A stretch of DNA of 54,515 nucleotides from an uncultured Gammaproteobacteria bacterium (GTDB taxonomy: Bacteria > Patescibacteriota > Microgenomatia > Daviesbacterales > UBA10151), in assembly GCA_964640215.1 (NCBI GenBank), contig CAZXEW010000059.1:1-54515 (forward strand). Direction: 5' to 3'. Position 1 is the stretch's first letter. Each line of letters starts with the position of its first letter. The position numbers were made by a program, and so were the translations under genes. This document shows positions 1 through 54,515 of the stretch, one piece after another. Under the pieces are notes generated by a model. It was not told the DNA's origin, made no database searches, and was given only the letters and a program-made list of their open reading frames with translations.

Positions 1-66
1 CATATCTTGACTAATTAAACCCGAAAGTGGTGGCAAAAAACAAGTCTTTTATCAAAGGTCTGCCTT

Positions 67-75
67 TGCTATAAT
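67..75 (+). promoter_or_regulatory. Extended -10 promoter (TGcTATAAT), probably giving a leaderless tyrS mRNA
   Basis: TGCTATAAT at 67-75; ATG at 82, 6 nt after the hexamer; no Shine-Dalgarno. Confidence 0.6.
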
Positions 76-81
76 TCCCCC

Positions 82-1230
82 ATGGGTACGGAAGAAAAGC
101 TTAAATTAATCACCCGTAATCTCGAGGAAGTATTGACGGAGGAGGAGTTGAAGAAGTTGATCGAATCGGGGACGCCGCTACGGCATTACATTGGGTTTGA
201 GATTTCAGGGAAAGTGCATTTAGGTCAGGGGTTGGCTGTAATGCAAAAGGTCAAGGAGATCCATGAGGCCGGGGCCGAAACTATAATCTGGTTGGCTGAT
301 TGGCACGGATGGATTAATAACAAATTGGATGGGACATTGGAGACGGCCCAGAGGATGGCCCGGGAGTACTTTGCAGAGGCCATGAGAGCAGCCTATCTTT
401 GCGTTGGAGGCGATCCTGAAGCATTAGTTTTTAAGCAAGGTAGTGAACTTTATACTACGCAACCGGAATTTTGGGGAAAAGTTGTTAAGGTGGCAAGGGC
501 GACTACTATCTCAAGAATGATGCGATCAACTGATATTATGGGTAGAACTGCTGGAGATAGTTCAAGTACTGCGACTCTTTTTTACCCGGCGATGCAGGCA
601 GCTGATATTTTTCAGATGGAAATTAATATCGCCCATGCCGGAACAGACCAACGAAATGTGCATATTGTGGCTAGAGATGTTGCAAAGAACCTGGGAGTCG
701 ATAAACCGATCGCTATTCACCATCATTTAATCATGGGGTTAAAACCTTTAGGGGATAATGACGACCCGGAATTAGCTAAAAAAGCGGCGAATGTTAATAA
801 CCTTTTATACGAAGAGAAAGCCTCATTGATAATTGCCCTAAAAATGAGTAAATCTAAACCAGATACAGCTGTATTTATTACAGATTCACCTGAAGATATA
901 GAAAAGAAGGTCAATAATGCTTATGCCCCAGAAGGACAGGTCGAATTTAATCCAATTTTGGATTGGGTCAAGCATCTAATTTTCTATAGGCCACAGGGTT
1001 CAACCCTAGTCGTGAAGCGGGAGGAGCGTTTTGGGGGAGATGTAGAGTATTCGGCTTATGAGGATTTAGAACGCGATTATATTGCAAGGAAGTTACATCC
1101 ACAGGATTTGAAGAGAGCAGTGGCTGAGTGGCTGATCAAAAAATTGGAGCCTGCTAGGAAGTATTTTGAGGATCCGAAGAGGAAGGCGGCGTTGGAGGAG
1201 ATTGAGAGATTGACTGTTAAGAAAGGTTAG
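82..1230 (+). CDS. tyrS: Tyrosine--tRNA ligase, archaeal/eukaryal type
   Basis: YIGFEISGKVHLG (HIGH-like), YPAMQAADIF, KMSKS and C-terminal LHPQDLK resemble archaeal TyrRS (YIGFEPSGKIHLG...LHPMDLK); no bacterial S4-like C-terminal domain. Confidence 0.9.
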   Translation: MGTEEKLKLITRNLEEVLTEEELKKLIESGTPLRHYIGFEISGKVHLGQGLAVMQKVKEIHEAGAETIIWLADWHGWINNKLDGTLETAQRMAREYFAEAMRAAYLCVGGDPEALVFKQGSELYTTQPEFWGKVVKVARATTISRMMRSTDIMGRTAGDSSSTATLFYPAMQAADIFQMEINIAHAGTDQRNVHIVARDVAKNLGVDKPIAIHHHLIMGLKPLGDNDDPELAKKAANVNNLLYEEKASLIIALKMSKSKPDTAVFITDSPEDIEKKVNNAYAPEGQVEFNPILDWVKHLIFYRPQGSTLVVKREERFGGDVEYSAYEDLERDYIARKLHPQDLKRAVAEWLIKKLEPARKYFEDPKRKAALEEIERLTVKKG

Positions 1231-1349
1231 ATTGCGGCTAAAATAAAGCTCGTAGCTCCAACTACAAAGCCGACTTTGACCATTGTTCTCAAGAACTTAC
1301 TTCGGGGCATATTGATTCCTAGAAATGTTGGTTGCGGTTCTTTTTCCAT
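1227..1349 (-). CDS. Small 40-aa putative membrane/secreted peptide (MEKEPQPTFLGINMPRSKFLRTMVKVGFVVGATSFILAAI)
   Basis: Translated by hand; below ORF-track cutoff; TGtTAAAAT 6 nt upstream of the ATG; hydrophobic C-terminus; stop overlaps the tyrS stop. Confidence 0.5.
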   Translation of the reverse strand: MEKEPQPTFLGINMPRSKFLRTMVKVGFVVGATSFILAAI

Positions 1350-1377
1350 AAGCGTATTTTAACACATCTAGTCTAGA

Positions 1378-1499
1378 GATCCCTCGCTAGGACGCTTCGG
1401 GATGACAAGGGGCATGGATTCCCGCTTTCGCGGGAATGACATTGTTATGTTGACAACAGTGATTCTGGACGCGCCGCGTCTGACGCGGGCAGAATGATG
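1378..1499. repeat. Cluster of three REP-like palindromes (GATYCY...RGRATGAC family)
   Basis: gatccctcgctaggacgcttcgggatgaca, gattcccgctttcgcgggaatgaca (fits ATTCCC-N8-GGGAAT) and gattctgg...cagaatgatg. Confidence 0.8.
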
Positions 1500-1607
1500 C
1501 TACTCGTCCTGTAAGCAAAGCTTGCGACTACGTCTCAGGAAGCCACAGTGAGCCATCGTTTCTCGTCTCTTCTTCCGCTTTGTTTCAGAATGGCGTAGAA
1601 TAATTAT

Positions 1608-1712
1608 ATGCAAGGGTTTATGCAGAAGTACCGCTGGTTTTGGGTGACGCTGTCGGTGATTGGAGGGCTCGGCCTAATATTGGGACAATTTCTGCCGCTG
1701 TTTGTCAGGTAA
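1608..1712 (+). CDS. Small 34-aa single-TM protein (MQGFMQKYRWFWVTLSVIGGLGLILGQFLPLFVR)
   Basis: Translated by hand; TAGAAT at 1596-1601, 6 nt before the ATG; basic N-terminus followed by a hydrophobic helix. Confidence 0.55.
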   Translation: MQGFMQKYRWFWVTLSVIGGLGLILGQFLPLFVR

Positions 1713-1757
1713 AACTTCAGATTTCGAAACGGGCTGGCGGTGACGTATAATCGCAGG

Positions 1758-3899
1758 ATGGAATTACAAACTAAATTGAGCGCTCTTGCCGGTGTGGGTT
1801 CGAGGATCAGACAATCTTTAGAAAAACTCGAACTTCGGACAGTCGAAGATTTAATCAATCATTTTCCCTTTCGCTACGAAGATTTTTCTAACACTTCAAG
1901 TATTGCTGAGGCTCAAATTGGGGAAAGTGTCACCGTCAAAGGACAAGTTTGGTCGATCAAGAATGTTTATACCCGAACCGGTAAAGTTTTGACTCAGGCG
2001 ATTCTAAATGATGGCACTAATTCGATCGAGCTGGTTTGGTTTAATCAATCGTGGCTGCCGAAAAATATCCATGTCGGGGAGAGCCTGCAAGTAGCTGGAA
2101 AAATTACTAAGAATGGGTCGAGGATGTCACTGGTGATGCCGAAGTGGGAGAAAATTCAGCTTACAGCAGACAGCTTACAGCAAACAGCCAGTCAAATTAC
2201 GGATTTAGAGAGCAGTGAGCGGTTAGCGGTTAGCGGTTTGCATACGGGCAGGCTGGTGGCGGTTTATCCGGAGACGTTTGGGTTGACCTCGAAATGGCTT
2301 CGGGCGAAGGTGGCGGAGGTATTGCCACGGGTGCGAGACGAGTTGGAGGAGACTTTGCCTGATCAACTGCGGGCAGATATGCCAAAATTAGCTGAGGCAA
2401 TTGAGCAAGTCCATTTTCCGACAGATTGGGATAAGTTAAATCAGGCTCGCCAGAGATTAGCTTTTGATGAGTTGTTTTTTATTCATTTAGCCACCCAAAA
2501 AACCCGCCAAGAGTGGAACCAAAAAGAGTTGGTTGATCCGCTGAAGATAAATCAATCGTCGATCGCCAAATTTATTGAAAAATTGCCGTTTAAGCTGACT
2601 AAGGCGCAGCTGAGAGTGATCGATCAGATATCGGATGATTTGAAAAAGGATCGGCCGATGAACCGGCTGATCCAGGGTGAAGTAGGCTCCGGCAAAACAG
2701 TCGTGGCGGCGGTGATTGCTTATATCGTGGCGCTGAATAAATTGCGAACATTGATCATGGCGCCGACGGAGATTTTGGCTTTGCAACATTATAGTACTTT
2801 GACTCATTTACTCGAACCGTTTGGTCTGAAAGTCGGGTTATATACAGGTCGGAAGAAAACAGTGCTTTCCGCTGACAGCTTACAGCAGACAGCCAACAAA
2901 GAAAAAGGCGGTGAGCGGTTAGCGGTGAGCAGATTGCAACCGGACGTGATTATCGGGACTCATGCACTGGTGTCAAAAAATTTCCAAACAAAGGATGTTG
3001 GTTTGATTGTGATTGATGAGCAACAAAGGTTTGGGGTCGAGCAGCGGGCTATTTTGCGCTCACTAGCTAAGATTCCGCATTTTTTAACGATGACTGCTAC
3101 TCCTATTCCGCGGACAGTGGCCTTGACTATGTATGGCGACTTGGATATATCTGTGATTGATGAGTTACCCGTGGGACGGCCAAAGATTAAGACATTTTTT
3201 GTACCAGCTAAAAAACGCCAAGCTGCCTACGAATTTATTCAAAAAAAGATTAAGGAGGGAGACCAGGCCTACATTATTACCCCTTTGATTGAGGAGTCGG
3301 AGACGCTTAAAAGTGCCAAGGCCGCCATTGTTGAGCACGCTTTTTTGCAAAAAAAGATTTTTCCAAAGCTGAAACTCGGGCTGCTTCATGGGCGGTTGAA
3401 GGGTCAGGACAAAGAGGCTGCGATTAATACTTTTAGGGATAAAGGGGTTGATATTTTGGTATCGACGTCGGTAGTCGAAGTGGGGGTTGATGTCTCGAAC
3501 GCGACGATTATGATGGTGGAGGGGGCTGAGCGGTTTGGCTTGGCCCAGTTGCATCAGTTTAGGGGGCGGGTTGGGCGAGGAACAAAAGAGTCTTTTTGTT
3601 TTTTATTTGCTGAGTCTGAGCAGTCTGAGGTGGTTAGACGGTTGAAAAGCCTGGAGCGGATTGACAACGGGTTGGAGCTGGCTGAGCTGGATCTAAAAAT
3701 CCGGGGATCAGGTGAGGTCTTCGGAACACGTCAGTCTGGTCGCTTTAATCTTAAAATTGCTTCATTGAGTGATCTGAAATTGGTCGAGCAAACCCGAAAT
3801 CAGGCACAGATTTTGCTGGCGAGCGACCCTTTACTTGACAAATACCCGCAAATTAAGGCAAAATTGGCCAGTCTGGCGGGTAACACCGCGCCAGATTAG
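1758..3899 (+). CDS. recG: ATP-dependent DNA helicase RecG
   Basis: OB/wedge domain, QGEVGSGKT, DEQQRFG, MTATPIPR, QLHQFRGRVGRG, DLKIRGSGE; ATG 1758 preferred over track start 1740 because TATAAT lies at 1746-1751. Confidence 0.97.
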   Translation: MELQTKLSALAGVGSRIRQSLEKLELRTVEDLINHFPFRYEDFSNTSSIAEAQIGESVTVKGQVWSIKNVYTRTGKVLTQAILNDGTNSIELVWFNQSWLPKNIHVGESLQVAGKITKNGSRMSLVMPKWEKIQLTADSLQQTASQITDLESSERLAVSGLHTGRLVAVYPETFGLTSKWLRAKVAEVLPRVRDELEETLPDQLRADMPKLAEAIEQVHFPTDWDKLNQARQRLAFDELFFIHLATQKTRQEWNQKELVDPLKINQSSIAKFIEKLPFKLTKAQLRVIDQISDDLKKDRPMNRLIQGEVGSGKTVVAAVIAYIVALNKLRTLIMAPTEILALQHYSTLTHLLEPFGLKVGLYTGRKKTVLSADSLQQTANKEKGGERLAVSRLQPDVIIGTHALVSKNFQTKDVGLIVIDEQQRFGVEQRAILRSLAKIPHFLTMTATPIPRTVALTMYGDLDISVIDELPVGRPKIKTFFVPAKKRQAAYEFIQKKIKEGDQAYIITPLIEESETLKSAKAAIVEHAFLQKKIFPKLKLGLLHGRLKGQDKEAAINTFRDKGVDILVSTSVVEVGVDVSNATIMMVEGAERFGLAQLHQFRGRVGRGTKESFCFLFAESEQSEVVRRLKSLERIDNGLELAELDLKIRGSGEVFGTRQSGRFNLKIASLSDLKLVEQTRNQAQILLASDPLLDKYPQIKAKLASLAGNTAPD
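2156..2240. repeat. Heptamer inverted-repeat element, in frame in recG (copy 1)
   Basis: cagctta cagcaga cagctta cagcaaa ... gcagtga gcggtta gcggtta gcggttt; encodes LTADSLQQTA...ERLAVSG. Confidence 0.85.
2869..2935. repeat. Heptamer inverted-repeat element, in frame in recG (copy 2)
   Basis: ccgctga cagctta cagcaga cagccaa ... gcggtga gcggtta gcggtga; encodes SADSLQQTA...ERLAVSR. Confidence 0.85.
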
Positions 3900-3968
3900 T
3901 TAATGGTAAATCGTAAGTCGTAGGTGGTAAGCATAACAAACCATTTACCTATTACCATTTACTACATA
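3899..3968. repeat. Heptamer inverted-repeat element between recG and rpmF
   Basis: aatggta aatcgta agtcgta ggtggta ... accattt acctatt accattt. Confidence 0.7.
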
Positions 3969-3974
3969 CCAAGC

Positions 3975-4178
3975 ATGCCTCACGAACCAAAGAAACGACA
4001 TTCTAAAGCGGCTAAACGGACCAGACGAGCCTCGATTAGCCTAAGCGCGATCAATTTATTTGATTGTCCTCATTGCGGTCAAAAAACCCTAGCTCATATG
4101 GCCTGTCGAAACTGCGGTTTCTACGGTGGCAAGCAAACAGCCTCGGCTAAGCCTGAGGTAAAAGTCACTCGAGCTTAA
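3975..4178 (+). CDS. rpmF: 50S ribosomal protein L32 (zinc-binding form)
   Basis: MPHEPKKRHSK...RR, CPHCG and CRNCGFY; ATG 3975 chosen because the track's upstream extension is repeat-derived. Confidence 0.93.
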   Translation: MPHEPKKRHSKAAKRTRRASISLSAINLFDCPHCGQKTLAHMACRNCGFYGGKQTASAKPEVKVTRA

Positions 4179-4194
4179 ATAATTCTTCCCGCCT

Positions 4195-4566
4195 ATGAAA
4201 ACTTCCACTGACCCGCGGCATATTAAAAGAACCCGGGTCATGCAGGAGTTATTTGCCTGGGACTTTAATCATCAGAGGCCATTTGAACACCCTGAGACCG
4301 AACAAATTACTGGTAAAGTGTCTGGGCTTGACAAACAGATTGCAGAGTGTGCACCAACCTGGCCAATCCCCAAAATAAACAAAATCGATTTAGCGATTTT
4401 GCGTCAGGCCATTTACGAGCTAGAGTCGGGTCAAACACCGGAGAAAGTAGTCATTGATGAGGCAGTGGAACTAGCCAAAGAGTTCGGTTCGAATTCATCA
4501 CCATCGTTTGTAAATGGGGTCTTAGGAAAAATTATTGCCAAAGAGGCTCTCCCAAAAATCAGCTAA
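4195..4566 (+). CDS. nusB: Transcription antitermination factor NusB
   Basis: [34 protein letters not shown]. Confidence 0.95.
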
Positions 4567-4622
4567 TCTTTTCTAGTCTTGCAAACATCAGTCAAGTCGA
4601 TAATAATTAAAAGCACTACGAT

Positions 4623-4859
4623 ATGGTCACCCAAGCAGAGATTATAAATATGATCGCCAAGCATCTGGGGGTAACACCTCAAGATATTGATGTCAATTCA
4701 TCTTTGAAAGATGATTTGGGACTCGGGCCAATTGAGATTTCCGATTTATTAACTGATTTGGCGACCAGTTTTGAGGTGGCTTTTAAAAGTGAGGAGATCG
4801 AACAGATTAAAACAGTCAATGATTTAGTACTACTGATCGAAGATTTATCTCTCGAGTGA
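4623..4859 (+). CDS. Acyl carrier protein-like, lacking the phosphopantetheine Ser
   Basis: 78-aa acidic ACP-like pattern upstream of rnc; DLGLGPIE replaces the DLGADSLD motif. Confidence 0.75.
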   Translation: MVTQAEIINMIAKHLGVTPQDIDVNSSLKDDLGLGPIEISDLLTDLATSFEVAFKSEEIEQIKTVNDLVLLIEDLSLE

Positions 4860-4876
4860 ATTTTAAGGAAAAGTGA

Positions 4877-5539
4877 ATGATAACCATTGACGAGAGTCTT
4901 CTTAAAAAACAGATCTATAAAACAGCTTTTACCCATCGCTCGACTTTAAACGAGGTTCGGGACGTGGTTGAGTCGAATGAACGGTTGGAATTTTTAGGGG
5001 ATGCTGTTTTATCTTTAATTATTTCAACTATTTTGTATAAACTACGGCCTTTAGATAATGAGGGTGATTTGACTAACCTGCGCTCGTATATTGTCAAGAC
5101 GACTTCTTTAGCGAAGGCTGCTAAAAAGCTGCGTTTGGGTCATTTTTTGAGGCTGTCAAAAGGCGAGGAGGTGTCGGGAGGACGAGATAATCCTCAGCTG
5201 ATGGCTAATACTTACGAAGCACTGTTGGGAGCCATCTTTCTGGACGGCGGAGTTGATGCAGTCAGAGAGTTTATCGAACAGACACTGCTGCCGTTGTTTA
5301 AAGAAGAGATCAGCAGCGGGCCTCCTAAAGATGCCAAATCCTATCTGCAGGAAGTCGCCCAGACTAAAACTAAGCAGTCACCTCAATACCGAATTCTAAA
5401 AACGGAAGGGCCGGATCATGCCCGCAAATTTATGGTCGGCGTCTATATTGATGGTAGGTTATTCGGCAAAGGCGAGGGTTTTTCAAAACAGTTGGCCGAG
5501 GAATCAGCAGCTGAGGAGGCTTTAAAAGAGTTGTCCTGA
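4877..5539 (+). CDS. rnc: Ribonuclease III
   Basis: NERLEFLGDAVL signature, ANTYEALLGAIFLD, C-terminal dsRBD (GPDHARKF, G.G.SK..AE..AA). Confidence 0.97.
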   Translation: MITIDESLLKKQIYKTAFTHRSTLNEVRDVVESNERLEFLGDAVLSLIISTILYKLRPLDNEGDLTNLRSYIVKTTSLAKAAKKLRLGHFLRLSKGEEVSGGRDNPQLMANTYEALLGAIFLDGGVDAVREFIEQTLLPLFKEEISSGPPKDAKSYLQEVAQTKTKQSPQYRILKTEGPDHARKFMVGVYIDGRLFGKGEGFSKQLAEESAAEEALKELS

Positions 5540-5546
5540 GCCTTTG

Positions 5547-5575
5547 TTGACTCTGAAGTGAGCTTAGCTTATACT
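5547..5575 (+). promoter_or_regulatory. Sigma70-type promoter for rpsP
   Basis: TTGACT (5547-5552), 17-nt spacer, TATACT (5570-5575); ATG at 5584. Confidence 0.7.
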
Positions 5576-5583
5576 TGCCATTC

Positions 5584-6045
5584 ATGTCAGTAAAAATAAG
5601 ATTGATGCGAATAGGTTCAAGAGGCAGGCCATTTTACCGGGTGGTAGCTGTTGATGAACGCAAAAAAAGGACCGGTGGATATTTGGAGCTACTCGGGACT
5701 TACAACCCGCTGACTTCACCGAAAGAGGTCTTGCTCAAACAGGATCGGATTGATGCTTGGGTCAAAAACGGCGCCGTCATGAGTGAGGGCTTTCTAAGGA
5801 TTATTGGTAAGGCAGTGCAACACCCAATCCGACCGGCCAAAAAAGCTAAGGCCGAACCGAAGCCAGCAGAGGCTCAGAAAGAGGAGTCGTCAGTAGAACC
5901 TGAAAAAGAATCTGTGAGCGAGGAATCGAGCGAATCCGCAAATGAATCCGAAGAAACAGTTAAGTCGGTGGAGGAATCTGTAACGGAAGATCAGCCGGCC
6001 GAAAAGCCAATAATTGAGGCTACTGAAGAAACTAAATCGCTATGA
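5584..6045 (+). CDS. rpsP: 30S ribosomal protein S16 with acidic C-terminal extension
   Basis: VKIRLMRIG..RPFYRVVAVDER, LGTYNP; about 70-aa E/S/K-rich tail. Confidence 0.95.
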   Translation: MSVKIRLMRIGSRGRPFYRVVAVDERKKRTGGYLELLGTYNPLTSPKEVLLKQDRIDAWVKNGAVMSEGFLRIIGKAVQHPIRPAKKAKAEPKPAEAQKEESSVEPEKESVSEESSESANESEETVKSVEESVTEDQPAEKPIIEATEETKSL

Positions 6046-6341
6046 GAGATCTGGTCGAATATATTGCTCGGCAAATCGTTAGTGACCCGGATGGTGTCAA
6101 AGTCGAGGAGAAACAGCAAGACGGTCTTAATATTTTAGAGTTAACAGTCTCCCCGGTCGACATGGGTATAGTCATTGGCAAGAAAGGCCAGACAATTAAG
6201 GCGATCCGTAAACTACTGGCAGTCAGGGCGATGGCTGAAAATGTTCGGGTAAACTTACAACTGATCGATCCTGAAGGCGCCCACGGCACACCGCTCACTG
6301 CAGACCGCCAAACAGATGAAGCGGAAAGCGTTAAGCCGTAA
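6042..6341 (+). CDS. khpA: KH-domain RNA-binding protein (KhpA/YlqC family)
   Basis: DMGIVIGKKGQTIKAIR (GxxG loop); located between rpsP and trmD. Confidence 0.9.
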   Translation: MRDLVEYIARQIVSDPDGVKVEEKQQDGLNILELTVSPVDMGIVIGKKGQTIKAIRKLLAVRAMAENVRVNLQLIDPEGAHGTPLTADRQTDEAESVKP

Positions 6342-6351
6342 GCGGTAAGCC
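6291..6351. repeat. Heptamer inverted-repeat element forming the KhpA C-terminal tail
   Basis: ccgctca ctgcaga ccgccaa ... gcggaaa gcgttaa gccgtaa gcggtaa. Confidence 0.75.
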
Positions 6352-6357
6352 TGTTTT

Positions 6358-7038
6358 ATGCGTTTCTCCATTATTACTTTATTTCCGGATATGTTTACTC
6401 AGGTGTTAAATTTGAGTATGTTGGGTCGGGCAGAGAAGAAGGGATTGCTGGAATTCGAGTTGATCGATATTCGACAATTCGGGCAAGGTGTTCATCAAGT
6501 GGTTGATGGTAAGCCATACGGCGGAGGGGTCGGTATGATATTTAGAGTAGACGTCTTGGCGAAGGCCTTAAAAAGTGTCAAGCAAGGTAAAAAAGGTCAG
6601 GTAGTGATGATGTCGGCCTCGGGCCAGAAATACGATCAGGCTAAAGCTAAGGTTTACGCCAAGATCGATCATCTGATTCTGGTGGCTGGACATTACGAGG
6701 GAGTTGATCAGCGATTCATCGATAAGTATGTCAATGAGGAGATTTCCATCGGTGACTATGTCTTGACAGGTGGCGAGATCGCGGCGATGGCCGTGATTGA
6801 CAGCGTAGCCCGGCTGGTGCCTGGTGTTTTGAGTAAAGAAAATGCCACCACAGAGGAGAGTTTTGAGGATTCACTACTGGAATATCCACAGTATACTAGA
6901 CCCGACGACTTCGGGGGACTGAAGGTCCCTGAGATATTGTTATCCGGTAATCATCAGGCGGTGAGTCGGTGGCGGCAGGAGCAGAGATTGGCCAAAACTG
7001 AGTCGATCCGGCCGGATTTAGTGCAGAAGAGAGGCTAG
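6358..7038 (+). CDS. trmD: tRNA (guanine-N1)-methyltransferase TrmD
   Basis: PYGGGVGM, GHYEGVDQR, SIGDYVLTGGE, LLEYPQYTRP, LLSGNH. Confidence 0.97.
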   Translation: MRFSIITLFPDMFTQVLNLSMLGRAEKKGLLEFELIDIRQFGQGVHQVVDGKPYGGGVGMIFRVDVLAKALKSVKQGKKGQVVMMSASGQKYDQAKAKVYAKIDHLILVAGHYEGVDQRFIDKYVNEEISIGDYVLTGGEIAAMAVIDSVARLVPGVLSKENATTEESFEDSLLEYPQYTRPDDFGGLKVPEILLSGNHQAVSRWRQEQRLAKTESIRPDLVQKRG

Positions 7039-7076
7039 GTACTAAAAGTTAGAGGTAAGCATTCAACTTCTGGTAG

Positions 7077-7802
7077 TTATTCAAACGGATCTGATTTTGG
7101 GAGAAACGAGCCTGAGGTGACTGTAGCGGGGGTTAGTGGACCGGTTAATCCGGTGAAAGATTGATCCAGCTTAGCGAGCAGCTGTTGATCCTCGGGTGTT
7201 AAGCTGTTTACCGGGGCATCAACTTTTCCTATTTCATTTGGGAGAGTAGCGAATGGGGCCAGAATGGTGACGCTAGCCGTGAATGAATTGGCTTTTTCCG
7301 GCGATAAATCCAGGGCGGTGATCTTGAAAATCCTTGGAGATGTATTGATTTTATCGAGAAAATCTTTGATGGCAGTTTGAGGACCCAGAAGTTCGATCTT
7401 AATCTGATAACCTTCAACTGATCCTTCCAGGAAGTTAACATTAGTCAGTTGGACTCTGGTGTTGGTAGCCAGGGTTTGGATGATAGTTGTGGCTGGAATG
7501 TAGTCTTTTTCGATCGGTAAAGCTTCTAATGCTGTAGTTAGTTCCTGTTGGTAGTTTTGCAGTGGAATCGAGCTAAGCAGATTGATTTTAACGATTAGCG
7601 AGTCAATCCGGCCTCTGGTGTCCTGAATTTGAGATTGGATTTTGAGATAGTTGATAATTTGAGGAATGATCACAAAGATGGTTAAGATTAGCCCAATAAA
7701 AAGACTCACCACCGGTAAAACAAATTTGAGATATTTGGGGCTTTTTTGGTCCTGTTGAGGAAGATTATTAGACTTAATAAATTCTATCAGGCGGTTGATC
7801 AT
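7077..7802 (-). CDS. pilO: Type IV pilus alignment protein PilO-like
   Basis: N-terminal TM, coiled coil, ferredoxin-like C-domain (FLDKINTSPRIFKI); follows pilM-pilN. Confidence 0.7.
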   Translation of the reverse strand: MINRLIEFIKSNNLPQQDQKSPKYLKFVLPVVSLFIGLILTIFVIIPQIINYLKIQSQIQDTRGRIDSLIVKINLLSSIPLQNYQQELTTALEALPIEKDYIPATTIIQTLATNTRVQLTNVNFLEGSVEGYQIKIELLGPQTAIKDFLDKINTSPRIFKITALDLSPEKANSFTASVTILAPFATLPNEIGKVDAPVNSLTPEDQQLLAKLDQSFTGLTGPLTPATVTSGSFLPKSDPFE

Positions 7803-8344
7803 TTTAGCGTTAAAGTTAAATCGAAGCGATATTTATCAGTGATGGATCGGTTTAAATTTTCGACTTTTACTTTGGCGATTCGGCCTTCAGTTAATTTAGG
7901 ATCAACGACATTGTCGAAGAGCGTTTTTAGGTCGGCCGCTGAGGAGCTTTCACCCGAATAGGAGATGTTGCCTGATTTATCTAGGCCTAAAAAGTTAGTT
8001 TTAATATTGGCTGGTTTTAGACTCAACATCAAAGTGAAGGAGGATAGCTGCTTTGATTCTTGTTTGGACCAGGTGTTAATTGAGTCGATCCTTTTTTTGA
8101 GGTTAGTTAAGAGCCCTTCCTGTTTTTTAAGCGATTCAACATCTTTAACCGTATTTTCAAGGTCGACTTTATCTTGGTATAAAGCTCTGTTTTGGAGTAG
8201 TCTCAGCATTAAGACAGTTGTCGTCACGCTAACCAGGATAATTAAGAAACCAAAGCTAATTTGATTAATTAAGGAGATCCGGTTTTTAGAGTGTTCCTGA
8301 GCCAGGACCTCTTTAGGGAGTAAGTTGATGCTAAGCTTTGTCAT
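7799..8344 (-). CDS. pilN: Type IV pilus alignment protein PilN-like
   Basis: INLLP motif at N-terminus, TM, coiled coil; directly after pilM. Confidence 0.8.
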   Translation of the reverse strand: MTKLSINLLPKEVLAQEHSKNRISLINQISFGFLIILVSVTTTVLMLRLLQNRALYQDKVDLENTVKDVESLKKQEGLLTNLKKRIDSINTWSKQESKQLSSFTLMLSLKPANIKTNFLGLDKSGNISYSGESSSAADLKTLFDNVVDPKLTEGRIAKVKVENLNRSITDKYRFDLTLTLK

Positions 8345-8350
8345 AGACCG

Positions 8351-9391
8351 CTAGCCTTCCCAGAGGGCCAGTCCAACCGCCAGAGAATAGCTGGAAACTT
8401 CGTTGGCCAGTTTAGCCTTAATGGAGGGGTCTTTATTGACTGCTTGCCAGGGATCAGCTTCCTGGACCTCGAGACCCAAGACGTTGGCAAAGTAGATGAC
8501 AAGGCCTGGCAGCTGAGAGCCGCCGCCAGATAGGACGACTCGTTTGATTTGTTTATCAGGATTTTGGGTTTCGTGAGCTTGGATGACCCGTTTAGATTCA
8601 GAGACGATGATGTCGGTAATTGGCTTAAGGACTTGATGGAGTTTGCCTTCCAGCTGATCTTCGAGTAACCCGTAGACTTTTTTGTACTCTTCGGCTTGGG
8701 CTAGCTCAAAGCTAAAAGATTGAGCAATCGCTCTGGTCAGAGCTAAGCTACCGGTCGAAATGGACCGAGTCAGTAATATCAGCCCTTCAGAGATAACTGC
8801 ATAATCCGTGGTCAGAGTGTTGAGCTGGATGATCAGGGTCGTTGGTGAATAGGTGTTGAAGCCGACTAATGAGCGGCTAAGAGCGACCAGTTCAGTCTCG
8901 ATGGCTAGGGGTTTTAAATCGGCGGCGGCCAAGACTTTTAGGTATTTATCAATCAACATCTTCGGAGAAGCGACAGCCAAAACGACCGTTCGGCTACCAG
9001 GTCCTTTTTGGGGAGATCGAAAGAGGATTTGATAATTTAAATTGACATCCTGGATCGGCATCGGCACGAATTCTTCGGCGGCAAAGCGAATGGCTTGACC
9101 AAGTTCATCGTTGGTTAAGAAAGGCAGATCGTAAATGACTCGGGTAAAGATTTTTGATTCCGGTAATGCCACTACGACTTCCCGGGTGGGGGATTTTATT
9201 TCGGCGACTAAAGACTTGAGGCTAATGCCGATGGCTTCTAAATCAAGATCAGCATCAGAGGAGATCCCCGGAGGCGGGGTTGGAATTTTACCCAGCGAGA
9301 CCAGTTTGGGCGGGTTGTGACGATGAGATAGAACTACGGCACGAATTGCCGAGGTTCCAATATCAATGCCGAGAACGTTTTGGACAGCCAT
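8351..9391 (-). CDS. pilM: Type IV pilus assembly protein PilM
   Basis: Actin-like fold: LGIDIGTSAIR, VVLSGGGSQLPGL, AVGLAL. Confidence 0.93.
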   Translation of the reverse strand: MAVQNVLGIDIGTSAIRAVVLSHRHNPPKLVSLGKIPTPPPGISSDADLDLEAIGISLKSLVAEIKSPTREVVVALPESKIFTRVIYDLPFLTNDELGQAIRFAAEEFVPMPIQDVNLNYQILFRSPQKGPGSRTVVLAVASPKMLIDKYLKVLAAADLKPLAIETELVALSRSLVGFNTYSPTTLIIQLNTLTTDYAVISEGLILLTRSISTGSLALTRAIAQSFSFELAQAEEYKKVYGLLEDQLEGKLHQVLKPITDIIVSESKRVIQAHETQNPDKQIKRVVLSGGGSQLPGLVIYFANVLGLEVQEADPWQAVNKDPSIKAKLANEVSSYSLAVGLALWEG

Positions 9392-9401
9392 AGTAATAGT
9401 G

Positions 9402-9482
9402 GCTAGAGTCTAGAATCTAGATGCTAGAAAGCTATAACAAGCCTCTTTTATATTAACCTAGCCACTAGTATCTAGCAACTAG
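9402..9482. repeat. Heptamer (nCTAGnn) inverted-repeat element
   Basis: gctagag tctagaa tctagat gctagaa ... cctagcc actagta tctagca actag. Confidence 0.7.
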
Positions 9483-11315
9483 TTACTTGTTTTGGTAGGT
9501 GCCTTTGATAACCGAGAAGTTGCCTGACGGACCGGAGGTGAAAAACATCTGAGCCAGTCCGGAATCATAGGTAACGATTGCATTATTATCCAGGACTATT
9601 TTCCAACCACTAACTTCATGCAAGGACGCGTTATTGTGAAGAAAGATGATGCCGTTGTTGGCATAAAAGATGCTGGTAGTGCTGCCATTGTCGGCATCAA
9701 TGGCGGTGATGCCATTTGTCCGCGAATCAAAGTTACTTAAACCCAACAGATAACTGCCGCTGGTACCAGAGCCTTTTAACTGACCATTATTGTGAAGGGT
9801 TATTTTTCCATCAACGACGATAATGCCAGAGGCGGCACCGTAGGTGGATTTTAGTTTAAGTTGAGCACCGTTGTCTAAGGATAGGTCTCCGGTAATCCAG
9901 ATCGGGTCAGTCATGGTAGCGATACAGTTATTAGTCAAACTGATGTTGCCGACATATTTGCCCGCGTTTAAAGTTGCCTGACAGCTGCTAATATTACCAG
10001 TATAAGTGCCGATCCCAGAGGCCTGATCTTTCCAAGCCTGAATGTTAGCATCAGAAACGGGTAGAACTTTAGGAGTGGGGTCAGCTGAGCCAGGATGGTA
10101 GCTACCAGCGGTGACACCACTGATTAATTGGTAATAAGCTCCACCGGTGATATTAATGTTATTTATGGTATTGGCATAGGCGTTACCACCAATTGAAGCT
10201 CCGTTTGATCCCTGGATAAAGGTGGCCACGCCACCCATAAAGGTTTTAAAACCCAAATCACCGGCAATGGTAGTCCAGACCGGACTGCTGGCTTGCCAAT
10301 TAGGCGACCAGGCACTGCCCCCTCTGGTATAACCTTGGGTGGTATCCTGCGACCAGGTCCAGTAGTAATTAACGTTAGCGGAGGTATCGATGAGGATCCA
10401 GTAAGGAGTTTCAGCGGTCAAGGAAGGGGTGCTGGAAAAAGTCACATCAACAAATCCGTATTGATTGGTGACTAAGTTGGCCGACAGGGTGCCAGATGTT
10501 AAAACGTTGTTTTTATTTGGTTTACCACTGGAATCGCCCAAGATCCGGACAGTCGCATCTGGAGGAGTACCGACTTTTTTAAGCTTTAGTGACACTTTAT
10601 TAATGACAGCCGTGGCGACCGGTTTAAAGCCTTGGGCAACATCAAGTTGGCTATTAGCAGTTTTGCCAAATATAAAATCGGTGCAGTTTGGCACTGTACA
10701 ATCGCTTTGCTGGTCAGCAGCGGGTTGAACCCCGCCGGCAACATAGGCGTCGCCGGTGATCTGGGAGTTGTTACTCATATTAATACTACTGTTGGAATAA
10801 ATCGAGCCAACGATTCGAGCGTTATTATTTAGCTGAATTCCACCTTCACCAACCTGGACTCCGTAAACAAAGGAGACACCGGCACCCTTGACCACTTGGA
10901 TCTGAATTGCCCTTTTAACGATTGGTTTGGTTTTGTTAGGCAAATAGCCGGTAGCGGTGATAATTTTATTGGAAGAATCGATAGAAGTGATAGCAACTGA
11001 GTAAGAGCCCGATCCGAAGTTGGTTTCAACCTCACCGGTATAGACACCAGCGGTAGTATTTAAAGAGGCAACGGCTTTATCAATTCCGGCCTCGGCCAAA
11101 TTAATGGCTTGGACGTCGCTAACAGAATAGCGTGAACTCTGATTGTAGGTCAGAGCATTACCGATAATAATGACGGTAGTGACTACCACAAGCGTTAGGA
11201 CAATGATTGCCAGAATAAACATTTGGCCTCCTTGGTTATTAGTTTTTAGTTCGTAGTTAGTAGTATTTTGATATTTACTAAGAACTCTGAACCAAGAACT
11301 AAGTACTTTATTCAT
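9483..11315 (-). CDS. Large PilX/PilK-like minor pilin, putative tip adhesin
   Basis: QGGQMFILAII pilin-like helix, AINLAEAGI PilX motif, a jelly-roll-like central domain (AQGFKP...YWILID) and Asn/Gly-rich beta-helix-like repeats. Confidence 0.7.
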   Translation of the reverse strand: MNKVLSSWFRVLSKYQNTTNYELKTNNQGGQMFILAIIVLTLVVVTTVIIIGNALTYNQSSRYSVSDVQAINLAEAGIDKAVASLNTTAGVYTGEVETNFGSGSYSVAITSIDSSNKIITATGYLPNKTKPIVKRAIQIQVVKGAGVSFVYGVQVGEGGIQLNNNARIVGSIYSNSSINMSNNSQITGDAYVAGGVQPAADQQSDCTVPNCTDFIFGKTANSQLDVAQGFKPVATAVINKVSLKLKKVGTPPDATVRILGDSSGKPNKNNVLTSGTLSANLVTNQYGFVDVTFSSTPSLTAETPYWILIDTSANVNYYWTWSQDTTQGYTRGGSAWSPNWQASSPVWTTIAGDLGFKTFMGGVATFIQGSNGASIGGNAYANTINNINITGGAYYQLISGVTAGSYHPGSADPTPKVLPVSDANIQAWKDQASGIGTYTGNISSCQATLNAGKYVGNISLTNNCIATMTDPIWITGDLSLDNGAQLKLKSTYGAASGIIVVDGKITLHNNGQLKGSGTSGSYLLGLSNFDSRTNGITAIDADNGSTTSIFYANNGIIFLHNNASLHEVSGWKIVLDNNAIVTYDSGLAQMFFTSGPSGNFSVIKGTYQNK

Positions 11316-11905
11316 TAGTTGTTTCGTAGGCTGACTTGACCACTGGAACTGCTTTGCTGCTGTTTATCTCCGAATGTGGTCGAAAGGTTAATCGTGAAAT
11401 TAATAATTGAGGCGCTGGTTGGGGCGATTGGATTTTTATTGGAATCCAAATAGACGAAAGTGATTTGGGCGAGGTCCTGAGCTAAGATTCGGTTTGAGCT
11501 GCCGCGGTAGCTAGTGGCATCTGGAAAGATGTGTTCGCGCAAAATCTTCGGGTTCTGGCTATCCTTGGCGATGACCACGTAATCAGAGATCGAGGTGAGG
11601 GCGTTACCATTGGCATCGGTCGCCGGCAGAGACAGAACAAGCGTATTGGCATCGGTGGTGTATTGAGGACTTCCCACCGGGTAGGCGCTGACAACTGCGG
11701 TGGCAGATCGGATATCGGCGTTTATTTTCGAGAAAGCATCATTTAGACTGACACCCTGGGTGGTTTTGGCTTGTTGGCTATTAAAGAGGCTGTTATTTTG
11801 GACAAAAATAGAGATTAATAGGATTCCGACAATACTAGAGATAGCAGCGACCAAGATTAGTTCAGCTAAGGATAGGCCTGTTTCGCTGAAGAACCATCGA
11901 ATCAT
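11315..11905 (-). CDS. Minor pilin (PilW/PulJ-like)
   Basis: ETG|LSLAELILVAAI class III signal with E+5. Confidence 0.8.
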   Translation of the reverse strand: MIRWFFSETGLSLAELILVAAISSIVGILLISIFVQNNSLFNSQQAKTTQGVSLNDAFSKINADIRSATAVVSAYPVGSPQYTTDANTLVLSLPATDANGNALTSISDYVVIAKDSQNPKILREHIFPDATSYRGSSNRILAQDLAQITFVYLDSNKNPIAPTSASIINFTINLSTTFGDKQQQSSSSGQVSLRNN

Positions 11906-12312
11906 TTGAGTCCTCCTTCTGAGATGAGGGTATCAAATTGGATATTAGTATTTTTGCTGCCTTCATTCCAGCTGATATAAACGTTGACTGTTTTGGCTTT
12001 TTCGTTGCTCAGGCAGGTCGGTGGGGCGCAGTCGGCGATGGTGATTGTCCCAGTCGATGCCAGTAAGCTACTCAGGCGTGGATCCGAGATATTGGTGGTG
12101 CCATTGGCTAAATTAGCGTAAGTTTTGAGCCTTAAGTTGTCCATTTGTTCAGTGGCAATTTGTTTGGCGAGCGATTGATGATTGCTATTGCCGGTTAATT
12201 TTAAGGATGAGGGGATATTGCCGAGTAAGAGGGCGATGAAACCGACGATCAGCACGACCAACAGGATTTCCACTAGTGAAAAACCCGAGTTCGAATGTCT
12301 GATAATAGTCAT
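11902..12312 (-). CDS. Minor pilin (PilV/PulI-like)
   Basis: NSG|FSLVEILLV; ATG 12312 chosen because the track's start overlaps the upstream gene. Confidence 0.8.
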   Translation of the reverse strand: MTIIRHSNSGFSLVEILLVVLIVGFIALLLGNIPSSLKLTGNSNHQSLAKQIATEQMDNLRLKTYANLANGTTNISDPRLSSLLASTGTITIADCAPPTCLSNEKAKTVNVYISWNEGSKNTNIQFDTLISEGGLK

Positions 12313-12316
12313 TTTT

Positions 12317-13243
12317 TTAACAGGCCGCATTGGCATTTTTACAAATTGGTCCGCTGGAAAAAATCGAGAAATCAAAATAGAATGGAGTGACATTTTTTTG
12401 AACAAATAGATGGAGCTTGCGCTGGGTTTGGCCGGAATAGCCTTTTGAAGTATAGATGACAATTTGGGCTGGTAATACTGCATTACCGATTGGGGCGATG
12501 GCGATTTTTTGGGGGACGTTTGATGTGTCGTAGAGAATTCTGACGCGGACTAAAATTGGGATTTCGCCAACCGGTACAATATTGACGGTGTATTGGCAAT
12601 AAAAAATACTGTTTGAAGGTTGGTCGGACCTTAGATTGTAAGTCAGTTTTGTTTTGGCGCCGTTACAACTTGCGGCAGAATAGGTAAAGTTATTATTCCC
12701 ACGGTTGGAAGAGTCTAAGTAAGTGCGGTAGGCTTGATAAGAACCACTGGCTGTTCTAGTAACCACGGCCACTTCTACACCTGGCAGGCTATCGGCATCC
12801 TGATTTACATTGCCAAATAGTATATCGAAATTGGTTCGGTTATCAGGGGGGAGGCTATAAAATGGTTCAAGGGTATCGGGATGTGCTAACCAAAATTGAG
12901 CAAAGGCAGTCTTATCGATTTCAGGATACTCTAAGCCTTTATTTAGGTCTGAGGAGATCGGGACAAGACCACTCGAGATGACATCTGCACTGGATTGGTT
13001 ACCTAGTTCAGTGCTTGTTACGAACGGAACAGGGGATGCACCGGCGGACGAGTCGAAAGCGGTGTTGGTACCGATGGCCTTTTCAATACCTGCTTCGGCA
13101 GCCGAAAAAGCTCGGGTGGATTGGTCAATCTTGGTGGAGGTGGCGACATCGGTTAGGGATCGTTGAGTGATGGCTAAACCGATGGTTAGTGAAACTAGGG
13201 TAGCTAGTAAAATAATTAGTAGTGCTTGGCCTGTTTGATTCAT
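12317..13243 (-). CDS. Minor pilin (PilX-like)
   Basis: QTG|QALLIILL and RAFSAAEAGIE motifs. Confidence 0.8.
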   Translation of the reverse strand: MNQTGQALLIILLATLVSLTIGLAITQRSLTDVATSTKIDQSTRAFSAAEAGIEKAIGTNTAFDSSAGASPVPFVTSTELGNQSSADVISSGLVPISSDLNKGLEYPEIDKTAFAQFWLAHPDTLEPFYSLPPDNRTNFDILFGNVNQDADSLPGVEVAVVTRTASGSYQAYRTYLDSSNRGNNNFTYSAASCNGAKTKLTYNLRSDQPSNSIFYCQYTVNIVPVGEIPILVRVRILYDTSNVPQKIAIAPIGNAVLPAQIVIYTSKGYSGQTQRKLHLFVQKNVTPFYFDFSIFSSGPICKNANAAC

Positions 13244-13947
13244 TTTCGGACTTGGATAGTTGTTTCAAAAACCTGACCACTGGTGTCAGTGCCGATGGTT
13301 TCTTCGGAACGGTTGTTAGTGTTGATGCGTTGAGATAGTGCAAATGAGATTGAGACTGAGTCGCTCGAACCAGCACTGCGGTTGATCATAAAGAAATTGC
13401 CAGATCCTTGGAGGCTACTTGGTAATCTGACTGCTACCACCCCGGAGGTAGGATCGGCATCGATTAGGTTGGCTGGGTTGTTTAAGGTAAGATCGCTGCC
13501 GCAGTGGCTGGGAGCATCTCTGGAGTCGATAATGTTGGTGGGGTGATCTGACTGGATATTGCCATTGGCGGAACTATCGGCTGAGGTAATTCGGAATCTA
13601 GTGTAATTAATGGTGTCTTGAACCTTGTAAGAGAGGATCATGGTATCACCCCAGGTGACTTTGTTATTTTCAGGATCAGTGGTGAGGGCGCCTTTATTTC
13701 CGACGCAGACGACTGATTCAGCTCCGCGAATAGATTGATCCATATAAGTTAAAGCGGCTGAGCCGTTTCTTTTTATGTTACCTAGGAGTTGAGTTTTGGT
13801 GTTTGATTGGAAGGTCCGAGACAGGAGTGAGGCGATAATCAGACCGATAATTGAAATGATTGAGACCGAGATGAGGGCTTCAATCAGGGTGAAACCGTTT
13901 TTAGTTCGTAGTTCGTAGTTCGTAGTTCGTAGTGGGGGATGGATCAT
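13240..13947 (-). CDS. Minor pilin with heptamer-repeat-encoded leader
   Basis: KNG|FTLIEALISVSI; ATG 13947 overlaps the upstream stop (ATGA); leader LRTTNYELRT comes from (TAGTTCG)4 on the + strand at 13902-13933. Confidence 0.85.
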   Translation of the reverse strand: MIHPPLRTTNYELRTKNGFTLIEALISVSIISIIGLIIASLLSRTFQSNTKTQLLGNIKRNGSAALTYMDQSIRGAESVVCVGNKGALTTDPENNKVTWGDTMILSYKVQDTINYTRFRITSADSSANGNIQSDHPTNIIDSRDAPSHCGSDLTLNNPANLIDADPTSGVVAVRLPSSLQGSGNFFMINRSAGSSDSVSISFALSQRINTNNRSEETIGTDTSGQVFETTIQVRK

Positions 13948-14456
13948 ATGTCTTTTGAAATTATGGTGACGAGTTGCGATTGGTGTGTTCCGGAGTAATC
14001 GGTCCAATTGACTTGGGCGCTAACTTTGACTTTATCAGGCACTGATGCCGGGCCCAAAGCGATAGTGCGGGTAAAGCGACCATTGGCCAAGCTCTGGGCT
14101 GGGCCGTTGGTAAGACTACACTGTGTAGCATTATAGCTGATAACAAAAATAGGGGCGATGAAATTCACGTTCCAGACTAAATTTCCGGTTGAATTAGCTG
14201 GATCGGCTCGCCAATAGTAAATCACTGATCCAGTATCAGTGACCGGACAATTGCGGTCTTTAATGACTCGGACTTGCTCAAGACCTTCCTGGGCTAGTTT
14301 AGTGGCCTGAATCTGATTTTGAGCGTACTGACTATTTCTTAAGCCTATGATGGTGGTCACGGCGATGGCAGCGATGACAACTATAGCTAGTCCTGAGGCG
14401 ATAGTAACTTCTAACAGAGCCTGCCCTTGAGGCTCAAAACTGGTCTTATTTGGCAT
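13944..14456 (-). CDS. Minor pilin
   Basis: PQG|QALLEVTIA, ATKLAQEGLEQVR. Confidence 0.8.
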   Translation of the reverse strand: MPNKTSFEPQGQALLEVTIASGLAIVVIAAIAVTTIIGLRNSQYAQNQIQATKLAQEGLEQVRVIKDRNCPVTDTGSVIYYWRADPANSTGNLVWNVNFIAPIFVISYNATQCSLTNGPAQSLANGRFTRTIALGPASVPDKVKVSAQVNWTDYSGTHQSQLVTIISKDI

Positions 14457-15030
14457 TGATTGATCCTCCTTGGTTGATAGTGATGGTTTTTATGATGCCC
14501 GGCAGTTGGGTATCAGTGAGAGTAAAAGAGATGGTGTTACTACTTCCGCACGAGAAGTAAGTACTCTTGCGGGTAAAAGTGACGAACCAAGGCAAGGGAC
14601 ACCCGCTTGGTGCTTGTAAGGCGAGGTTACTGACTAGGTTGGTAGTTGTTTTAATGTTGGCTGTTGTCATTTGTGTTGGTACTGAGGCGGGGTCTTGGCA
14701 GATAGTGCCGATTGAATAATTATCGGCGTAGATTAAAACTTCCCAGTTTAGGATGAGATTATTGGCGCAAGGTGCGGTGAGTTGTGTGCTTAGGGGCGTT
14801 GGAGCGGGCTGGACGTTGGCCTGGGCATAAGATTGGGCCTGGCGCAGAGTAGAGGCTAATTTGTCGAGCTCGTTATTTAAAAGTTGAGTCTCGCTAAAAT
14901 TTCGTAAAGTCGGAATCCCCACCGCCGTGACTATGGCTAGGATCGACATACTGACCAAAATCTCGATCAGGGTGAAACCGTTTTTAGTCGGTAGTAGGTA
15001 GTCGGTAGTAGGTAGTCGGAGCAGCGGCAT
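14446..15030 (-). CDS. Minor pilin (FimT/PulH-like) with repeat-encoded leader
   Basis: KNG|FTLIEILVSMSI, LRQAQSYAQA; leader LPTTDYLLPT comes from repeats at 14985-15019. Confidence 0.85.
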   Translation of the reverse strand: MPLLRLPTTDYLLPTKNGFTLIEILVSMSILAIVTAVGIPTLRNFSETQLLNNELDKLASTLRQAQSYAQANVQPAPTPLSTQLTAPCANNLILNWEVLIYADNYSIGTICQDPASVPTQMTTANIKTTTNLVSNLALQAPSGCPLPWFVTFTRKSTYFSCGSSNTISFTLTDTQLPGIIKTITINQGGSINAK

Positions 15031-15074
15031 TGTATTAAAAGTAGCACAAATTGGCTCGGGAGTCACCTAAATTA

Positions 15075-15563
15075 TTAAGGGCCGGTGATTGCAAAATTGT
15101 AAAAGGCGGCAGCTGGCGGACAGACTACTGGAATATTGGGAGAGGCTTGATTTTCCAGCTTGGCGTAGAGGCAATAATTGGAACAGATGCTCGTTGGGCT
15201 ATTAGTACAATCCGGAGGACCTACAGGCAGTGTTTTATAATCATAATTGGAGCTGTCGACCGGGTCTTTGGGGATGGTATTAAGATAAGTTTTAGTGGCC
15301 GGGACTGGGACTGGTGCCGGCCGACCTGTTAAGTTGGTGATGGGCAAACCGGCTGCGGGGAGGGGCTGCGTAGGGTAGAAGGATTGGTCGGCGTTGTAAT
15401 GTTCCAAGGCGTTTTGGATGGTTCGTAAATCAGATTGGCGCTGGGTATTGCGGGAGCTGCGCTGAGTAGCAGTATAGGCCGAGAGCGCAAAGCCCGAGAG
15501 CAGGGCAATGATACTAATGGCGACTAATAATTCGATCAGACTAAAGGCTTGTGAGGAGTTCAT
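15075..15563 (-). CDS. Pilin/pseudopilin (PulG-like)
   Basis: SQA|FSLIELLVAISI, RNTQRQSDLRTIQNALEHY...YP, IPKDP, YCLYAKLEN. Confidence 0.85.
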   Translation of the reverse strand: MNSSQAFSLIELLVAISIIALLSGFALSAYTATQRSSRNTQRQSDLRTIQNALEHYNADQSFYPTQPLPAAGLPITNLTGRPAPVPVPATKTYLNTIPKDPVDSSNYDYKTLPVGPPDCTNSPTSICSNYCLYAKLENQASPNIPVVCPPAAAFYNFAITGP

Positions 15564-15581
15564 ATAATAAAATATACCATA

Positions 15582-16481
15582 TTAATATGGTCGGTAATTT
15601 AAATACCAGCTAACCAGATCGTTTCCCCAAAAAAGGCTAATAATGGTGCCAATGCTGAGGAATGGGCCAAAAGGGATAGTTTGACCGAAGTGTTTTTTGC
15701 CAAGCAGAAGTAGTCCGATGCCGGCAATTGAGCCGGTTAAAAAAGATAGCATTAAGGCCACTAAGCTGGCTGGGAAACCTAAGACTAAACCGATATAAAC
15801 ACCTAGTTTTAGATCACCGCCGCCCATACCTCGGCCACGGGTAACAATTATTAAAGTAGCAAAAAAGAGGCCAATGCCGAGAGCTGACGCCAGGCCTGCT
15901 ATTAAGGGACCTGCAGCACTGAAGATTTGGAGGTAGTAATAATTTGAGTACGGTGGAAGTAAATATTTCCCGAGAGAGGAGCTGTTGAGAGATTGGAAGA
16001 GCAACCAACTTTGATAAATTAACAATCCACAGATAATACTTAGGCTCCAGAAAGCGGCCGGATAAGTGATCCGGTCAGGGATAATGCCAGCTTTAAGGTC
16101 TGTTAACAGGGTGATGATCATTGTGCAGATGATGATGATTTTAAGAAGTAGCATTCCGAAGGGTAAGATCATCTCTTGAATCGGTAAATTCAAGGTGTTC
16201 AGTGGTGACTCGGTAAAGAATAAAAAGCCGATAATGATGGCGGTGAGGGCTTCGGTTAATGGATATTCCCAAGGAATTTTATTTTGACACAGCCGGCAGC
16301 GGCCGAAAGTAAGTAAATAGGACAGAATAGGAAAAAGGTCGTACCACCTTAACTGCCCACGGCAATTAGGACAATACGACCTTCCCATAAATGATTCGCC
16401 TGACAAAGATCTATCGGCCAAACATTTAACTAAGCTACCAAGCACCAAACCTAAGATAACTCCAAACCCCAAATTAAGCAT
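15582..16481 (-). CDS. pilD: Prepilin peptidase (A24) with N-terminal zinc domain
   Basis: RSYCPNC...LRWYDLFPILSY, GRCRLC, DLKAGIIPD, MGGGDLKL, IPFGPFL. Confidence 0.95.
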   Translation of the reverse strand: MLNLGFGVILGLVLGSLVKCLADRSLSGESFMGRSYCPNCRGQLRWYDLFPILSYLLTFGRCRLCQNKIPWEYPLTEALTAIIIGFLFFTESPLNTLNLPIQEMILPFGMLLLKIIIICTMIITLLTDLKAGIIPDRITYPAAFWSLSIICGLLIYQSWLLFQSLNSSSLGKYLLPPYSNYYYLQIFSAAGPLIAGLASALGIGLFFATLIIVTRGRGMGGGDLKLGVYIGLVLGFPASLVALMLSFLTGSIAGIGLLLLGKKHFGQTIPFGPFLSIGTIISLFWGNDLVSWYLNYRPY

Positions 16482-16486
16482 ACAAT

Positions 16487-17065
16487 TTAGGGTATGATGG
16501 TTAGATCAGAACCGACTTCATAGGCAGTGTCATTATTTCCGCCGTCAGTAGTCATCTTGGGACTTTGTTGGGCTGATTCTAGTACAGCATCGATCTCCCA
16601 AGCAGGAGATGCAACATTTGCATTGGTTTGATAGGTGTAAACGTACACTCCATTGTTGATTTGATCAATAGGTAGGGTCGATACAGATAATGCTTTGGCG
16701 CTACTTAGATTAACCTTAACCCAACCTGTGCCATCATTTTTTCGGGTAGCTGCACCTGTCGCACCTGAAGAGCCAGTACATGGCAGAGCAGAACCGTTAC
16801 AGAGAATGTTTGAACCACCAGTAGAGGCTTCTTGAACAGCCACACCGATGGCTTGGTGTAAACTGATTAGATCTGCAATTCTGGCAATATCTCTGGCTCG
16901 TTTGGTTAGTTCAAGCGGGTTGATAATAAGGACAACGACGGCTGCTAAAATAGCAACGATCGCGATAACAACCAAAAGCTCTACCAGCGTAAATCCTTCA
17001 CCAGTTGTTTTTGATAATCTCTTGGACAGAGAATAATTTTGAGCAGTTTTTTTCAGATTATTCAC
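16487..17065 (-). CDS. pilA: Major type IV pilin (probable)
   Basis: GEG|FTLVELLVVIAIVAILAAVV...INPLE..KRARD; preceded by a perfect AGGAGGTGA; start is GTG 17065 or CTG 17056. Confidence 0.85.
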   Translation of the reverse strand: MNNLKKTAQNYSLSKRLSKTTGEGFTLVELLVVIAIVAILAAVVVLIINPLELTKRARDIARIADLISLHQAIGVAVQEASTGGSNILCNGSALPCTGSSGATGAATRKNDGTGWVKVNLSSAKALSVSTLPIDQINNGVYVYTYQTNANVASPAWEIDAVLESAQQSPKMTTDGGNNDTAYEVGSDLTIIP

Positions 17066-17190
17066 CTCCTTAAAAAAGAACCTAGTCTCTAGAAGAGAGT
17101 GACTAGTTACTAACTTATTGTAGTCATAAGTTAAGCCAGTGAGTCAAGTAGTATTTTGTTTAGTAATATTTCAGAGTCTTTGACAAACTG

Positions 17191-17214
17191 TGTCATTCTG
17201 GCTTGTCCAGAATC
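17191..17214. repeat. REP-like palindrome
   Basis: tgtcattctggcttgtccagaatc; same family as 1378-1499. Confidence 0.7.
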
Positions 17215-17272
17215 CTGTTTTGATCCAACGATCTTAATATCAGCGGAATACTCGCAAACTAGACATTGTTTT

Positions 17273-18481
17273 TTAAGAAAACGATGTCGTCAGTTTATAT
17301 ATAGGTAAGATTAGAGAGATTACTAGGAAACCAACACCGACTCCCAGCACGATTAAAACGACGGGTTCGATTATGACGGTGATATTTTTGACGAGATGAT
17401 CGGTTTCGGTTTCGAAGTATTCGGCTAGTTTAAAAGATATCTGGTCGACTTTGCCAGTTTCTTCACCAACTCTAATCATTTGTGAAACGATTTTAGGGAA
17501 GCTATTGGTGCTTTCCAGTTGAGCCGAAAGGGTGAGCCCCCGTTCGACACCCCTATAACTTTCCTGAAGGGCGGATTTATAAACTGCGTTACCAACGATA
17601 TCGGCGACAATCACCAGGGAGTCTAGGATCGGCAATCCGGCGTGGGTCAGCAGGCCAAAGGTTCGAGTAAAGTTGGTGATTGAAGTGCCCCGGACAATTT
17701 TACCAACCAGAGGGATTTTGAGTACGATTTTATCAAAGGTATATTTGCCGGAAGGGGTAGAGGTCCAGCGTTTAATCCCGATGATGATGCCGATGAATAT
17801 CAAAATCATCAGCCACCAGAAAGAAACAAACATATTGGATGTCCAAATCAGCATCTTGGTAGTAATCGGTAAATCGATGTTAGATTGGGTATAAAAGGAG
17901 ACTAGACGGGGCACGACAAAAATCATCATAATGGCCACTACTACGACCATCATCGTAACGACCAGGATTGGATAGATCATGGCGCCGCGGATCCGGCTGC
18001 GAAATTCGCGATCTTTCTCCAAATTGAGGGCCATTTGAGAGAGGACTGAATCAAGTTTTCCGGATTGTTCACCGGCTTTAACTAAGCTGCTGTAAAGAGG
18101 CGGATAAACTTCGGGGTGTTTGCGCAGGGCGCTGGCTAAATCAATACCATTTTTGACGTCTCTGGAGATCTCAGTTAAAACTGCTTTGAAGGTTTTATTG
18201 GTTTGCTGGTCTACTAAAATATCCAGGGAGTCTGACAGGACTAATCCTGATTCGACCATGGTGGCGAGCTGACGGGTGGTAATTACCAAATCGGTAAACG
18301 AGACGGTATTAAAGTATTTACCTAAAAACTGCTGATTTTTGTCATTGATCTCTTTGGCGGATATCAGGATTAGGGCCCGTTTGGACAAAATCCGGGCGAC
18401 CTGATGTTCGTCGGTGGTTTCGATTTCGCCTTTTCGGAGGTTTCCATCTCGGTCTTTGGCAGAATAATTGAATTTGGGCAT
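17273..18481 (-). CDS. pilC: Type IV pilus platform protein PilC (GspF family)
   Basis: TRQLATMVESG, GEQSGKLD, AMIYP, MIRVGEETG, IEPV. Confidence 0.95.
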   Translation of the reverse strand: MPKFNYSAKDRDGNLRKGEIETTDEHQVARILSKRALILISAKEINDKNQQFLGKYFNTVSFTDLVITTRQLATMVESGLVLSDSLDILVDQQTNKTFKAVLTEISRDVKNGIDLASALRKHPEVYPPLYSSLVKAGEQSGKLDSVLSQMALNLEKDREFRSRIRGAMIYPILVVTMMVVVVAIMMIFVVPRLVSFYTQSNIDLPITTKMLIWTSNMFVSFWWLMILIFIGIIIGIKRWTSTPSGKYTFDKIVLKIPLVGKIVRGTSITNFTRTFGLLTHAGLPILDSLVIVADIVGNAVYKSALQESYRGVERGLTLSAQLESTNSFPKIVSQMIRVGEETGKVDQISFKLAEYFETETDHLVKNITVIIEPVVLIVLGVGVGFLVISLILPIYKLTTSFS

Positions 18482-18487
18482 CTATTT

Positions 18488-19543
18488 TTAAGTTTTTAAC
18501 AACCGGTTGAGCACCTGGGGTCGGAGCGAGTAGTTTTGGGCTACCTCAATAGTAATCAGACCTTCTTTGACCAGCTGAACAAGCGAGGTTTCGAGTAGAC
18601 GCATGCCGTACTCACCGGATGTTTGAATCATATTGTCAATTAAATGAGTCTTGTTATCGCGGATGACCGAACGCAGAGCCGGTACTCCAAAAGCGATTTC
18701 AGAGGCCATGGCCCGTCCGGGGCGGATTGTTGGGACCAGTCTTAGAGAAATGATGGCTTCAATGACCGAGGCAAATTGGCTCCGGATTTGAGGTTGCTGA
18801 TTTTCCGGGAAGACATCGATCACCCGATCGACTGTTTGAGCCGCTGAGTTGGTGTGCAGCGTGGCGAAAACCAGATGGCCGGTTTCGGCGATGGTCATGG
18901 CAGCGGCGATAGTTTCCAAATCGCGCATCTCACCGATTAGGACAACATCCGGATCTTCGCGTAGGGCGTATTTCAGAGCATTGTCCCAGGAGAGAGTATC
19001 GGACAAGATTTCCCGCTGAGAGACAAGGGCTTTGGCTTTGGGATAGACAAATTCGATTGGGTCTTCAACGGTAATAATGTGGCGACCTTCGGTTTGATTG
19101 AGTTGATTGATAAAAGCCGCCAGGGTGGTCGATTTGCCGTTGCCGGTCGGTCCGGTGACGAGTACTAAACCTTGTCGCAAATTGACGATTTTGGCGACTG
19201 ATTCCGGCAACCCGGTTTGGGGAATGGTTCGGATAGTGGAGGGAATTAGCCGGAATGAGGCGGCGTAGTGGGAGCGTTGTTTATAGATATTGACCCTAAA
19301 TCTGGCGGTATTTTGGTAATCGAGTCCTAAATCGAGTTCCCATTTTTTTTGTAACATTTCCAGTTGAGGGGGTGTTAGGATGCTTTGCAACATAGAATCC
19401 AGATCGGATGGGATAAGATCCGGGTGGCCCGGAACTTTTATCAGTTCACCGTTGATGCGCAGGTGGGGGGCATAACCGACCAGCAAGTGCAGGTCCGAGG
19501 CTCCTCTGACAATGGTTAATTCCAATAGTTGGTTGATATTCAT
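18488..19543 (-). CDS. pilT: Type IV pilus retraction ATPase PilT
   Basis: GASDLHL, GPTGNGKSTTLA, TVEDPIE, ALREDPDVVLIGEMRD, AETGHLVFATLHT. Confidence 0.95.
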   Translation of the reverse strand: MNINQLLELTIVRGASDLHLLVGYAPHLRINGELIKVPGHPDLIPSDLDSMLQSILTPPQLEMLQKKWELDLGLDYQNTARFRVNIYKQRSHYAASFRLIPSTIRTIPQTGLPESVAKIVNLRQGLVLVTGPTGNGKSTTLAAFINQLNQTEGRHIITVEDPIEFVYPKAKALVSQREILSDTLSWDNALKYALREDPDVVLIGEMRDLETIAAAMTIAETGHLVFATLHTNSAAQTVDRVIDVFPENQQPQIRSQFASVIEAIISLRLVPTIRPGRAMASEIAFGVPALRSVIRDNKTHLIDNMIQTSGEYGMRLLETSLVQLVKEGLITIEVAQNYSLRPQVLNRLLKT

Positions 19544-19555
19544 AACGTATGCTTT

Positions 19556-19620
19556 CCGCTTACAGCTGACTGCTTACTGCCAGAAATGTGGCGGTTAGCG
19601 GTGAGCGGTTTGCTGTCAGC
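19556..19620. repeat. Heptamer inverted-repeat element between pilB and pilT
   Basis: ccgctta cagctga ctgctta ... gcggtta gcggtga gcggttt; same family as the recG inserts. Confidence 0.85.
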
Positions 19621-21311
19621 TAGTCTTGTGCGACTCTCAGGACCTCCTCCATGGTCGTGATGCCTTCGATGACTTTTAGGTAGCCGTCCTGTTTGAGAGT
19701 AATCATGCCGTCTTCAATGGCCTGGTTTTCAATAACATCGCTGGAGGATCGCTCCAAAATGAGTTTAACCTGTTTTTCGCTGACTGGCAAAACTTCATAA
19801 ATACCGGTTCGACCATTGTAACCAGAATAGCCACAGTTACCACAACCATTACCTTTATAAAGCTGGACAGTTCCTTTAGGCATTAGTCGGCCTAAAACTT
19901 GGGTAATATTATCAAGTACTTCTTGAGGAGGCGTATAGGAAATTTGGCAATGAGTACAAATCTTGCGCAATATCCGTTGTCCGACAACAGCGTTGATGGC
20001 TGAAGCCACTAAAAATGGCTCAGAGCCCATATCGAGCAAACGAGGCAGGGCGCCGGAAGCTGAGTTGGTATGGAGTGTTGAAAAGACTTGGTGTCCAGTT
20101 AGCGCTGCTTGGATGGCTAACTCCGCGGTTTCAGTATCCCGAATCTCACCAACCAACATGATATTGGGGTCTTGTCGCAGAAATGAGCGCAATGCATTGG
20201 CAAAAGTCAGGCCGATGGTTGGATTGACTTGGACTTGGTTGGTACCAGGAATTTGGTACTCAACCGGATCCTCAACTGTCAGAATATTAACTTTGGTGGT
20301 CGAGAGTTTAGACAGAATCGAGTAGAGAGTGGTAGTTTTACCAGAGCCGGTCGGACCACAGATCAGGATAATACCGTGAGGCCGGAGCAGTTGTGATTCG
20401 AGGGTTTTTAAACTGCCGGCCCGAATACCCAATTCCTGAAGAGTCGGGGCTTTTTGAGATTTTGGCAATAATCGCAACACTACTTTCTCGCCAAAAACAG
20501 TCGGGATGGTTGAAACCCGAAGGTCGATAACCAGTTTGTCATGGTCGTAAGAGAACCGTCCGTCCTGAGGCAATCGGCGTTCATCGATTTTGAGGGTGGA
20601 CAGAATTTTGACCCGGGAAACAACTGCTTCGTGAACTTTTTTGGGCAAAATAATTTTTTCATGCAAAATGCCGTCGATCCGAAAGCGGACCCGGGTTTGA
20701 TTTTCAAGGGGTTCGATATGAATATCCGAGGCGTTGGCTTTGATGGCGTACTCCAATAGTTGGGTGACGATGTTGGCAACCGGAGCCTCTTGAATGATTT
20801 CCGCTTTGTCGTTTTCGACAACCTGAGGAAGACCAATACTAACTTCTTTGAGGGCTGAGGCGACTTCAGTGGTCAGGTTTTGGGAGTATTGGGAATTGAT
20901 AGCTTTGGTGACGTCTTCGATGGAAGCTAAAAAGCGTTTGACTTGTAAACCGGTCTTTTTTTCAATAAATTGAATTACTTGCAAATCGAGTGGGTCGGCC
21001 ATTGCCACCAATATGCTGTCCAGATCTCGTTGAAAGGGAATAAGTTGGTAGCGCCTGGCCACAGCCTCTGGGACTAAGTTTAAAACCTCTGTTGAGATTG
21101 CTTTGCTTTCGACTTTGACAAAAGGTAAGCCTAAAATTTGGGCCTTGGCTTCGACTATTTTTTCGAGTGGGGCAAAATGGTGTTCCAGGATGATTTTTTC
21201 AGTGGCGTGGCCGGTGTTGATACTTTCGAGTTTGATGGCTGAGACTTGAGGGCTGGTCAGGATACCCTGAGAAGCTAAAATATCTTCAATGTTTAGTTGT
21301 AGTTGACTCAT
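19620..21311 (-). CDS. pilB: Type IV pilus extension ATPase PilB (GspE family)
   Basis: ASDIHIEP, RLPQDGR, GPTGSGKTTTLY, LRQDPNIMLVGEIRD, CTHC/CGNC zinc motif. Confidence 0.96.
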   Translation of the reverse strand: MSQLQLNIEDILASQGILTSPQVSAIKLESINTGHATEKIILEHHFAPLEKIVEAKAQILGLPFVKVESKAISTEVLNLVPEAVARRYQLIPFQRDLDSILVAMADPLDLQVIQFIEKKTGLQVKRFLASIEDVTKAINSQYSQNLTTEVASALKEVSIGLPQVVENDKAEIIQEAPVANIVTQLLEYAIKANASDIHIEPLENQTRVRFRIDGILHEKIILPKKVHEAVVSRVKILSTLKIDERRLPQDGRFSYDHDKLVIDLRVSTIPTVFGEKVVLRLLPKSQKAPTLQELGIRAGSLKTLESQLLRPHGIILICGPTGSGKTTTLYSILSKLSTTKVNILTVEDPVEYQIPGTNQVQVNPTIGLTFANALRSFLRQDPNIMLVGEIRDTETAELAIQAALTGHQVFSTLHTNSASGALPRLLDMGSEPFLVASAINAVVGQRILRKICTHCQISYTPPQEVLDNITQVLGRLMPKGTVQLYKGNGCGNCGYSGYNGRTGIYEVLPVSEKQVKLILERSSSDVIENQAIEDGMITLKQDGYLKVIEGITTMEEVLRVAQD

Positions 21312-21424
21312 GGCAGATAGGTTAAGGTTAATACATTTTAGCGATTTCGGGGGCCAATTAGCAACTTAGAGAAATGTTATATCTAATTTACGGATTGAAG
21401 TATTTTGGTTATAATCTTTGACTG

Positions 21425-22066
21425 ATGAGCTCAAAGTTAATTGTCGGAGGTGACCTAGAATTATTAGCCCACTATTTTAAAGTAAAATTAGCTGCAATGG
21501 ATCTAGAAAATCCCAATCCAAATTTACTTTACATCAGCGGCGATATGAAAGTGGGGGTCGATCAGGTTAAAAGAATTAAAGATTTTTTTCTGATGAAAGC
21601 TTATGCGGGGCTAGTTAGAGTGGTCGTTGTTGAAAATGCTAATGCTTTGAGTGAGATTTCCCAAAATAGTTTGCTGAAAACGATTGAGGAGTTGGGGGAG
21701 GGATCAATATTGGTGTTGGGAGCAACTCAGACCAATAATCTCTTGCCAACATTGCTATCAAGATTACTAATTGAAACGTTAAAAGAGGGTGCAGGAGACT
21801 TGGGTCAAAAGGATGATCTTGAAGTCGAAAAGTTACTGGCAGCTGATATCAGTGAACGCTACGCCTACGTCGAAAGATTGAAAGAAAGGGCGGATTTGTT
21901 GGATAGTTTGGTCGTCTATTTTCAGCGACGATTGCGATCGGATTTATCCAGTATCGATTGTTTAAAGAAGCTAATGGAAGCTAAAAAGTGGCGTGAGGCC
22001 AATGTTAACGAACGGGCAATTCTAGAGTATTTAATGCTGTTGTTACCGCAGATAACTGAATATTAG
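21425..22066 (+). CDS. Short DNA polymerase III delta-prime-like subunit
   Basis: VVVVENANALSEISQNSLLKTIEE and LLPTLLSR match HolB motifs; no zinc module. Confidence 0.7.
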   Translation: MSSKLIVGGDLELLAHYFKVKLAAMDLENPNPNLLYISGDMKVGVDQVKRIKDFFLMKAYAGLVRVVVVENANALSEISQNSLLKTIEELGEGSILVLGATQTNNLLPTLLSRLLIETLKEGAGDLGQKDDLEVEKLLAADISERYAYVERLKERADLLDSLVVYFQRRLRSDLSSIDCLKKLMEAKKWREANVNERAILEYLMLLLPQITEY

Positions 22067-22099
22067 CTTGTTACATCAATCTAATCGTCAAGTCCAAAC

Positions 22100-22128
22100 T
22101 TGCAAAAATAAGGGTGACCTGTTAAAAT
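22100..22128 (+). promoter_or_regulatory. Sigma70-type promoter for gyrB
   Basis: TTGCAA-N17-TAAAAT; ATG at 22140. Confidence 0.6.
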
Positions 22129-22130
22129 AA

Positions 22131-24158
<2,028 letters not shown>

Positions 24159-24207
24159 ACTATCCTGTAGTTTGTAAATGACTCCTAAAACTGGTATAAT
24201 CGAGGCC

Positions 24208-24951
24208 ATGGATAGTCAAGTATCAGTAGTGGTTTTAGCGGGCGGCAAAGGAACTCGAATGAACTCTGAGTTGCCAAAAGTTCTACATGTGCTGGGTGGT
24301 CAGCCGATGATCTTCCGAACTCTTGCCAAACTCAAAATGTTGAACCCTGAGCAGATTGTGGTAGTAGTTGGATACCGGAAAGATGAAGTTAAAAATCGAA
24401 TTACTCCGCATTTTGACTGTCAATTTGCAGTTCAGGACCAACCGTTAGGATCTGGACATGCGCTAAAAGTGGCTTTGCCAGTTCTTTTCTCAGGAGTAAA
24501 GAGTGTTTTAGTCGTCAATGGAGATGATTCATCGTTTTATTCGCTGGAGACTTTAGAGCAATTTATCGCTTCCCACCAAAGAAATCAAGCAGTGGCCAGC
24601 ATGATGACCTTGACCAAGACGGGGGATCATCGACTTGGGAGGGTACTCAGAAGGTCAGACGGCCGTTTTGAACAAACAATGGAGGCGGCTGAATATTTCA
24701 TGAGTGGTATGCAAAGTGACGAGATTAATTGCGGGGCTTATGTTTTTGATGTTGACTGGCTACACGAGAATATTGAGAAGGTTCCCTTAAATGAAAAGGG
24801 CGAGTATTATATTACCGAACTTTTTAACATGGCCCGAGAAGAAGATCAATTGATTAATCTATATACGCTGACAAACGAATCAGAATGGGTTGGGGTTAAT
24901 ACTCAAGATGAGCTGACTTTTGCAAATCAGCTAATCGGCAGAGTGGAATAA
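24208..24951 (+). CDS. Sugar-phosphate nucleotidyltransferase, GlmU N-terminal domain only
   Basis: LAGGKGTRMNSELPKVLH, QPLGSGHA, EINCGAY, GEYYIT, GVNTQDEL; ends before the LbH domain; TGGTATAAT 7 nt before ATG 24208. Confidence 0.85.
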   Translation: MDSQVSVVVLAGGKGTRMNSELPKVLHVLGGQPMIFRTLAKLKMLNPEQIVVVVGYRKDEVKNRITPHFDCQFAVQDQPLGSGHALKVALPVLFSGVKSVLVVNGDDSSFYSLETLEQFIASHQRNQAVASMMTLTKTGDHRLGRVLRRSDGRFEQTMEAAEYFMSGMQSDEINCGAYVFDVDWLHENIEKVPLNEKGEYYITELFNMAREEDQLINLYTLTNESEWVGVNTQDELTFANQLIGRVE

Positions 24952-24968
24952 GAAATAGGAGATTTTAA

Positions 24969-25274
24969 ATGTCTCAAATGGAACGTATTGAATCTAACCC
25001 TTATGGAATACTAGAAAGCCGCCGGCAATTTATTGCAGCTGTGGAACTTAGGATGATGAGAGGTTTAAACCCCCGTGGCGAAGGAGACATATTCGAAGGT
25101 GCTAAGATAGTCCAAACACCAGAAGGAGGTTGCAAGTTAGAAGACACTGGCCGCATCTATCCTAGATTTTTGGCACAGAGTGATTCTAAAGGTAACTATA
25201 GATTTGAGTTGTTTAATGAAAGCGATTTGGCTGGTTTCGATTCGTCGGAATTCACGGTTGTCCAAAATCCATAA
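24969..25274 (+). CDS. Hypothetical protein
   Basis: 101-aa ORF filling the gap between the GlmU-like gene and murC; no recognised motif. Confidence 0.55.
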   Translation: MSQMERIESNPYGILESRRQFIAAVELRMMRGLNPRGEGDIFEGAKIVQTPEGGCKLEDTGRIYPRFLAQSDSKGNYRFELFNESDLAGFDSSEFTVVQNP

Positions 25275-25312
25275 AACAGGCAATCTTAGCCAAAAAATAT
25301 TACAATAAGCTT

Positions 25313-26605
25313 ATGAGAAACGTTCATTTCATGGGCATTGCGGGATCGGGGGCTTCTGCAGTGGCAGCGATAGCACAGGCTGAAGGGTTTGAGGTAAGCG
25401 GCTGCGACCAGACAGAGGTACACAATGAGTTTACGGCAGGCTTTGCGAATGTACGGCTGATCCAGGGGCACTCGGCGGAACATATCAAGGATGTCGACTT
25501 ACTAGTTATTTCTCCGGCAATTCCGGCTTTAGACCCGGATAATCCTGAGCTAAAAGCGGCCAAATCAGCCGGCATTCCGGTGTTGACCTGGCAGGGTTTT
25601 ATGGGCAAGTATCTCGAGAAGGATAAATTTGTGATTGCGGTTTGCGGCACTCACGGAAAATCAACCACCACGGCCATGATTGCCAAATTACTACAGGATA
25701 CAGGGTTGAACCCTACAGCTGAGCTGGGGGCGGTGGTGCCGGAGTGGCAAGCTAATTATCGGGTGGGGAAAAGTAAATATTTTGTGACTGAGGCGGATGA
25801 GTTTAATGATAATTTTTTGGTGACGCAGCCGGATATTGCAGTGATTACCTCGTTGGAGATGGATCACCCGGAATATTTTAAGGATTTCGAGAGTTATAAA
25901 AGTAGTTTTATTAAATTCTTAAGCCAAACAAAGCAATTGATTATCGCCAATTTGGCTGATCCAAACGTGGCCGAGGTAGTTAAAGTGGCGATGAAACAAA
26001 CGAAGGCCAGCTGCATTGACTACTCCAAAAGCGATTTTGAGCTGAAGCTGCAGGTTCCGGGTGATTACAATGTCCTAAACGCTCAGGCAGCCTGTCATGT
26101 TGGCCTAGCATTAGGGGTTGAACCCCTAAAGATCAGGCAAAGCTTGGAAAGTTATCAAGGAATTGGCCGTCGGCAGGAGTTAATCGGGAAAGTCAACGGG
26201 GCGCCGGTATTTTCGGATTTTGGACACCATCCGACCGAGATCCGAGTGACCGTCGAAGCACTGAAAAAGGCTTATCCAGATAAAAAGTTGTGGTTGGTCT
26301 TTCAACCGCACATGTTTTCCCGGACAAAAGCCTTATTTAATGAGTTTGTCAGGGTGTTGAAAGAATTGCCGGCGGAAGGCACGGTTGTGTTGGATATTTA
26401 TCCATCTCGCGAGATCGACAGAGGGGTGGTTTCGAGTAAAGAGTTGGTTGAGGCGATCAATTCGGTAAAGGTCGAGTATGCCAGCGATTTTGAGAAATTA
26501 GCCGGGGAATTTTCGAAGTCTTTAAGCGGTGATGATGTTTTGGTCTTTATGGGGGCGGGGTCAATTGACAAAGTAGCGAGAGAGTTTGTGGATATGTCAT
26601 CCTGA
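25313..26605 (+). CDS. murC: UDP-N-acetylmuramate--L-alanine ligase
   Basis: HFMGIAGSGAS, GTHGKSTTT, EADE, DFGHHPTEI, FQPH.FSRT. Confidence 0.93.
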   Translation: MRNVHFMGIAGSGASAVAAIAQAEGFEVSGCDQTEVHNEFTAGFANVRLIQGHSAEHIKDVDLLVISPAIPALDPDNPELKAAKSAGIPVLTWQGFMGKYLEKDKFVIAVCGTHGKSTTTAMIAKLLQDTGLNPTAELGAVVPEWQANYRVGKSKYFVTEADEFNDNFLVTQPDIAVITSLEMDHPEYFKDFESYKSSFIKFLSQTKQLIIANLADPNVAEVVKVAMKQTKASCIDYSKSDFELKLQVPGDYNVLNAQAACHVGLALGVEPLKIRQSLESYQGIGRRQELIGKVNGAPVFSDFGHHPTEIRVTVEALKKAYPDKKLWLVFQPHMFSRTKALFNEFVRVLKELPAEGTVVLDIYPSREIDRGVVSSKELVEAINSVKVEYASDFEKLAGEFSKSLSGDDVLVFMGAGSIDKVAREFVDMSS

Positions 26606-26671
26606 ACGTCAGGAAGGATCTCTAGATTCAGTCTTGAGATTCTTCTCTGGCAAAGCCGGATCAAAGTGACA
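26595..26671. repeat. Degenerate paired REP-like palindrome spanning the murC stop
   Basis: tgtcatcctgaacgtcaggaaggatctctag...gagattcttc...gtgaca. Confidence 0.65.
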
Positions 26672-26676
26672 ATGTT

Positions 26677-27966
26677 ATGAAATATAAAGACAAAAAAATA
26701 TTGGTAGTTGGGTTTGGGGTTGAGGGCAAGGCGTTGGTCGATTATTTTTTGGATCAAGAGGCAAAAGTGAGTGTGGCTGATCAAAAGAGTCAGCCGGAAC
26801 TCGGTCAAGCTTATATTGATTACCAGGACAAAGTCGACTGGAAGCTAGGAGATGGGTATTTAGATGGACTGACAGAATTTGATTTGATTGCTTATTCCCC
26901 GGGATTAAAGTTGGCTGCTTATCAGAAAATTCAAAGCAGTGGCGTGAGCACAGTGACCCAAATGCAGTTATTTTTTAGCCAGTCACCTACCAAAAATATC
27001 ATTGGGGTAACAGGCACGAAAGGGAAAGGGACGACCTCGACTTTGATTTATGAGGTGCTGAAACAGTCTGGTAAAACTGTTTACTTGGCCGGAAATATCG
27101 GGGCTGGTGTCTTATCTTTGCTAAAATTTTTAAAGCCCGAGGACTGGGTGATCTTGGAGTTGTCCAGTTATCAGCTGCGGGATCTGACTGTCAGTCCCCA
27201 CATCGCTATCGTTTTGAATATTACCCCGGATCATTTGGATGTCCATCCCAGCTTTGAAGATTATGTTTCGTCAAAAGCCAATATTGTCCGATTTCAAAAA
27301 GAAGATGACTTTGCCTTATTAAATAATGAGTACCCCGAAACTAGAAAGCTGGCCGAGCTGACTAAGGCTCAGATTAGGCTTTTTAGCAAAGATGATTTTC
27401 GAAAGAGCGGGCTCAAACTAGAGATCCCGGGGGAGCACAATTTTGAGAACGCGGCGGCGGTATTGGGGGTGGTGGAGATTTTGGGGATTAAATCAGAAGT
27501 AGTATCAGGGGTATTTGAAGAATTTAGTGGGTTGCCGCACCGGCTGGAGGAGGTGGCAATGATTAGGGGAGTTAAGTTTATCGATGATTCGTTTGCGACC
27601 AGTCCGTCGCCGACAATTGTTGGTATTAAAGCCTTTAAACAACCGAAGCTGGTGATCTTGGGTGGGTTTGGTAAAATTGATGATTTTTCCGAACTGGCTA
27701 GTGCGATTCAGGCTGATTCATCGGTTAAGAGAGTGCTGGCAATTGGTAACAGTGGGTCGAAAATTATCGAGGCTTTGAGAAAAGTTGGCTATGATCAGAT
27801 TGAAGAAGGATTTGCAAATATTCAACAAGTAGTGAAAAAAGCTCAGGAGTTAGCGGAGCCAGGAGATATTGTTTTGTTGTCGCCGGCTGATTCGTCGTTT
27901 GACTGGTTTAAAAATTATGCTGATCGGGGAGAAAAATTTGCTGAAGCGGTTTTAAAAATGAGGTAG
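26677..27966 (+). CDS. murD: UDP-N-acetylmuramoyl-L-alanine--D-glutamate ligase
   Basis: GVTGTKGKGTT, GNIG, LELSSYQL, NITPDHLD, LPHRLE, DDSFAT, LLSPA.SSFD.F.NY.DRG. Confidence 0.95.
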   Translation: MKYKDKKILVVGFGVEGKALVDYFLDQEAKVSVADQKSQPELGQAYIDYQDKVDWKLGDGYLDGLTEFDLIAYSPGLKLAAYQKIQSSGVSTVTQMQLFFSQSPTKNIIGVTGTKGKGTTSTLIYEVLKQSGKTVYLAGNIGAGVLSLLKFLKPEDWVILELSSYQLRDLTVSPHIAIVLNITPDHLDVHPSFEDYVSSKANIVRFQKEDDFALLNNEYPETRKLAELTKAQIRLFSKDDFRKSGLKLEIPGEHNFENAAAVLGVVEILGIKSEVVSGVFEEFSGLPHRLEEVAMIRGVKFIDDSFATSPSPTIVGIKAFKQPKLVILGGFGKIDDFSELASAIQADSSVKRVLAIGNSGSKIIEALRKVGYDQIEEGFANIQQVVKKAQELAEPGDIVLLSPADSSFDWFKNYADRGEKFAEAVLKMR

Positions 27967-27976
27967 TTCTCCGCTT

Positions 27977-28051
27977 CGGTCGAACAATATGTGAAGACGG
28001 TCGAACAATATGTGAAGACGGTCGAGCGATATTTGAAGACGGTCGAGCGAT
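27977..28051. repeat. 21-bp tandem direct repeat (about 3.5 units)
   Basis: cggtcgaacaatatgtgaaga x2, cggtcgagcgatatttgaaga, then partial cggtcgagcgat; no spacers. Confidence 0.9.
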
Positions 28052-28095
28052 GTTACTGAGAATATTATTCTTCGAGCGAAGAACGAGTCGATTTG

Positions 28096-28121
28096 TCCTC
28101 CGTAGTTTTAAGGAAGGAGGA
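28096..28121. repeat. Short palindromic element (tcctcc-N14-ggagga)
   Basis: tcctccgtagttttaaggaaggagga; the right arm supplies an AGGAGG upstream of the hydrolase gene. Confidence 0.5.
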
Positions 28122-28132
28122 GAAGTTACATT

Positions 28133-28879
28133 ATGTATATAAATATTGAGGGGCGACAAATTTATTACCAAAAGGTCGGCAAAGGCAAGGATTTGGTTTT
28201 GCTGCATGGCTGGGGACAGGATGTGTCAACCTGGTGGGGGGTGGTGGATTCGTTGAAGGAAGATTTTACAGTGTGGATGATTGATTTGCCCGGGTTTGGG
28301 AGGAGTGAGGTCCCTAAATCTGGCTTTTCGAACAGAGATTACGCCGAAGTTGTCCGTCAGTGGATTGAGGCACTAGATTTAAAACAGCCGGATTTGCTGG
28401 GTCACTCATTCGGAGGCAGAGTGGCAATCAAATTAGCGGCTAGCCATCCAGAAATATTAGGACGATTAATTTTAGAGGATTCAGCCGGGATTAAACCCGG
28501 ACAGGATTTCCTAAAACCGTTAATATATGTTTTAGCCAAAGTTGCTAAGCAATTATTGCCTAATTGGTTTAATTTTAGGGACAGAATTAGGCGAAGTTTT
28601 TACCAAAGTCTGGAGGCAGATTATATTGATGCGGGGGCGATGAAAGACACTTTAACCAACTTACTTGAAGAAGATTTGAGTGGGGATTTGGATAAGGTAA
28701 AAAGCGACGTTTTGCTGATTTGGGGCGAGAATGATCGGGCAGTCCCTTTAAAATATGGCCGGCAGATGTACCGCCAGATCGAGAAATCAAAGCTTGAGGT
28801 AATCGATGGAGTCGGCCATTTTCCACATTTAGAGAATCCGGACAGGTTTACTTATTATGTTAAGGATTTTTGCTCATGA
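28133..28879 (+). CDS. Alpha/beta fold hydrolase
   Basis: LHGWG, DLPGFG, GHSFGG nucleophile elbow, WGENDRAVP, GHFPHLE. Confidence 0.92.
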   Translation: MYINIEGRQIYYQKVGKGKDLVLLHGWGQDVSTWWGVVDSLKEDFTVWMIDLPGFGRSEVPKSGFSNRDYAEVVRQWIEALDLKQPDLLGHSFGGRVAIKLAASHPEILGRLILEDSAGIKPGQDFLKPLIYVLAKVAKQLLPNWFNFRDRIRRSFYQSLEADYIDAGAMKDTLTNLLEEDLSGDLDKVKSDVLLIWGENDRAVPLKYGRQMYRQIEKSKLEVIDGVGHFPHLENPDRFTYYVKDFCS

Positions 28880-30297
28880 AGAGATTATTTAATACGGTTT
28901 TTCCGGTGTTAGACCACTTGTATATTTTCCAGAATTTGGAATACGAGGTGCCGAGATTTTTGAAGTGGTTTTTAAAGCATCCCTACAACCGGAATTTACA
29001 AAGAAAGCATCAGCTGGAGCTCACCGCCAAGGCCGGTATTTTACTGGTGATTAGTTTGGTTTTGATAGTGCTGACGGCTGTTTTAGCCTCGCTTTATTTG
29101 AAGAATGGCAGTATTGGACTGGTTATCTTGGGTTTAATTTTTGTAAATATTGGCCCAGTTTTTTTAATGGCCAGCCAGATTTTTCTTCGGCCGATCGAAG
29201 AGTACCAAAAACGAAAAATAGTTAGGGCGGCAAAAGCCAGGATTAGCCAGTTGAAGGATCTAAAAATTGTGGCGATTACCGGTAGTTTTGCGAAGACTTC
29301 GACTAAAGATATGTTGTATACCCTGCTTTGGAAAGATTTTCGGGTAGTTAGGACTCCAAAAAGTTATAACACTTATGTATCGATTGCCCGGACTATTTTG
29401 GAGGATTTAAAAACTAACACAGAAGTTTTTTTGGTGGAGATGGATGCTTATCACAGAGGAGAGATCGACCAGTTATCAAAATTGGCTAGGCCGGATTTGG
29501 CAGTGATTACCGCAATTGCCGCTCAACATTTGGAGCGTTTCGGCTCAATGGAAATGTTGGCTAAGACTCAGTTTGAAATTGCCGAGAATTTAGCTGAAGA
29601 AGGTCTATTGTATTTGAATTCTAGTGACGAGTGGTCGCGGAAGCTGGAGGGCGATTACGGCGTTAATAAGGGTTTTTTTGGGTTGAATCCTGCGGACAAC
29701 TATCATGCTAGTGAGATTAAACAAACAACCCGGGGGATGGCATTTAGGTTGTATGGGCCGACTGGACAAGTTGAGGTCGAGCTACCTTTGTTTGGTAAAC
29801 ATCATGTAGTTAATTTTCTGGCCGCAGCCGCGGTGGCGAACCAGTTGGGTTTAAGTTTAAAGACGATTCAAAAAAGGGCGGCCTTAGTGTTGCCGACACC
29901 TCATCGATTGGAGCTGATCCGGCGGGGCAATTTAACAATTATAGATAACACCTATAACACCAACCCGACTGCTTATAAATCTTCATTTGATTTGTTAAAT
30001 AATTATCCGGGAGCCAAAAAGATTTTGATCACCCCTGGTTTAGTGGAACTTGGGGCAACTTTTGGTGAGGAGAATCAGCAATTTGCGAAAGATGCCGCTG
30101 GCGTCGCTGATGAGATTATTATTGTTGGTCAAAATGCCAGGGCCGAGTTAAATAAAGGGCTACATCAGGCAGATTTTTCTAAAGATCGGTCTCATTACGT
30201 CGACTCAACCAGCGAAGCGATGAATTTATTGCCAAAAGTGACTATTCCTGACAGCGTGGTGCTGTTAGAAAATGATCTGCCTGACCAGTATTTTTAG
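28876..30297 (+). CDS. murF: Membrane-anchored Mur ligase, MurF-like
   Basis: Two N-terminal TM segments, ITGSFAKTSTK, TPKSYNT, EMDAY, PHRLE, IIDNTYNTNP, ITPGLVELG, LENDLPD; ATGA overlap with the hydrolase gene. Confidence 0.8.
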   Translation: MKRLFNTVFPVLDHLYIFQNLEYEVPRFLKWFLKHPYNRNLQRKHQLELTAKAGILLVISLVLIVLTAVLASLYLKNGSIGLVILGLIFVNIGPVFLMASQIFLRPIEEYQKRKIVRAAKARISQLKDLKIVAITGSFAKTSTKDMLYTLLWKDFRVVRTPKSYNTYVSIARTILEDLKTNTEVFLVEMDAYHRGEIDQLSKLARPDLAVITAIAAQHLERFGSMEMLAKTQFEIAENLAEEGLLYLNSSDEWSRKLEGDYGVNKGFFGLNPADNYHASEIKQTTRGMAFRLYGPTGQVEVELPLFGKHHVVNFLAAAAVANQLGLSLKTIQKRAALVLPTPHRLELIRRGNLTIIDNTYNTNPTAYKSSFDLLNNYPGAKKILITPGLVELGATFGEENQQFAKDAAGVADEIIIVGQNARAELNKGLHQADFSKDRSHYVDSTSEAMNLLPKVTIPDSVVLLENDLPDQYF

Positions 30298-30764
30298 TCG
30301 AAAAATTGCGAAAAGACTATTTCGTCAACATCCGGGTAAAAGTGTTTTTTTAAGACCGCTTCTTTTTTAAATCCCAGCTTTTGGTAAAACTGTTGAGCTT
30401 TGAGATTATTGGAGTGGGTAAGTAAAAAATACTTGCGTAATGTAAAGCCTTTTTGTTTGTAAAAGCGTTTTAAGTGGTCAATTGATGCTTGAAATAGCCG
30501 AGTTGCTATACCTTTTCGTTGGTGATCGGGCAGGACAGCGATATGATCGAGTTCGGCTAAACCGTGTCTTGGTCGGCCGTGGAAGATGATCGATATTAGC
30601 CCGGCTATTTGCTTGTTTTCATCAACAACCAGGAATTGATGACTGGCAGCTAGCTCGTTTTCGAAGGCGGCAGCGGCTTCATCGTAGGTAGGCATGTTCA
30701 AGGTGGCTTGGAAAACTTTCGCTATTCCGGTTATATCTTGGTGGTCTGCTAATCTAATTTCCAT
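30294..30764 (-). CDS. GNAT family N-acetyltransferase
   Basis: IAVLPDHQRKGIAT acetyl-CoA motif A; N..AQQFYQKLGF. Confidence 0.9.
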   Translation of the reverse strand: MEIRLADHQDITGIAKVFQATLNMPTYDEAAAAFENELAASHQFLVVDENKQIAGLISIIFHGRPRHGLAELDHIAVLPDHQRKGIATRLFQASIDHLKRFYKQKGFTLRKYFLLTHSNNLKAQQFYQKLGFKKEAVLKKHFYPDVDEIVFSQFFD

Positions 30765-31941
30765 TCTTGGAGCCTCCGGAGAGGCTTTTCTGGGCCATTT
30801 GCTGGATGAGGCTGGAGTCGAAACTAAATTGGGTTTGCTGTTGGTCCTTGAAGCGTCTTAAGGCATCTTCGATGATTCGATCAAGAAGCTCTGAATACTT
30901 AATGCCAATTGGTTCATACAGGTAAAAGGCTAGTGATCCGGGTGGGGAGTTGATCTCGTTAATCCAAAATTTGTCCGTTTTCGGGTCGACAAAATAGTCT
31001 ATACGGGCGACACCGCAGCCTTCCAATTCTTTGAAGACTTTAACCGTTGTCTCTTGGATTTCTCTGGAAAGCTTGGCGCTGATTGGGGCAGGGATTTGGC
31101 GAGAAAGTGAGGCCATGCCGCCTTTACTGCCTTTAGATCCTTTGCTACCGCGCATGTATTTATCTTCATAACTGAGTGCTGTACCGGTACGAATAGGCAT
31201 TTCACAGACAGATGGAGTGATTTCGCGATAGCCCAGTGCTGCACAGTTGACCTCGATGCAATCCTCAAAGGCTTCTTCGATTAAGATTTTGTCGGCGTAG
31301 GTGGTGGCGACTTCGATGTTAAAACTTAACTCATCGGCAGTTAAGGCTTTGTTGATGCCGATAGTGGAGCCGATATCAGCAGGTTTAACAAACATTGGGA
31401 ATTTAAGTGAATCTATTACTTGTTTTAGGCATTTTTTGGAGTCAGCCTGCCAGTCGAGGCGGGTAATCGATACGAATTTGGCGATTTCAAATCCTAGAGA
31501 TTGAAAAACCGCCTTGGAGATAACTTTATCCATAGCCACCGCTGAGCCCATGACATTTAGGCCAACGTAGGGGATTTGGTAGATTTCAAACAACCCTTGG
31601 ATGCAGCCATCTTCGCCAAAAGAGCCATGAAATAAAGGTAGTGCAACATCGATGGGAGTGAACTTACGAAGGAATTTGGTGGACTCGAAACCGCCTTGGT
31701 TATTTTTTCGTCCGGACGTGACTTGGGAGGTGCTGAGTAAGAGTTGGTCTAAATTGCGATAACTTTTAAGATCGAGGAACTTTGGGTCAGAAAAAAATTG
31801 GCCAGATTTGCTGACATAGACTGGAATGATTTCGTATTTATTTTTATCTAGATTTTGGTAGGCTTGGAGGGCGGTGATGATTGACACCTCATGTTCGGTT
31901 GATCTGCCTCCAAAAAATAGCCCGACTCTGAGTTTGGACAT
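30754..31941 (-). CDS. ddl: D-alanine--D-alanine ligase family protein
   Basis: FGGRSTEHEVS, HGSFGEDG, MDKVISK, VKPADIGS, SYEDKY, RIDYF, NEINSPPG; ATG 31941 chosen. Confidence 0.9.
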   Translation of the reverse strand: MSKLRVGLFFGGRSTEHEVSIITALQAYQNLDKNKYEIIPVYVSKSGQFFSDPKFLDLKSYRNLDQLLLSTSQVTSGRKNNQGGFESTKFLRKFTPIDVALPLFHGSFGEDGCIQGLFEIYQIPYVGLNVMGSAVAMDKVISKAVFQSLGFEIAKFVSITRLDWQADSKKCLKQVIDSLKFPMFVKPADIGSTIGINKALTADELSFNIEVATTYADKILIEEAFEDCIEVNCAALGYREITPSVCEMPIRTGTALSYEDKYMRGSKGSKGSKGGMASLSRQIPAPISAKLSREIQETTVKVFKELEGCGVARIDYFVDPKTDKFWINEINSPPGSLAFYLYEPIGIKYSELLDRIIEDALRRFKDQQQTQFSFDSSLIQQMAQKSLSGGSKNGN

Positions 31942-31948
31942 CAAAGTA

Positions 31949-31977
31949 ATTATATCCAATTGATGACTATAGATCAA
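31949..31977 (-). promoter_or_regulatory. Sigma70-type promoter for ddl, leaderless geometry
   Basis: Minus strand TTGATC-N17-TATAAT, then 7 nt to the ATG at 31941. Confidence 0.65.
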
Positions 31978-32083
31978 AAGGCAACCAGCTTTGGAGGTTG
32001 CGTCAGTGATCTTGAAAAAGGTATAATAACTTAGTAAATGGGCTTGTGGAAAGCTCATTTTTTAGGTTTATCATTCTTCTAAT

Positions 32084-35000
32084 ATGGCAGACAGCGACAA
32101 TAATTCTAATGGTATCGGTAGGGTAGAGGGGACCTCGATCATCGAGGAAATGCAGCGATCATATCTGGACTACGCCATGTCAGTGATCGTGTCACGGGCG
32201 TTGCCGGATGTCCGGGATGGTCTAAAACCGGTTCAGCGGCGAATTGTTTACGCCATGCAGCAGCAAAATCTGCATCACACCTCCCGTTATCAAAAGTCAG
32301 CGGCTGTGGTGGGTGAGGTATTGAAAAGCTTCCATCCGCATGGAGATGTGCCGGTTTATGACGCGATGGTCAGAATGGCCCAGGATTTTTCGATGCGCTA
32401 TACCTTGGTTGATGGGCAGGGAAATTTTGGCTGTTTTACAATAGATACCAAAATCCGCTTGACTGATGGTAGAAATTTGAGTTTTGAGGGGTTGATTGAG
32501 GAGCAAAGCAAAGGACGAAGGCACTGGACTTTTTCGTTTAATCATCAGTTGGGGAAGATTGAGGTGGAGGAGATTAAACAACCGCGCTTAACCCGGAAGG
32601 ATGCGGAATTAGTTGAAGTTGAGTTAGATAATGCAGAAAAGATTAAGTGTACGCCGGATCACCGTTTTATGCTGCGAGATGGGTCTTATCGCCAAGCTAA
32701 AGATTTGCAGCCAGGGGATTCGTTAATGCCGCTTTATAGCCAGATTTGTGATGGTGCAAAAGATAAGAACTTGAAGGGCTATGAAAGAATTTCTCAACCT
32801 TTTGCCGATTCTTGGCAATTCACACACCATTTATCTGATGAATGGAATTTAAAACACCAAGTATACGAAAAGAAAGCTGGTCGAATCCGTCACCACGCTA
32901 ATTTTAATAAGTTGAACAACGATCCTGAAAACATCGTCCGTTTGCAGTGGGCAGATCACTTCAAAATTCATTATGAAATGGCCTCTTGGAGGCACAAAAA
33001 TGATCCTGAGTATGTTAAAAAAATAGCCGAAGGCAGGCAGAAATTTATTCAGGCAAATCACGAAAAGCTATCAATCCGAACTTCGGCCCGGAACCATTTG
33101 GCATGGCAGGATCCTAAATATCGTCAAAAAAAGACTGAGTCAATCAAAAAAATGTGGCTTGACGAAGCTTATAGAGCAAGGATGCAACAAGTATCAAGCC
33201 AAAACCTGAAAAAACTTTGGCAAAACGAGGACTTTAAACAACTCTTGAGTAATTTGAAATCTGAAGAGATGAAAAAGCGCTGGCAGGACCCTAAATACCG
33301 TTTGGAGATGCAAAAGCAAATGAAGGAAATATCAAATAAAATTTGGTCTGATCCGGAGCACCGGAAATATATTTCTGAATTAATGATCGAGCGGACCAGC
33401 GAATCAGGATGGAAAAAAGCACAAAGCCAGATTACCAAAAAATTGTGGCAGGACCCAAACTTTAGAGCAAAATATCCAGCGGATCACTTTAGAAAAATGG
33501 CTTTGAGTTTATGGGCTGACGAAAATATCCGGGAAATGCATCGCAAGAAGATTGCTAAACAGCGGGAAGATCCAATATTTATAGAAAAAAACCGTCAAGG
33601 TGTTGTCTCGTCAAATAACCGTCGATTGCAAGAAAATCCAAAGATGATGACTCAATTAGCTGCGAAAGCTAAGGTTTCTCTACAGCTAAAATGGCAAGAT
33701 CCAGCGTACAAGAAGCAGGTTGTTAAGAGTAAGGTGTTAGGTTATGTATCTGGTTTGTTACAAAAATACCCCCTGGTAACACCACAGATCTACGAAAAAG
33801 AGCGAATTAATAATGGGGTGCCGAAAATTGATCGGGCTTTGGAGTTTTTTGACGATTTTTCGTCGCTGGTCGGACAAGCCCAAAATTATAATCACAAAGT
33901 AGTTAGGGTAGTTGTATTAGAAGAACGACAAGATGTTTATGATTTGACGATTGATAGCTTACATAATTTTGCCTTAGCTGCAGGAATTTTTGTACACAAC
34001 TCTGTTGATGGTGACTCGCCGGCGGCAATGAGGTATACCGAGGCTAGGCTATCGGCCATTGCCGATGAGCTGCTCCGGGATATCAATAAAAATACCGTTG
34101 ACTTTGTCGATAACTATTCGGGGACAGTCCAGGAACCGATGCTGTTGCCCTCGGTGATACCTAATCTGCTGCTCAACGGAGCTTCCGGTATCGCAGTGGG
34201 TATGGCTACCCAGATTCCACCTCATAATCTGGGAGAGGTAACGGACGCTTTGATTAGTATGATTGAGAATCCGGTCAGGGAGCGTACCGCTGACGGCAGA
34301 CCGCAAACCGCCACCCCAATAGTCACAGCAACCGACGATAGAGAAGTATTGGAGCAATTGGCACAGAGCGGTAAGCCGGTAGCGGAAAGCGGATTTAAGT
34401 CGGAGTTGACTGTTGAAGATTTGATAAAGCTGATTAAAGGTCCGGATTTTCCGACTGGTGCGTCAATTTATGATCAGTCCGAGATTTTAGCAGCCTACGC
34501 CACCGGCAAAGGCAGGATTGTGATGAGGGCAAAAGCGGAGATTGAGGAGGCCAGGGGCGGGCGGTTTGACATTATAATCACTGAGTTGCCTTATCAGGTG
34601 AATAAAGCGGTGCTGATAGCCAGAATAGCTGACATGGTCCGAGATAAGAAAATCGACGGCATTTCCGATCTGCGCGATGAGTCGGACCGTAAAGGGATGC
34701 GGATGGTGATTGAGCTAAAACGGGATGCCAAACCTCAGTCGGTGCTAAATAATCTTTATAAACATACGGCGCTGCAGTCGGTTTTCAATGTTAACATGGT
34801 CGCCCTGTCTGACGGGGTACCCCATTTGATGACATTAAAGCGAGTCCTTGAGGAGTTTGTGACCCATCGAATGACAGTGGTTCGACGCCGGTCTGAGTTT
34901 GAGTTAGGTGAGGCCAGGGCAAGGGAGCATATTTTGGAAGGATTAAAGATCGCGGTTGATAATATTGATGAAGTGATCGAGACGATCCGCAAAAGCGCCG

Positions 35001-36268
35001 ATGCAGAGATTGCCCGGACCAAATTGATGTCCAGATTTAAATTGAGCGAGCTGCAGGCGACGGCGATTTTAGATATGCAGCTGCGGAAGTTAGCTGCTCT
35101 GGAGCGAAAAAGAATAGAAGATGAATTGAAGATGATGCAGGAGCTGATTGCCTATCTGGTAGATTTATTAGCGCACCCCGACAAGATGCTAAAGGTGATT
35201 AAAGATGAGTTAATCAAGGTTCGGGACCGATACGCCGATGACCGACGAACCAGGGTATATAAACAAAAAATCGGCGAGTTCTCGGAGGAGGATTTGGTTG
35301 CGGATGAGACAATGATAGTGACAGTGACTCGGGGTGGATATGTCAAGCGCCAGTCGCCGATGTCATTTAGAACCCAAAACCGCGGCGGAAAAGGGGTATC
35401 TGGTATTACGACTAAGGACGAAGATGCAGTTAGTCATATTTTTTATACCCAAACTTTGGATAATTTGTTATTTTTTACCGATAAAGGGCGAGTTTTCCAG
35501 ATTAAGGTCTGGGAGATTCCGGAAGCCTCGAGGACAGCCAAGGGTCAGGCGATTGTTAATTTAATAAATGTTGAGCCGAGCGAAAAGATGACGGCGATTT
35601 TGACGACTAAAGCCAAAGATAAAACAAAGTTTTTGTTTATGTGTACCCGCAAGGGTAGTGTCAAGAAGACTCCGGTTGAAGAGTATGCTAATATCCGTAA
35701 AAATGGCTTGATCTCGATCAAGCTCGACGCCGGGGACCAGTTGTGCTGGGTAGTGCCGACACTAGGAAATCAAGATGTTATCTTGGTGACTCGAGATGGC
35801 CAGTCGATTCGCTTTGCCGAAACCCAGGTCCGTGGGACCCATCGGGATACTTCCGGAGTCAGAGGCATTTCGCTGACTAAAAGTGATGAATTGGTGTCGA
35901 TGAATCTAGTCCAAGAGATTAACGAAGATGTTTTGGTGGTGATGGAAAATGGTTTGGGTAAGAAAACTAAAATATCGGCCTGGAAGCGGCAAAGCCGGGG
36001 CGGATCCGGCATAAAAGCGGCTCAGATTACTGATAAAACCGGTAAAATTGTGACCGCCGAAGTCATTAATGCTGAATTTGATACTTTGGTGATGACCTCA
36101 AATAAGGGTCAGCTGATTAAGTTGAGTTTGAAGGATGTGCCGACTTTGCAACGACAGACCCAAGGTGTAATCTTAATGAGGGTCCGCTCCGGCGAGGTAG
36201 TCGCCGCCGCCACGGTGGTGTCGGCACAAGATAAGGTGGATGGAGTGGTTGTTAGTGATGTGTTATGA
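32084..36268 (+). CDS. gyrA: DNA gyrase subunit A containing an intein
   Basis: [27 protein letters not shown] (catalytic Tyr), GPDFPTG, GyrA-box QNRGGKG, beta-pinwheel repeats. Confidence 0.97.
32432..34000 (+). mobile_element. 523-aa intein with HNH-type endonuclease, in GyrA
   Basis: GNFG|[10 protein letters not shown]...; block B TPDHRF; C-terminal VYDLTI...HNFAL..GIFVHN|S; removal restores GNFGSVDGD; internal [14 protein letters not shown]...H..IH. Confidence 0.95.
34286..34393. repeat. Heptamer inverted-repeat arms bounding an in-frame GyrA insertion
   Basis: ccgctga cggcaga ccgcaaa ccgccac ... gcggtaa gccggta gcggaaa gcgg. Confidence 0.7.
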
Positions 36269-36325
36269 GAGATGATTGATGAGATAAACCCATTTCACAT
36301 TACCCATTACCCATTACTTATTACA
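36250..36325. repeat. Heptamer element across the gyrA stop
   Basis: gttatga gagatga ttgatga ... cattacc cattacc cattact tattac. Confidence 0.6.
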
Positions 36326-36328
36326 TTT

Positions 36329-36538
36329 ATGGAAAAACGGATTTCAACATTTTTTGTCTTTTATTTTATAATTGGTTTGATTTTCGCAGTTTGTTTTGCC
36401 TTGTTTTACCACTGGCCGTTTTCAGGATTTTTGAGTCCAGGTTTTTATGTCGTGATTATCAGCTGGCCATATCAAGCGATCGGTTTTACCCGTGATTTTA
36501 TGCTTTATGGATTCGGCGGCAAACCATTTGGGATTTAA
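36329..36538 (+). CDS. Small hypothetical membrane protein
   Basis: Two hydrophobic, aromatic-rich segments; ATG 36329. Confidence 0.6.
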   Translation: MEKRISTFFVFYFIIGLIFAVCFALFYHWPFSGFLSPGFYVVIISWPYQAIGFTRDFMLYGFGGKPFGI

Positions 36539-36568
36539 ATGAAACTTCGTTTCTTGTAGGATGCCACA

Positions 36569-37423
36569 ATGAAGATCGGGACGCATGTATCAGCAGCCGG
36601 TGTAATAAGTCTGGTATTTGAACGGGCGGCCAAACTCGCAGCTGATTGTTGCCAGTTTTTTATCTCTCCACCGCAGCAGTGGGCGCAGACCCAACACAAT
36701 GATGAGGAAATCGGTCAATTTATACAAAAGCAATCCGAGTTTAAAATAGCTCCTAATTTTATCCATGGCAGCTATTTAATTAATCTGGGGGCAACGAGTC
36801 CCGAGCATCTCCAAAAGTCAGTTGACTGGTTGATTTACGCTCAAAAAACTGCCTCCAGGTTAGGAGTTGAGGGGGTAGTTTTTCATTTAGGCTCCCACAA
36901 AAAAGCTGGCTTTGAGACAGTTTTTAAGCAGGTTGTCGGGAGTATTAGAAAAATTCTGGCTCAATACACCGGATCGGCAAAATTAATCTTAGAAACATCA
37001 GCTGGAGCCGGTGGAAATATCGGTGGAACATTTGCAGAACTTGGTCAGATATTAAAGACAGTCTCTGATTCAAGGCTAAAAGTTTGTTTAGATACCTGTC
37101 ATGTGTTTGCATCGGGCTATGAGTTAAGAAATGAAGCGGGTGTATCGAAAATGATCGCTGATTTTGACCAGGAGATCGGACTAAAAAACCTGGTGGCCGT
37201 TCATGCTAACGACTCGAGGTTTGATATCGGACTGGGTAAAGACAGGCATGAAAACATTGGTCAGGGTTTTATCGGGACAGCCGGATTTAAAATACTATTA
37301 AACTCTAAAGAATTTAACCAGTTGCCGTTTATTTTAGAAGTTCCCGGTTTCGAGAAAAACGGGCCGGACATCAAAAATATTGAAATATTAAGGTCTTTAG
37401 TTGACAGTGCCGATTTTAAGTGA
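36569..37423 (+). CDS. nfo: Endonuclease IV
   Basis: IGTHVSAAG, IHGSYLINL, FHLGSH, LETSAG, CLDTCHVFASG, HANDS, DRHENIG, ILEVP. Confidence 0.96.
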   Translation: MKIGTHVSAAGVISLVFERAAKLAADCCQFFISPPQQWAQTQHNDEEIGQFIQKQSEFKIAPNFIHGSYLINLGATSPEHLQKSVDWLIYAQKTASRLGVEGVVFHLGSHKKAGFETVFKQVVGSIRKILAQYTGSAKLILETSAGAGGNIGGTFAELGQILKTVSDSRLKVCLDTCHVFASGYELRNEAGVSKMIADFDQEIGLKNLVAVHANDSRFDIGLGKDRHENIGQGFIGTAGFKILLNSKEFNQLPFILEVPGFEKNGPDIKNIEILRSLVDSADFK

Positions 37424-37447
37424 GTAAATAAATCAGGGGGTGATTTA

Positions 37448-37813
37448 ATGAAAATTCTGATTGCGATTATACTAAACGCGATAGCACTTCTTTTAACGGC
37501 TTTAATAGTTCCAGGATTTATGGTGGCCAACTTTTTTCCGACCGCGGTTCTGGCGGCGATCGTATTGGGTGTAGTGAATACATTTATCCGGCCGTTTTTA
37601 CTGTTTTTAACAGCACCATTGAACCTTTTGACCCTCGGGTTATTCACATTTGTAATTAACGCGGTGATGCTTTGGCTGGTATCGGCAGTTGTGACCGGGG
37701 TGACGATTGATGGTTGGGTAGCAGCCGTTTTGGCGGCGATTGTGCTGTCAGTGGTATCGACGATTTTGTCGATGCTGGTAGGGGATTTGAAGCTGAATAA
37801 AAAAATTAAGTAG
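37448..37813 (+). CDS. Phage holin family (superfamily IV / YvlD-like) membrane protein
   Basis: LGVVNTFIRPFLLFLTAPLNLLTLGLFTFVINA signature, 4 TM. Confidence 0.88.
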   Translation: MKILIAIILNAIALLLTALIVPGFMVANFFPTAVLAAIVLGVVNTFIRPFLLFLTAPLNLLTLGLFTFVINAVMLWLVSAVVTGVTIDGWVAAVLAAIVLSVVSTILSMLVGDLKLNKKIK

Positions 37814-38750
37814 TTTTCTCGCCATGAGATTTAGAGAGATTTTTGGAGTGAAATGCTTGGTGGATGTCCTTTAATTGACGATTGGTGACATGGGTGTAGA
37901 TTTGAGTCGTCGAAATATTGGAATGGCCAAGCATTTCCTGGACTGAGCGGATGTCGGCGCCGTTTATGAGTAGATCTGTGGCGAAATTATGACGGAGTGT
38001 GTGCGGAGTTGCTTTGATCGTTAAACCCATCTTTTTGACGTATTTTTCGACAATTCTTTCAATCGAGCGAGGGGTTAGGCGCATTTTTTCGCCGTCGTCA
38101 GTAGGATCTAAACGGCCCTGGTAACGGATAAAAAGTGGCTTAAAAGAGTCTTGGCGATGGTTGAGATACTTATCTAGACACTCGACCGCCGTCTCAGATA
38201 AAAAAACGACCCGGATCTTGCCTCCCTTGCCGGTGACGCCGAATTCACGGCGGTTTAAATTGATCTGGTCACGGTCAAGAGAGGAGAGTTCTGATACCCT
38301 CAAACCGGTGGAAAAGAGGACTTCCAAAATGGTCTTGTCTCTCAGGCCATCCCGGGTAGTGGCATTCGGAGCGTCGAGCAGGCTTTTTAAGCTGTCTTCA
38401 TCTAAAACCACCAGGGGAGAGGGGTCTTGTTCGCCCAGTTCAACTTTTTCAGCCGACAATGTCTGGATATCCTGTCTGGCCAGGTAACGCAAAAAGGCCC
38501 GCAGGGCAATCATAAAATAATTTTGGGTGACCCGCTTCAGCGGCTGGTTGGTCAGAGGATCGCTGTAGCGGGACAGGTAAAGACGGTATTTACGGATGGT
38601 ACCAAGATCGATCGACTCAGGTGAAGTTTCACCGGCAAATTCAACAAAGCGTTTTAAATAATGGTCATAGTTTTTGATGGTCAGTTGGCTGGCGTTGCGT
38701 TCAAGCTCCAGGTATTCCAGAAAGTCAGTGATGAGTGGGGATAAAGTCAT
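37806..38750 (-). CDS. Site-specific tyrosine recombinase, XerC/XerD family
   Basis: SAM-like N-domain; RD...STGLRVSEL, GKGGK.R, HTLRHNFAT, QEMLGHSNISTTQIYTHV (full R-K-H-R-H-Y set). Confidence 0.93.
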   Translation of the reverse strand: MTLSPLITDFLEYLELERNASQLTIKNYDHYLKRFVEFAGETSPESIDLGTIRKYRLYLSRYSDPLTNQPLKRVTQNYFMIALRAFLRYLARQDIQTLSAEKVELGEQDPSPLVVLDEDSLKSLLDAPNATTRDGLRDKTILEVLFSTGLRVSELSSLDRDQINLNRREFGVTGKGGKIRVVFLSETAVECLDKYLNHRQDSFKPLFIRYQGRLDPTDDGEKMRLTPRSIERIVEKYVKKMGLTIKATPHTLRHNFATDLLINGADIRSVQEMLGHSNISTTQIYTHVTNRQLKDIHQAFHSKNLSKSHGEKTT

Positions 38751-38760
38751 AAGGCTACGC

Positions 38761-38837
38761 CTAGTTCTTAGTTATTAGTTCATTGTTCTTAGTAATCGCA
38801 TTTGTCTACGAACTACCAACTACGAACTCCAAACTAC
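38761..38837. repeat. Heptamer inverted-repeat element (TAGTTCT / CTACGAA arms)
   Basis: ctagttcttagttattagttcatt ... ctacgaactaccaactacgaactccaaactac. Confidence 0.75.
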
Positions 38838-39550
38838 AGGATGCTGAGGCCAATTATTCCGAGTAGGACAAATAGGCCGCCGGCGATGCCTAAAATAAGG
38901 GTATTGTCAAAGGAGCCGGAAGGGGATAGGACCGTCACCGGGGGAGGGACGACGACGACAGCGCTGTCGCTCGAGCCTGGGGCGCCAACTCCGATTGCAC
39001 CGGTGCCTCCGGCACCACTACAACCGCTGCCGGTACCAACGGTGTAATTTCCATCTGAGACTGAGGAGAGCAGGTCGGCCAGGGTACCACGTTCCGCGAC
39101 ATTCGAGTCAGTGGTTTTTTGTTTATCATTGGGATCAAAATCAAATTTAACAGTCAACGGACCGGCGGCGTTGTTATTGACTGTAAAGTTGACTGTAGCA
39201 AGTGTTCCTTGTCCTGAGTAGGCTTGAGCAACGGAGGCAATACCGGAAACAGTGACTTTGCCGTTGAGCGCATCAACTACATTTGAATAATCAGGATAGA
39301 TGGTGCCGTTTTGAATGGTTTGGACAGGGGTTAAAATAGTCGGGTTAAAAAGTAAGATGGCATCCGTTCCGTCAGTTTGGGCGCCGCTGGTGTCGAGGTT
39401 AATCTTAAGTTGGACACTACAGCCTTTGTTAAAGGTGCCTGTGTTTGGTGAAAGCGATAATGTAGCAGCTAGAGCACCACCGGGGAATATCAATGGTATA
39501 GCGCTGGCGACCAGGCCGATCAGGAGATGTTTAATGTTGGGCAGTTTCAT
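38834..39550 (-). CDS. Secreted cohesin-like protein with C-terminal membrane anchor
   Basis: Signal peptide; ATLSLSP...INLDT..AQTDGTDAIL.FNP...G.GTLATVNF...DSNV pattern; Gly/Pro linker; C-terminal TM. Confidence 0.75.
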   Translation of the reverse strand: MKLPNIKHLLIGLVASAIPLIFPGGALAATLSLSPNTGTFNKGCSVQLKINLDTSGAQTDGTDAILLFNPTILTPVQTIQNGTIYPDYSNVVDALNGKVTVSGIASVAQAYSGQGTLATVNFTVNNNAAGPLTVKFDFDPNDKQKTTDSNVAERGTLADLLSSVSDGNYTVGTGSGCSGAGGTGAIGVGAPGSSDSAVVVVPPPVTVLSPSGSFDNTLILGIAGGLFVLLGIIGLSIL

Positions 39551-39553
39551 AGA

Positions 39554-40180
39554 TTAGTTGATATTTATTTTAACACTGTTACCTAATCCAAGGATATCAT
39601 TTCCAGTTGCTAGTTCTATCATATTCGAATCAGTGGTGCTATTCAAACTGTAATCAACCGAAATGGTAGTGGTGCCTTTAGCGGCAGCCGTTAAATTAAG
39701 CGTCCCGAAGATGCCGGCGCCATTAAAACCAACCTGCTCTACAGAGCTGATACCAGATACCCTGATTAGTTTATTTGTCGGATCGGCTTGGTTGGTTGGG
39801 TATTCGCTCATGATTTTGCTGGTGGTTAGGGCCGGGGTCGCGGCGGTTAAAAATTTCGGATCGTATTTGATGACTAGATCAACCCCCTGGATAATATGGC
39901 CGCCGGTGATAATTCTGACCGGAATTGAGATCGTTTCACCCACCCGGTATGTTTTATTTTGATCAACCAGGACAATCGTACCTGATGAGGCTGGCTGGAG
40001 CGGTAGAGGTTGATTAGCTGATCTCTGCGATCCTATTCCGAAAACCCGGACCAGCTGAAAAACCACCAGGCCTACCAGCAGCAAAATAACAATTCTGGGT
40101 AACCAAGTTCGGAGGAGACTGGACTTGGGGTTCTGGTTATCGGAAAGAGGATTTTGATAGATGAGCGGGTTAATGTCCAT
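39554..40180 (-). CDS. N-terminally anchored cohesin-like protein
   Basis: TM then VGETISIPVRI...GVDLVIKYDP.FL...G.GIFGTLNL...TTDSN...DIL. Confidence 0.75.
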   Translation of the reverse strand: MDINPLIYQNPLSDNQNPKSSLLRTWLPRIVILLLVGLVVFQLVRVFGIGSQRSANQPLPLQPASSGTIVLVDQNKTYRVGETISIPVRIITGGHIIQGVDLVIKYDPKFLTAATPALTTSKIMSEYPTNQADPTNKLIRVSGISSVEQVGFNGAGIFGTLNLTAAAKGTTTISVDYSLNSTTDSNMIELATGNDILGLGNSVKININ

Positions 40181-40219
40181 ATCTTTAGCTTATATTATTG
40201 TGGTCGGTCATATCAATTT

Positions 40220-49748: not shown

Positions 49749-50486
49749 ATGGATCAAAATAGTACAAATTCAGATCTCCATCGTTTAGCAATAAACGCGG
49801 CTTTGAATTGTCAATGGGAAGAGGCTGTCCGGTTAAATCAACAGATTAACGAAGCTGATCCGATCAATATCACGACTTTGAATAGGTTGGCCAGGGCACT
49901 GTGCGAACTGGGAAAATATAAAGAAGCCAAGAAAATTTACCATGATGTTTTAAGCCTTGATCCTTACAATTCTATAGCTCAAAAAAATCTTAAAAAAATC
50001 CAGGCCTGTAAAGATAACGATCCGACACGAATAGCCGGGACAGTCTCGATGCGCAGTTTTTCGTCGACGATGTTTCTAAAAGAGCCGGGTATTACCAAAT
50101 TAGTTAATCTGATTAAATTGGCCGAACCCCAGAAATTAATGAGTATCTCAGCCGGAACGATGGTTGAATTGGTACCTAAAACTAAAAATATCACAGTGGT
50201 TGATCAAGATGACCATTATCTTGGGGTATTGCCAGATGATACGGCTTTTTTGCTTCTTAAACTGATACATGGCGGTAATAAATACCAGGCGATTATTCGA
50301 TCTGTTAAGTCAAATGCGGTGACGATCATGATCCGGGAGACTTTCCGGGCTAAACGATTTAAGAATCAGCCCTCGTTTTTGGATGAGACTAATATTGTCT
50401 CGATGCCATCGGATAATCTGTCACTTATCGGCGATGTCTCAGAATCTGATCGCAGTGATGATGAGGCTGACGAATCTTCAAACTAA
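49749..50486 (+). CDS. Tetratricopeptide-repeat protein with beta-rich C-terminal domain
   Basis: NRLARALCELGKYKEAKKIY..VLSLDPYN..A..NL; TTGCAA-N18-TATACT upstream. Confidence 0.75.
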   Translation: MDQNSTNSDLHRLAINAALNCQWEEAVRLNQQINEADPINITTLNRLARALCELGKYKEAKKIYHDVLSLDPYNSIAQKNLKKIQACKDNDPTRIAGTVSMRSFSSTMFLKEPGITKLVNLIKLAEPQKLMSISAGTMVELVPKTKNITVVDQDDHYLGVLPDDTAFLLLKLIHGGNKYQAIIRSVKSNAVTIMIRETFRAKRFKNQPSFLDETNIVSMPSDNLSLIGDVSESDRSDDEADESSN

Positions 50487-51172
50487 ATTCTAATTAAATT
50501 GGTTAAATTTTCAATGGGGGTGTTGAGTGCTTCATTTGGAAGGAGGCGCCGGTTCTGGTAATCAAAAACGGTGTTTTTGGAGGGGTTAGCCGTGATTGGC
50601 ATCAGAGAGAGTTTGGTGTTGAGTTGGCTAATTAGGATGTTTTTAAGCTCGCTCAGGCGTTTTAAATCGGCAGACTTAATGATAGCCCTAAGGTTAATCA
50701 AGGGTTTGTCAGGGGCACGGGATTGAATGGTCAGAGTGACTTGCCAAAAAAGTTGGTCGCCAGGAGCAAGCGCTAAATTGGCCAAAATAAGGGGTGGTTG
50801 ATCCAGGGTGATTTGATCGGGTGAATGTAGACTCAAGGCTGAATCGCGCTCCGGGTTAAGTTGAAATATATAATCTTCGATCTCAAGTAATTTTAGTAGC
50901 GGAAAATGACGAGAGATATCCTGGGGGGCGTAAAAAACCAGAGCCTTGTCCCCTCCTCTAGTTAGAACTTCAAAAGACAGGGTCAGATCGCGCAGATGCG
51001 GGTTAATAGCCAGTTCAGAAAAGAATTGATTATCGAGAAGGGAGGGATTTTGGACGATAAAAGTGCTAAAAACGAAATTGGTCAGATTTTCTTGACTACC
51101 CCGGCTGAGGATGATGACCCCGTAAGCAAAGGCGATGAATATGACGGCGGCGGCCAGTATAATCGATAGCAT
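50483..51172 (-). CDS. Hypothetical protein with N-terminal TM
   Basis: 229-aa ORF, hydrophobic N-terminus; no recognised motif. Confidence 0.65.
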   Translation of the reverse strand: MLSIILAAAVIFIAFAYGVIILSRGSQENLTNFVFSTFIVQNPSLLDNQFFSELAINPHLRDLTLSFEVLTRGGDKALVFYAPQDISRHFPLLKLLEIEDYIFQLNPERDSALSLHSPDQITLDQPPLILANLALAPGDQLFWQVTLTIQSRAPDKPLINLRAIIKSADLKRLSELKNILISQLNTKLSLMPITANPSKNTVFDYQNRRLLPNEALNTPIENLTNLIRI

Positions 51173-51205
51173 CTGATGTGTATATTACGGAAATCATGGG
51201 ATAAG

Positions 51206-52252
51206 TCAATTGTGCTGGTAATTTTGGAGGTAGTAGTCCTCACCCAGAACGACGATTAACTGGGCCCTCGAGGTGTCGAGTTTGGGGTCTTGAGGAGTGC
51301 AGCCTTTGGGAAAACAGGCGGGCGAAAAGATGCCAGTAAGTCTGTTAAAAGTATAGCTTTTAAGAAGGCTTTGTTTGTCCCCGTTCATAACTATTATCGA
51401 TGAATTGATAAGGGAGCTTTCGGTGCTGGAGGTGGTGATAACGTTTCCGCCAAGGTTAGTAATGATGCGGGAGGCATCCTGGGCCAGGCCCGGATGGTCG
51501 GTGGCGTTGTAAATAGCTATCGGCAAAGCTTCCCGGGTGATGCCCTCATCGATTAATTTTTCCCGAACGAACAAATCCAGGCGGATATTATCAACCCCCA
51601 GGACTCGGGTTGAGTCCGGCAGTAGAATGCTTCGGGTAATATTGGTCTCTGAGAGGTCAAGGTCGACAATTTTGTCACTCCGGGCCTGGGAGATGGCAAA
51701 GACCAGGCTTAACTCCTCGAGTGGAGTCAGGTCGGTTTTGATTTGATTGAGTAAGAAAAGTCCAGTAAATAGATTGGAGTGCATTTGGTTGACAATTTGT
51801 TGGGAGGTTTGAGGGGAGTTGACCAGGATGAAGCGGTCAATCGGTTGACCCAACAGTGAGGCGATGGAATCTTTCAGCAGGGAGGCTCCCCGGCCGGTTT
51901 TTTCTTCCTCGCCAAGAGAGTAAATGCTGCCAATCGGCCAGGAACCGTAACCGCGGGGTACATTGATATAACTTTCGCCGGGGATAGCGATGACGGTAAA
52001 TTTTTTGTCGGCCGGGTTGTAGTTGATGACAGACAAGTCAGCGGCTTTCATCACCAAATTGATCGGAGTTGTACCATTCCAGGAACGAAGCTCTGAGGCG
52101 TTGACAAACTGAGGGGTGACAGGTTGGCCAAGACCCATGATTAGGCGAATAATTTTACCGAGGATGATTAAGATGACAATGAAGGCTAGGGCGTAGAAGG
52201 CCAGGCTAAGCTTTGGGCTGCCAGGAGCGGTGGTTTTCTTTTTTTTAGACAT
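51206..52252 (-). CDS. LytR/CpsA/Psr-like (LCP) cell-envelope protein with LytR C-terminal domain
   Basis: Basic tail plus TM; IAIPGESYINVP; C-terminal IYNAT..PGLA......I..LG and IVVLGEDY. Confidence 0.7.
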   Translation of the reverse strand: MSKKKKTTAPGSPKLSLAFYALAFIVILIILGKIIRLIMGLGQPVTPQFVNASELRSWNGTTPINLVMKAADLSVINYNPADKKFTVIAIPGESYINVPRGYGSWPIGSIYSLGEEEKTGRGASLLKDSIASLLGQPIDRFILVNSPQTSQQIVNQMHSNLFTGLFLLNQIKTDLTPLEELSLVFAISQARSDKIVDLDLSETNITRSILLPDSTRVLGVDNIRLDLFVREKLIDEGITREALPIAIYNATDHPGLAQDASRIITNLGGNVITTSSTESSLINSSIIVMNGDKQSLLKSYTFNRLTGIFSPACFPKGCTPQDPKLDTSRAQLIVVLGEDYYLQNYQHN

Positions 52253-52267
52253 AGGGGCAGGTGGGGT

Positions 52268-52393
52268 TCAGAATTTGTCTTTCCCTTTAGTGATGATTTT
52301 GGGTGGCACAAAAACCGGTGCCTGGGTGATGGCCTTGCCGGCACCTTTTTTTTTCTTCTTTTTTTCGCCAGAAAAGTAGGATCCAATACTCAT
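52268..52393 (-). CDS. Small Lys-rich protein (41 aa, MSIGSYFSGEKKKKKKGAGKAITQAPVFVPPKIITKGKDKF)
   Basis: Translated by hand; ends 15 nt before the LCP start; below track cutoff. Confidence 0.5.
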   Translation of the reverse strand: MSIGSYFSGEKKKKKKGAGKAITQAPVFVPPKIITKGKDKF

Positions 52394-52396
52394 AAG

Positions 52397-52476
52397 AGTT
52401 ATCAGCTGTCAGCTATCAGTCATCAGATGAGTTCAGATTATTAGGTCTGAAAACTGAGAACTGTTTGCTGAAAACT
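52397..52476. repeat. Heptamer inverted-repeat element (TCAG / CTGA arms)
   Basis: tatcagc tgtcagc tatcagt catcaga ... tctgaaa actgaga actgttt gctgaaa. Confidence 0.75.
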
Positions 52477-52545
52477 ATTTTTCACCTCCGTTTGATTAAT
52501 GTTAGGGCCTAAGAGTGAGCGTGTCAACAGTCCCAACCTCTCTGA

Positions 52546-52619
52546 TGTCATCCCCGATCTCTCTTGTGTCATCCCCGATCAGGTCGGAGGTCTAGATTCC
52601 CTTTTTCAAGGGAATGACA
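52546..52619. repeat. Paired REP-like palindromes
   Basis: tgtcatccccgatc x2 ... tagattccctttttcaagggaatgaca. Confidence 0.8.
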
Positions 52620-52631
52620 ATTCACGATTCC

Positions 52632-54515
52632 TTAGTGAGTTTGAACCTTCCTCAGCTCTTCAACATTTGCTTTTAACTGATCAATCTCCTGCTGCTGCAG
52701 TTTGTTTTGTTCGGTCAAAGTGTTAATCGTTTGCTGTTGGGCCTTTAAAGTTTCCAGGACATCGACGCCTTTGACGATTAGCTTCTCAGTATTAATGACT
52801 CCGGCTTTGATCTGACTGACAATAAGGTTGGCAAAGGCACCGACCCGGGTGATAGGATTATTATTTTTATCTTCTAGCTGATAACTGCCATCCAGCAAAG
52901 AGGTTAGGGTATAGCCATCGGTTGAGGTCAGATAGGTGTCCGGATCAAAACTCGAAGTATTGACAAACAGCATGATTTTGCCAACAAAAGTCCCGTCAGG
53001 CAGTTTAAAACATGATTTAGTCAATATTTCCTGGTCATCAGTATCTTTCATCTGCGGCCATTGAATTGATTCCAGCGAGCTCGATAAGGAGCAGCTTTGA
53101 TCATTTGGGGAAAATTGCGACATAGCCTTGCCAACTGTCACACCAGCGCTGCTGGCTTTCGCCCCAATTCCCGGTAGAGAAGAGGTGACAATATTGTCCC
53201 CGTTACGGATAAATCCACCCTGACTAGAAACCTTGACTGGTACTCTTCCAGATAGCGCAACTGGATATTTGCCTTGCTGATCTTGCATTTGTTTGATTAA
53301 ACTATCCTTTTCGTGTTGATCTGTAGCCTGGTTAACATCATTTATGGTAGTTGGTCCACCAAAGACAACTCCTGATCCATCGATTAGCATCGCCGGCTTG
53401 GTGGAAATTACTCCGACAGTTGACGTAATGCCGTATTTACTTTTTTGGATAGAACTTGTCTGTGGCCCGGTCGACACAATATCACCGGGCTCTAATCTTT
53501 CATCAGCTTTAAATAATTCAGCATAATCCCCGCCGTTAAAGCCATTTGTGCTTCGTAAATATATATTGTTTGTAGCAGTCAGATATAAATTCGGACTACC
53601 ATTAACTGAAGCTGCTTCATTAATACCCGGCTGGTAAGGCCAACCATATAAATTACCACCTATTTGAATATTATTCGTCGCAATCTCACCAGCACCTGCA
53701 AAGATAGATTTCTGGTTGTATGTTCGAAGCCATGTAGTATCCTGCATATACCAGCCACCACCATAGCTTTGCCAATAAATACCACCAGTATAGTTGCTAC
53801 TAGCAGTGCTATTAACTCTATACCAACTATCAGAATAGATCTCATTATGCAACTTAACATCTTCCCAAAAATCAGTTGTGCCGAAATTATTTGGCCCATC
53901 GGCACTTAACCAACGCAGTTGAGAGGAGTAATTTGGATCAACCTTATAATATGGGCTATCTGAATCATAAAAAACAGGCGCCCACAGCCCTCCATTAAAA
54001 GTAGCCGCCCCGCCTTGATCGATCCGCCAAATCTCTGAACTCCAAGGGCTATTGATGCCTCTTAGGACTCCGTTGAGATTCTCTATGTGATAATTAGTGC
54101 CATTGCTGCCAGTTAGCTTTAAAGTTCCGCCTTCACCCGCTGAGTTATATATTGCCACAGTTCCTGCTGCATTAAAATAATTGGCTTGGACAGTACCACC
54201 AACAGTCGCATTGCCGCTAATGTTGGCATTACCTGTCACCGACAAAGCAGGATTATACCCAACCGGATTATTGACAATCAGCCTTCCGGCATTGATATCT
54301 TTATCGAACGTATTTAGTCCGTCTTTCCAATCAAGAGACATTAAGGTATTATTTTGATACGTCCACCGGAAAGTATTTTGACTACCAATATCAAATTGCA
54401 TAATGCCACTTGGTCGATACAAACCGCCATTTCCATATAATTCACCCAACCTCATACCATTACTAGCATAAATATAGTTATTAGAATTTATGGCTCCATT
54501 AACATCTAATTTATA
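52632..54515 (-). CDS. 3' part of a large fibre/adhesin-like protein with peptidase-G2-like chaperone domain and terminal coiled coil (5' end beyond the window)
   Basis: Frame stays open to the window edge (YKLDVNGAINSN...); GGDYAELF...GDIV...GVISTKP...PVALSGRVPVKV; C-terminal heptad coiled coil. Confidence 0.7.
   Translation of the reverse strand, partial: YKLDVNGAINSNNYIYASNGMRLGELYGNGGLYRPSGIMQFDIGSQNTFRWTYQNNTLMSLDWKDGLNTFDKDINAGRLIVNNPVGYNPALSVTGNANISGNATVGGTVQANYFNAAGTVAIYNSAGEGGTLKLTGSNGTNYHIENLNGVLRGINSPWSSEIWRIDQGGAATFNGGLWAPVFYDSDSPYYKVDPNYSSQLRWLSADGPNNFGTTDFWEDVKLHNEIYSDSWYRVNSTASSNYTGGIYWQSYGGGWYMQDTTWLRTYNQKSIFAGAGEIATNNIQIGGNLYGWPYQPGINEAASVNGSPNLYLTATNNIYLRSTNGFNGGDYAELFKADERLEPGDIVSTGPQTSSIQKSKYGITSTVGVISTKPAMLIDGSGVVFGGPTTINDVNQATDQHEKDSLIKQMQDQQGKYPVALSGRVPVKVSSQGGFIRNGDNIVTSSLPGIGAKASSAGVTVGKAMSQFSPNDQSCSLSSSLESIQWPQMKDTDDQEILTKSCFKLPDGTFVGKIMLFVNTSSFDPDTYLTSTDGYTLTSLLDGSYQLEDKNNNPITRVGAFANLIVSQIKAGVINTEKLIVKGVDVLETLKAQQQTINTLTEQNKLQQQEIDQLKANVEELRKVQTH

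What the first reader, a model, noticed from the sequence alone, without database searches (positions are those of the whole stretch)
2156..34393. One 7-bp-period hairpin family translated in frame inside essential proteins
Seen: an element made of (CMGCTNA)n-loop-(GCGGTNA)n occurs twice in recG, giving the shared peptides ADSLQQTA and ERLAVS. It also bounds a roughly 43-aa GyrA insertion (34286-34393), forms the KhpA C-terminal tail (6291-6351) and sits intergenically between pilB and pilT (19556-19620). All coding copies keep the frame. Established analogues are Rickettsia palindromic elements (in-frame protein inserts) and cyanobacterial heptamer STRR repeats. Inference: a mobile or self-templating micro-element that adds new peptide loops to helicase and gyrase; the mobilising enzyme is unknown.
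Basis: partly seen in the sequence, partly recalled or inferred. Interest (0 to 1): 0.8.

Follow-up and report, generated by a model that had tools for sequence, protein, structure and literature searches.

The report
Heptamer hairpin repeats inside essential genes
A tiny candidate-phyla (Microgenomates) bacterium carries short hairpin repeats built from 7-base units that sit between genes and are also read in frame inside floppy linker segments of RecG, gyrase A and KhpA. This is a new variant of the "selfish palindromes inside protein genes" known from Rickettsia, not a new kind of system.

Summary
Five copies of a (CCGCTNA)n-loop-(TNAGCGG)n element lie at the stated coordinates, where under 0.1 would be expected by chance, and a sixth diverged copy lies at 52397-52480. 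Period-7 repeats in general are about 60-fold enriched in the window. The host is a CPR/Microgenomates bacterium near Candidatus Daviesbacteria, not a cyanobacterium.

The coding copies lie in hypervariable linkers: two in RecG, one in GyrA, plus the KhpA C-terminus. In relatives these sites are empty or hold other palindromic repeats, including heptamer hairpins with different units. The GyrA copy is a clean 43-aa insertion between adjacent residues of a solved GyrA. Both RecG segments are the lowest-confidence parts of the AlphaFold model. Each internal copy has only one stop-free frame on the coding strand, and that frame is the one used. This explains the shared peptides ADSLQQTA and ERLAVS.

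Not all copies are recent: the left arm of the first RecG copy is orthologous in relatives at about 60% identity and differs by one 7-nt unit.

Best reading: a non-autonomous foldback repeat that grows by 7-nt slippage, spreads by an unresolved copying step, and survives only where tolerated. No transposase, target duplication or Rfam family was found. It is a new variant of a known kind, of moderate interest.

The parts
1758..3899 (+). recG (713 aa from the ATG; the ORF opens at GTG 1740), host of two copies
   Evidence: Pfam RecG_wedge, DEAD, Helicase_C and RecG_dom3_C. 120 orthologues found, the named ones Candidatus Daviesbacteria. Matches T. maritima RecG 1gm5 at E=1e-140.
2157..2239 (+). 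Copy recG-1: left arm 2157-2191 (5 units CAGCNNA), loop 2192-2211, right arm 2212-2239 (GCGGTTA units). Encodes RecG aa 133-161, IQLTADSLQQTASQITDLESSERLAVSGL.
   Evidence: Weak fold, z=-1.26. AlphaFold pLDDT below 50 at aa 137-162. Left arm orthologous in L206 and L207, with one extra 7-nt unit in the window.
2863..2937 (+). Copy recG-2: left arm 2863-2896, loop 2897-2907 (AACAAAGAAAA), right arm 2908-2937. Encodes RecG aa ~368-394, TVLSADSLQQTANKEKGGERLAVSRLQ.
   Evidence: Fold -30.7 kcal/mol, z=-3.65. pLDDT below 50 at aa 369-392. In relatives the site is empty, or filled by other repeats.
6291..6351 (+). Copy khpA: CCGCTCA CTGCAGA CCGCCAA - loop - AGCGGAA AGCGTTA AGCCGTA AGCGGTA AGCC. Supplies the last ~17 codons and the TAA stop (6339-6341) of khpA (6042-6341) and most of the spacer before trmD (6358).
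   Evidence: KhpA orthologues end at aa 76-85 in 14 of 15 loci, and the syntenic L208 has an 80-aa KhpA with a 14-nt spacer. Fold z=-1.18.
19550..19620 (.). Intergenic copy filling the spacer between pilB (19620-21311, -) and pilT (18488-19543, -).
   Evidence: Best hairpin of the set: -35.8 kcal/mol, z=-4.34 on the + strand and z=-2.16 on the transcribed - strand. No terminator-like site.
34274..34402 (+). Copy gyrA: 129-nt (43-aa) insertion [11 protein letters not shown]...VAESGFKS in GyrA (32084-36268). Arms at 34280-34313 (CCGCTGA CGGCAGA CCGCAAA CCGCC) and 34367-34393 (GAGCGG TAAGCCG GTAGCGG AAAGCGG), around a 53-nt centre.
   Evidence: Clean insertion between residues 202 and 203 of solved B. 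subtilis GyrA 4ddq. Absent in P0127, P0128, P0130 and P0135; unrelated inserts in others. Fold z=-2.89.
52397..52480 (.). Sixth, diverged relative in a spacer: (TCAGCTN)x4 - loop - (CTGANAA)x4.
   Evidence: TRF, sequence, stem segments in 7-nt register with z about -2.5 on both strands. Only a weak profile hit, E=1.4.
3902..3966 (.). Context: a heptamer hairpin of another family (GGTAAAT CGTAAGT ... ACCATTT ACCTATT) filling the recG-rpmF spacer.
   Evidence: (I1). Fold z=-3.37. The spacer is 9 nt and empty in L122, 6 nt in L208, and holds a different AGAAGTT array in L121.
38760..38837 (.). Context: a heptamer hairpin of a third family (TAGTTNN ... CTACNAA) between two - strand genes.
   Evidence: Fold z=-2.87.

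Best explanation
The element is a non-autonomous foldback repeat of DNA built from the heptanucleotide CCGCTNA. About four units form a 5' arm and about four reverse-complement units (TNAGCGG) form a 3' arm, around a short centre that differs at every site.

1. Shown by comparison: the arrays change length in 7-nt steps, as replication slippage would give.
2. Inferred: copies at unlinked loci derive from one another by a DNA-level copying step that transfers arms rather than a whole cassette. This could be template switching or gene conversion between hairpin-prone sites, or mobilisation in trans. The enzyme is unknown.
3. Shown by comparison: copies persist only where they do little harm. These places are junctions between genes of an operon and disordered linkers of proteins, which in related genomes are empty or hold other palindromic repeats.
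4. Shown: on the coding strand each internal copy has one stop-free frame. Any copy that survives in a gene is therefore read in that frame, which gives the recurrent peptides ADSLQQTA and ERLAVS.
5. Inferred: the peptides are passengers, not adaptive additions.
6. Inferred: the strong G-over-C bias of the + strand erodes the C-rich arm (CCGC to CAGC or CTGC) while the G-rich arm stays GCGG.
For: Family reality:
- Ten arms align in register with the consensus GCTNACCGCTNAC..CCGCC and about 4 units each.
- Right arms of recG-1, recG-2 and pilB/pilT are 21-23/28 identical. Left arms of recG-2, pilB/pilT and gyrA are 20-22/28 identical.
- Chance expectation is below 0.1.

Slippage:
- The window is 12 vs 0.2 enriched for period 7 only. 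80 CPR recG loci show 7.2 period-7 arrays per 100 kb against 0.85-2.6 for other periods.
- The recG-1 left arm is orthologous to L206 and L207 but one unit longer.

Tolerated sites:
- RecG site 2 is an 8-aa linker (KKxxxDAD) in roughly a quarter of 120 orthologues. Elsewhere it holds at least 8 different palindrome-coded peptides, and sister taxa often differ.
- DNA at that site shows heptamer hairpins with other units in L121, L127, L130 and L132, and a non-heptamer palindrome in L123.
- The GyrA site is empty in four relatives and filled by three other repeats in L203-L205. It is a clean 43-aa insertion against 4ddq.
- The khpA tail is absent in 14 of 15 orthologues.
- Both RecG segments have pLDDT below 50, next to confident flanks.

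Frame: one open + frame per internal copy.

Families move between loci: the CTAGAGT unit lies in a spacer of the window (9401-9429) but inside RecG site 2 of the closest relative, L121.

Strand bias: GC skew is +0.10 to +0.25 along the whole window. By my count from the sequences, C is kept in about 7 of 20 left-arm units and G in about 15 of 20 right-arm units.

Literature: heptanucleotide repeats are the commonest long simple repeats in many bacteria, with slippage proposed as the cause (PMC4679880). In-frame palindromic repeats are established in Rickettsia (PMC10969869).
Against: - No act of copying is seen. There is no population-level empty/filled polymorphism, no target-site duplication by inspection of the flanks, and no transposase, RAYT or reverse transcriptase among the window's genes. 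Only 54.5 kb of the genome is in hand.
- The centres of the copies are unrelated (4 to 53 nt), which is unusual for a transposed unit.
- The recG-2 centre shares an 11-nt identity (AAGAAAAAGGC) with the centre of the different hairpin at the same site in L121. The arm-less L122 has AGCAAAAAAAGG there. This suggests arms come and go around a resident centre, which no standard mechanism explains.
- GCGGTNA arrays occur in many phyla and in viral contigs, so a shared unit could partly reflect a general preference rather than common descent.
- The element-coded peptides were found in no other protein of the 5.8-billion-protein collection, so spread beyond this lineage is not shown.
Confidence: 0.55

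Rival explanations
1. It is a classical MITE: a deletion derivative of an insertion sequence whose terminal inverted repeats happen to be heptamer arrays, cut and pasted or copied by a transposase encoded elsewhere in the genome.
For: Inverted arms of constant length (about 4 units) and shared sequence at unlinked sites. Presence or absence against orthologues. A nested insertion of a GC-rich palindrome inside a heptamer arm in L204. Several coexisting families, as with MITEs. In-frame MITE insertions are documented.
Against: No target-site duplication is apparent. The internal sequence is not conserved at all between copies. No transposase lies in 54.5 kb. One arm (recG-1 left) predates the other and is orthologous in relatives. 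The right arms are closer to each other than to the complement of their own left arms.
Confidence: 0.2
2. Each copy arose locally. A 7-nt slippage-prone seed expanded into a tandem array and was mirrored by intrastrand template switching. The common unit reflects a mutational or selective preference for CTNA-type heptamers, not common descent.
For: Pure tandem arrays without a partner exist, for example RecG site 1 of L208 and several arrays in the window. recG-1 shows the order 'left array first, right arm later'. The centres are site-specific. The same unit forms arrays and hairpins in Gemmatimonadota, Gammaproteobacteria, cyanobacteria and viral contigs.
Against: There are 16384 possible heptamers, yet five unlinked sites share the unit, the order of variant units (CCGCTGA-CNGCAGA-CNGCMAA-CMGCC) and the arm length. 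The recG-1 right arm (GCGG units) is not the complement of its own left arm (CAGC units) but matches the right arms at recG-2 and pilB/pilT. The related genome fragment L208 has only one heptamer array in 16.4 kb of syntenic DNA.
Confidence: 0.15
3. The hairpins are selected cis-acting structures, either in RNA or in DNA, and the coding copies are tolerated extensions of that role. In RNA they could be RNase III processing sites, mRNA stabilisers or punctuation between operon genes.
For: Three of six copies and most other heptamer hairpins sit exactly between genes of operons: pilB/pilT, khpA/trmD, recG/rpmF. The same junctions carry hairpins of other families in other lineages. An RNase III gene lies in the window at 4877-5539.
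Against: The junctions are empty in close relatives with the same gene order. There is no terminator signature and no Rfam family. The pilB/pilT copy folds much better on the non-transcribed strand (-35.8 against -23.8 kcal/mol). Two copies are degenerate as hairpins. The sequence, not just the structure, is shared between sites.
Confidence: 0.08
4. The segments are removed from the mRNA or skipped in translation, so no peptide is made.
For: None found.
Against: All three internal copies preserve a 3n length and are read in their only stop-free frame. Exact excision would remove any need for this. No bacterial mechanism that religates mRNA after hairpin excision is known (my own knowledge).
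Confidence: 0.01
5. These are ordinary low-complexity linkers, with chance periodicity or an assembly artefact.
For: Linkers are often compositionally simple. One related contig, L121, ends inside a heptamer array.
Against: Shuffle tests. Enrichment specific to period 7. The same unit occurs in non-coding spacers. Flanks on both sides are collinear with orthologues.
Confidence: 0.01

Closest known systems
Rickettsia palindromic elements (RPE; Ogata et al. 2000, 2002, as summarised in PMC10969869)
   Same: Multi-copy palindromic DNA found both between genes and in frame inside unrelated housekeeping genes. It encodes a recurrent peptide at positions compatible with protein fold and function, in a small-genome bacterium, with no known mobilising enzyme.
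   Different: RPEs are ~150 bp, belong to defined sequence families of Rickettsia and have conserved internal sequence. Here the arms are tandem 7-nt units, the centre is not conserved, the elements are 60-130 bp, and the host is a CPR bacterium. Sequence relatedness to RPEs was not tested.
Heptanucleotide long simple-sequence repeats, including cyanobacterial STRR (Mrazek et al. 2007 as cited in PMC4679880; STRR from my own knowledge)
   Same: Tandem units of exactly 7 nt, strongly over-represented relative to other periods, mostly outside genes, with slippage as the proposed generator.
   Different: Those are described as direct arrays. Here two arrays in inverted orientation form a hairpin, and copies lie in frame inside essential genes. 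The taxon and unit sequences differ.
TAACTGA direct repeats of Beggiatoaceae, cyanobacteria and Bacteroidetes (MacGregor 2015, PMC4679880)
   Same: Heptamer arrays that contain stop codons in the forward orientation, overlap stop codons of upstream genes, abut start codons of downstream genes and occasionally lie within ORFs near protein ends. The window's other arrays (GAACTAA, CTACTAA, ACCCATT) behave in just this way.
   Different: TAACTGA repeats are almost never inverted (one indirect repeat in 170 sets). The CCGCTNA family here is always inverted and sits inside proteins as well as at their ends.
Bacterial MITEs and REP/REPIN elements (PMC10969869; PMC3116915)
   Same: Short, non-coding-sized, hairpin-forming, multi-copy, mostly intergenic, and occasionally fused in frame to genes.
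   Different: No target duplication, no partner IS or RAYT was seen. The arms are not individually palindromic as REPs are, and the internal sequence is not conserved.
Short palindromic or hairpin elements inside organellar protein genes (for example Volvox organelles, fungal mitochondrial GC clusters; from my own knowledge, not checked here)
   Same: Hairpin repeats that colonise coding regions in frame and expand variable loops.
   Different: Organellar genomes, and no 7-nt unit structure as far as I recall.

Membership tests
Rickettsia palindromic elements | Palindromic repeat present in many copies, part of them in frame inside unrelated ORFs | tested here: met
   Five copies plus one diverged copy. 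Three are internal to RecG or GyrA and one forms the KhpA C-terminus.
Rickettsia palindromic elements | Membership of one of the RPE sequence families, with a conserved ~150-bp unit, in Rickettsia | tested here: not met
   The host is a Microgenomates/CPR bacterium. The unit is 60-130 bp with a non-conserved centre. Direct sequence comparison with RPEs was not done.
Rickettsia palindromic elements | Insertions lie at positions compatible with protein fold (surface) | tested here: met
   RecG segments have pLDDT below 50 between confident flanks. The GyrA insertion falls between adjacent residues 202 and 203 of 4ddq. The GyrA fragment model itself was too poor to use.
Heptanucleotide simple-sequence repeats / STRR | Tandem head-to-tail units of 7 nt, in excess over other periods | tested here: met
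   12 observed against 0.2 expected for period 7, and 0-2 for other periods. TRF arrays.
Heptanucleotide simple-sequence repeats / STRR | Cyanobacterial host and the published STRR units | tested here: not met
   The host is a CPR bacterium. The units CCGCTNA/TNAGCGG differ from the STRR units I recall (CCCCAGT, TTGGTCA, CAACAGT; from memory).
MITE | Terminal inverted repeats | tested here: met
   The arms are reverse complements apart from periodic mismatches.
MITE | Target-site duplication flanking the element | tested here: inconclusive
   None is seen by inspection of the flanks of the five copies (sequences). The element ends cannot be fixed to the nucleotide without a true empty allele.
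MITE | A parent insertion sequence or transposase with matching ends in the same genome | not testable with these tools
   No transposase lies in the 54.5-kb window; there is only a XerC/D-type recombinase at 37806-38750. The rest of the genome is not available.
REP / REPIN-RAYT | Each repeat is itself a short palindrome with a conserved head, paired as inverted doublets, with a RAYT gene | tested here: not met
   The arms are tandem CCGCTNA units and are not self-complementary. No Y1 transposase lies in the window.
Intrinsic terminator | GC-rich hairpin followed by a T run | tested here: not met
   No terminator-like site at the khpA or the pilB/pilT copy.
Any described RNA family | Match to an Rfam covariance model at gathering score | tested here: not met
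   No match in the whole window.

The most novel reading that the evidence does not exclude
The arms are not carried in as part of a cassette. They are written in place, in 7-nt register and on both sides of a resident sequence, by a templated DNA-synthesis or repair process at breaks or stalled forks.

This would explain four things together:
- The centres are site-specific, and the recG-2 centre is shared with a different hairpin in the sister species.
- The right arms at unlinked sites are closer to each other than to the complement of their own left arms.
- The same few sites are re-used by different unit families across Microgenomates.
- Period 7 alone is enriched.

If so, heptamer hairpins are scars of an undescribed repair or insertion activity that is widespread in bacteria.
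Probability: 0.1. Interest if true: 0.85.

Novelty: new variant of a known kind. Interest (0 to 1): 0.55.

Why it matters
CPR bacteria have genomes of about 1 Mb and are usually described as streamlined and poor in mobile DNA. Here a 54-kb stretch carries at least 15 heptamer arrays or hairpins, and three essential-type proteins (RecG, GyrA, KhpA) translate them.

The comparative data add a point not found in the literature searches run here. Across Microgenomates the same few linker positions in RecG, GyrA and the khpA-trmD junction are repeatedly filled, emptied and refilled by different palindromic repeats. These proteins therefore have 'landing pads' whose length variation (RecG orthologues listed at 645-738 aa) is largely repeat-driven.

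This matters in four ways:
- Annotation: inserts can look like novel domains or break alignments.
- Assembly of CPR genomes: one related contig here (L121) ends inside such an array.
- How disordered loops arise in proteins.
- The open question of why 7 nt is the preferred repeat unit in bacteria.

Tried and rejected
1. The cyanobacterial origin suggested by heptamers is rejected. RecG, GyrA and KhpA relatives are Microgenomates/Daviesbacteria.
2. The inverted-repeat finder with 8-nt seeds missed the family because of its periodic mismatches. I replaced it with a period-7 and core-chain scan.
It showed only that the unit is widespread. The same held for viral contigs.
4. The metagenome scan with RecG returned mostly distant CPR loci of 59% identity or less. 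These were useful for the hot-spot result but not for empty/filled alleles.
5. A search with the element-coded peptides found nothing.
6. The AlphaFold model of the GyrA fragment was too poor to use (mean pLDDT 56). I replaced it with an alignment to solved GyrA.
7. Terminator, promoter and Rfam explanations gave no signal.
8. I considered that the ancestor of the window and L121 already had the AGAGTC-type hairpin at RecG site 2. The neighbour-joining tree shows that family scattered, with sister taxa differing, so ancestry cannot be inferred.
9. Elhai et al. 2008 on small dispersed repeats could not be read.

Full report
**What is there**

The window (54,515 bp, 45% G+C) comes from a CPR/Microgenomates bacterium. 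The best-named relatives of its RecG are Candidatus Daviesbacteria at 57-62% identity. The two closest proteins, at 78% and 67%, come from unnamed short contigs.

- recG 1758-3899
- rpsP, then khpA 6042-6341, then trmD
- pilT 18488-19543 and pilB 19620-21311 on the minus strand
- gyrA 32084-36268, which also carries a 523-aa intein

There is a 5' arm of about four units of C[C/A/T]GCTNA, a short centre, and a 3' arm of about four units of TNAGCGG. The peptides ADSLQQTA and ERLAVS occur in both RecG copies.

**Is it more than chance?**

Yes.
- Chains of at least three CNGC cores spaced by 7 nt occur 4 times (left type) and 3 times (right type), against 0.015 and 0.085 in shuffles.
- With one fixed threshold, the window has 12 period-7 segments against 0.2 expected. 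Periods 5, 6 and 8-12 give 0-2.
- The ten arms align in register.
- A profile built from the arms finds nothing else in the window except a weak hit at 52403-52415. That hit lies in a sixth, diverged hairpin of (TCAGCTN)4...(CTGANAA)4 at 52397-52480.
- As RNA, recG-2, the pilB/pilT copy and the gyrA copy fold clearly better than shuffles (z=-3.65, -4.34, -2.89). recG-1 and khpA do not (z=-1.26, -1.18).

**Are the coding copies insertions?**

*GyrA.* Against solved B. subtilis GyrA (4ddq), the query aligns as residues 1-91 to 112-202 and 135-233 to 203-301. The 43 residues encoded by 34274-34402 are therefore a clean insertion between adjacent residues. Four Microgenomates orthologues have nothing there, and others have 25-60 unrelated residues. 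DNA of three relatives shows what fills that site:
- L203: an imperfect GTCAGCA-type heptamer hairpin.
- L204: an (AAGAGTC)n...(AGACTCT)n heptamer hairpin, with a GC-rich palindrome nested in its left arm.
- L205: a non-heptamer palindrome.

*KhpA.* Fourteen of 15 orthologues end at residue 76-85, and the window's protein runs to 99. The last ~17 codons and the stop lie in the element. The syntenic Daviesbacteria contig L208 has an 80-aa KhpA and a 14-nt spacer. L124 has a different heptamer hairpin across its own khpA stop codon.

*RecG.* Both copies lie in the two indel-rich regions of the alignment. At site 2, between YTGxKK and DVIVGTHA:
- Roughly a quarter of 120 orthologues have an 8-residue linker of the form KKxxxDAD.
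- The rest carry at least eight different families of palindrome-coded peptide.
- In a neighbour-joining tree, sister taxa often differ in state: empty against filled, or one family against another.
- At the DNA level, L121 (78% identical RecG) has an (AGTCCAG/AGATTAG)7...(CTCGACT)3 hairpin exactly where the window has its CCGCTNA copy. L127, L130 and L132 have other heptamer hairpins. L123 has a GC-rich non-heptamer palindrome. L122 and many others have a short plain linker.

The AlphaFold model of the window's RecG (mean pLDDT 72.6) has pLDDT below 50 at 137-162 and 369-392. These are the two element-coded segments (133-161 and 368-394), and their flanks are confident. Three other segments of the model are equally low.

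**Not all of it is recent**

Site 1 of RecG carries the motif (D/E)SLQSxxxSxQT in many Daviesbacteria.
- The DNA of L206 and L207 (about 60% identity) shares GACAGCTTACA..ACAGCCAGTCA with the window's recG-1 left arm and the start of its centre.
- The window has one more 7-nt unit, and a three-unit GCGGTTA right arm that they lack.
- L208 encodes the same motif with a pure tandem array of (TCAGNNN)4.5.

So the left array at site 1 predates these species, its length changes by whole units, and the inverted arm was added later. It is not met, because the relatives' DNA is still 7-periodic.

**Why the same peptides**

On the + strand, each internal copy has exactly one frame without stops. A copy can survive in a + strand gene only in that frame. 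The preserved 3n length and the use of the only open frame in all three internal copies also argue that the segments are translated rather than removed from the RNA.

**What is shared between copies, and what is not**

- Arms are shared. recG-1, recG-2 and pilB/pilT right arms are 21-23/28 identical. khpA and gyrA form a second subgroup at 19/28.
- Centres are unrelated, from 4 to 53 nt.
- The recG-1 right arm (GCGG units) is not the complement of its own left arm (CAGC units) but resembles the right arms elsewhere.
- The centre of recG-2 (AACAAAGAAAAAGGC) shares 11 consecutive bases with the centre of the unrelated hairpin at the same site in L121. The arm-less L122 has AGCAAAAAAAGG there.
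- Unit families are shared between species at different loci. CTAGAGT/CTAGAAT is in a spacer of the window (9401-9429) and in RecG site 2 of L121.

These facts favour a process that copies arms between hairpin-prone sites over the transposition of a fixed cassette. They do not identify the process. No target duplication is apparent, and no transposase, RAYT or reverse transcriptase lies in the window. Rfam has no match. Neither intergenic copy looks like a terminator.

**Strand bias**

GC skew is +0.10 to +0.25 in every 4-kb block, whatever the gene orientation. Strong G/C strand disparity has been described in some other Microgenomates lineages (PMC7143001). By my count from the arm sequences, the C-rich left arms have lost C at the second position of the unit, which is kept in about 7 of 20 units. 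The G-rich right arms keep GCGG in about 15 of 20.

**Wider setting**

- Period-7 arrays are enriched in 1.06 Mb of CPR DNA around recG: 7.2 per 100 kb against 0.85-2.6 for other periods. The density varies between lineages. L208 has one array in 16.4 kb of syntenic DNA, where the window has eight or nine.
- GCGGTNA arrays, including hairpins with the opposite arm order, occur in many phyla and in viral contigs.
- The element-coded peptides were found in no other protein.
- The literature already holds two relevant points. Heptanucleotide repeats are the commonest long simple repeats in many bacteria, with slippage proposed, and TAACTGA arrays overlap gene ends (PMC4679880). Palindromic repeats are inserted in frame in Rickettsia genes (PMC10969869).
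- Four full-text searches found nothing on such repeats in CPR proteins.

**Verdict**

Three qualifications apply. The linkers are shared landing sites for many repeat families. One arm is ancient. The copying step and its enzyme are unknown.

I rate it a new variant of a known kind, combining RPE-like in-frame palindromes with heptamer simple repeats, of moderate interest. The unexplained behaviour of arms changing while centres stay is the most promising lead.

Noticed in passing
window 32432-34000 (GyrA aa 117-639): GyrA is split by a 523-aa intein (Pfam Intein_splicing). It starts at Cys after GQGNFG and ends in VHN before [14 protein letters not shown], next to the catalytic tyrosine motif. 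Its middle holds eight W-x-[DN]-[PE]-x-[YFIH]-[RK] repeats, and no endonuclease domain was recognised by Pfam.
   Followed up: partly
window 13897-13936 and 14985-15019 (- strand genes 13240-14007 and 14446-15066): Heptamer arrays (CGAACTA, CCGACTA/CCTACTA on the sense strand) encode the leader peptides of two prepilins: MIHPPLRTTNYELRTKNG|FTLIE and MPLLRLPTTDYLLPTKNG|FTLIE. The syntenic relative L208 has a short leader, MKIFFPHG|FTLIE, without repeats.
   Followed up: partly
window 48779-48818, 49596-49640, 36288-36325, 11235-11264, 3940-3966: A second class of heptamer arrays is G-poor on the sense strand (GAACTAA, CTACTAA, ACCCATT, ACCATTT). They are not inverted or are the downstream arm only, are predicted unstructured (MFE 0), and end a few bases before a start codon or Shine-Dalgarno site. 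They resemble the TAACTGA leader repeats described in Beggiatoaceae and cyanobacteria.
   Followed up: partly
window 1231-1739: The long spacer upstream of recG holds other palindromic repeats (GAGATCCCTCGCTAGGACGCTTCGGGATGAC; GGATTCCCGC...GCGGGAATGAC). The second type is also upstream of recG in L121. Related GC-rich palindromes are translated inside RecG and GyrA of relatives, giving peptides such as VIARSETTKQS, VILSEAKDL and VIAAEAGEAQ.
   Followed up: partly
whole window: GC skew is strongly positive (+0.10 to +0.25) in every 4-kb block regardless of gene strand. This matches the G/C strand disparity reported for some other Microgenomates lineages (PMC7143001).
   Followed up: partly
L011 2190-2345, L016 6590-6800, L040 7515-7645 (Gemmatimonadota MAGs); L006 5810-5900: (GCGGTGA)n and (TCACCGC)n arrays flank a central GC-rich palindrome (GTCATCCCGAGGAGCG...GGGATC). 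These are composite hairpins with the same heptamer but the opposite arm order to the window.
   Followed up: no
L204 2880-2990: Inside GyrA of a relative, a GC-rich palindrome (CCGCCGAAGGCGAGGCTCGCCAAAGGCGG) is nested within the left arm of an (AAGAGTC)n heptamer hairpin. This is evidence of repeated hits at one site.
   Followed up: no
window 27977-28046, 46600-46656, 52538-52580: Tandem repeats of 21-22 nt (2-3.3 copies). The first lies in the spacer after the MurD-like gene. The other two were not placed.
   Followed up: no
window 40220-45406 (-), 38834-40180 (-): A 1728-aa protein with thrombospondin type-1 and fibronectin type-III domains lies next to two cohesin-domain proteins. They are probably surface or adhesion proteins.
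   Followed up: no
RecG alignment A1, columns 400-470; solved RecG 1gm5: Microgenomates RecG lacks most of the helix that other bacteria have between the TGS strand and the DVIVGTHA strand. That shortened linker is the site that repeats colonise.
   Followed up: partly

What the first reader, a model, noticed from the sequence alone, without database searches (positions are those of the whole stretch)
3899..52476. At least five other heptamer families use the same inverted-array design at gene boundaries
Seen: arrays with different 7-mers but the same layout (a tandem arm, a short loop, a complementary tandem arm) occur at 3899-3968, 9402-9482, 36250-36325, 38761-38837, 48782-48850 and 52397-52476. 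Single arms occur at 13902-13933, 14985-15019 and 49594-49645. They cluster at stops and starts. Inference: the period of 7 and the hairpin, not the sequence, are what is conserved, which suggests a generating mechanism. From memory, heptamer arrays flank four-helix-bundle (TIGR02436-like) genes in other bacteria; no such gene is in this window.
Basis: partly seen in the sequence, partly recalled or inferred. Interest (0 to 1): 0.65.

Follow-up and report, generated by a model that had tools for sequence, protein, structure and literature searches.

The report
Gene-less heptamer-armed hairpin repeats between genes
The 7-base repeat hairpins between genes of this tiny uncultured (Daviesbacteria-like) bacterium are real dispersed repeat elements, and they look like empty copies of a cassette that elsewhere in the genome carries a small four-helix-bundle gene of the kind found in ribosomal-RNA intervening sequences.

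Summary

- **Period 7 is special.** My scan finds 45 strict arrays at period 7, against 0-2 at periods 6 and 8 and none in shuffles.
- **The hairpin layout is not chance.** 45 of 139 arrays have a complementary partner arm within 90 nt, against 0-6 in controls.
- **The hairpins are dispersed repeats of about 70-80 nt with sharp ends.** One window copy is 94% identical, loop included, to a copy on another contig. The TAGTT family has at least 10 copies.
- **They are insertions.** They sit in cistron junctions that are tight overlaps in relatives.

- The genome has four such genes outside the window and no reverse transcriptase.
- Three of the four genes lie exactly between inverted heptamer arrays.
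- Across 80 genomes of the class, gene copy number tracks array counts (rho 0.73). Arrays occur in 2 of 26 gene-less genomes and 41 of 54 gene-bearing ones.
- Protein similarity tracks arm sequence.

My best reading is that these are gene-less members of an intervening-sequence-like element class. How they spread and what the protein does are not shown. Two single arms lie in frame inside prepilin leader peptides.

The parts
3899..3968 (+). Inverted heptamer hairpin (arms GGTAAnT / ATTTACC) between the recG stop (3897-3899) and the rpmF (L32) ATG (3975)
   Evidence: Sequence. MFE -18.6 kcal/mol, z -3.3. Flanking genes identified. No other copy in the genome.
9402..9482 (-). Inverted heptamer hairpin with a palindromic CTAG core (CTAGnnn), between the stop of ORF 9483-11315 and the pilM ATG (9391)
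   Evidence: Sequence. MFE -24.5 kcal/mol on the minus strand. The arm ends 5 nt before the ATG. One arm has short matches on C44 and C27.
11235..11302 (-).
   Evidence: row w11228rc of alignment A1.
13902..13933 (-). Single arm (TAGTTCG x4.6; the sense strand reads CTACGAA) translated in frame inside a prepilin leader peptide (MIHPPLRTTNYELRTKN|GFTLIE)
   Evidence: (N_methyl motif).
14985..15019 (-). Single arm (TAGTCGG/TAGTAGG) translated in frame inside a prepilin leader peptide (MPLLRLPTTDYLLPTKN|GFTLIE)
36250..36325 (+). Inverted heptamer hairpin (nnnnATG / ACCCATT). Arm 1 overlaps the last codons and the stop of gyrA (36266-36268). Arm 2 ends next to the ATG at 36330.
   Evidence: MFE -13.5 kcal/mol, z -2.5. 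Position relative to the ATG.
38761..38837 (-). TAGTT-family hairpin between the stop of the cohesin-domain gene (38834-38836, inside the arm) and the integrase ATG (38750). It has a 94% identical copy at C39 6898-6965.
   Evidence: z -3.5. Homology and sharp boundaries.
48782..48850 (-). TAGTT-family hairpin at the yebC-ruvC junction. yebC reads through arm 1 and the loop and stops at 48810-48812 in arm 2. The ruvC ATG (48779) is 2 nt after the arm.
   Evidence: In most relatives this junction is a TGA/ATG overlap.
49594..49645 (-). Single arm (TAGTTAG/TAGTGAG x5.6-7) ending 2 nt upstream of the yebC ATG, downstream of a promoter-like site (49699-49670)
   Evidence: consensus match only. A 91% match to C33 11613-11657.
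52397..52476 (-). Inverted hairpin of the CTGA family (TATCAGC / CTGAAAA) in a 380-nt spacer. A second copy at C55 17046-17153 has conserved arms and a longer loop.
   Evidence: MFE -27.1 kcal/mol, z -5.0. Second copy. Promoter-like site just upstream on the minus strand (consensus only).
19550..19616 (-). Example of the main GCGGTNA/GCTNACC family with the same design (subject of the companion finding). Others at 2157-2238, 2908-2930 and 6319-6350.
4901..5533 (+). RNase III gene (rnc), the enzyme that excises the related rRNA intervening sequences in other bacteria
   Evidence: TIGR02191, 242 bits.

Best explanation
The arrays are copies of small dispersed hairpin elements. Each has two arms of about 4.5 heptamer units (five 4-nt cores) in inverted orientation around a short loop.

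**Shown:**
- They form sequence families with sharp ends.
- They sit as insertions in cistron junctions that are tight overlaps in relatives.
- The same architecture brackets three of the genome's four TIGR02436 (S23p / 23S-rRNA-IVS protein, Avd-like) genes, with the arms next to the ATG and the stop codon.
- Across the class, the gene and the arrays occur together.
- Gene similarity tracks arm sequence.
- Gene plus arms appear at unrelated sites in genomes of different families.

**Inferred:**
- The window's hairpins are the gene-less (empty or non-autonomous) form of an intervening-sequence-like element class.
- Whole modules are copied to new junctions, and the arms are then reshaped by slippage in 7-nt steps.
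- Copies survive only where they do no harm. This genome shows no Shine-Dalgarno signal, so an arm next to an ATG would be tolerated. TAG-rich arms carry stop codons in many or all reading frames, so those copies can only persist between genes. Stop-free arms persist in cleaved prepilin leaders or in permissive loops of proteins.
- In the transcript the arms pair into an interrupted stem. That stem may be processed by RNase III or bound by the pentameric four-helix-bundle protein.

Neither the enzyme that copies the modules nor the role of the protein is known.
For: - **Period-7 excess:**
- **Inverted pairing:** 45 against 0-6 in controls.
- **Folds:**
- **Sharp-ended dispersed copies:** 94% identity over 68 nt including the loop, with unrelated flanks. 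Families.
- **Filled versus empty yebC-ruvC junction** across genera.
- **TIGR02436 genes:** four in the genome, three between inverted arrays. Arm duplex energies are -26 to -44 kcal/mol, z -5 to -7.8.
- **Other genomes of the class:** 17 of 26 loci have a period-7 array on a flank, against 3 for periods 6 or 8.
- **Co-occurrence in 80 genomes:** rho 0.73; 2 of 26 against 41 of 54; Fisher p 5e-9. Within families f3, f4, f17 and f19, the genome without the gene also has no arrays.
- **Direct sampling:** 0-4 against 2-30 period-7 arrays per 80 kb.
- **Protein identity against arm distance:** rho -0.38, permutation p < 0.0005.
- **Cassette-only homology** between genomes of three families.
- **No Shine-Dalgarno enrichment**.
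- **rnc present**.
- **Copy number:** mode at 4.5 units with a sharp drop from 5.0 upward.
- **Solved relatives** 2GSC and 2RLD each have 5 chains in the entry. S23p is described as a homopentamer, and heptamers lie in the stem of the Coxiella intervening sequence (PMC4990558).
Against: - No transposase, no target-site duplication and no recent identical copies were seen. The best pair is 94% identical.
- Several hairpin families in the window (GGTAAAT, CTAG core, AATGGGT, CTGA) have no cognate gene in this 99.6% complete genome.
- The co-occurrence is not phylogenetically corrected. It could instead mean that the gene colonises pre-existing hairpins, or that a third lineage trait drives both.
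- Covariation in the arms is weak: 2 of 18 pairs. Pairing therefore cannot be separated from sequence conservation.
- Sense and antisense folding energies give no consistent answer on whether RNA or DNA is the relevant form.
- No expression or read data could be examined.
Confidence: 0.6

Rival explanations
1. Neutral by-products of replication slippage: the general excess of heptanucleotide simple-sequence repeats reported for prokaryotes. The hairpins and the neighbourhood of TIGR02436 genes would be incidental.
For: Heptanucleotide repeats are reported as the commonest long simple-sequence-repeat class in many prokaryotes, with polymerase slippage proposed as the cause (Mrazek 2007, as summarised in PMC4679880). 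Units vary within arms, as slippage plus mutation would produce.
Against: - Slippage alone does not make complementary partner arms (45 against 0-6).
- It does not make sharp-ended copies that include the loop at unrelated sites.
- It does not give a copy-number mode of 4.5 with a sharp cut-off.
- It does not explain a near-absence of arrays in the 26 genomes of the same class that lack the gene.
Confidence: 0.12
2. Host regulatory elements: binding sites for a global regulator, or translation leaders or enhancers next to start codons. This was proposed for TAACTGA repeats in Beggiatoaceae and for the 4x and 5x heptanucleotide elements of Geobacter. On this reading they are not selfish elements.
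For: About 30 arrays end within 0-10 nt of an ATG. The genome lacks a Shine-Dalgarno signal. TAACTGA-type arrays are present (C3 16314-16338). For the literature see PMC4679880, PMC2700814 and the Nostoc preprint.
Against: - Closeness to start codons follows from insertion into junctions of 0-26 nt.
- The same elements also lie inside ORFs and between convergent genes.
- The neighbouring genes share no evident function (recG, rpmF, gyrA, pilM, yebC, ruvC, an integrase).
- Occupancy of the same junction varies between genera.
Confidence: 0.15
3. Phase-variation switches. This applies to the single arms inside prepilin leaders: gain or loss of one 7-nt unit would shift the frame and switch a pilin on or off.
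For: 6 of 18 prepilin-like genes carry an in-frame heptamer array between the start codon and the GFTLIE cleavage motif, and a seventh has one just upstream of its ATG. The unit length is not a multiple of 3. Pilins are classic phase-variable surface genes. Heptamer copy number varies between Coxiella strains (PMC4990558).
Against: - All six arrays are currently in frame.
- Three paralogous pilins on C3 keep diverged arrays that still encode the same SYQLS leader, which points to long-term stability rather than rapid switching.
- The cleaved leader may simply be a permissive site.
- Most arrays in the genome lie outside reading frames.
- Read data could not be examined.
Confidence: 0.1
4. Intrinsic transcription terminators or 3'-end stabilising hairpins.
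For: They are hairpins placed after stop codons.
Against: - The terminator scan flags none of them.
- The stems are AT-rich and interrupted, and no U-tract follows them.
- Many lie inside apparent operons directly before the next ATG.
- There is no Rfam match.
Confidence: 0.03

Closest known systems
ORF-bearing intervening sequences (IVS) of 23S rRNA genes, for example the Coxiella burnetii IVS encoding S23p (Warrier et al. 2016, PMC4990558); also Leptospira, Xanthomonas and Brucella
   Same: The same protein family (TIGR02436/PF05635) lies in the loop of a stem made by terminal inverted repeats. The Coxiella element has tandem heptamers (GACAGAT) next to the start codon, and their copy number varies between strains. 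It is excised by RNase III and has been proposed to be selfish or mobile. One relative here (G077) has a heptamer hairpin inside its 23S rRNA gene.
   Different: The window's elements lie between or inside protein-coding genes, not in rRNA. They carry no ORF. Their stems are interrupted every 7 nt rather than near-perfect. Many different heptamer families coexist in one genome.
TAACTGA and other heptamer direct repeats of Beggiatoaceae, Cyanobacteria (STRR-type) and Bacteroidetes (MacGregor 2015, PMC4679880; Nostoc preprint 10.1101/2022.06.06.494920)
   Same: Tandem heptamers of 2-6 units lie directly upstream of start codons in lineages with few Shine-Dalgarno sites. Several heptamer families occur per genome. 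Indels come in 7-nt steps between strains. TAACTGA arrays occur in this genome too.
   Different: Those reports describe direct repeats (169 direct sets against one indirect). They do not describe paired inverted arms, dispersed hairpin modules or a link to a gene family.
Geobacter metallireducens multicopy elements with four or five tandem heptanucleotide repeats (Aklujkar et al. 2009, PMC2700814)
   Same: They have four to five heptamer units per element and dozens of copies, both between and within genes. One class is drawn as a strand-switching (hairpin) pair.
   Different: They were interpreted as regulator binding sites or regulatory RNAs. No cargo gene or mobility was discussed. They are GC-rich and come from a distant phylum.
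REP/BIME, REPIN and MITE-type short palindromic repeats
   Same: They are short hairpin-forming dispersed repeats at gene junctions of compact genomes, with sharp ends and many diverged copies.
   Different: The arms here are internally periodic (7 nt). No RAYT or transposase partner was identified for them, and no target-site duplication was seen. The candidate partner is a non-catalytic-looking four-helix-bundle protein.

Membership tests
Heptanucleotide tandem repeats (long simple-sequence repeats / STRR type) | Tandem head-to-tail units of 7 nt, more frequent than neighbouring periods | tested here: met
   period 7 outnumbers periods 6 and 8 by 4-fold (TRF) to more than 20-fold (strict scan), with 0 in shuffles.
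Heptanucleotide tandem repeats (long simple-sequence repeats / STRR type) | Length polymorphism in 7-nt steps between strains or reads | not testable with these tools
The only foreign contig found breaks inside the array.
IVS-type element (TIGR02436/S23p gene inside a stem of inverted repeats) | Terminal inverted repeats that form a long stem | tested here: met
   window hairpins; gene-bearing cassettes; genome-wide enrichment.
IVS-type element (TIGR02436/S23p gene inside a stem of inverted repeats) | Four-helix-bundle ORF in the loop | tested here: not met
   The window hairpins have loops of 6-35 nt and no ORF, and there is no TIGR02436 match on C59. The feature is met at C4, C80 and C66 elsewhere in the genome.
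IVS-type element (TIGR02436/S23p gene inside a stem of inverted repeats) | Located in a 23S rRNA helix and excised by RNase III | tested here: not met
   All window copies lie between or inside protein-coding genes. Excision cannot be tested here. The rnc gene is present.
MITE/REP-like non-autonomous mobile element | Multiple dispersed copies with sharp, shared boundaries in unrelated contexts | tested here: met
MITE/REP-like non-autonomous mobile element | Target-site duplication and a cognate transposase | tested here: not met
   No duplication was seen at the aligned boundaries, by eye only. No transposase was linked to the hairpins, and RVT_1 is absent. The earlier-noted RAYT of this genome goes with another repeat and was not tested here.
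Intrinsic terminator | GC-rich stem followed by a U-tract | tested here: not met
   One search lists none at the hairpin coordinates in 36000-54515. The sequences of all six loci show no T-run after the second arm.
Phase-variable simple-sequence-repeat contingency locus | Repeat with a unit length not divisible by 3 inside the 5' coding region of a surface gene | tested here: met
   Six prepilin leaders.
Phase-variable simple-sequence-repeat contingency locus | On/off frame variants in a population | not testable with these tools

The most novel reading that the evidence does not exclude
TIGR02436/S23p four-helix-bundle pentamers and inverted heptamer arrays of five cores per arm form one genetic system. 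It would be a transposase-less selfish element whose protein recognises its own periodic arms, one subunit per heptamer. The system would have colonised rRNA helices (as the classical intervening sequences), cistron junctions and permissive coding loops. Its gene-less copies would account for much of the unexplained heptanucleotide-repeat excess in bacteria such as CPR, cyanobacteria and Bacteroidetes.
Probability: 0.3. Interest if true: 0.85.

Novelty: new variant of a known kind. Interest (0 to 1): 0.66.

Why it matters
Heptanucleotide repeats have been noted for decades in cyanobacteria (STRR), Beggiatoaceae and Geobacter, and in rRNA intervening sequences. No mechanism or partner protein has been established for them. 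The TIGR02436/S23p family is widespread and of unknown function.

This genome and its class give quantitative support for linking the two:
- presence and absence of the gene and the arrays go together;
- protein similarity tracks arm sequence;
- gene-plus-arm cassettes lie at unrelated sites in different genomes;
- gene-less copies have sharp ends.

If the link holds, an uncharacterised protein family gains a testable nucleic-acid target. A class of compact elements that live inside operons and even inside genes of ultra-small genomes becomes open to experiment.

There is also a practical side. The arrays confuse start-codon calling: ORFs run through the stop-free arms. They can also fragment assemblies.

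Tried and rejected
- **Other assemblies of the same strain**. Only one Logan contig was found, and it breaks inside the perfect array. The other five look-ups found nothing, and one call had a frame error.
- **Arm polarity relative to gene direction**. I dropped this after realising that the reverse complement of a hairpin has the same polarity. A G/T-rich 5' arm and an A/C-rich 3' arm is therefore a family property, not an orientation.
- **Sense versus antisense folding energies**. The results are mixed. The main GCGGTNA family even folds better on the antisense strand, so there is no verdict on RNA versus DNA.
- **Covariation in the TAGTT family**. Pairs are mostly invariant and only 2 of 18 are compensatory, so this is uninformative.
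- **Rfam**: no match.
- **Terminator scan**: none at the hairpins.
- **Reverse transcriptase**: absent, so a diversity-generating retroelement or telomerase-like generator is unlikely.
- **Pilin-leader arrays in relative G077**. None were found among 15 sampled loci, so this feature is not general.
- **TIGR02436 genes next to the longest arrays** (C15 4539-4597, C14 13920-13961). They are not adjacent to any such gene.
- **Literature.** No paper linking heptamer repeats with Patescibacteria was found.

Full report
**Source.** The window is contig C59 of a 1.13-Mb, 80-contig, 44% GC genome. The closest named relatives of its YebC are Candidatus Daviesbacteria MAGs. The gene content fits a CPR/Microgenomates bacterium: type IV pilus genes, an intein-bearing gyrA and cohesin-domain proteins.

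- TRF over the genome gives 184 rows at period 7, against 33 at period 6 and 44 at period 8.
- A strict scan (at least 18 of 21 positions equal to the base 7 nt on) finds 45 arrays at period 7, 2 at period 6, 0 at period 8, and none in Markov-3 shuffles.
- At a looser threshold there are 139 arrays with 78 different canonical units.
- 55% of them touch the 9% of the genome that my rough ORF map leaves non-coding.
- Inverted pairing is far above chance. 45 arrays have a partner within 90 nt that is complementary at 16 or more of 24 positions, against 0, 6 and 4 for reversed, complemented and direct controls. This gives 36 distinct hairpins.
- The six loci of the finding fold into interrupted stems of 4-6 bp helices separated by 2x2 or 3x3 internal loops every 7 nt. 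MFE is -13 to -27 kcal/mol and z is -1.5 to -5.

**Anatomy.**
- In same-direction gene pairs, the stop codon of the upstream gene lies in or next to the first arm, and the second arm ends 0-10 nt before the next ATG. Examples are recG to rpmF, gyrA to the next ORF, the cohesin gene to the integrase, and yebC to ruvC.
- yebC even reads through arm 1 and the loop. This adds about 12 residues beyond the usual C-terminus.
- Copy number per arm has a mode at 4.5 units, that is five 4-nt cores and four spacers in about 32 nt. It drops sharply from 5.0 upward: 54 rows at 4.5, 8 at 5.0 and 2 at 5.5. Five gene-rich relatives show the same mode, with a longer tail.
- TAG-type families read 5'-(TAGTnnn)n ... 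(nnnACTA)n-3' on both strands. The 5' arm therefore tends to put stop codons in all three frames. 13 of 27 between-gene hairpins have no open frame on either strand, whereas all 9 hairpins that lie inside ORFs keep at least one open frame.
- I first read the arm polarity as an orientation relative to transcription. I withdrew this because the reverse complement of a hairpin has the same polarity.

**The hairpins are dispersed repeat elements, not only a shared design.**
- Window 38762-38829 is 94% identical to C39 6898-6965, loop included. Homology starts and stops at the arm ends, and the flanks are unrelated.
- 52397-52480 has a second copy at C55 17046-17153 with conserved arms and a longer loop.
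- All-against-all BLAST groups the hairpins into families whose alignments are confined to the 68-90-nt module.
- The TAGTT family has at least 10 members, including three in the window: 11235-11302, 38761-38837 and 48782-48850.

**They are insertions.** In 17 relatives, the yebC-ruvC junction is mostly a TGA/ATG overlap or a spacer of at most 26 nt. It holds heptamer arrays with different units in this genome, in G012 (97 nt) and in G002 (56 nt). I saw no target-site duplication.

**The TIGR02436 link.**
I found no RVT_1 reverse transcriptase.
- Three of the four genes lie exactly between inverted heptamer arrays that touch the ATG and the stop. The arm duplexes have energies of -26 to -44 kcal/mol and z of -5 to -7.8.
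- Their arms belong to heptamer families that also occur as gene-less hairpins:
  - GCTNACC/GGTNAGC on C4;
  - TAAAGAT on C80, compare the hairpin at C17 6644-6706;
  - GGTTAGT on C66, close to the TAGTT family.
- In 80 other genomes of the class, 54 carry the gene, with up to 18 copies in less than 1 Mb.
- Of 26 loci analysed, 17 have a period-7 array on a flank (3 for period 6 or 8). 14 have flanks complementary at 16 or more of 21 positions, and each locus uses its own heptamer.
- The second arm of a cassette sits next to the ATG of the next host gene, just as the gene-less hairpins do.

**Co-occurrence.**
- I counted arrays of four TAGT-, TGAT-, CTGA- or AGTC-core heptamers in the same 80 genomes. 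Only 2 of 26 genomes without the gene have any, against 41 of 54 with it (Fisher p 5e-9). Spearman rho with gene copy number is 0.73.
- In four families (f3, f4, f17, f19) the sampled genome without the gene also has no arrays, while its sister genomes have both.
- Direct sampling of 80 kb from five gene-less and five gene-rich genomes gave 0-4 against 2-30 period-7 arrays. Some gene-rich genomes favour periods 6, 8 or 9.
- These tests are not phylogenetically corrected.

**Gene and arms travel or evolve together.**
- Over 21 loci, protein identity falls as heptamer distance between the arms rises. Mean identity is 65% for identical units and 36-42% at distance 3-4 (rho -0.38, permutation p < 0.0005).
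- The AAGTATT cassette occurs in genomes of three different families. Homology is confined to the cassette, with no flank similarity within 1.5 kb.

**Context that makes the insertions tolerable.**
- The genome shows no Shine-Dalgarno enrichment upstream of genes (14% against 14% background). My start calls are crude.
- RNase III is encoded in the window.
- The hairpins are not intrinsic terminators and match no Rfam family.

**The single arms.** The arms at 13902-13933 and 14985-15019 are translated in frame within prepilin leader peptides of 17 residues. Genome-wide, 6 of 18 prepilin-like genes carry such an array, and their leaders are 15-20 residues long, against mostly 13 or fewer in the others. 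This could be a phase-variation switch. However, three paralogues keep diverged arrays that encode the same leader motif, so a permissive cleaved leader is at least as likely. The arm at 49594-49645 ends 2 nt before the yebC ATG, downstream of a promoter-like match.

**Comparison with the literature.**
- The Coxiella IVS is a 428-nt element in 23S rRNA with an S23p ORF, a 28-bp terminal stem and tandem GACAGAT heptamers whose number differs between strains. It is excised by RNase III, and S23p is described as a homopentameric toroid (PMC4990558).
- The closest solved relatives of the C4 protein, 2GSC and 2RLD, each have five chains in the entry.
- Heptamer direct repeats next to start codons are described for Beggiatoaceae, cyanobacteria and Bacteroidetes (PMC4679880) and for Nostoc.
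- Elements with 4x and 5x heptanucleotide repeats are described for Geobacter (PMC2700814).
- The S23p family is known in rRNA insertions of CPR bacteria (PMC11270868).
- I found no paper that links heptamer hairpins outside rRNA to this gene family, or that reports them in Patescibacteria.
- Earlier notes of this scan reach a similar reading in other genomes. I read them only after my, and they supplied two of the literature pointers.

**Verdict.** The most likely identity is gene-less members of an IVS-like, heptamer-armed element class associated with TIGR02436 genes (confidence 0.6). The copying mechanism, the role of the protein and the RNA-versus-DNA question remain open. Read-level tests could not be run.

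Noticed in passing
window 32084-36268: gyrA is 1394 aa and carries an intein (Intein_splicing domain at residues 128-639).
   Followed up: no
window 52538-52580; also C31 22793-22917, C67 14912-15012, C17 9794-9848, C30 73463-73516: A separate family of 21-nt tandem repeats (about GGGAATGACAAGAGGGATGAA, up to 6 copies) is scattered over the genome. The window copy lies 60 nt from the 52397 hairpin.
   Followed up: no
whole genome (G000): There is no Shine-Dalgarno enrichment upstream of 818 long ORFs (14% against 14% background). The upstream regions are A/T-rich. Start calls were crude.
   Followed up: partly
L187 (G077:C5:40231-40855): A gene-less heptamer hairpin (TAGTTnn / nnAACTA arms) sits inside the 5' part of a 23S rRNA gene of a relative. 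This is an rRNA intervening sequence of the same design.
   Followed up: no
C3 about 15029-16930 and window 13902-15019: Six of 18 prepilin-like genes have a heptamer array translated in frame in the leader peptide. Three tandem paralogues on C3 share the encoded motif SYQLS.
   Followed up: partly
L134 (G034), L141 (G039); sampled regions of G037, G020 and G034: Some TIGR02436 cassettes have 8-nt repeat arms. Some relatives are richer in period-6, -8 or -9 arrays than in period 7, so the preferred period is lineage-specific.
   Followed up: partly
C3 16314-16338: A perfect (TAACTGA)n array is present, the same heptamer described in Beggiatoaceae, cyanobacteria and Bacteroidetes.
   Followed up: no
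window 3924-4178, 13240-14007, 14446-15066: Longest-ORF calls run through stop-free arms and overextend gene starts. rpmF probably starts at 3975, and the pilins at 13948 and 15030.
   Followed up: partly
C33 15143-15349: The fourth TIGR02436 match is the N-terminal part of a longer 177-aa ORF next to a tRNA gene. It has no heptamer arms.
   Followed up: no
window 27977-28046: A 21-nt unit repeated 3.3 times (93% matches) overlaps the end of ORF 26677-27966 and the spacer that follows.
   Followed up: no
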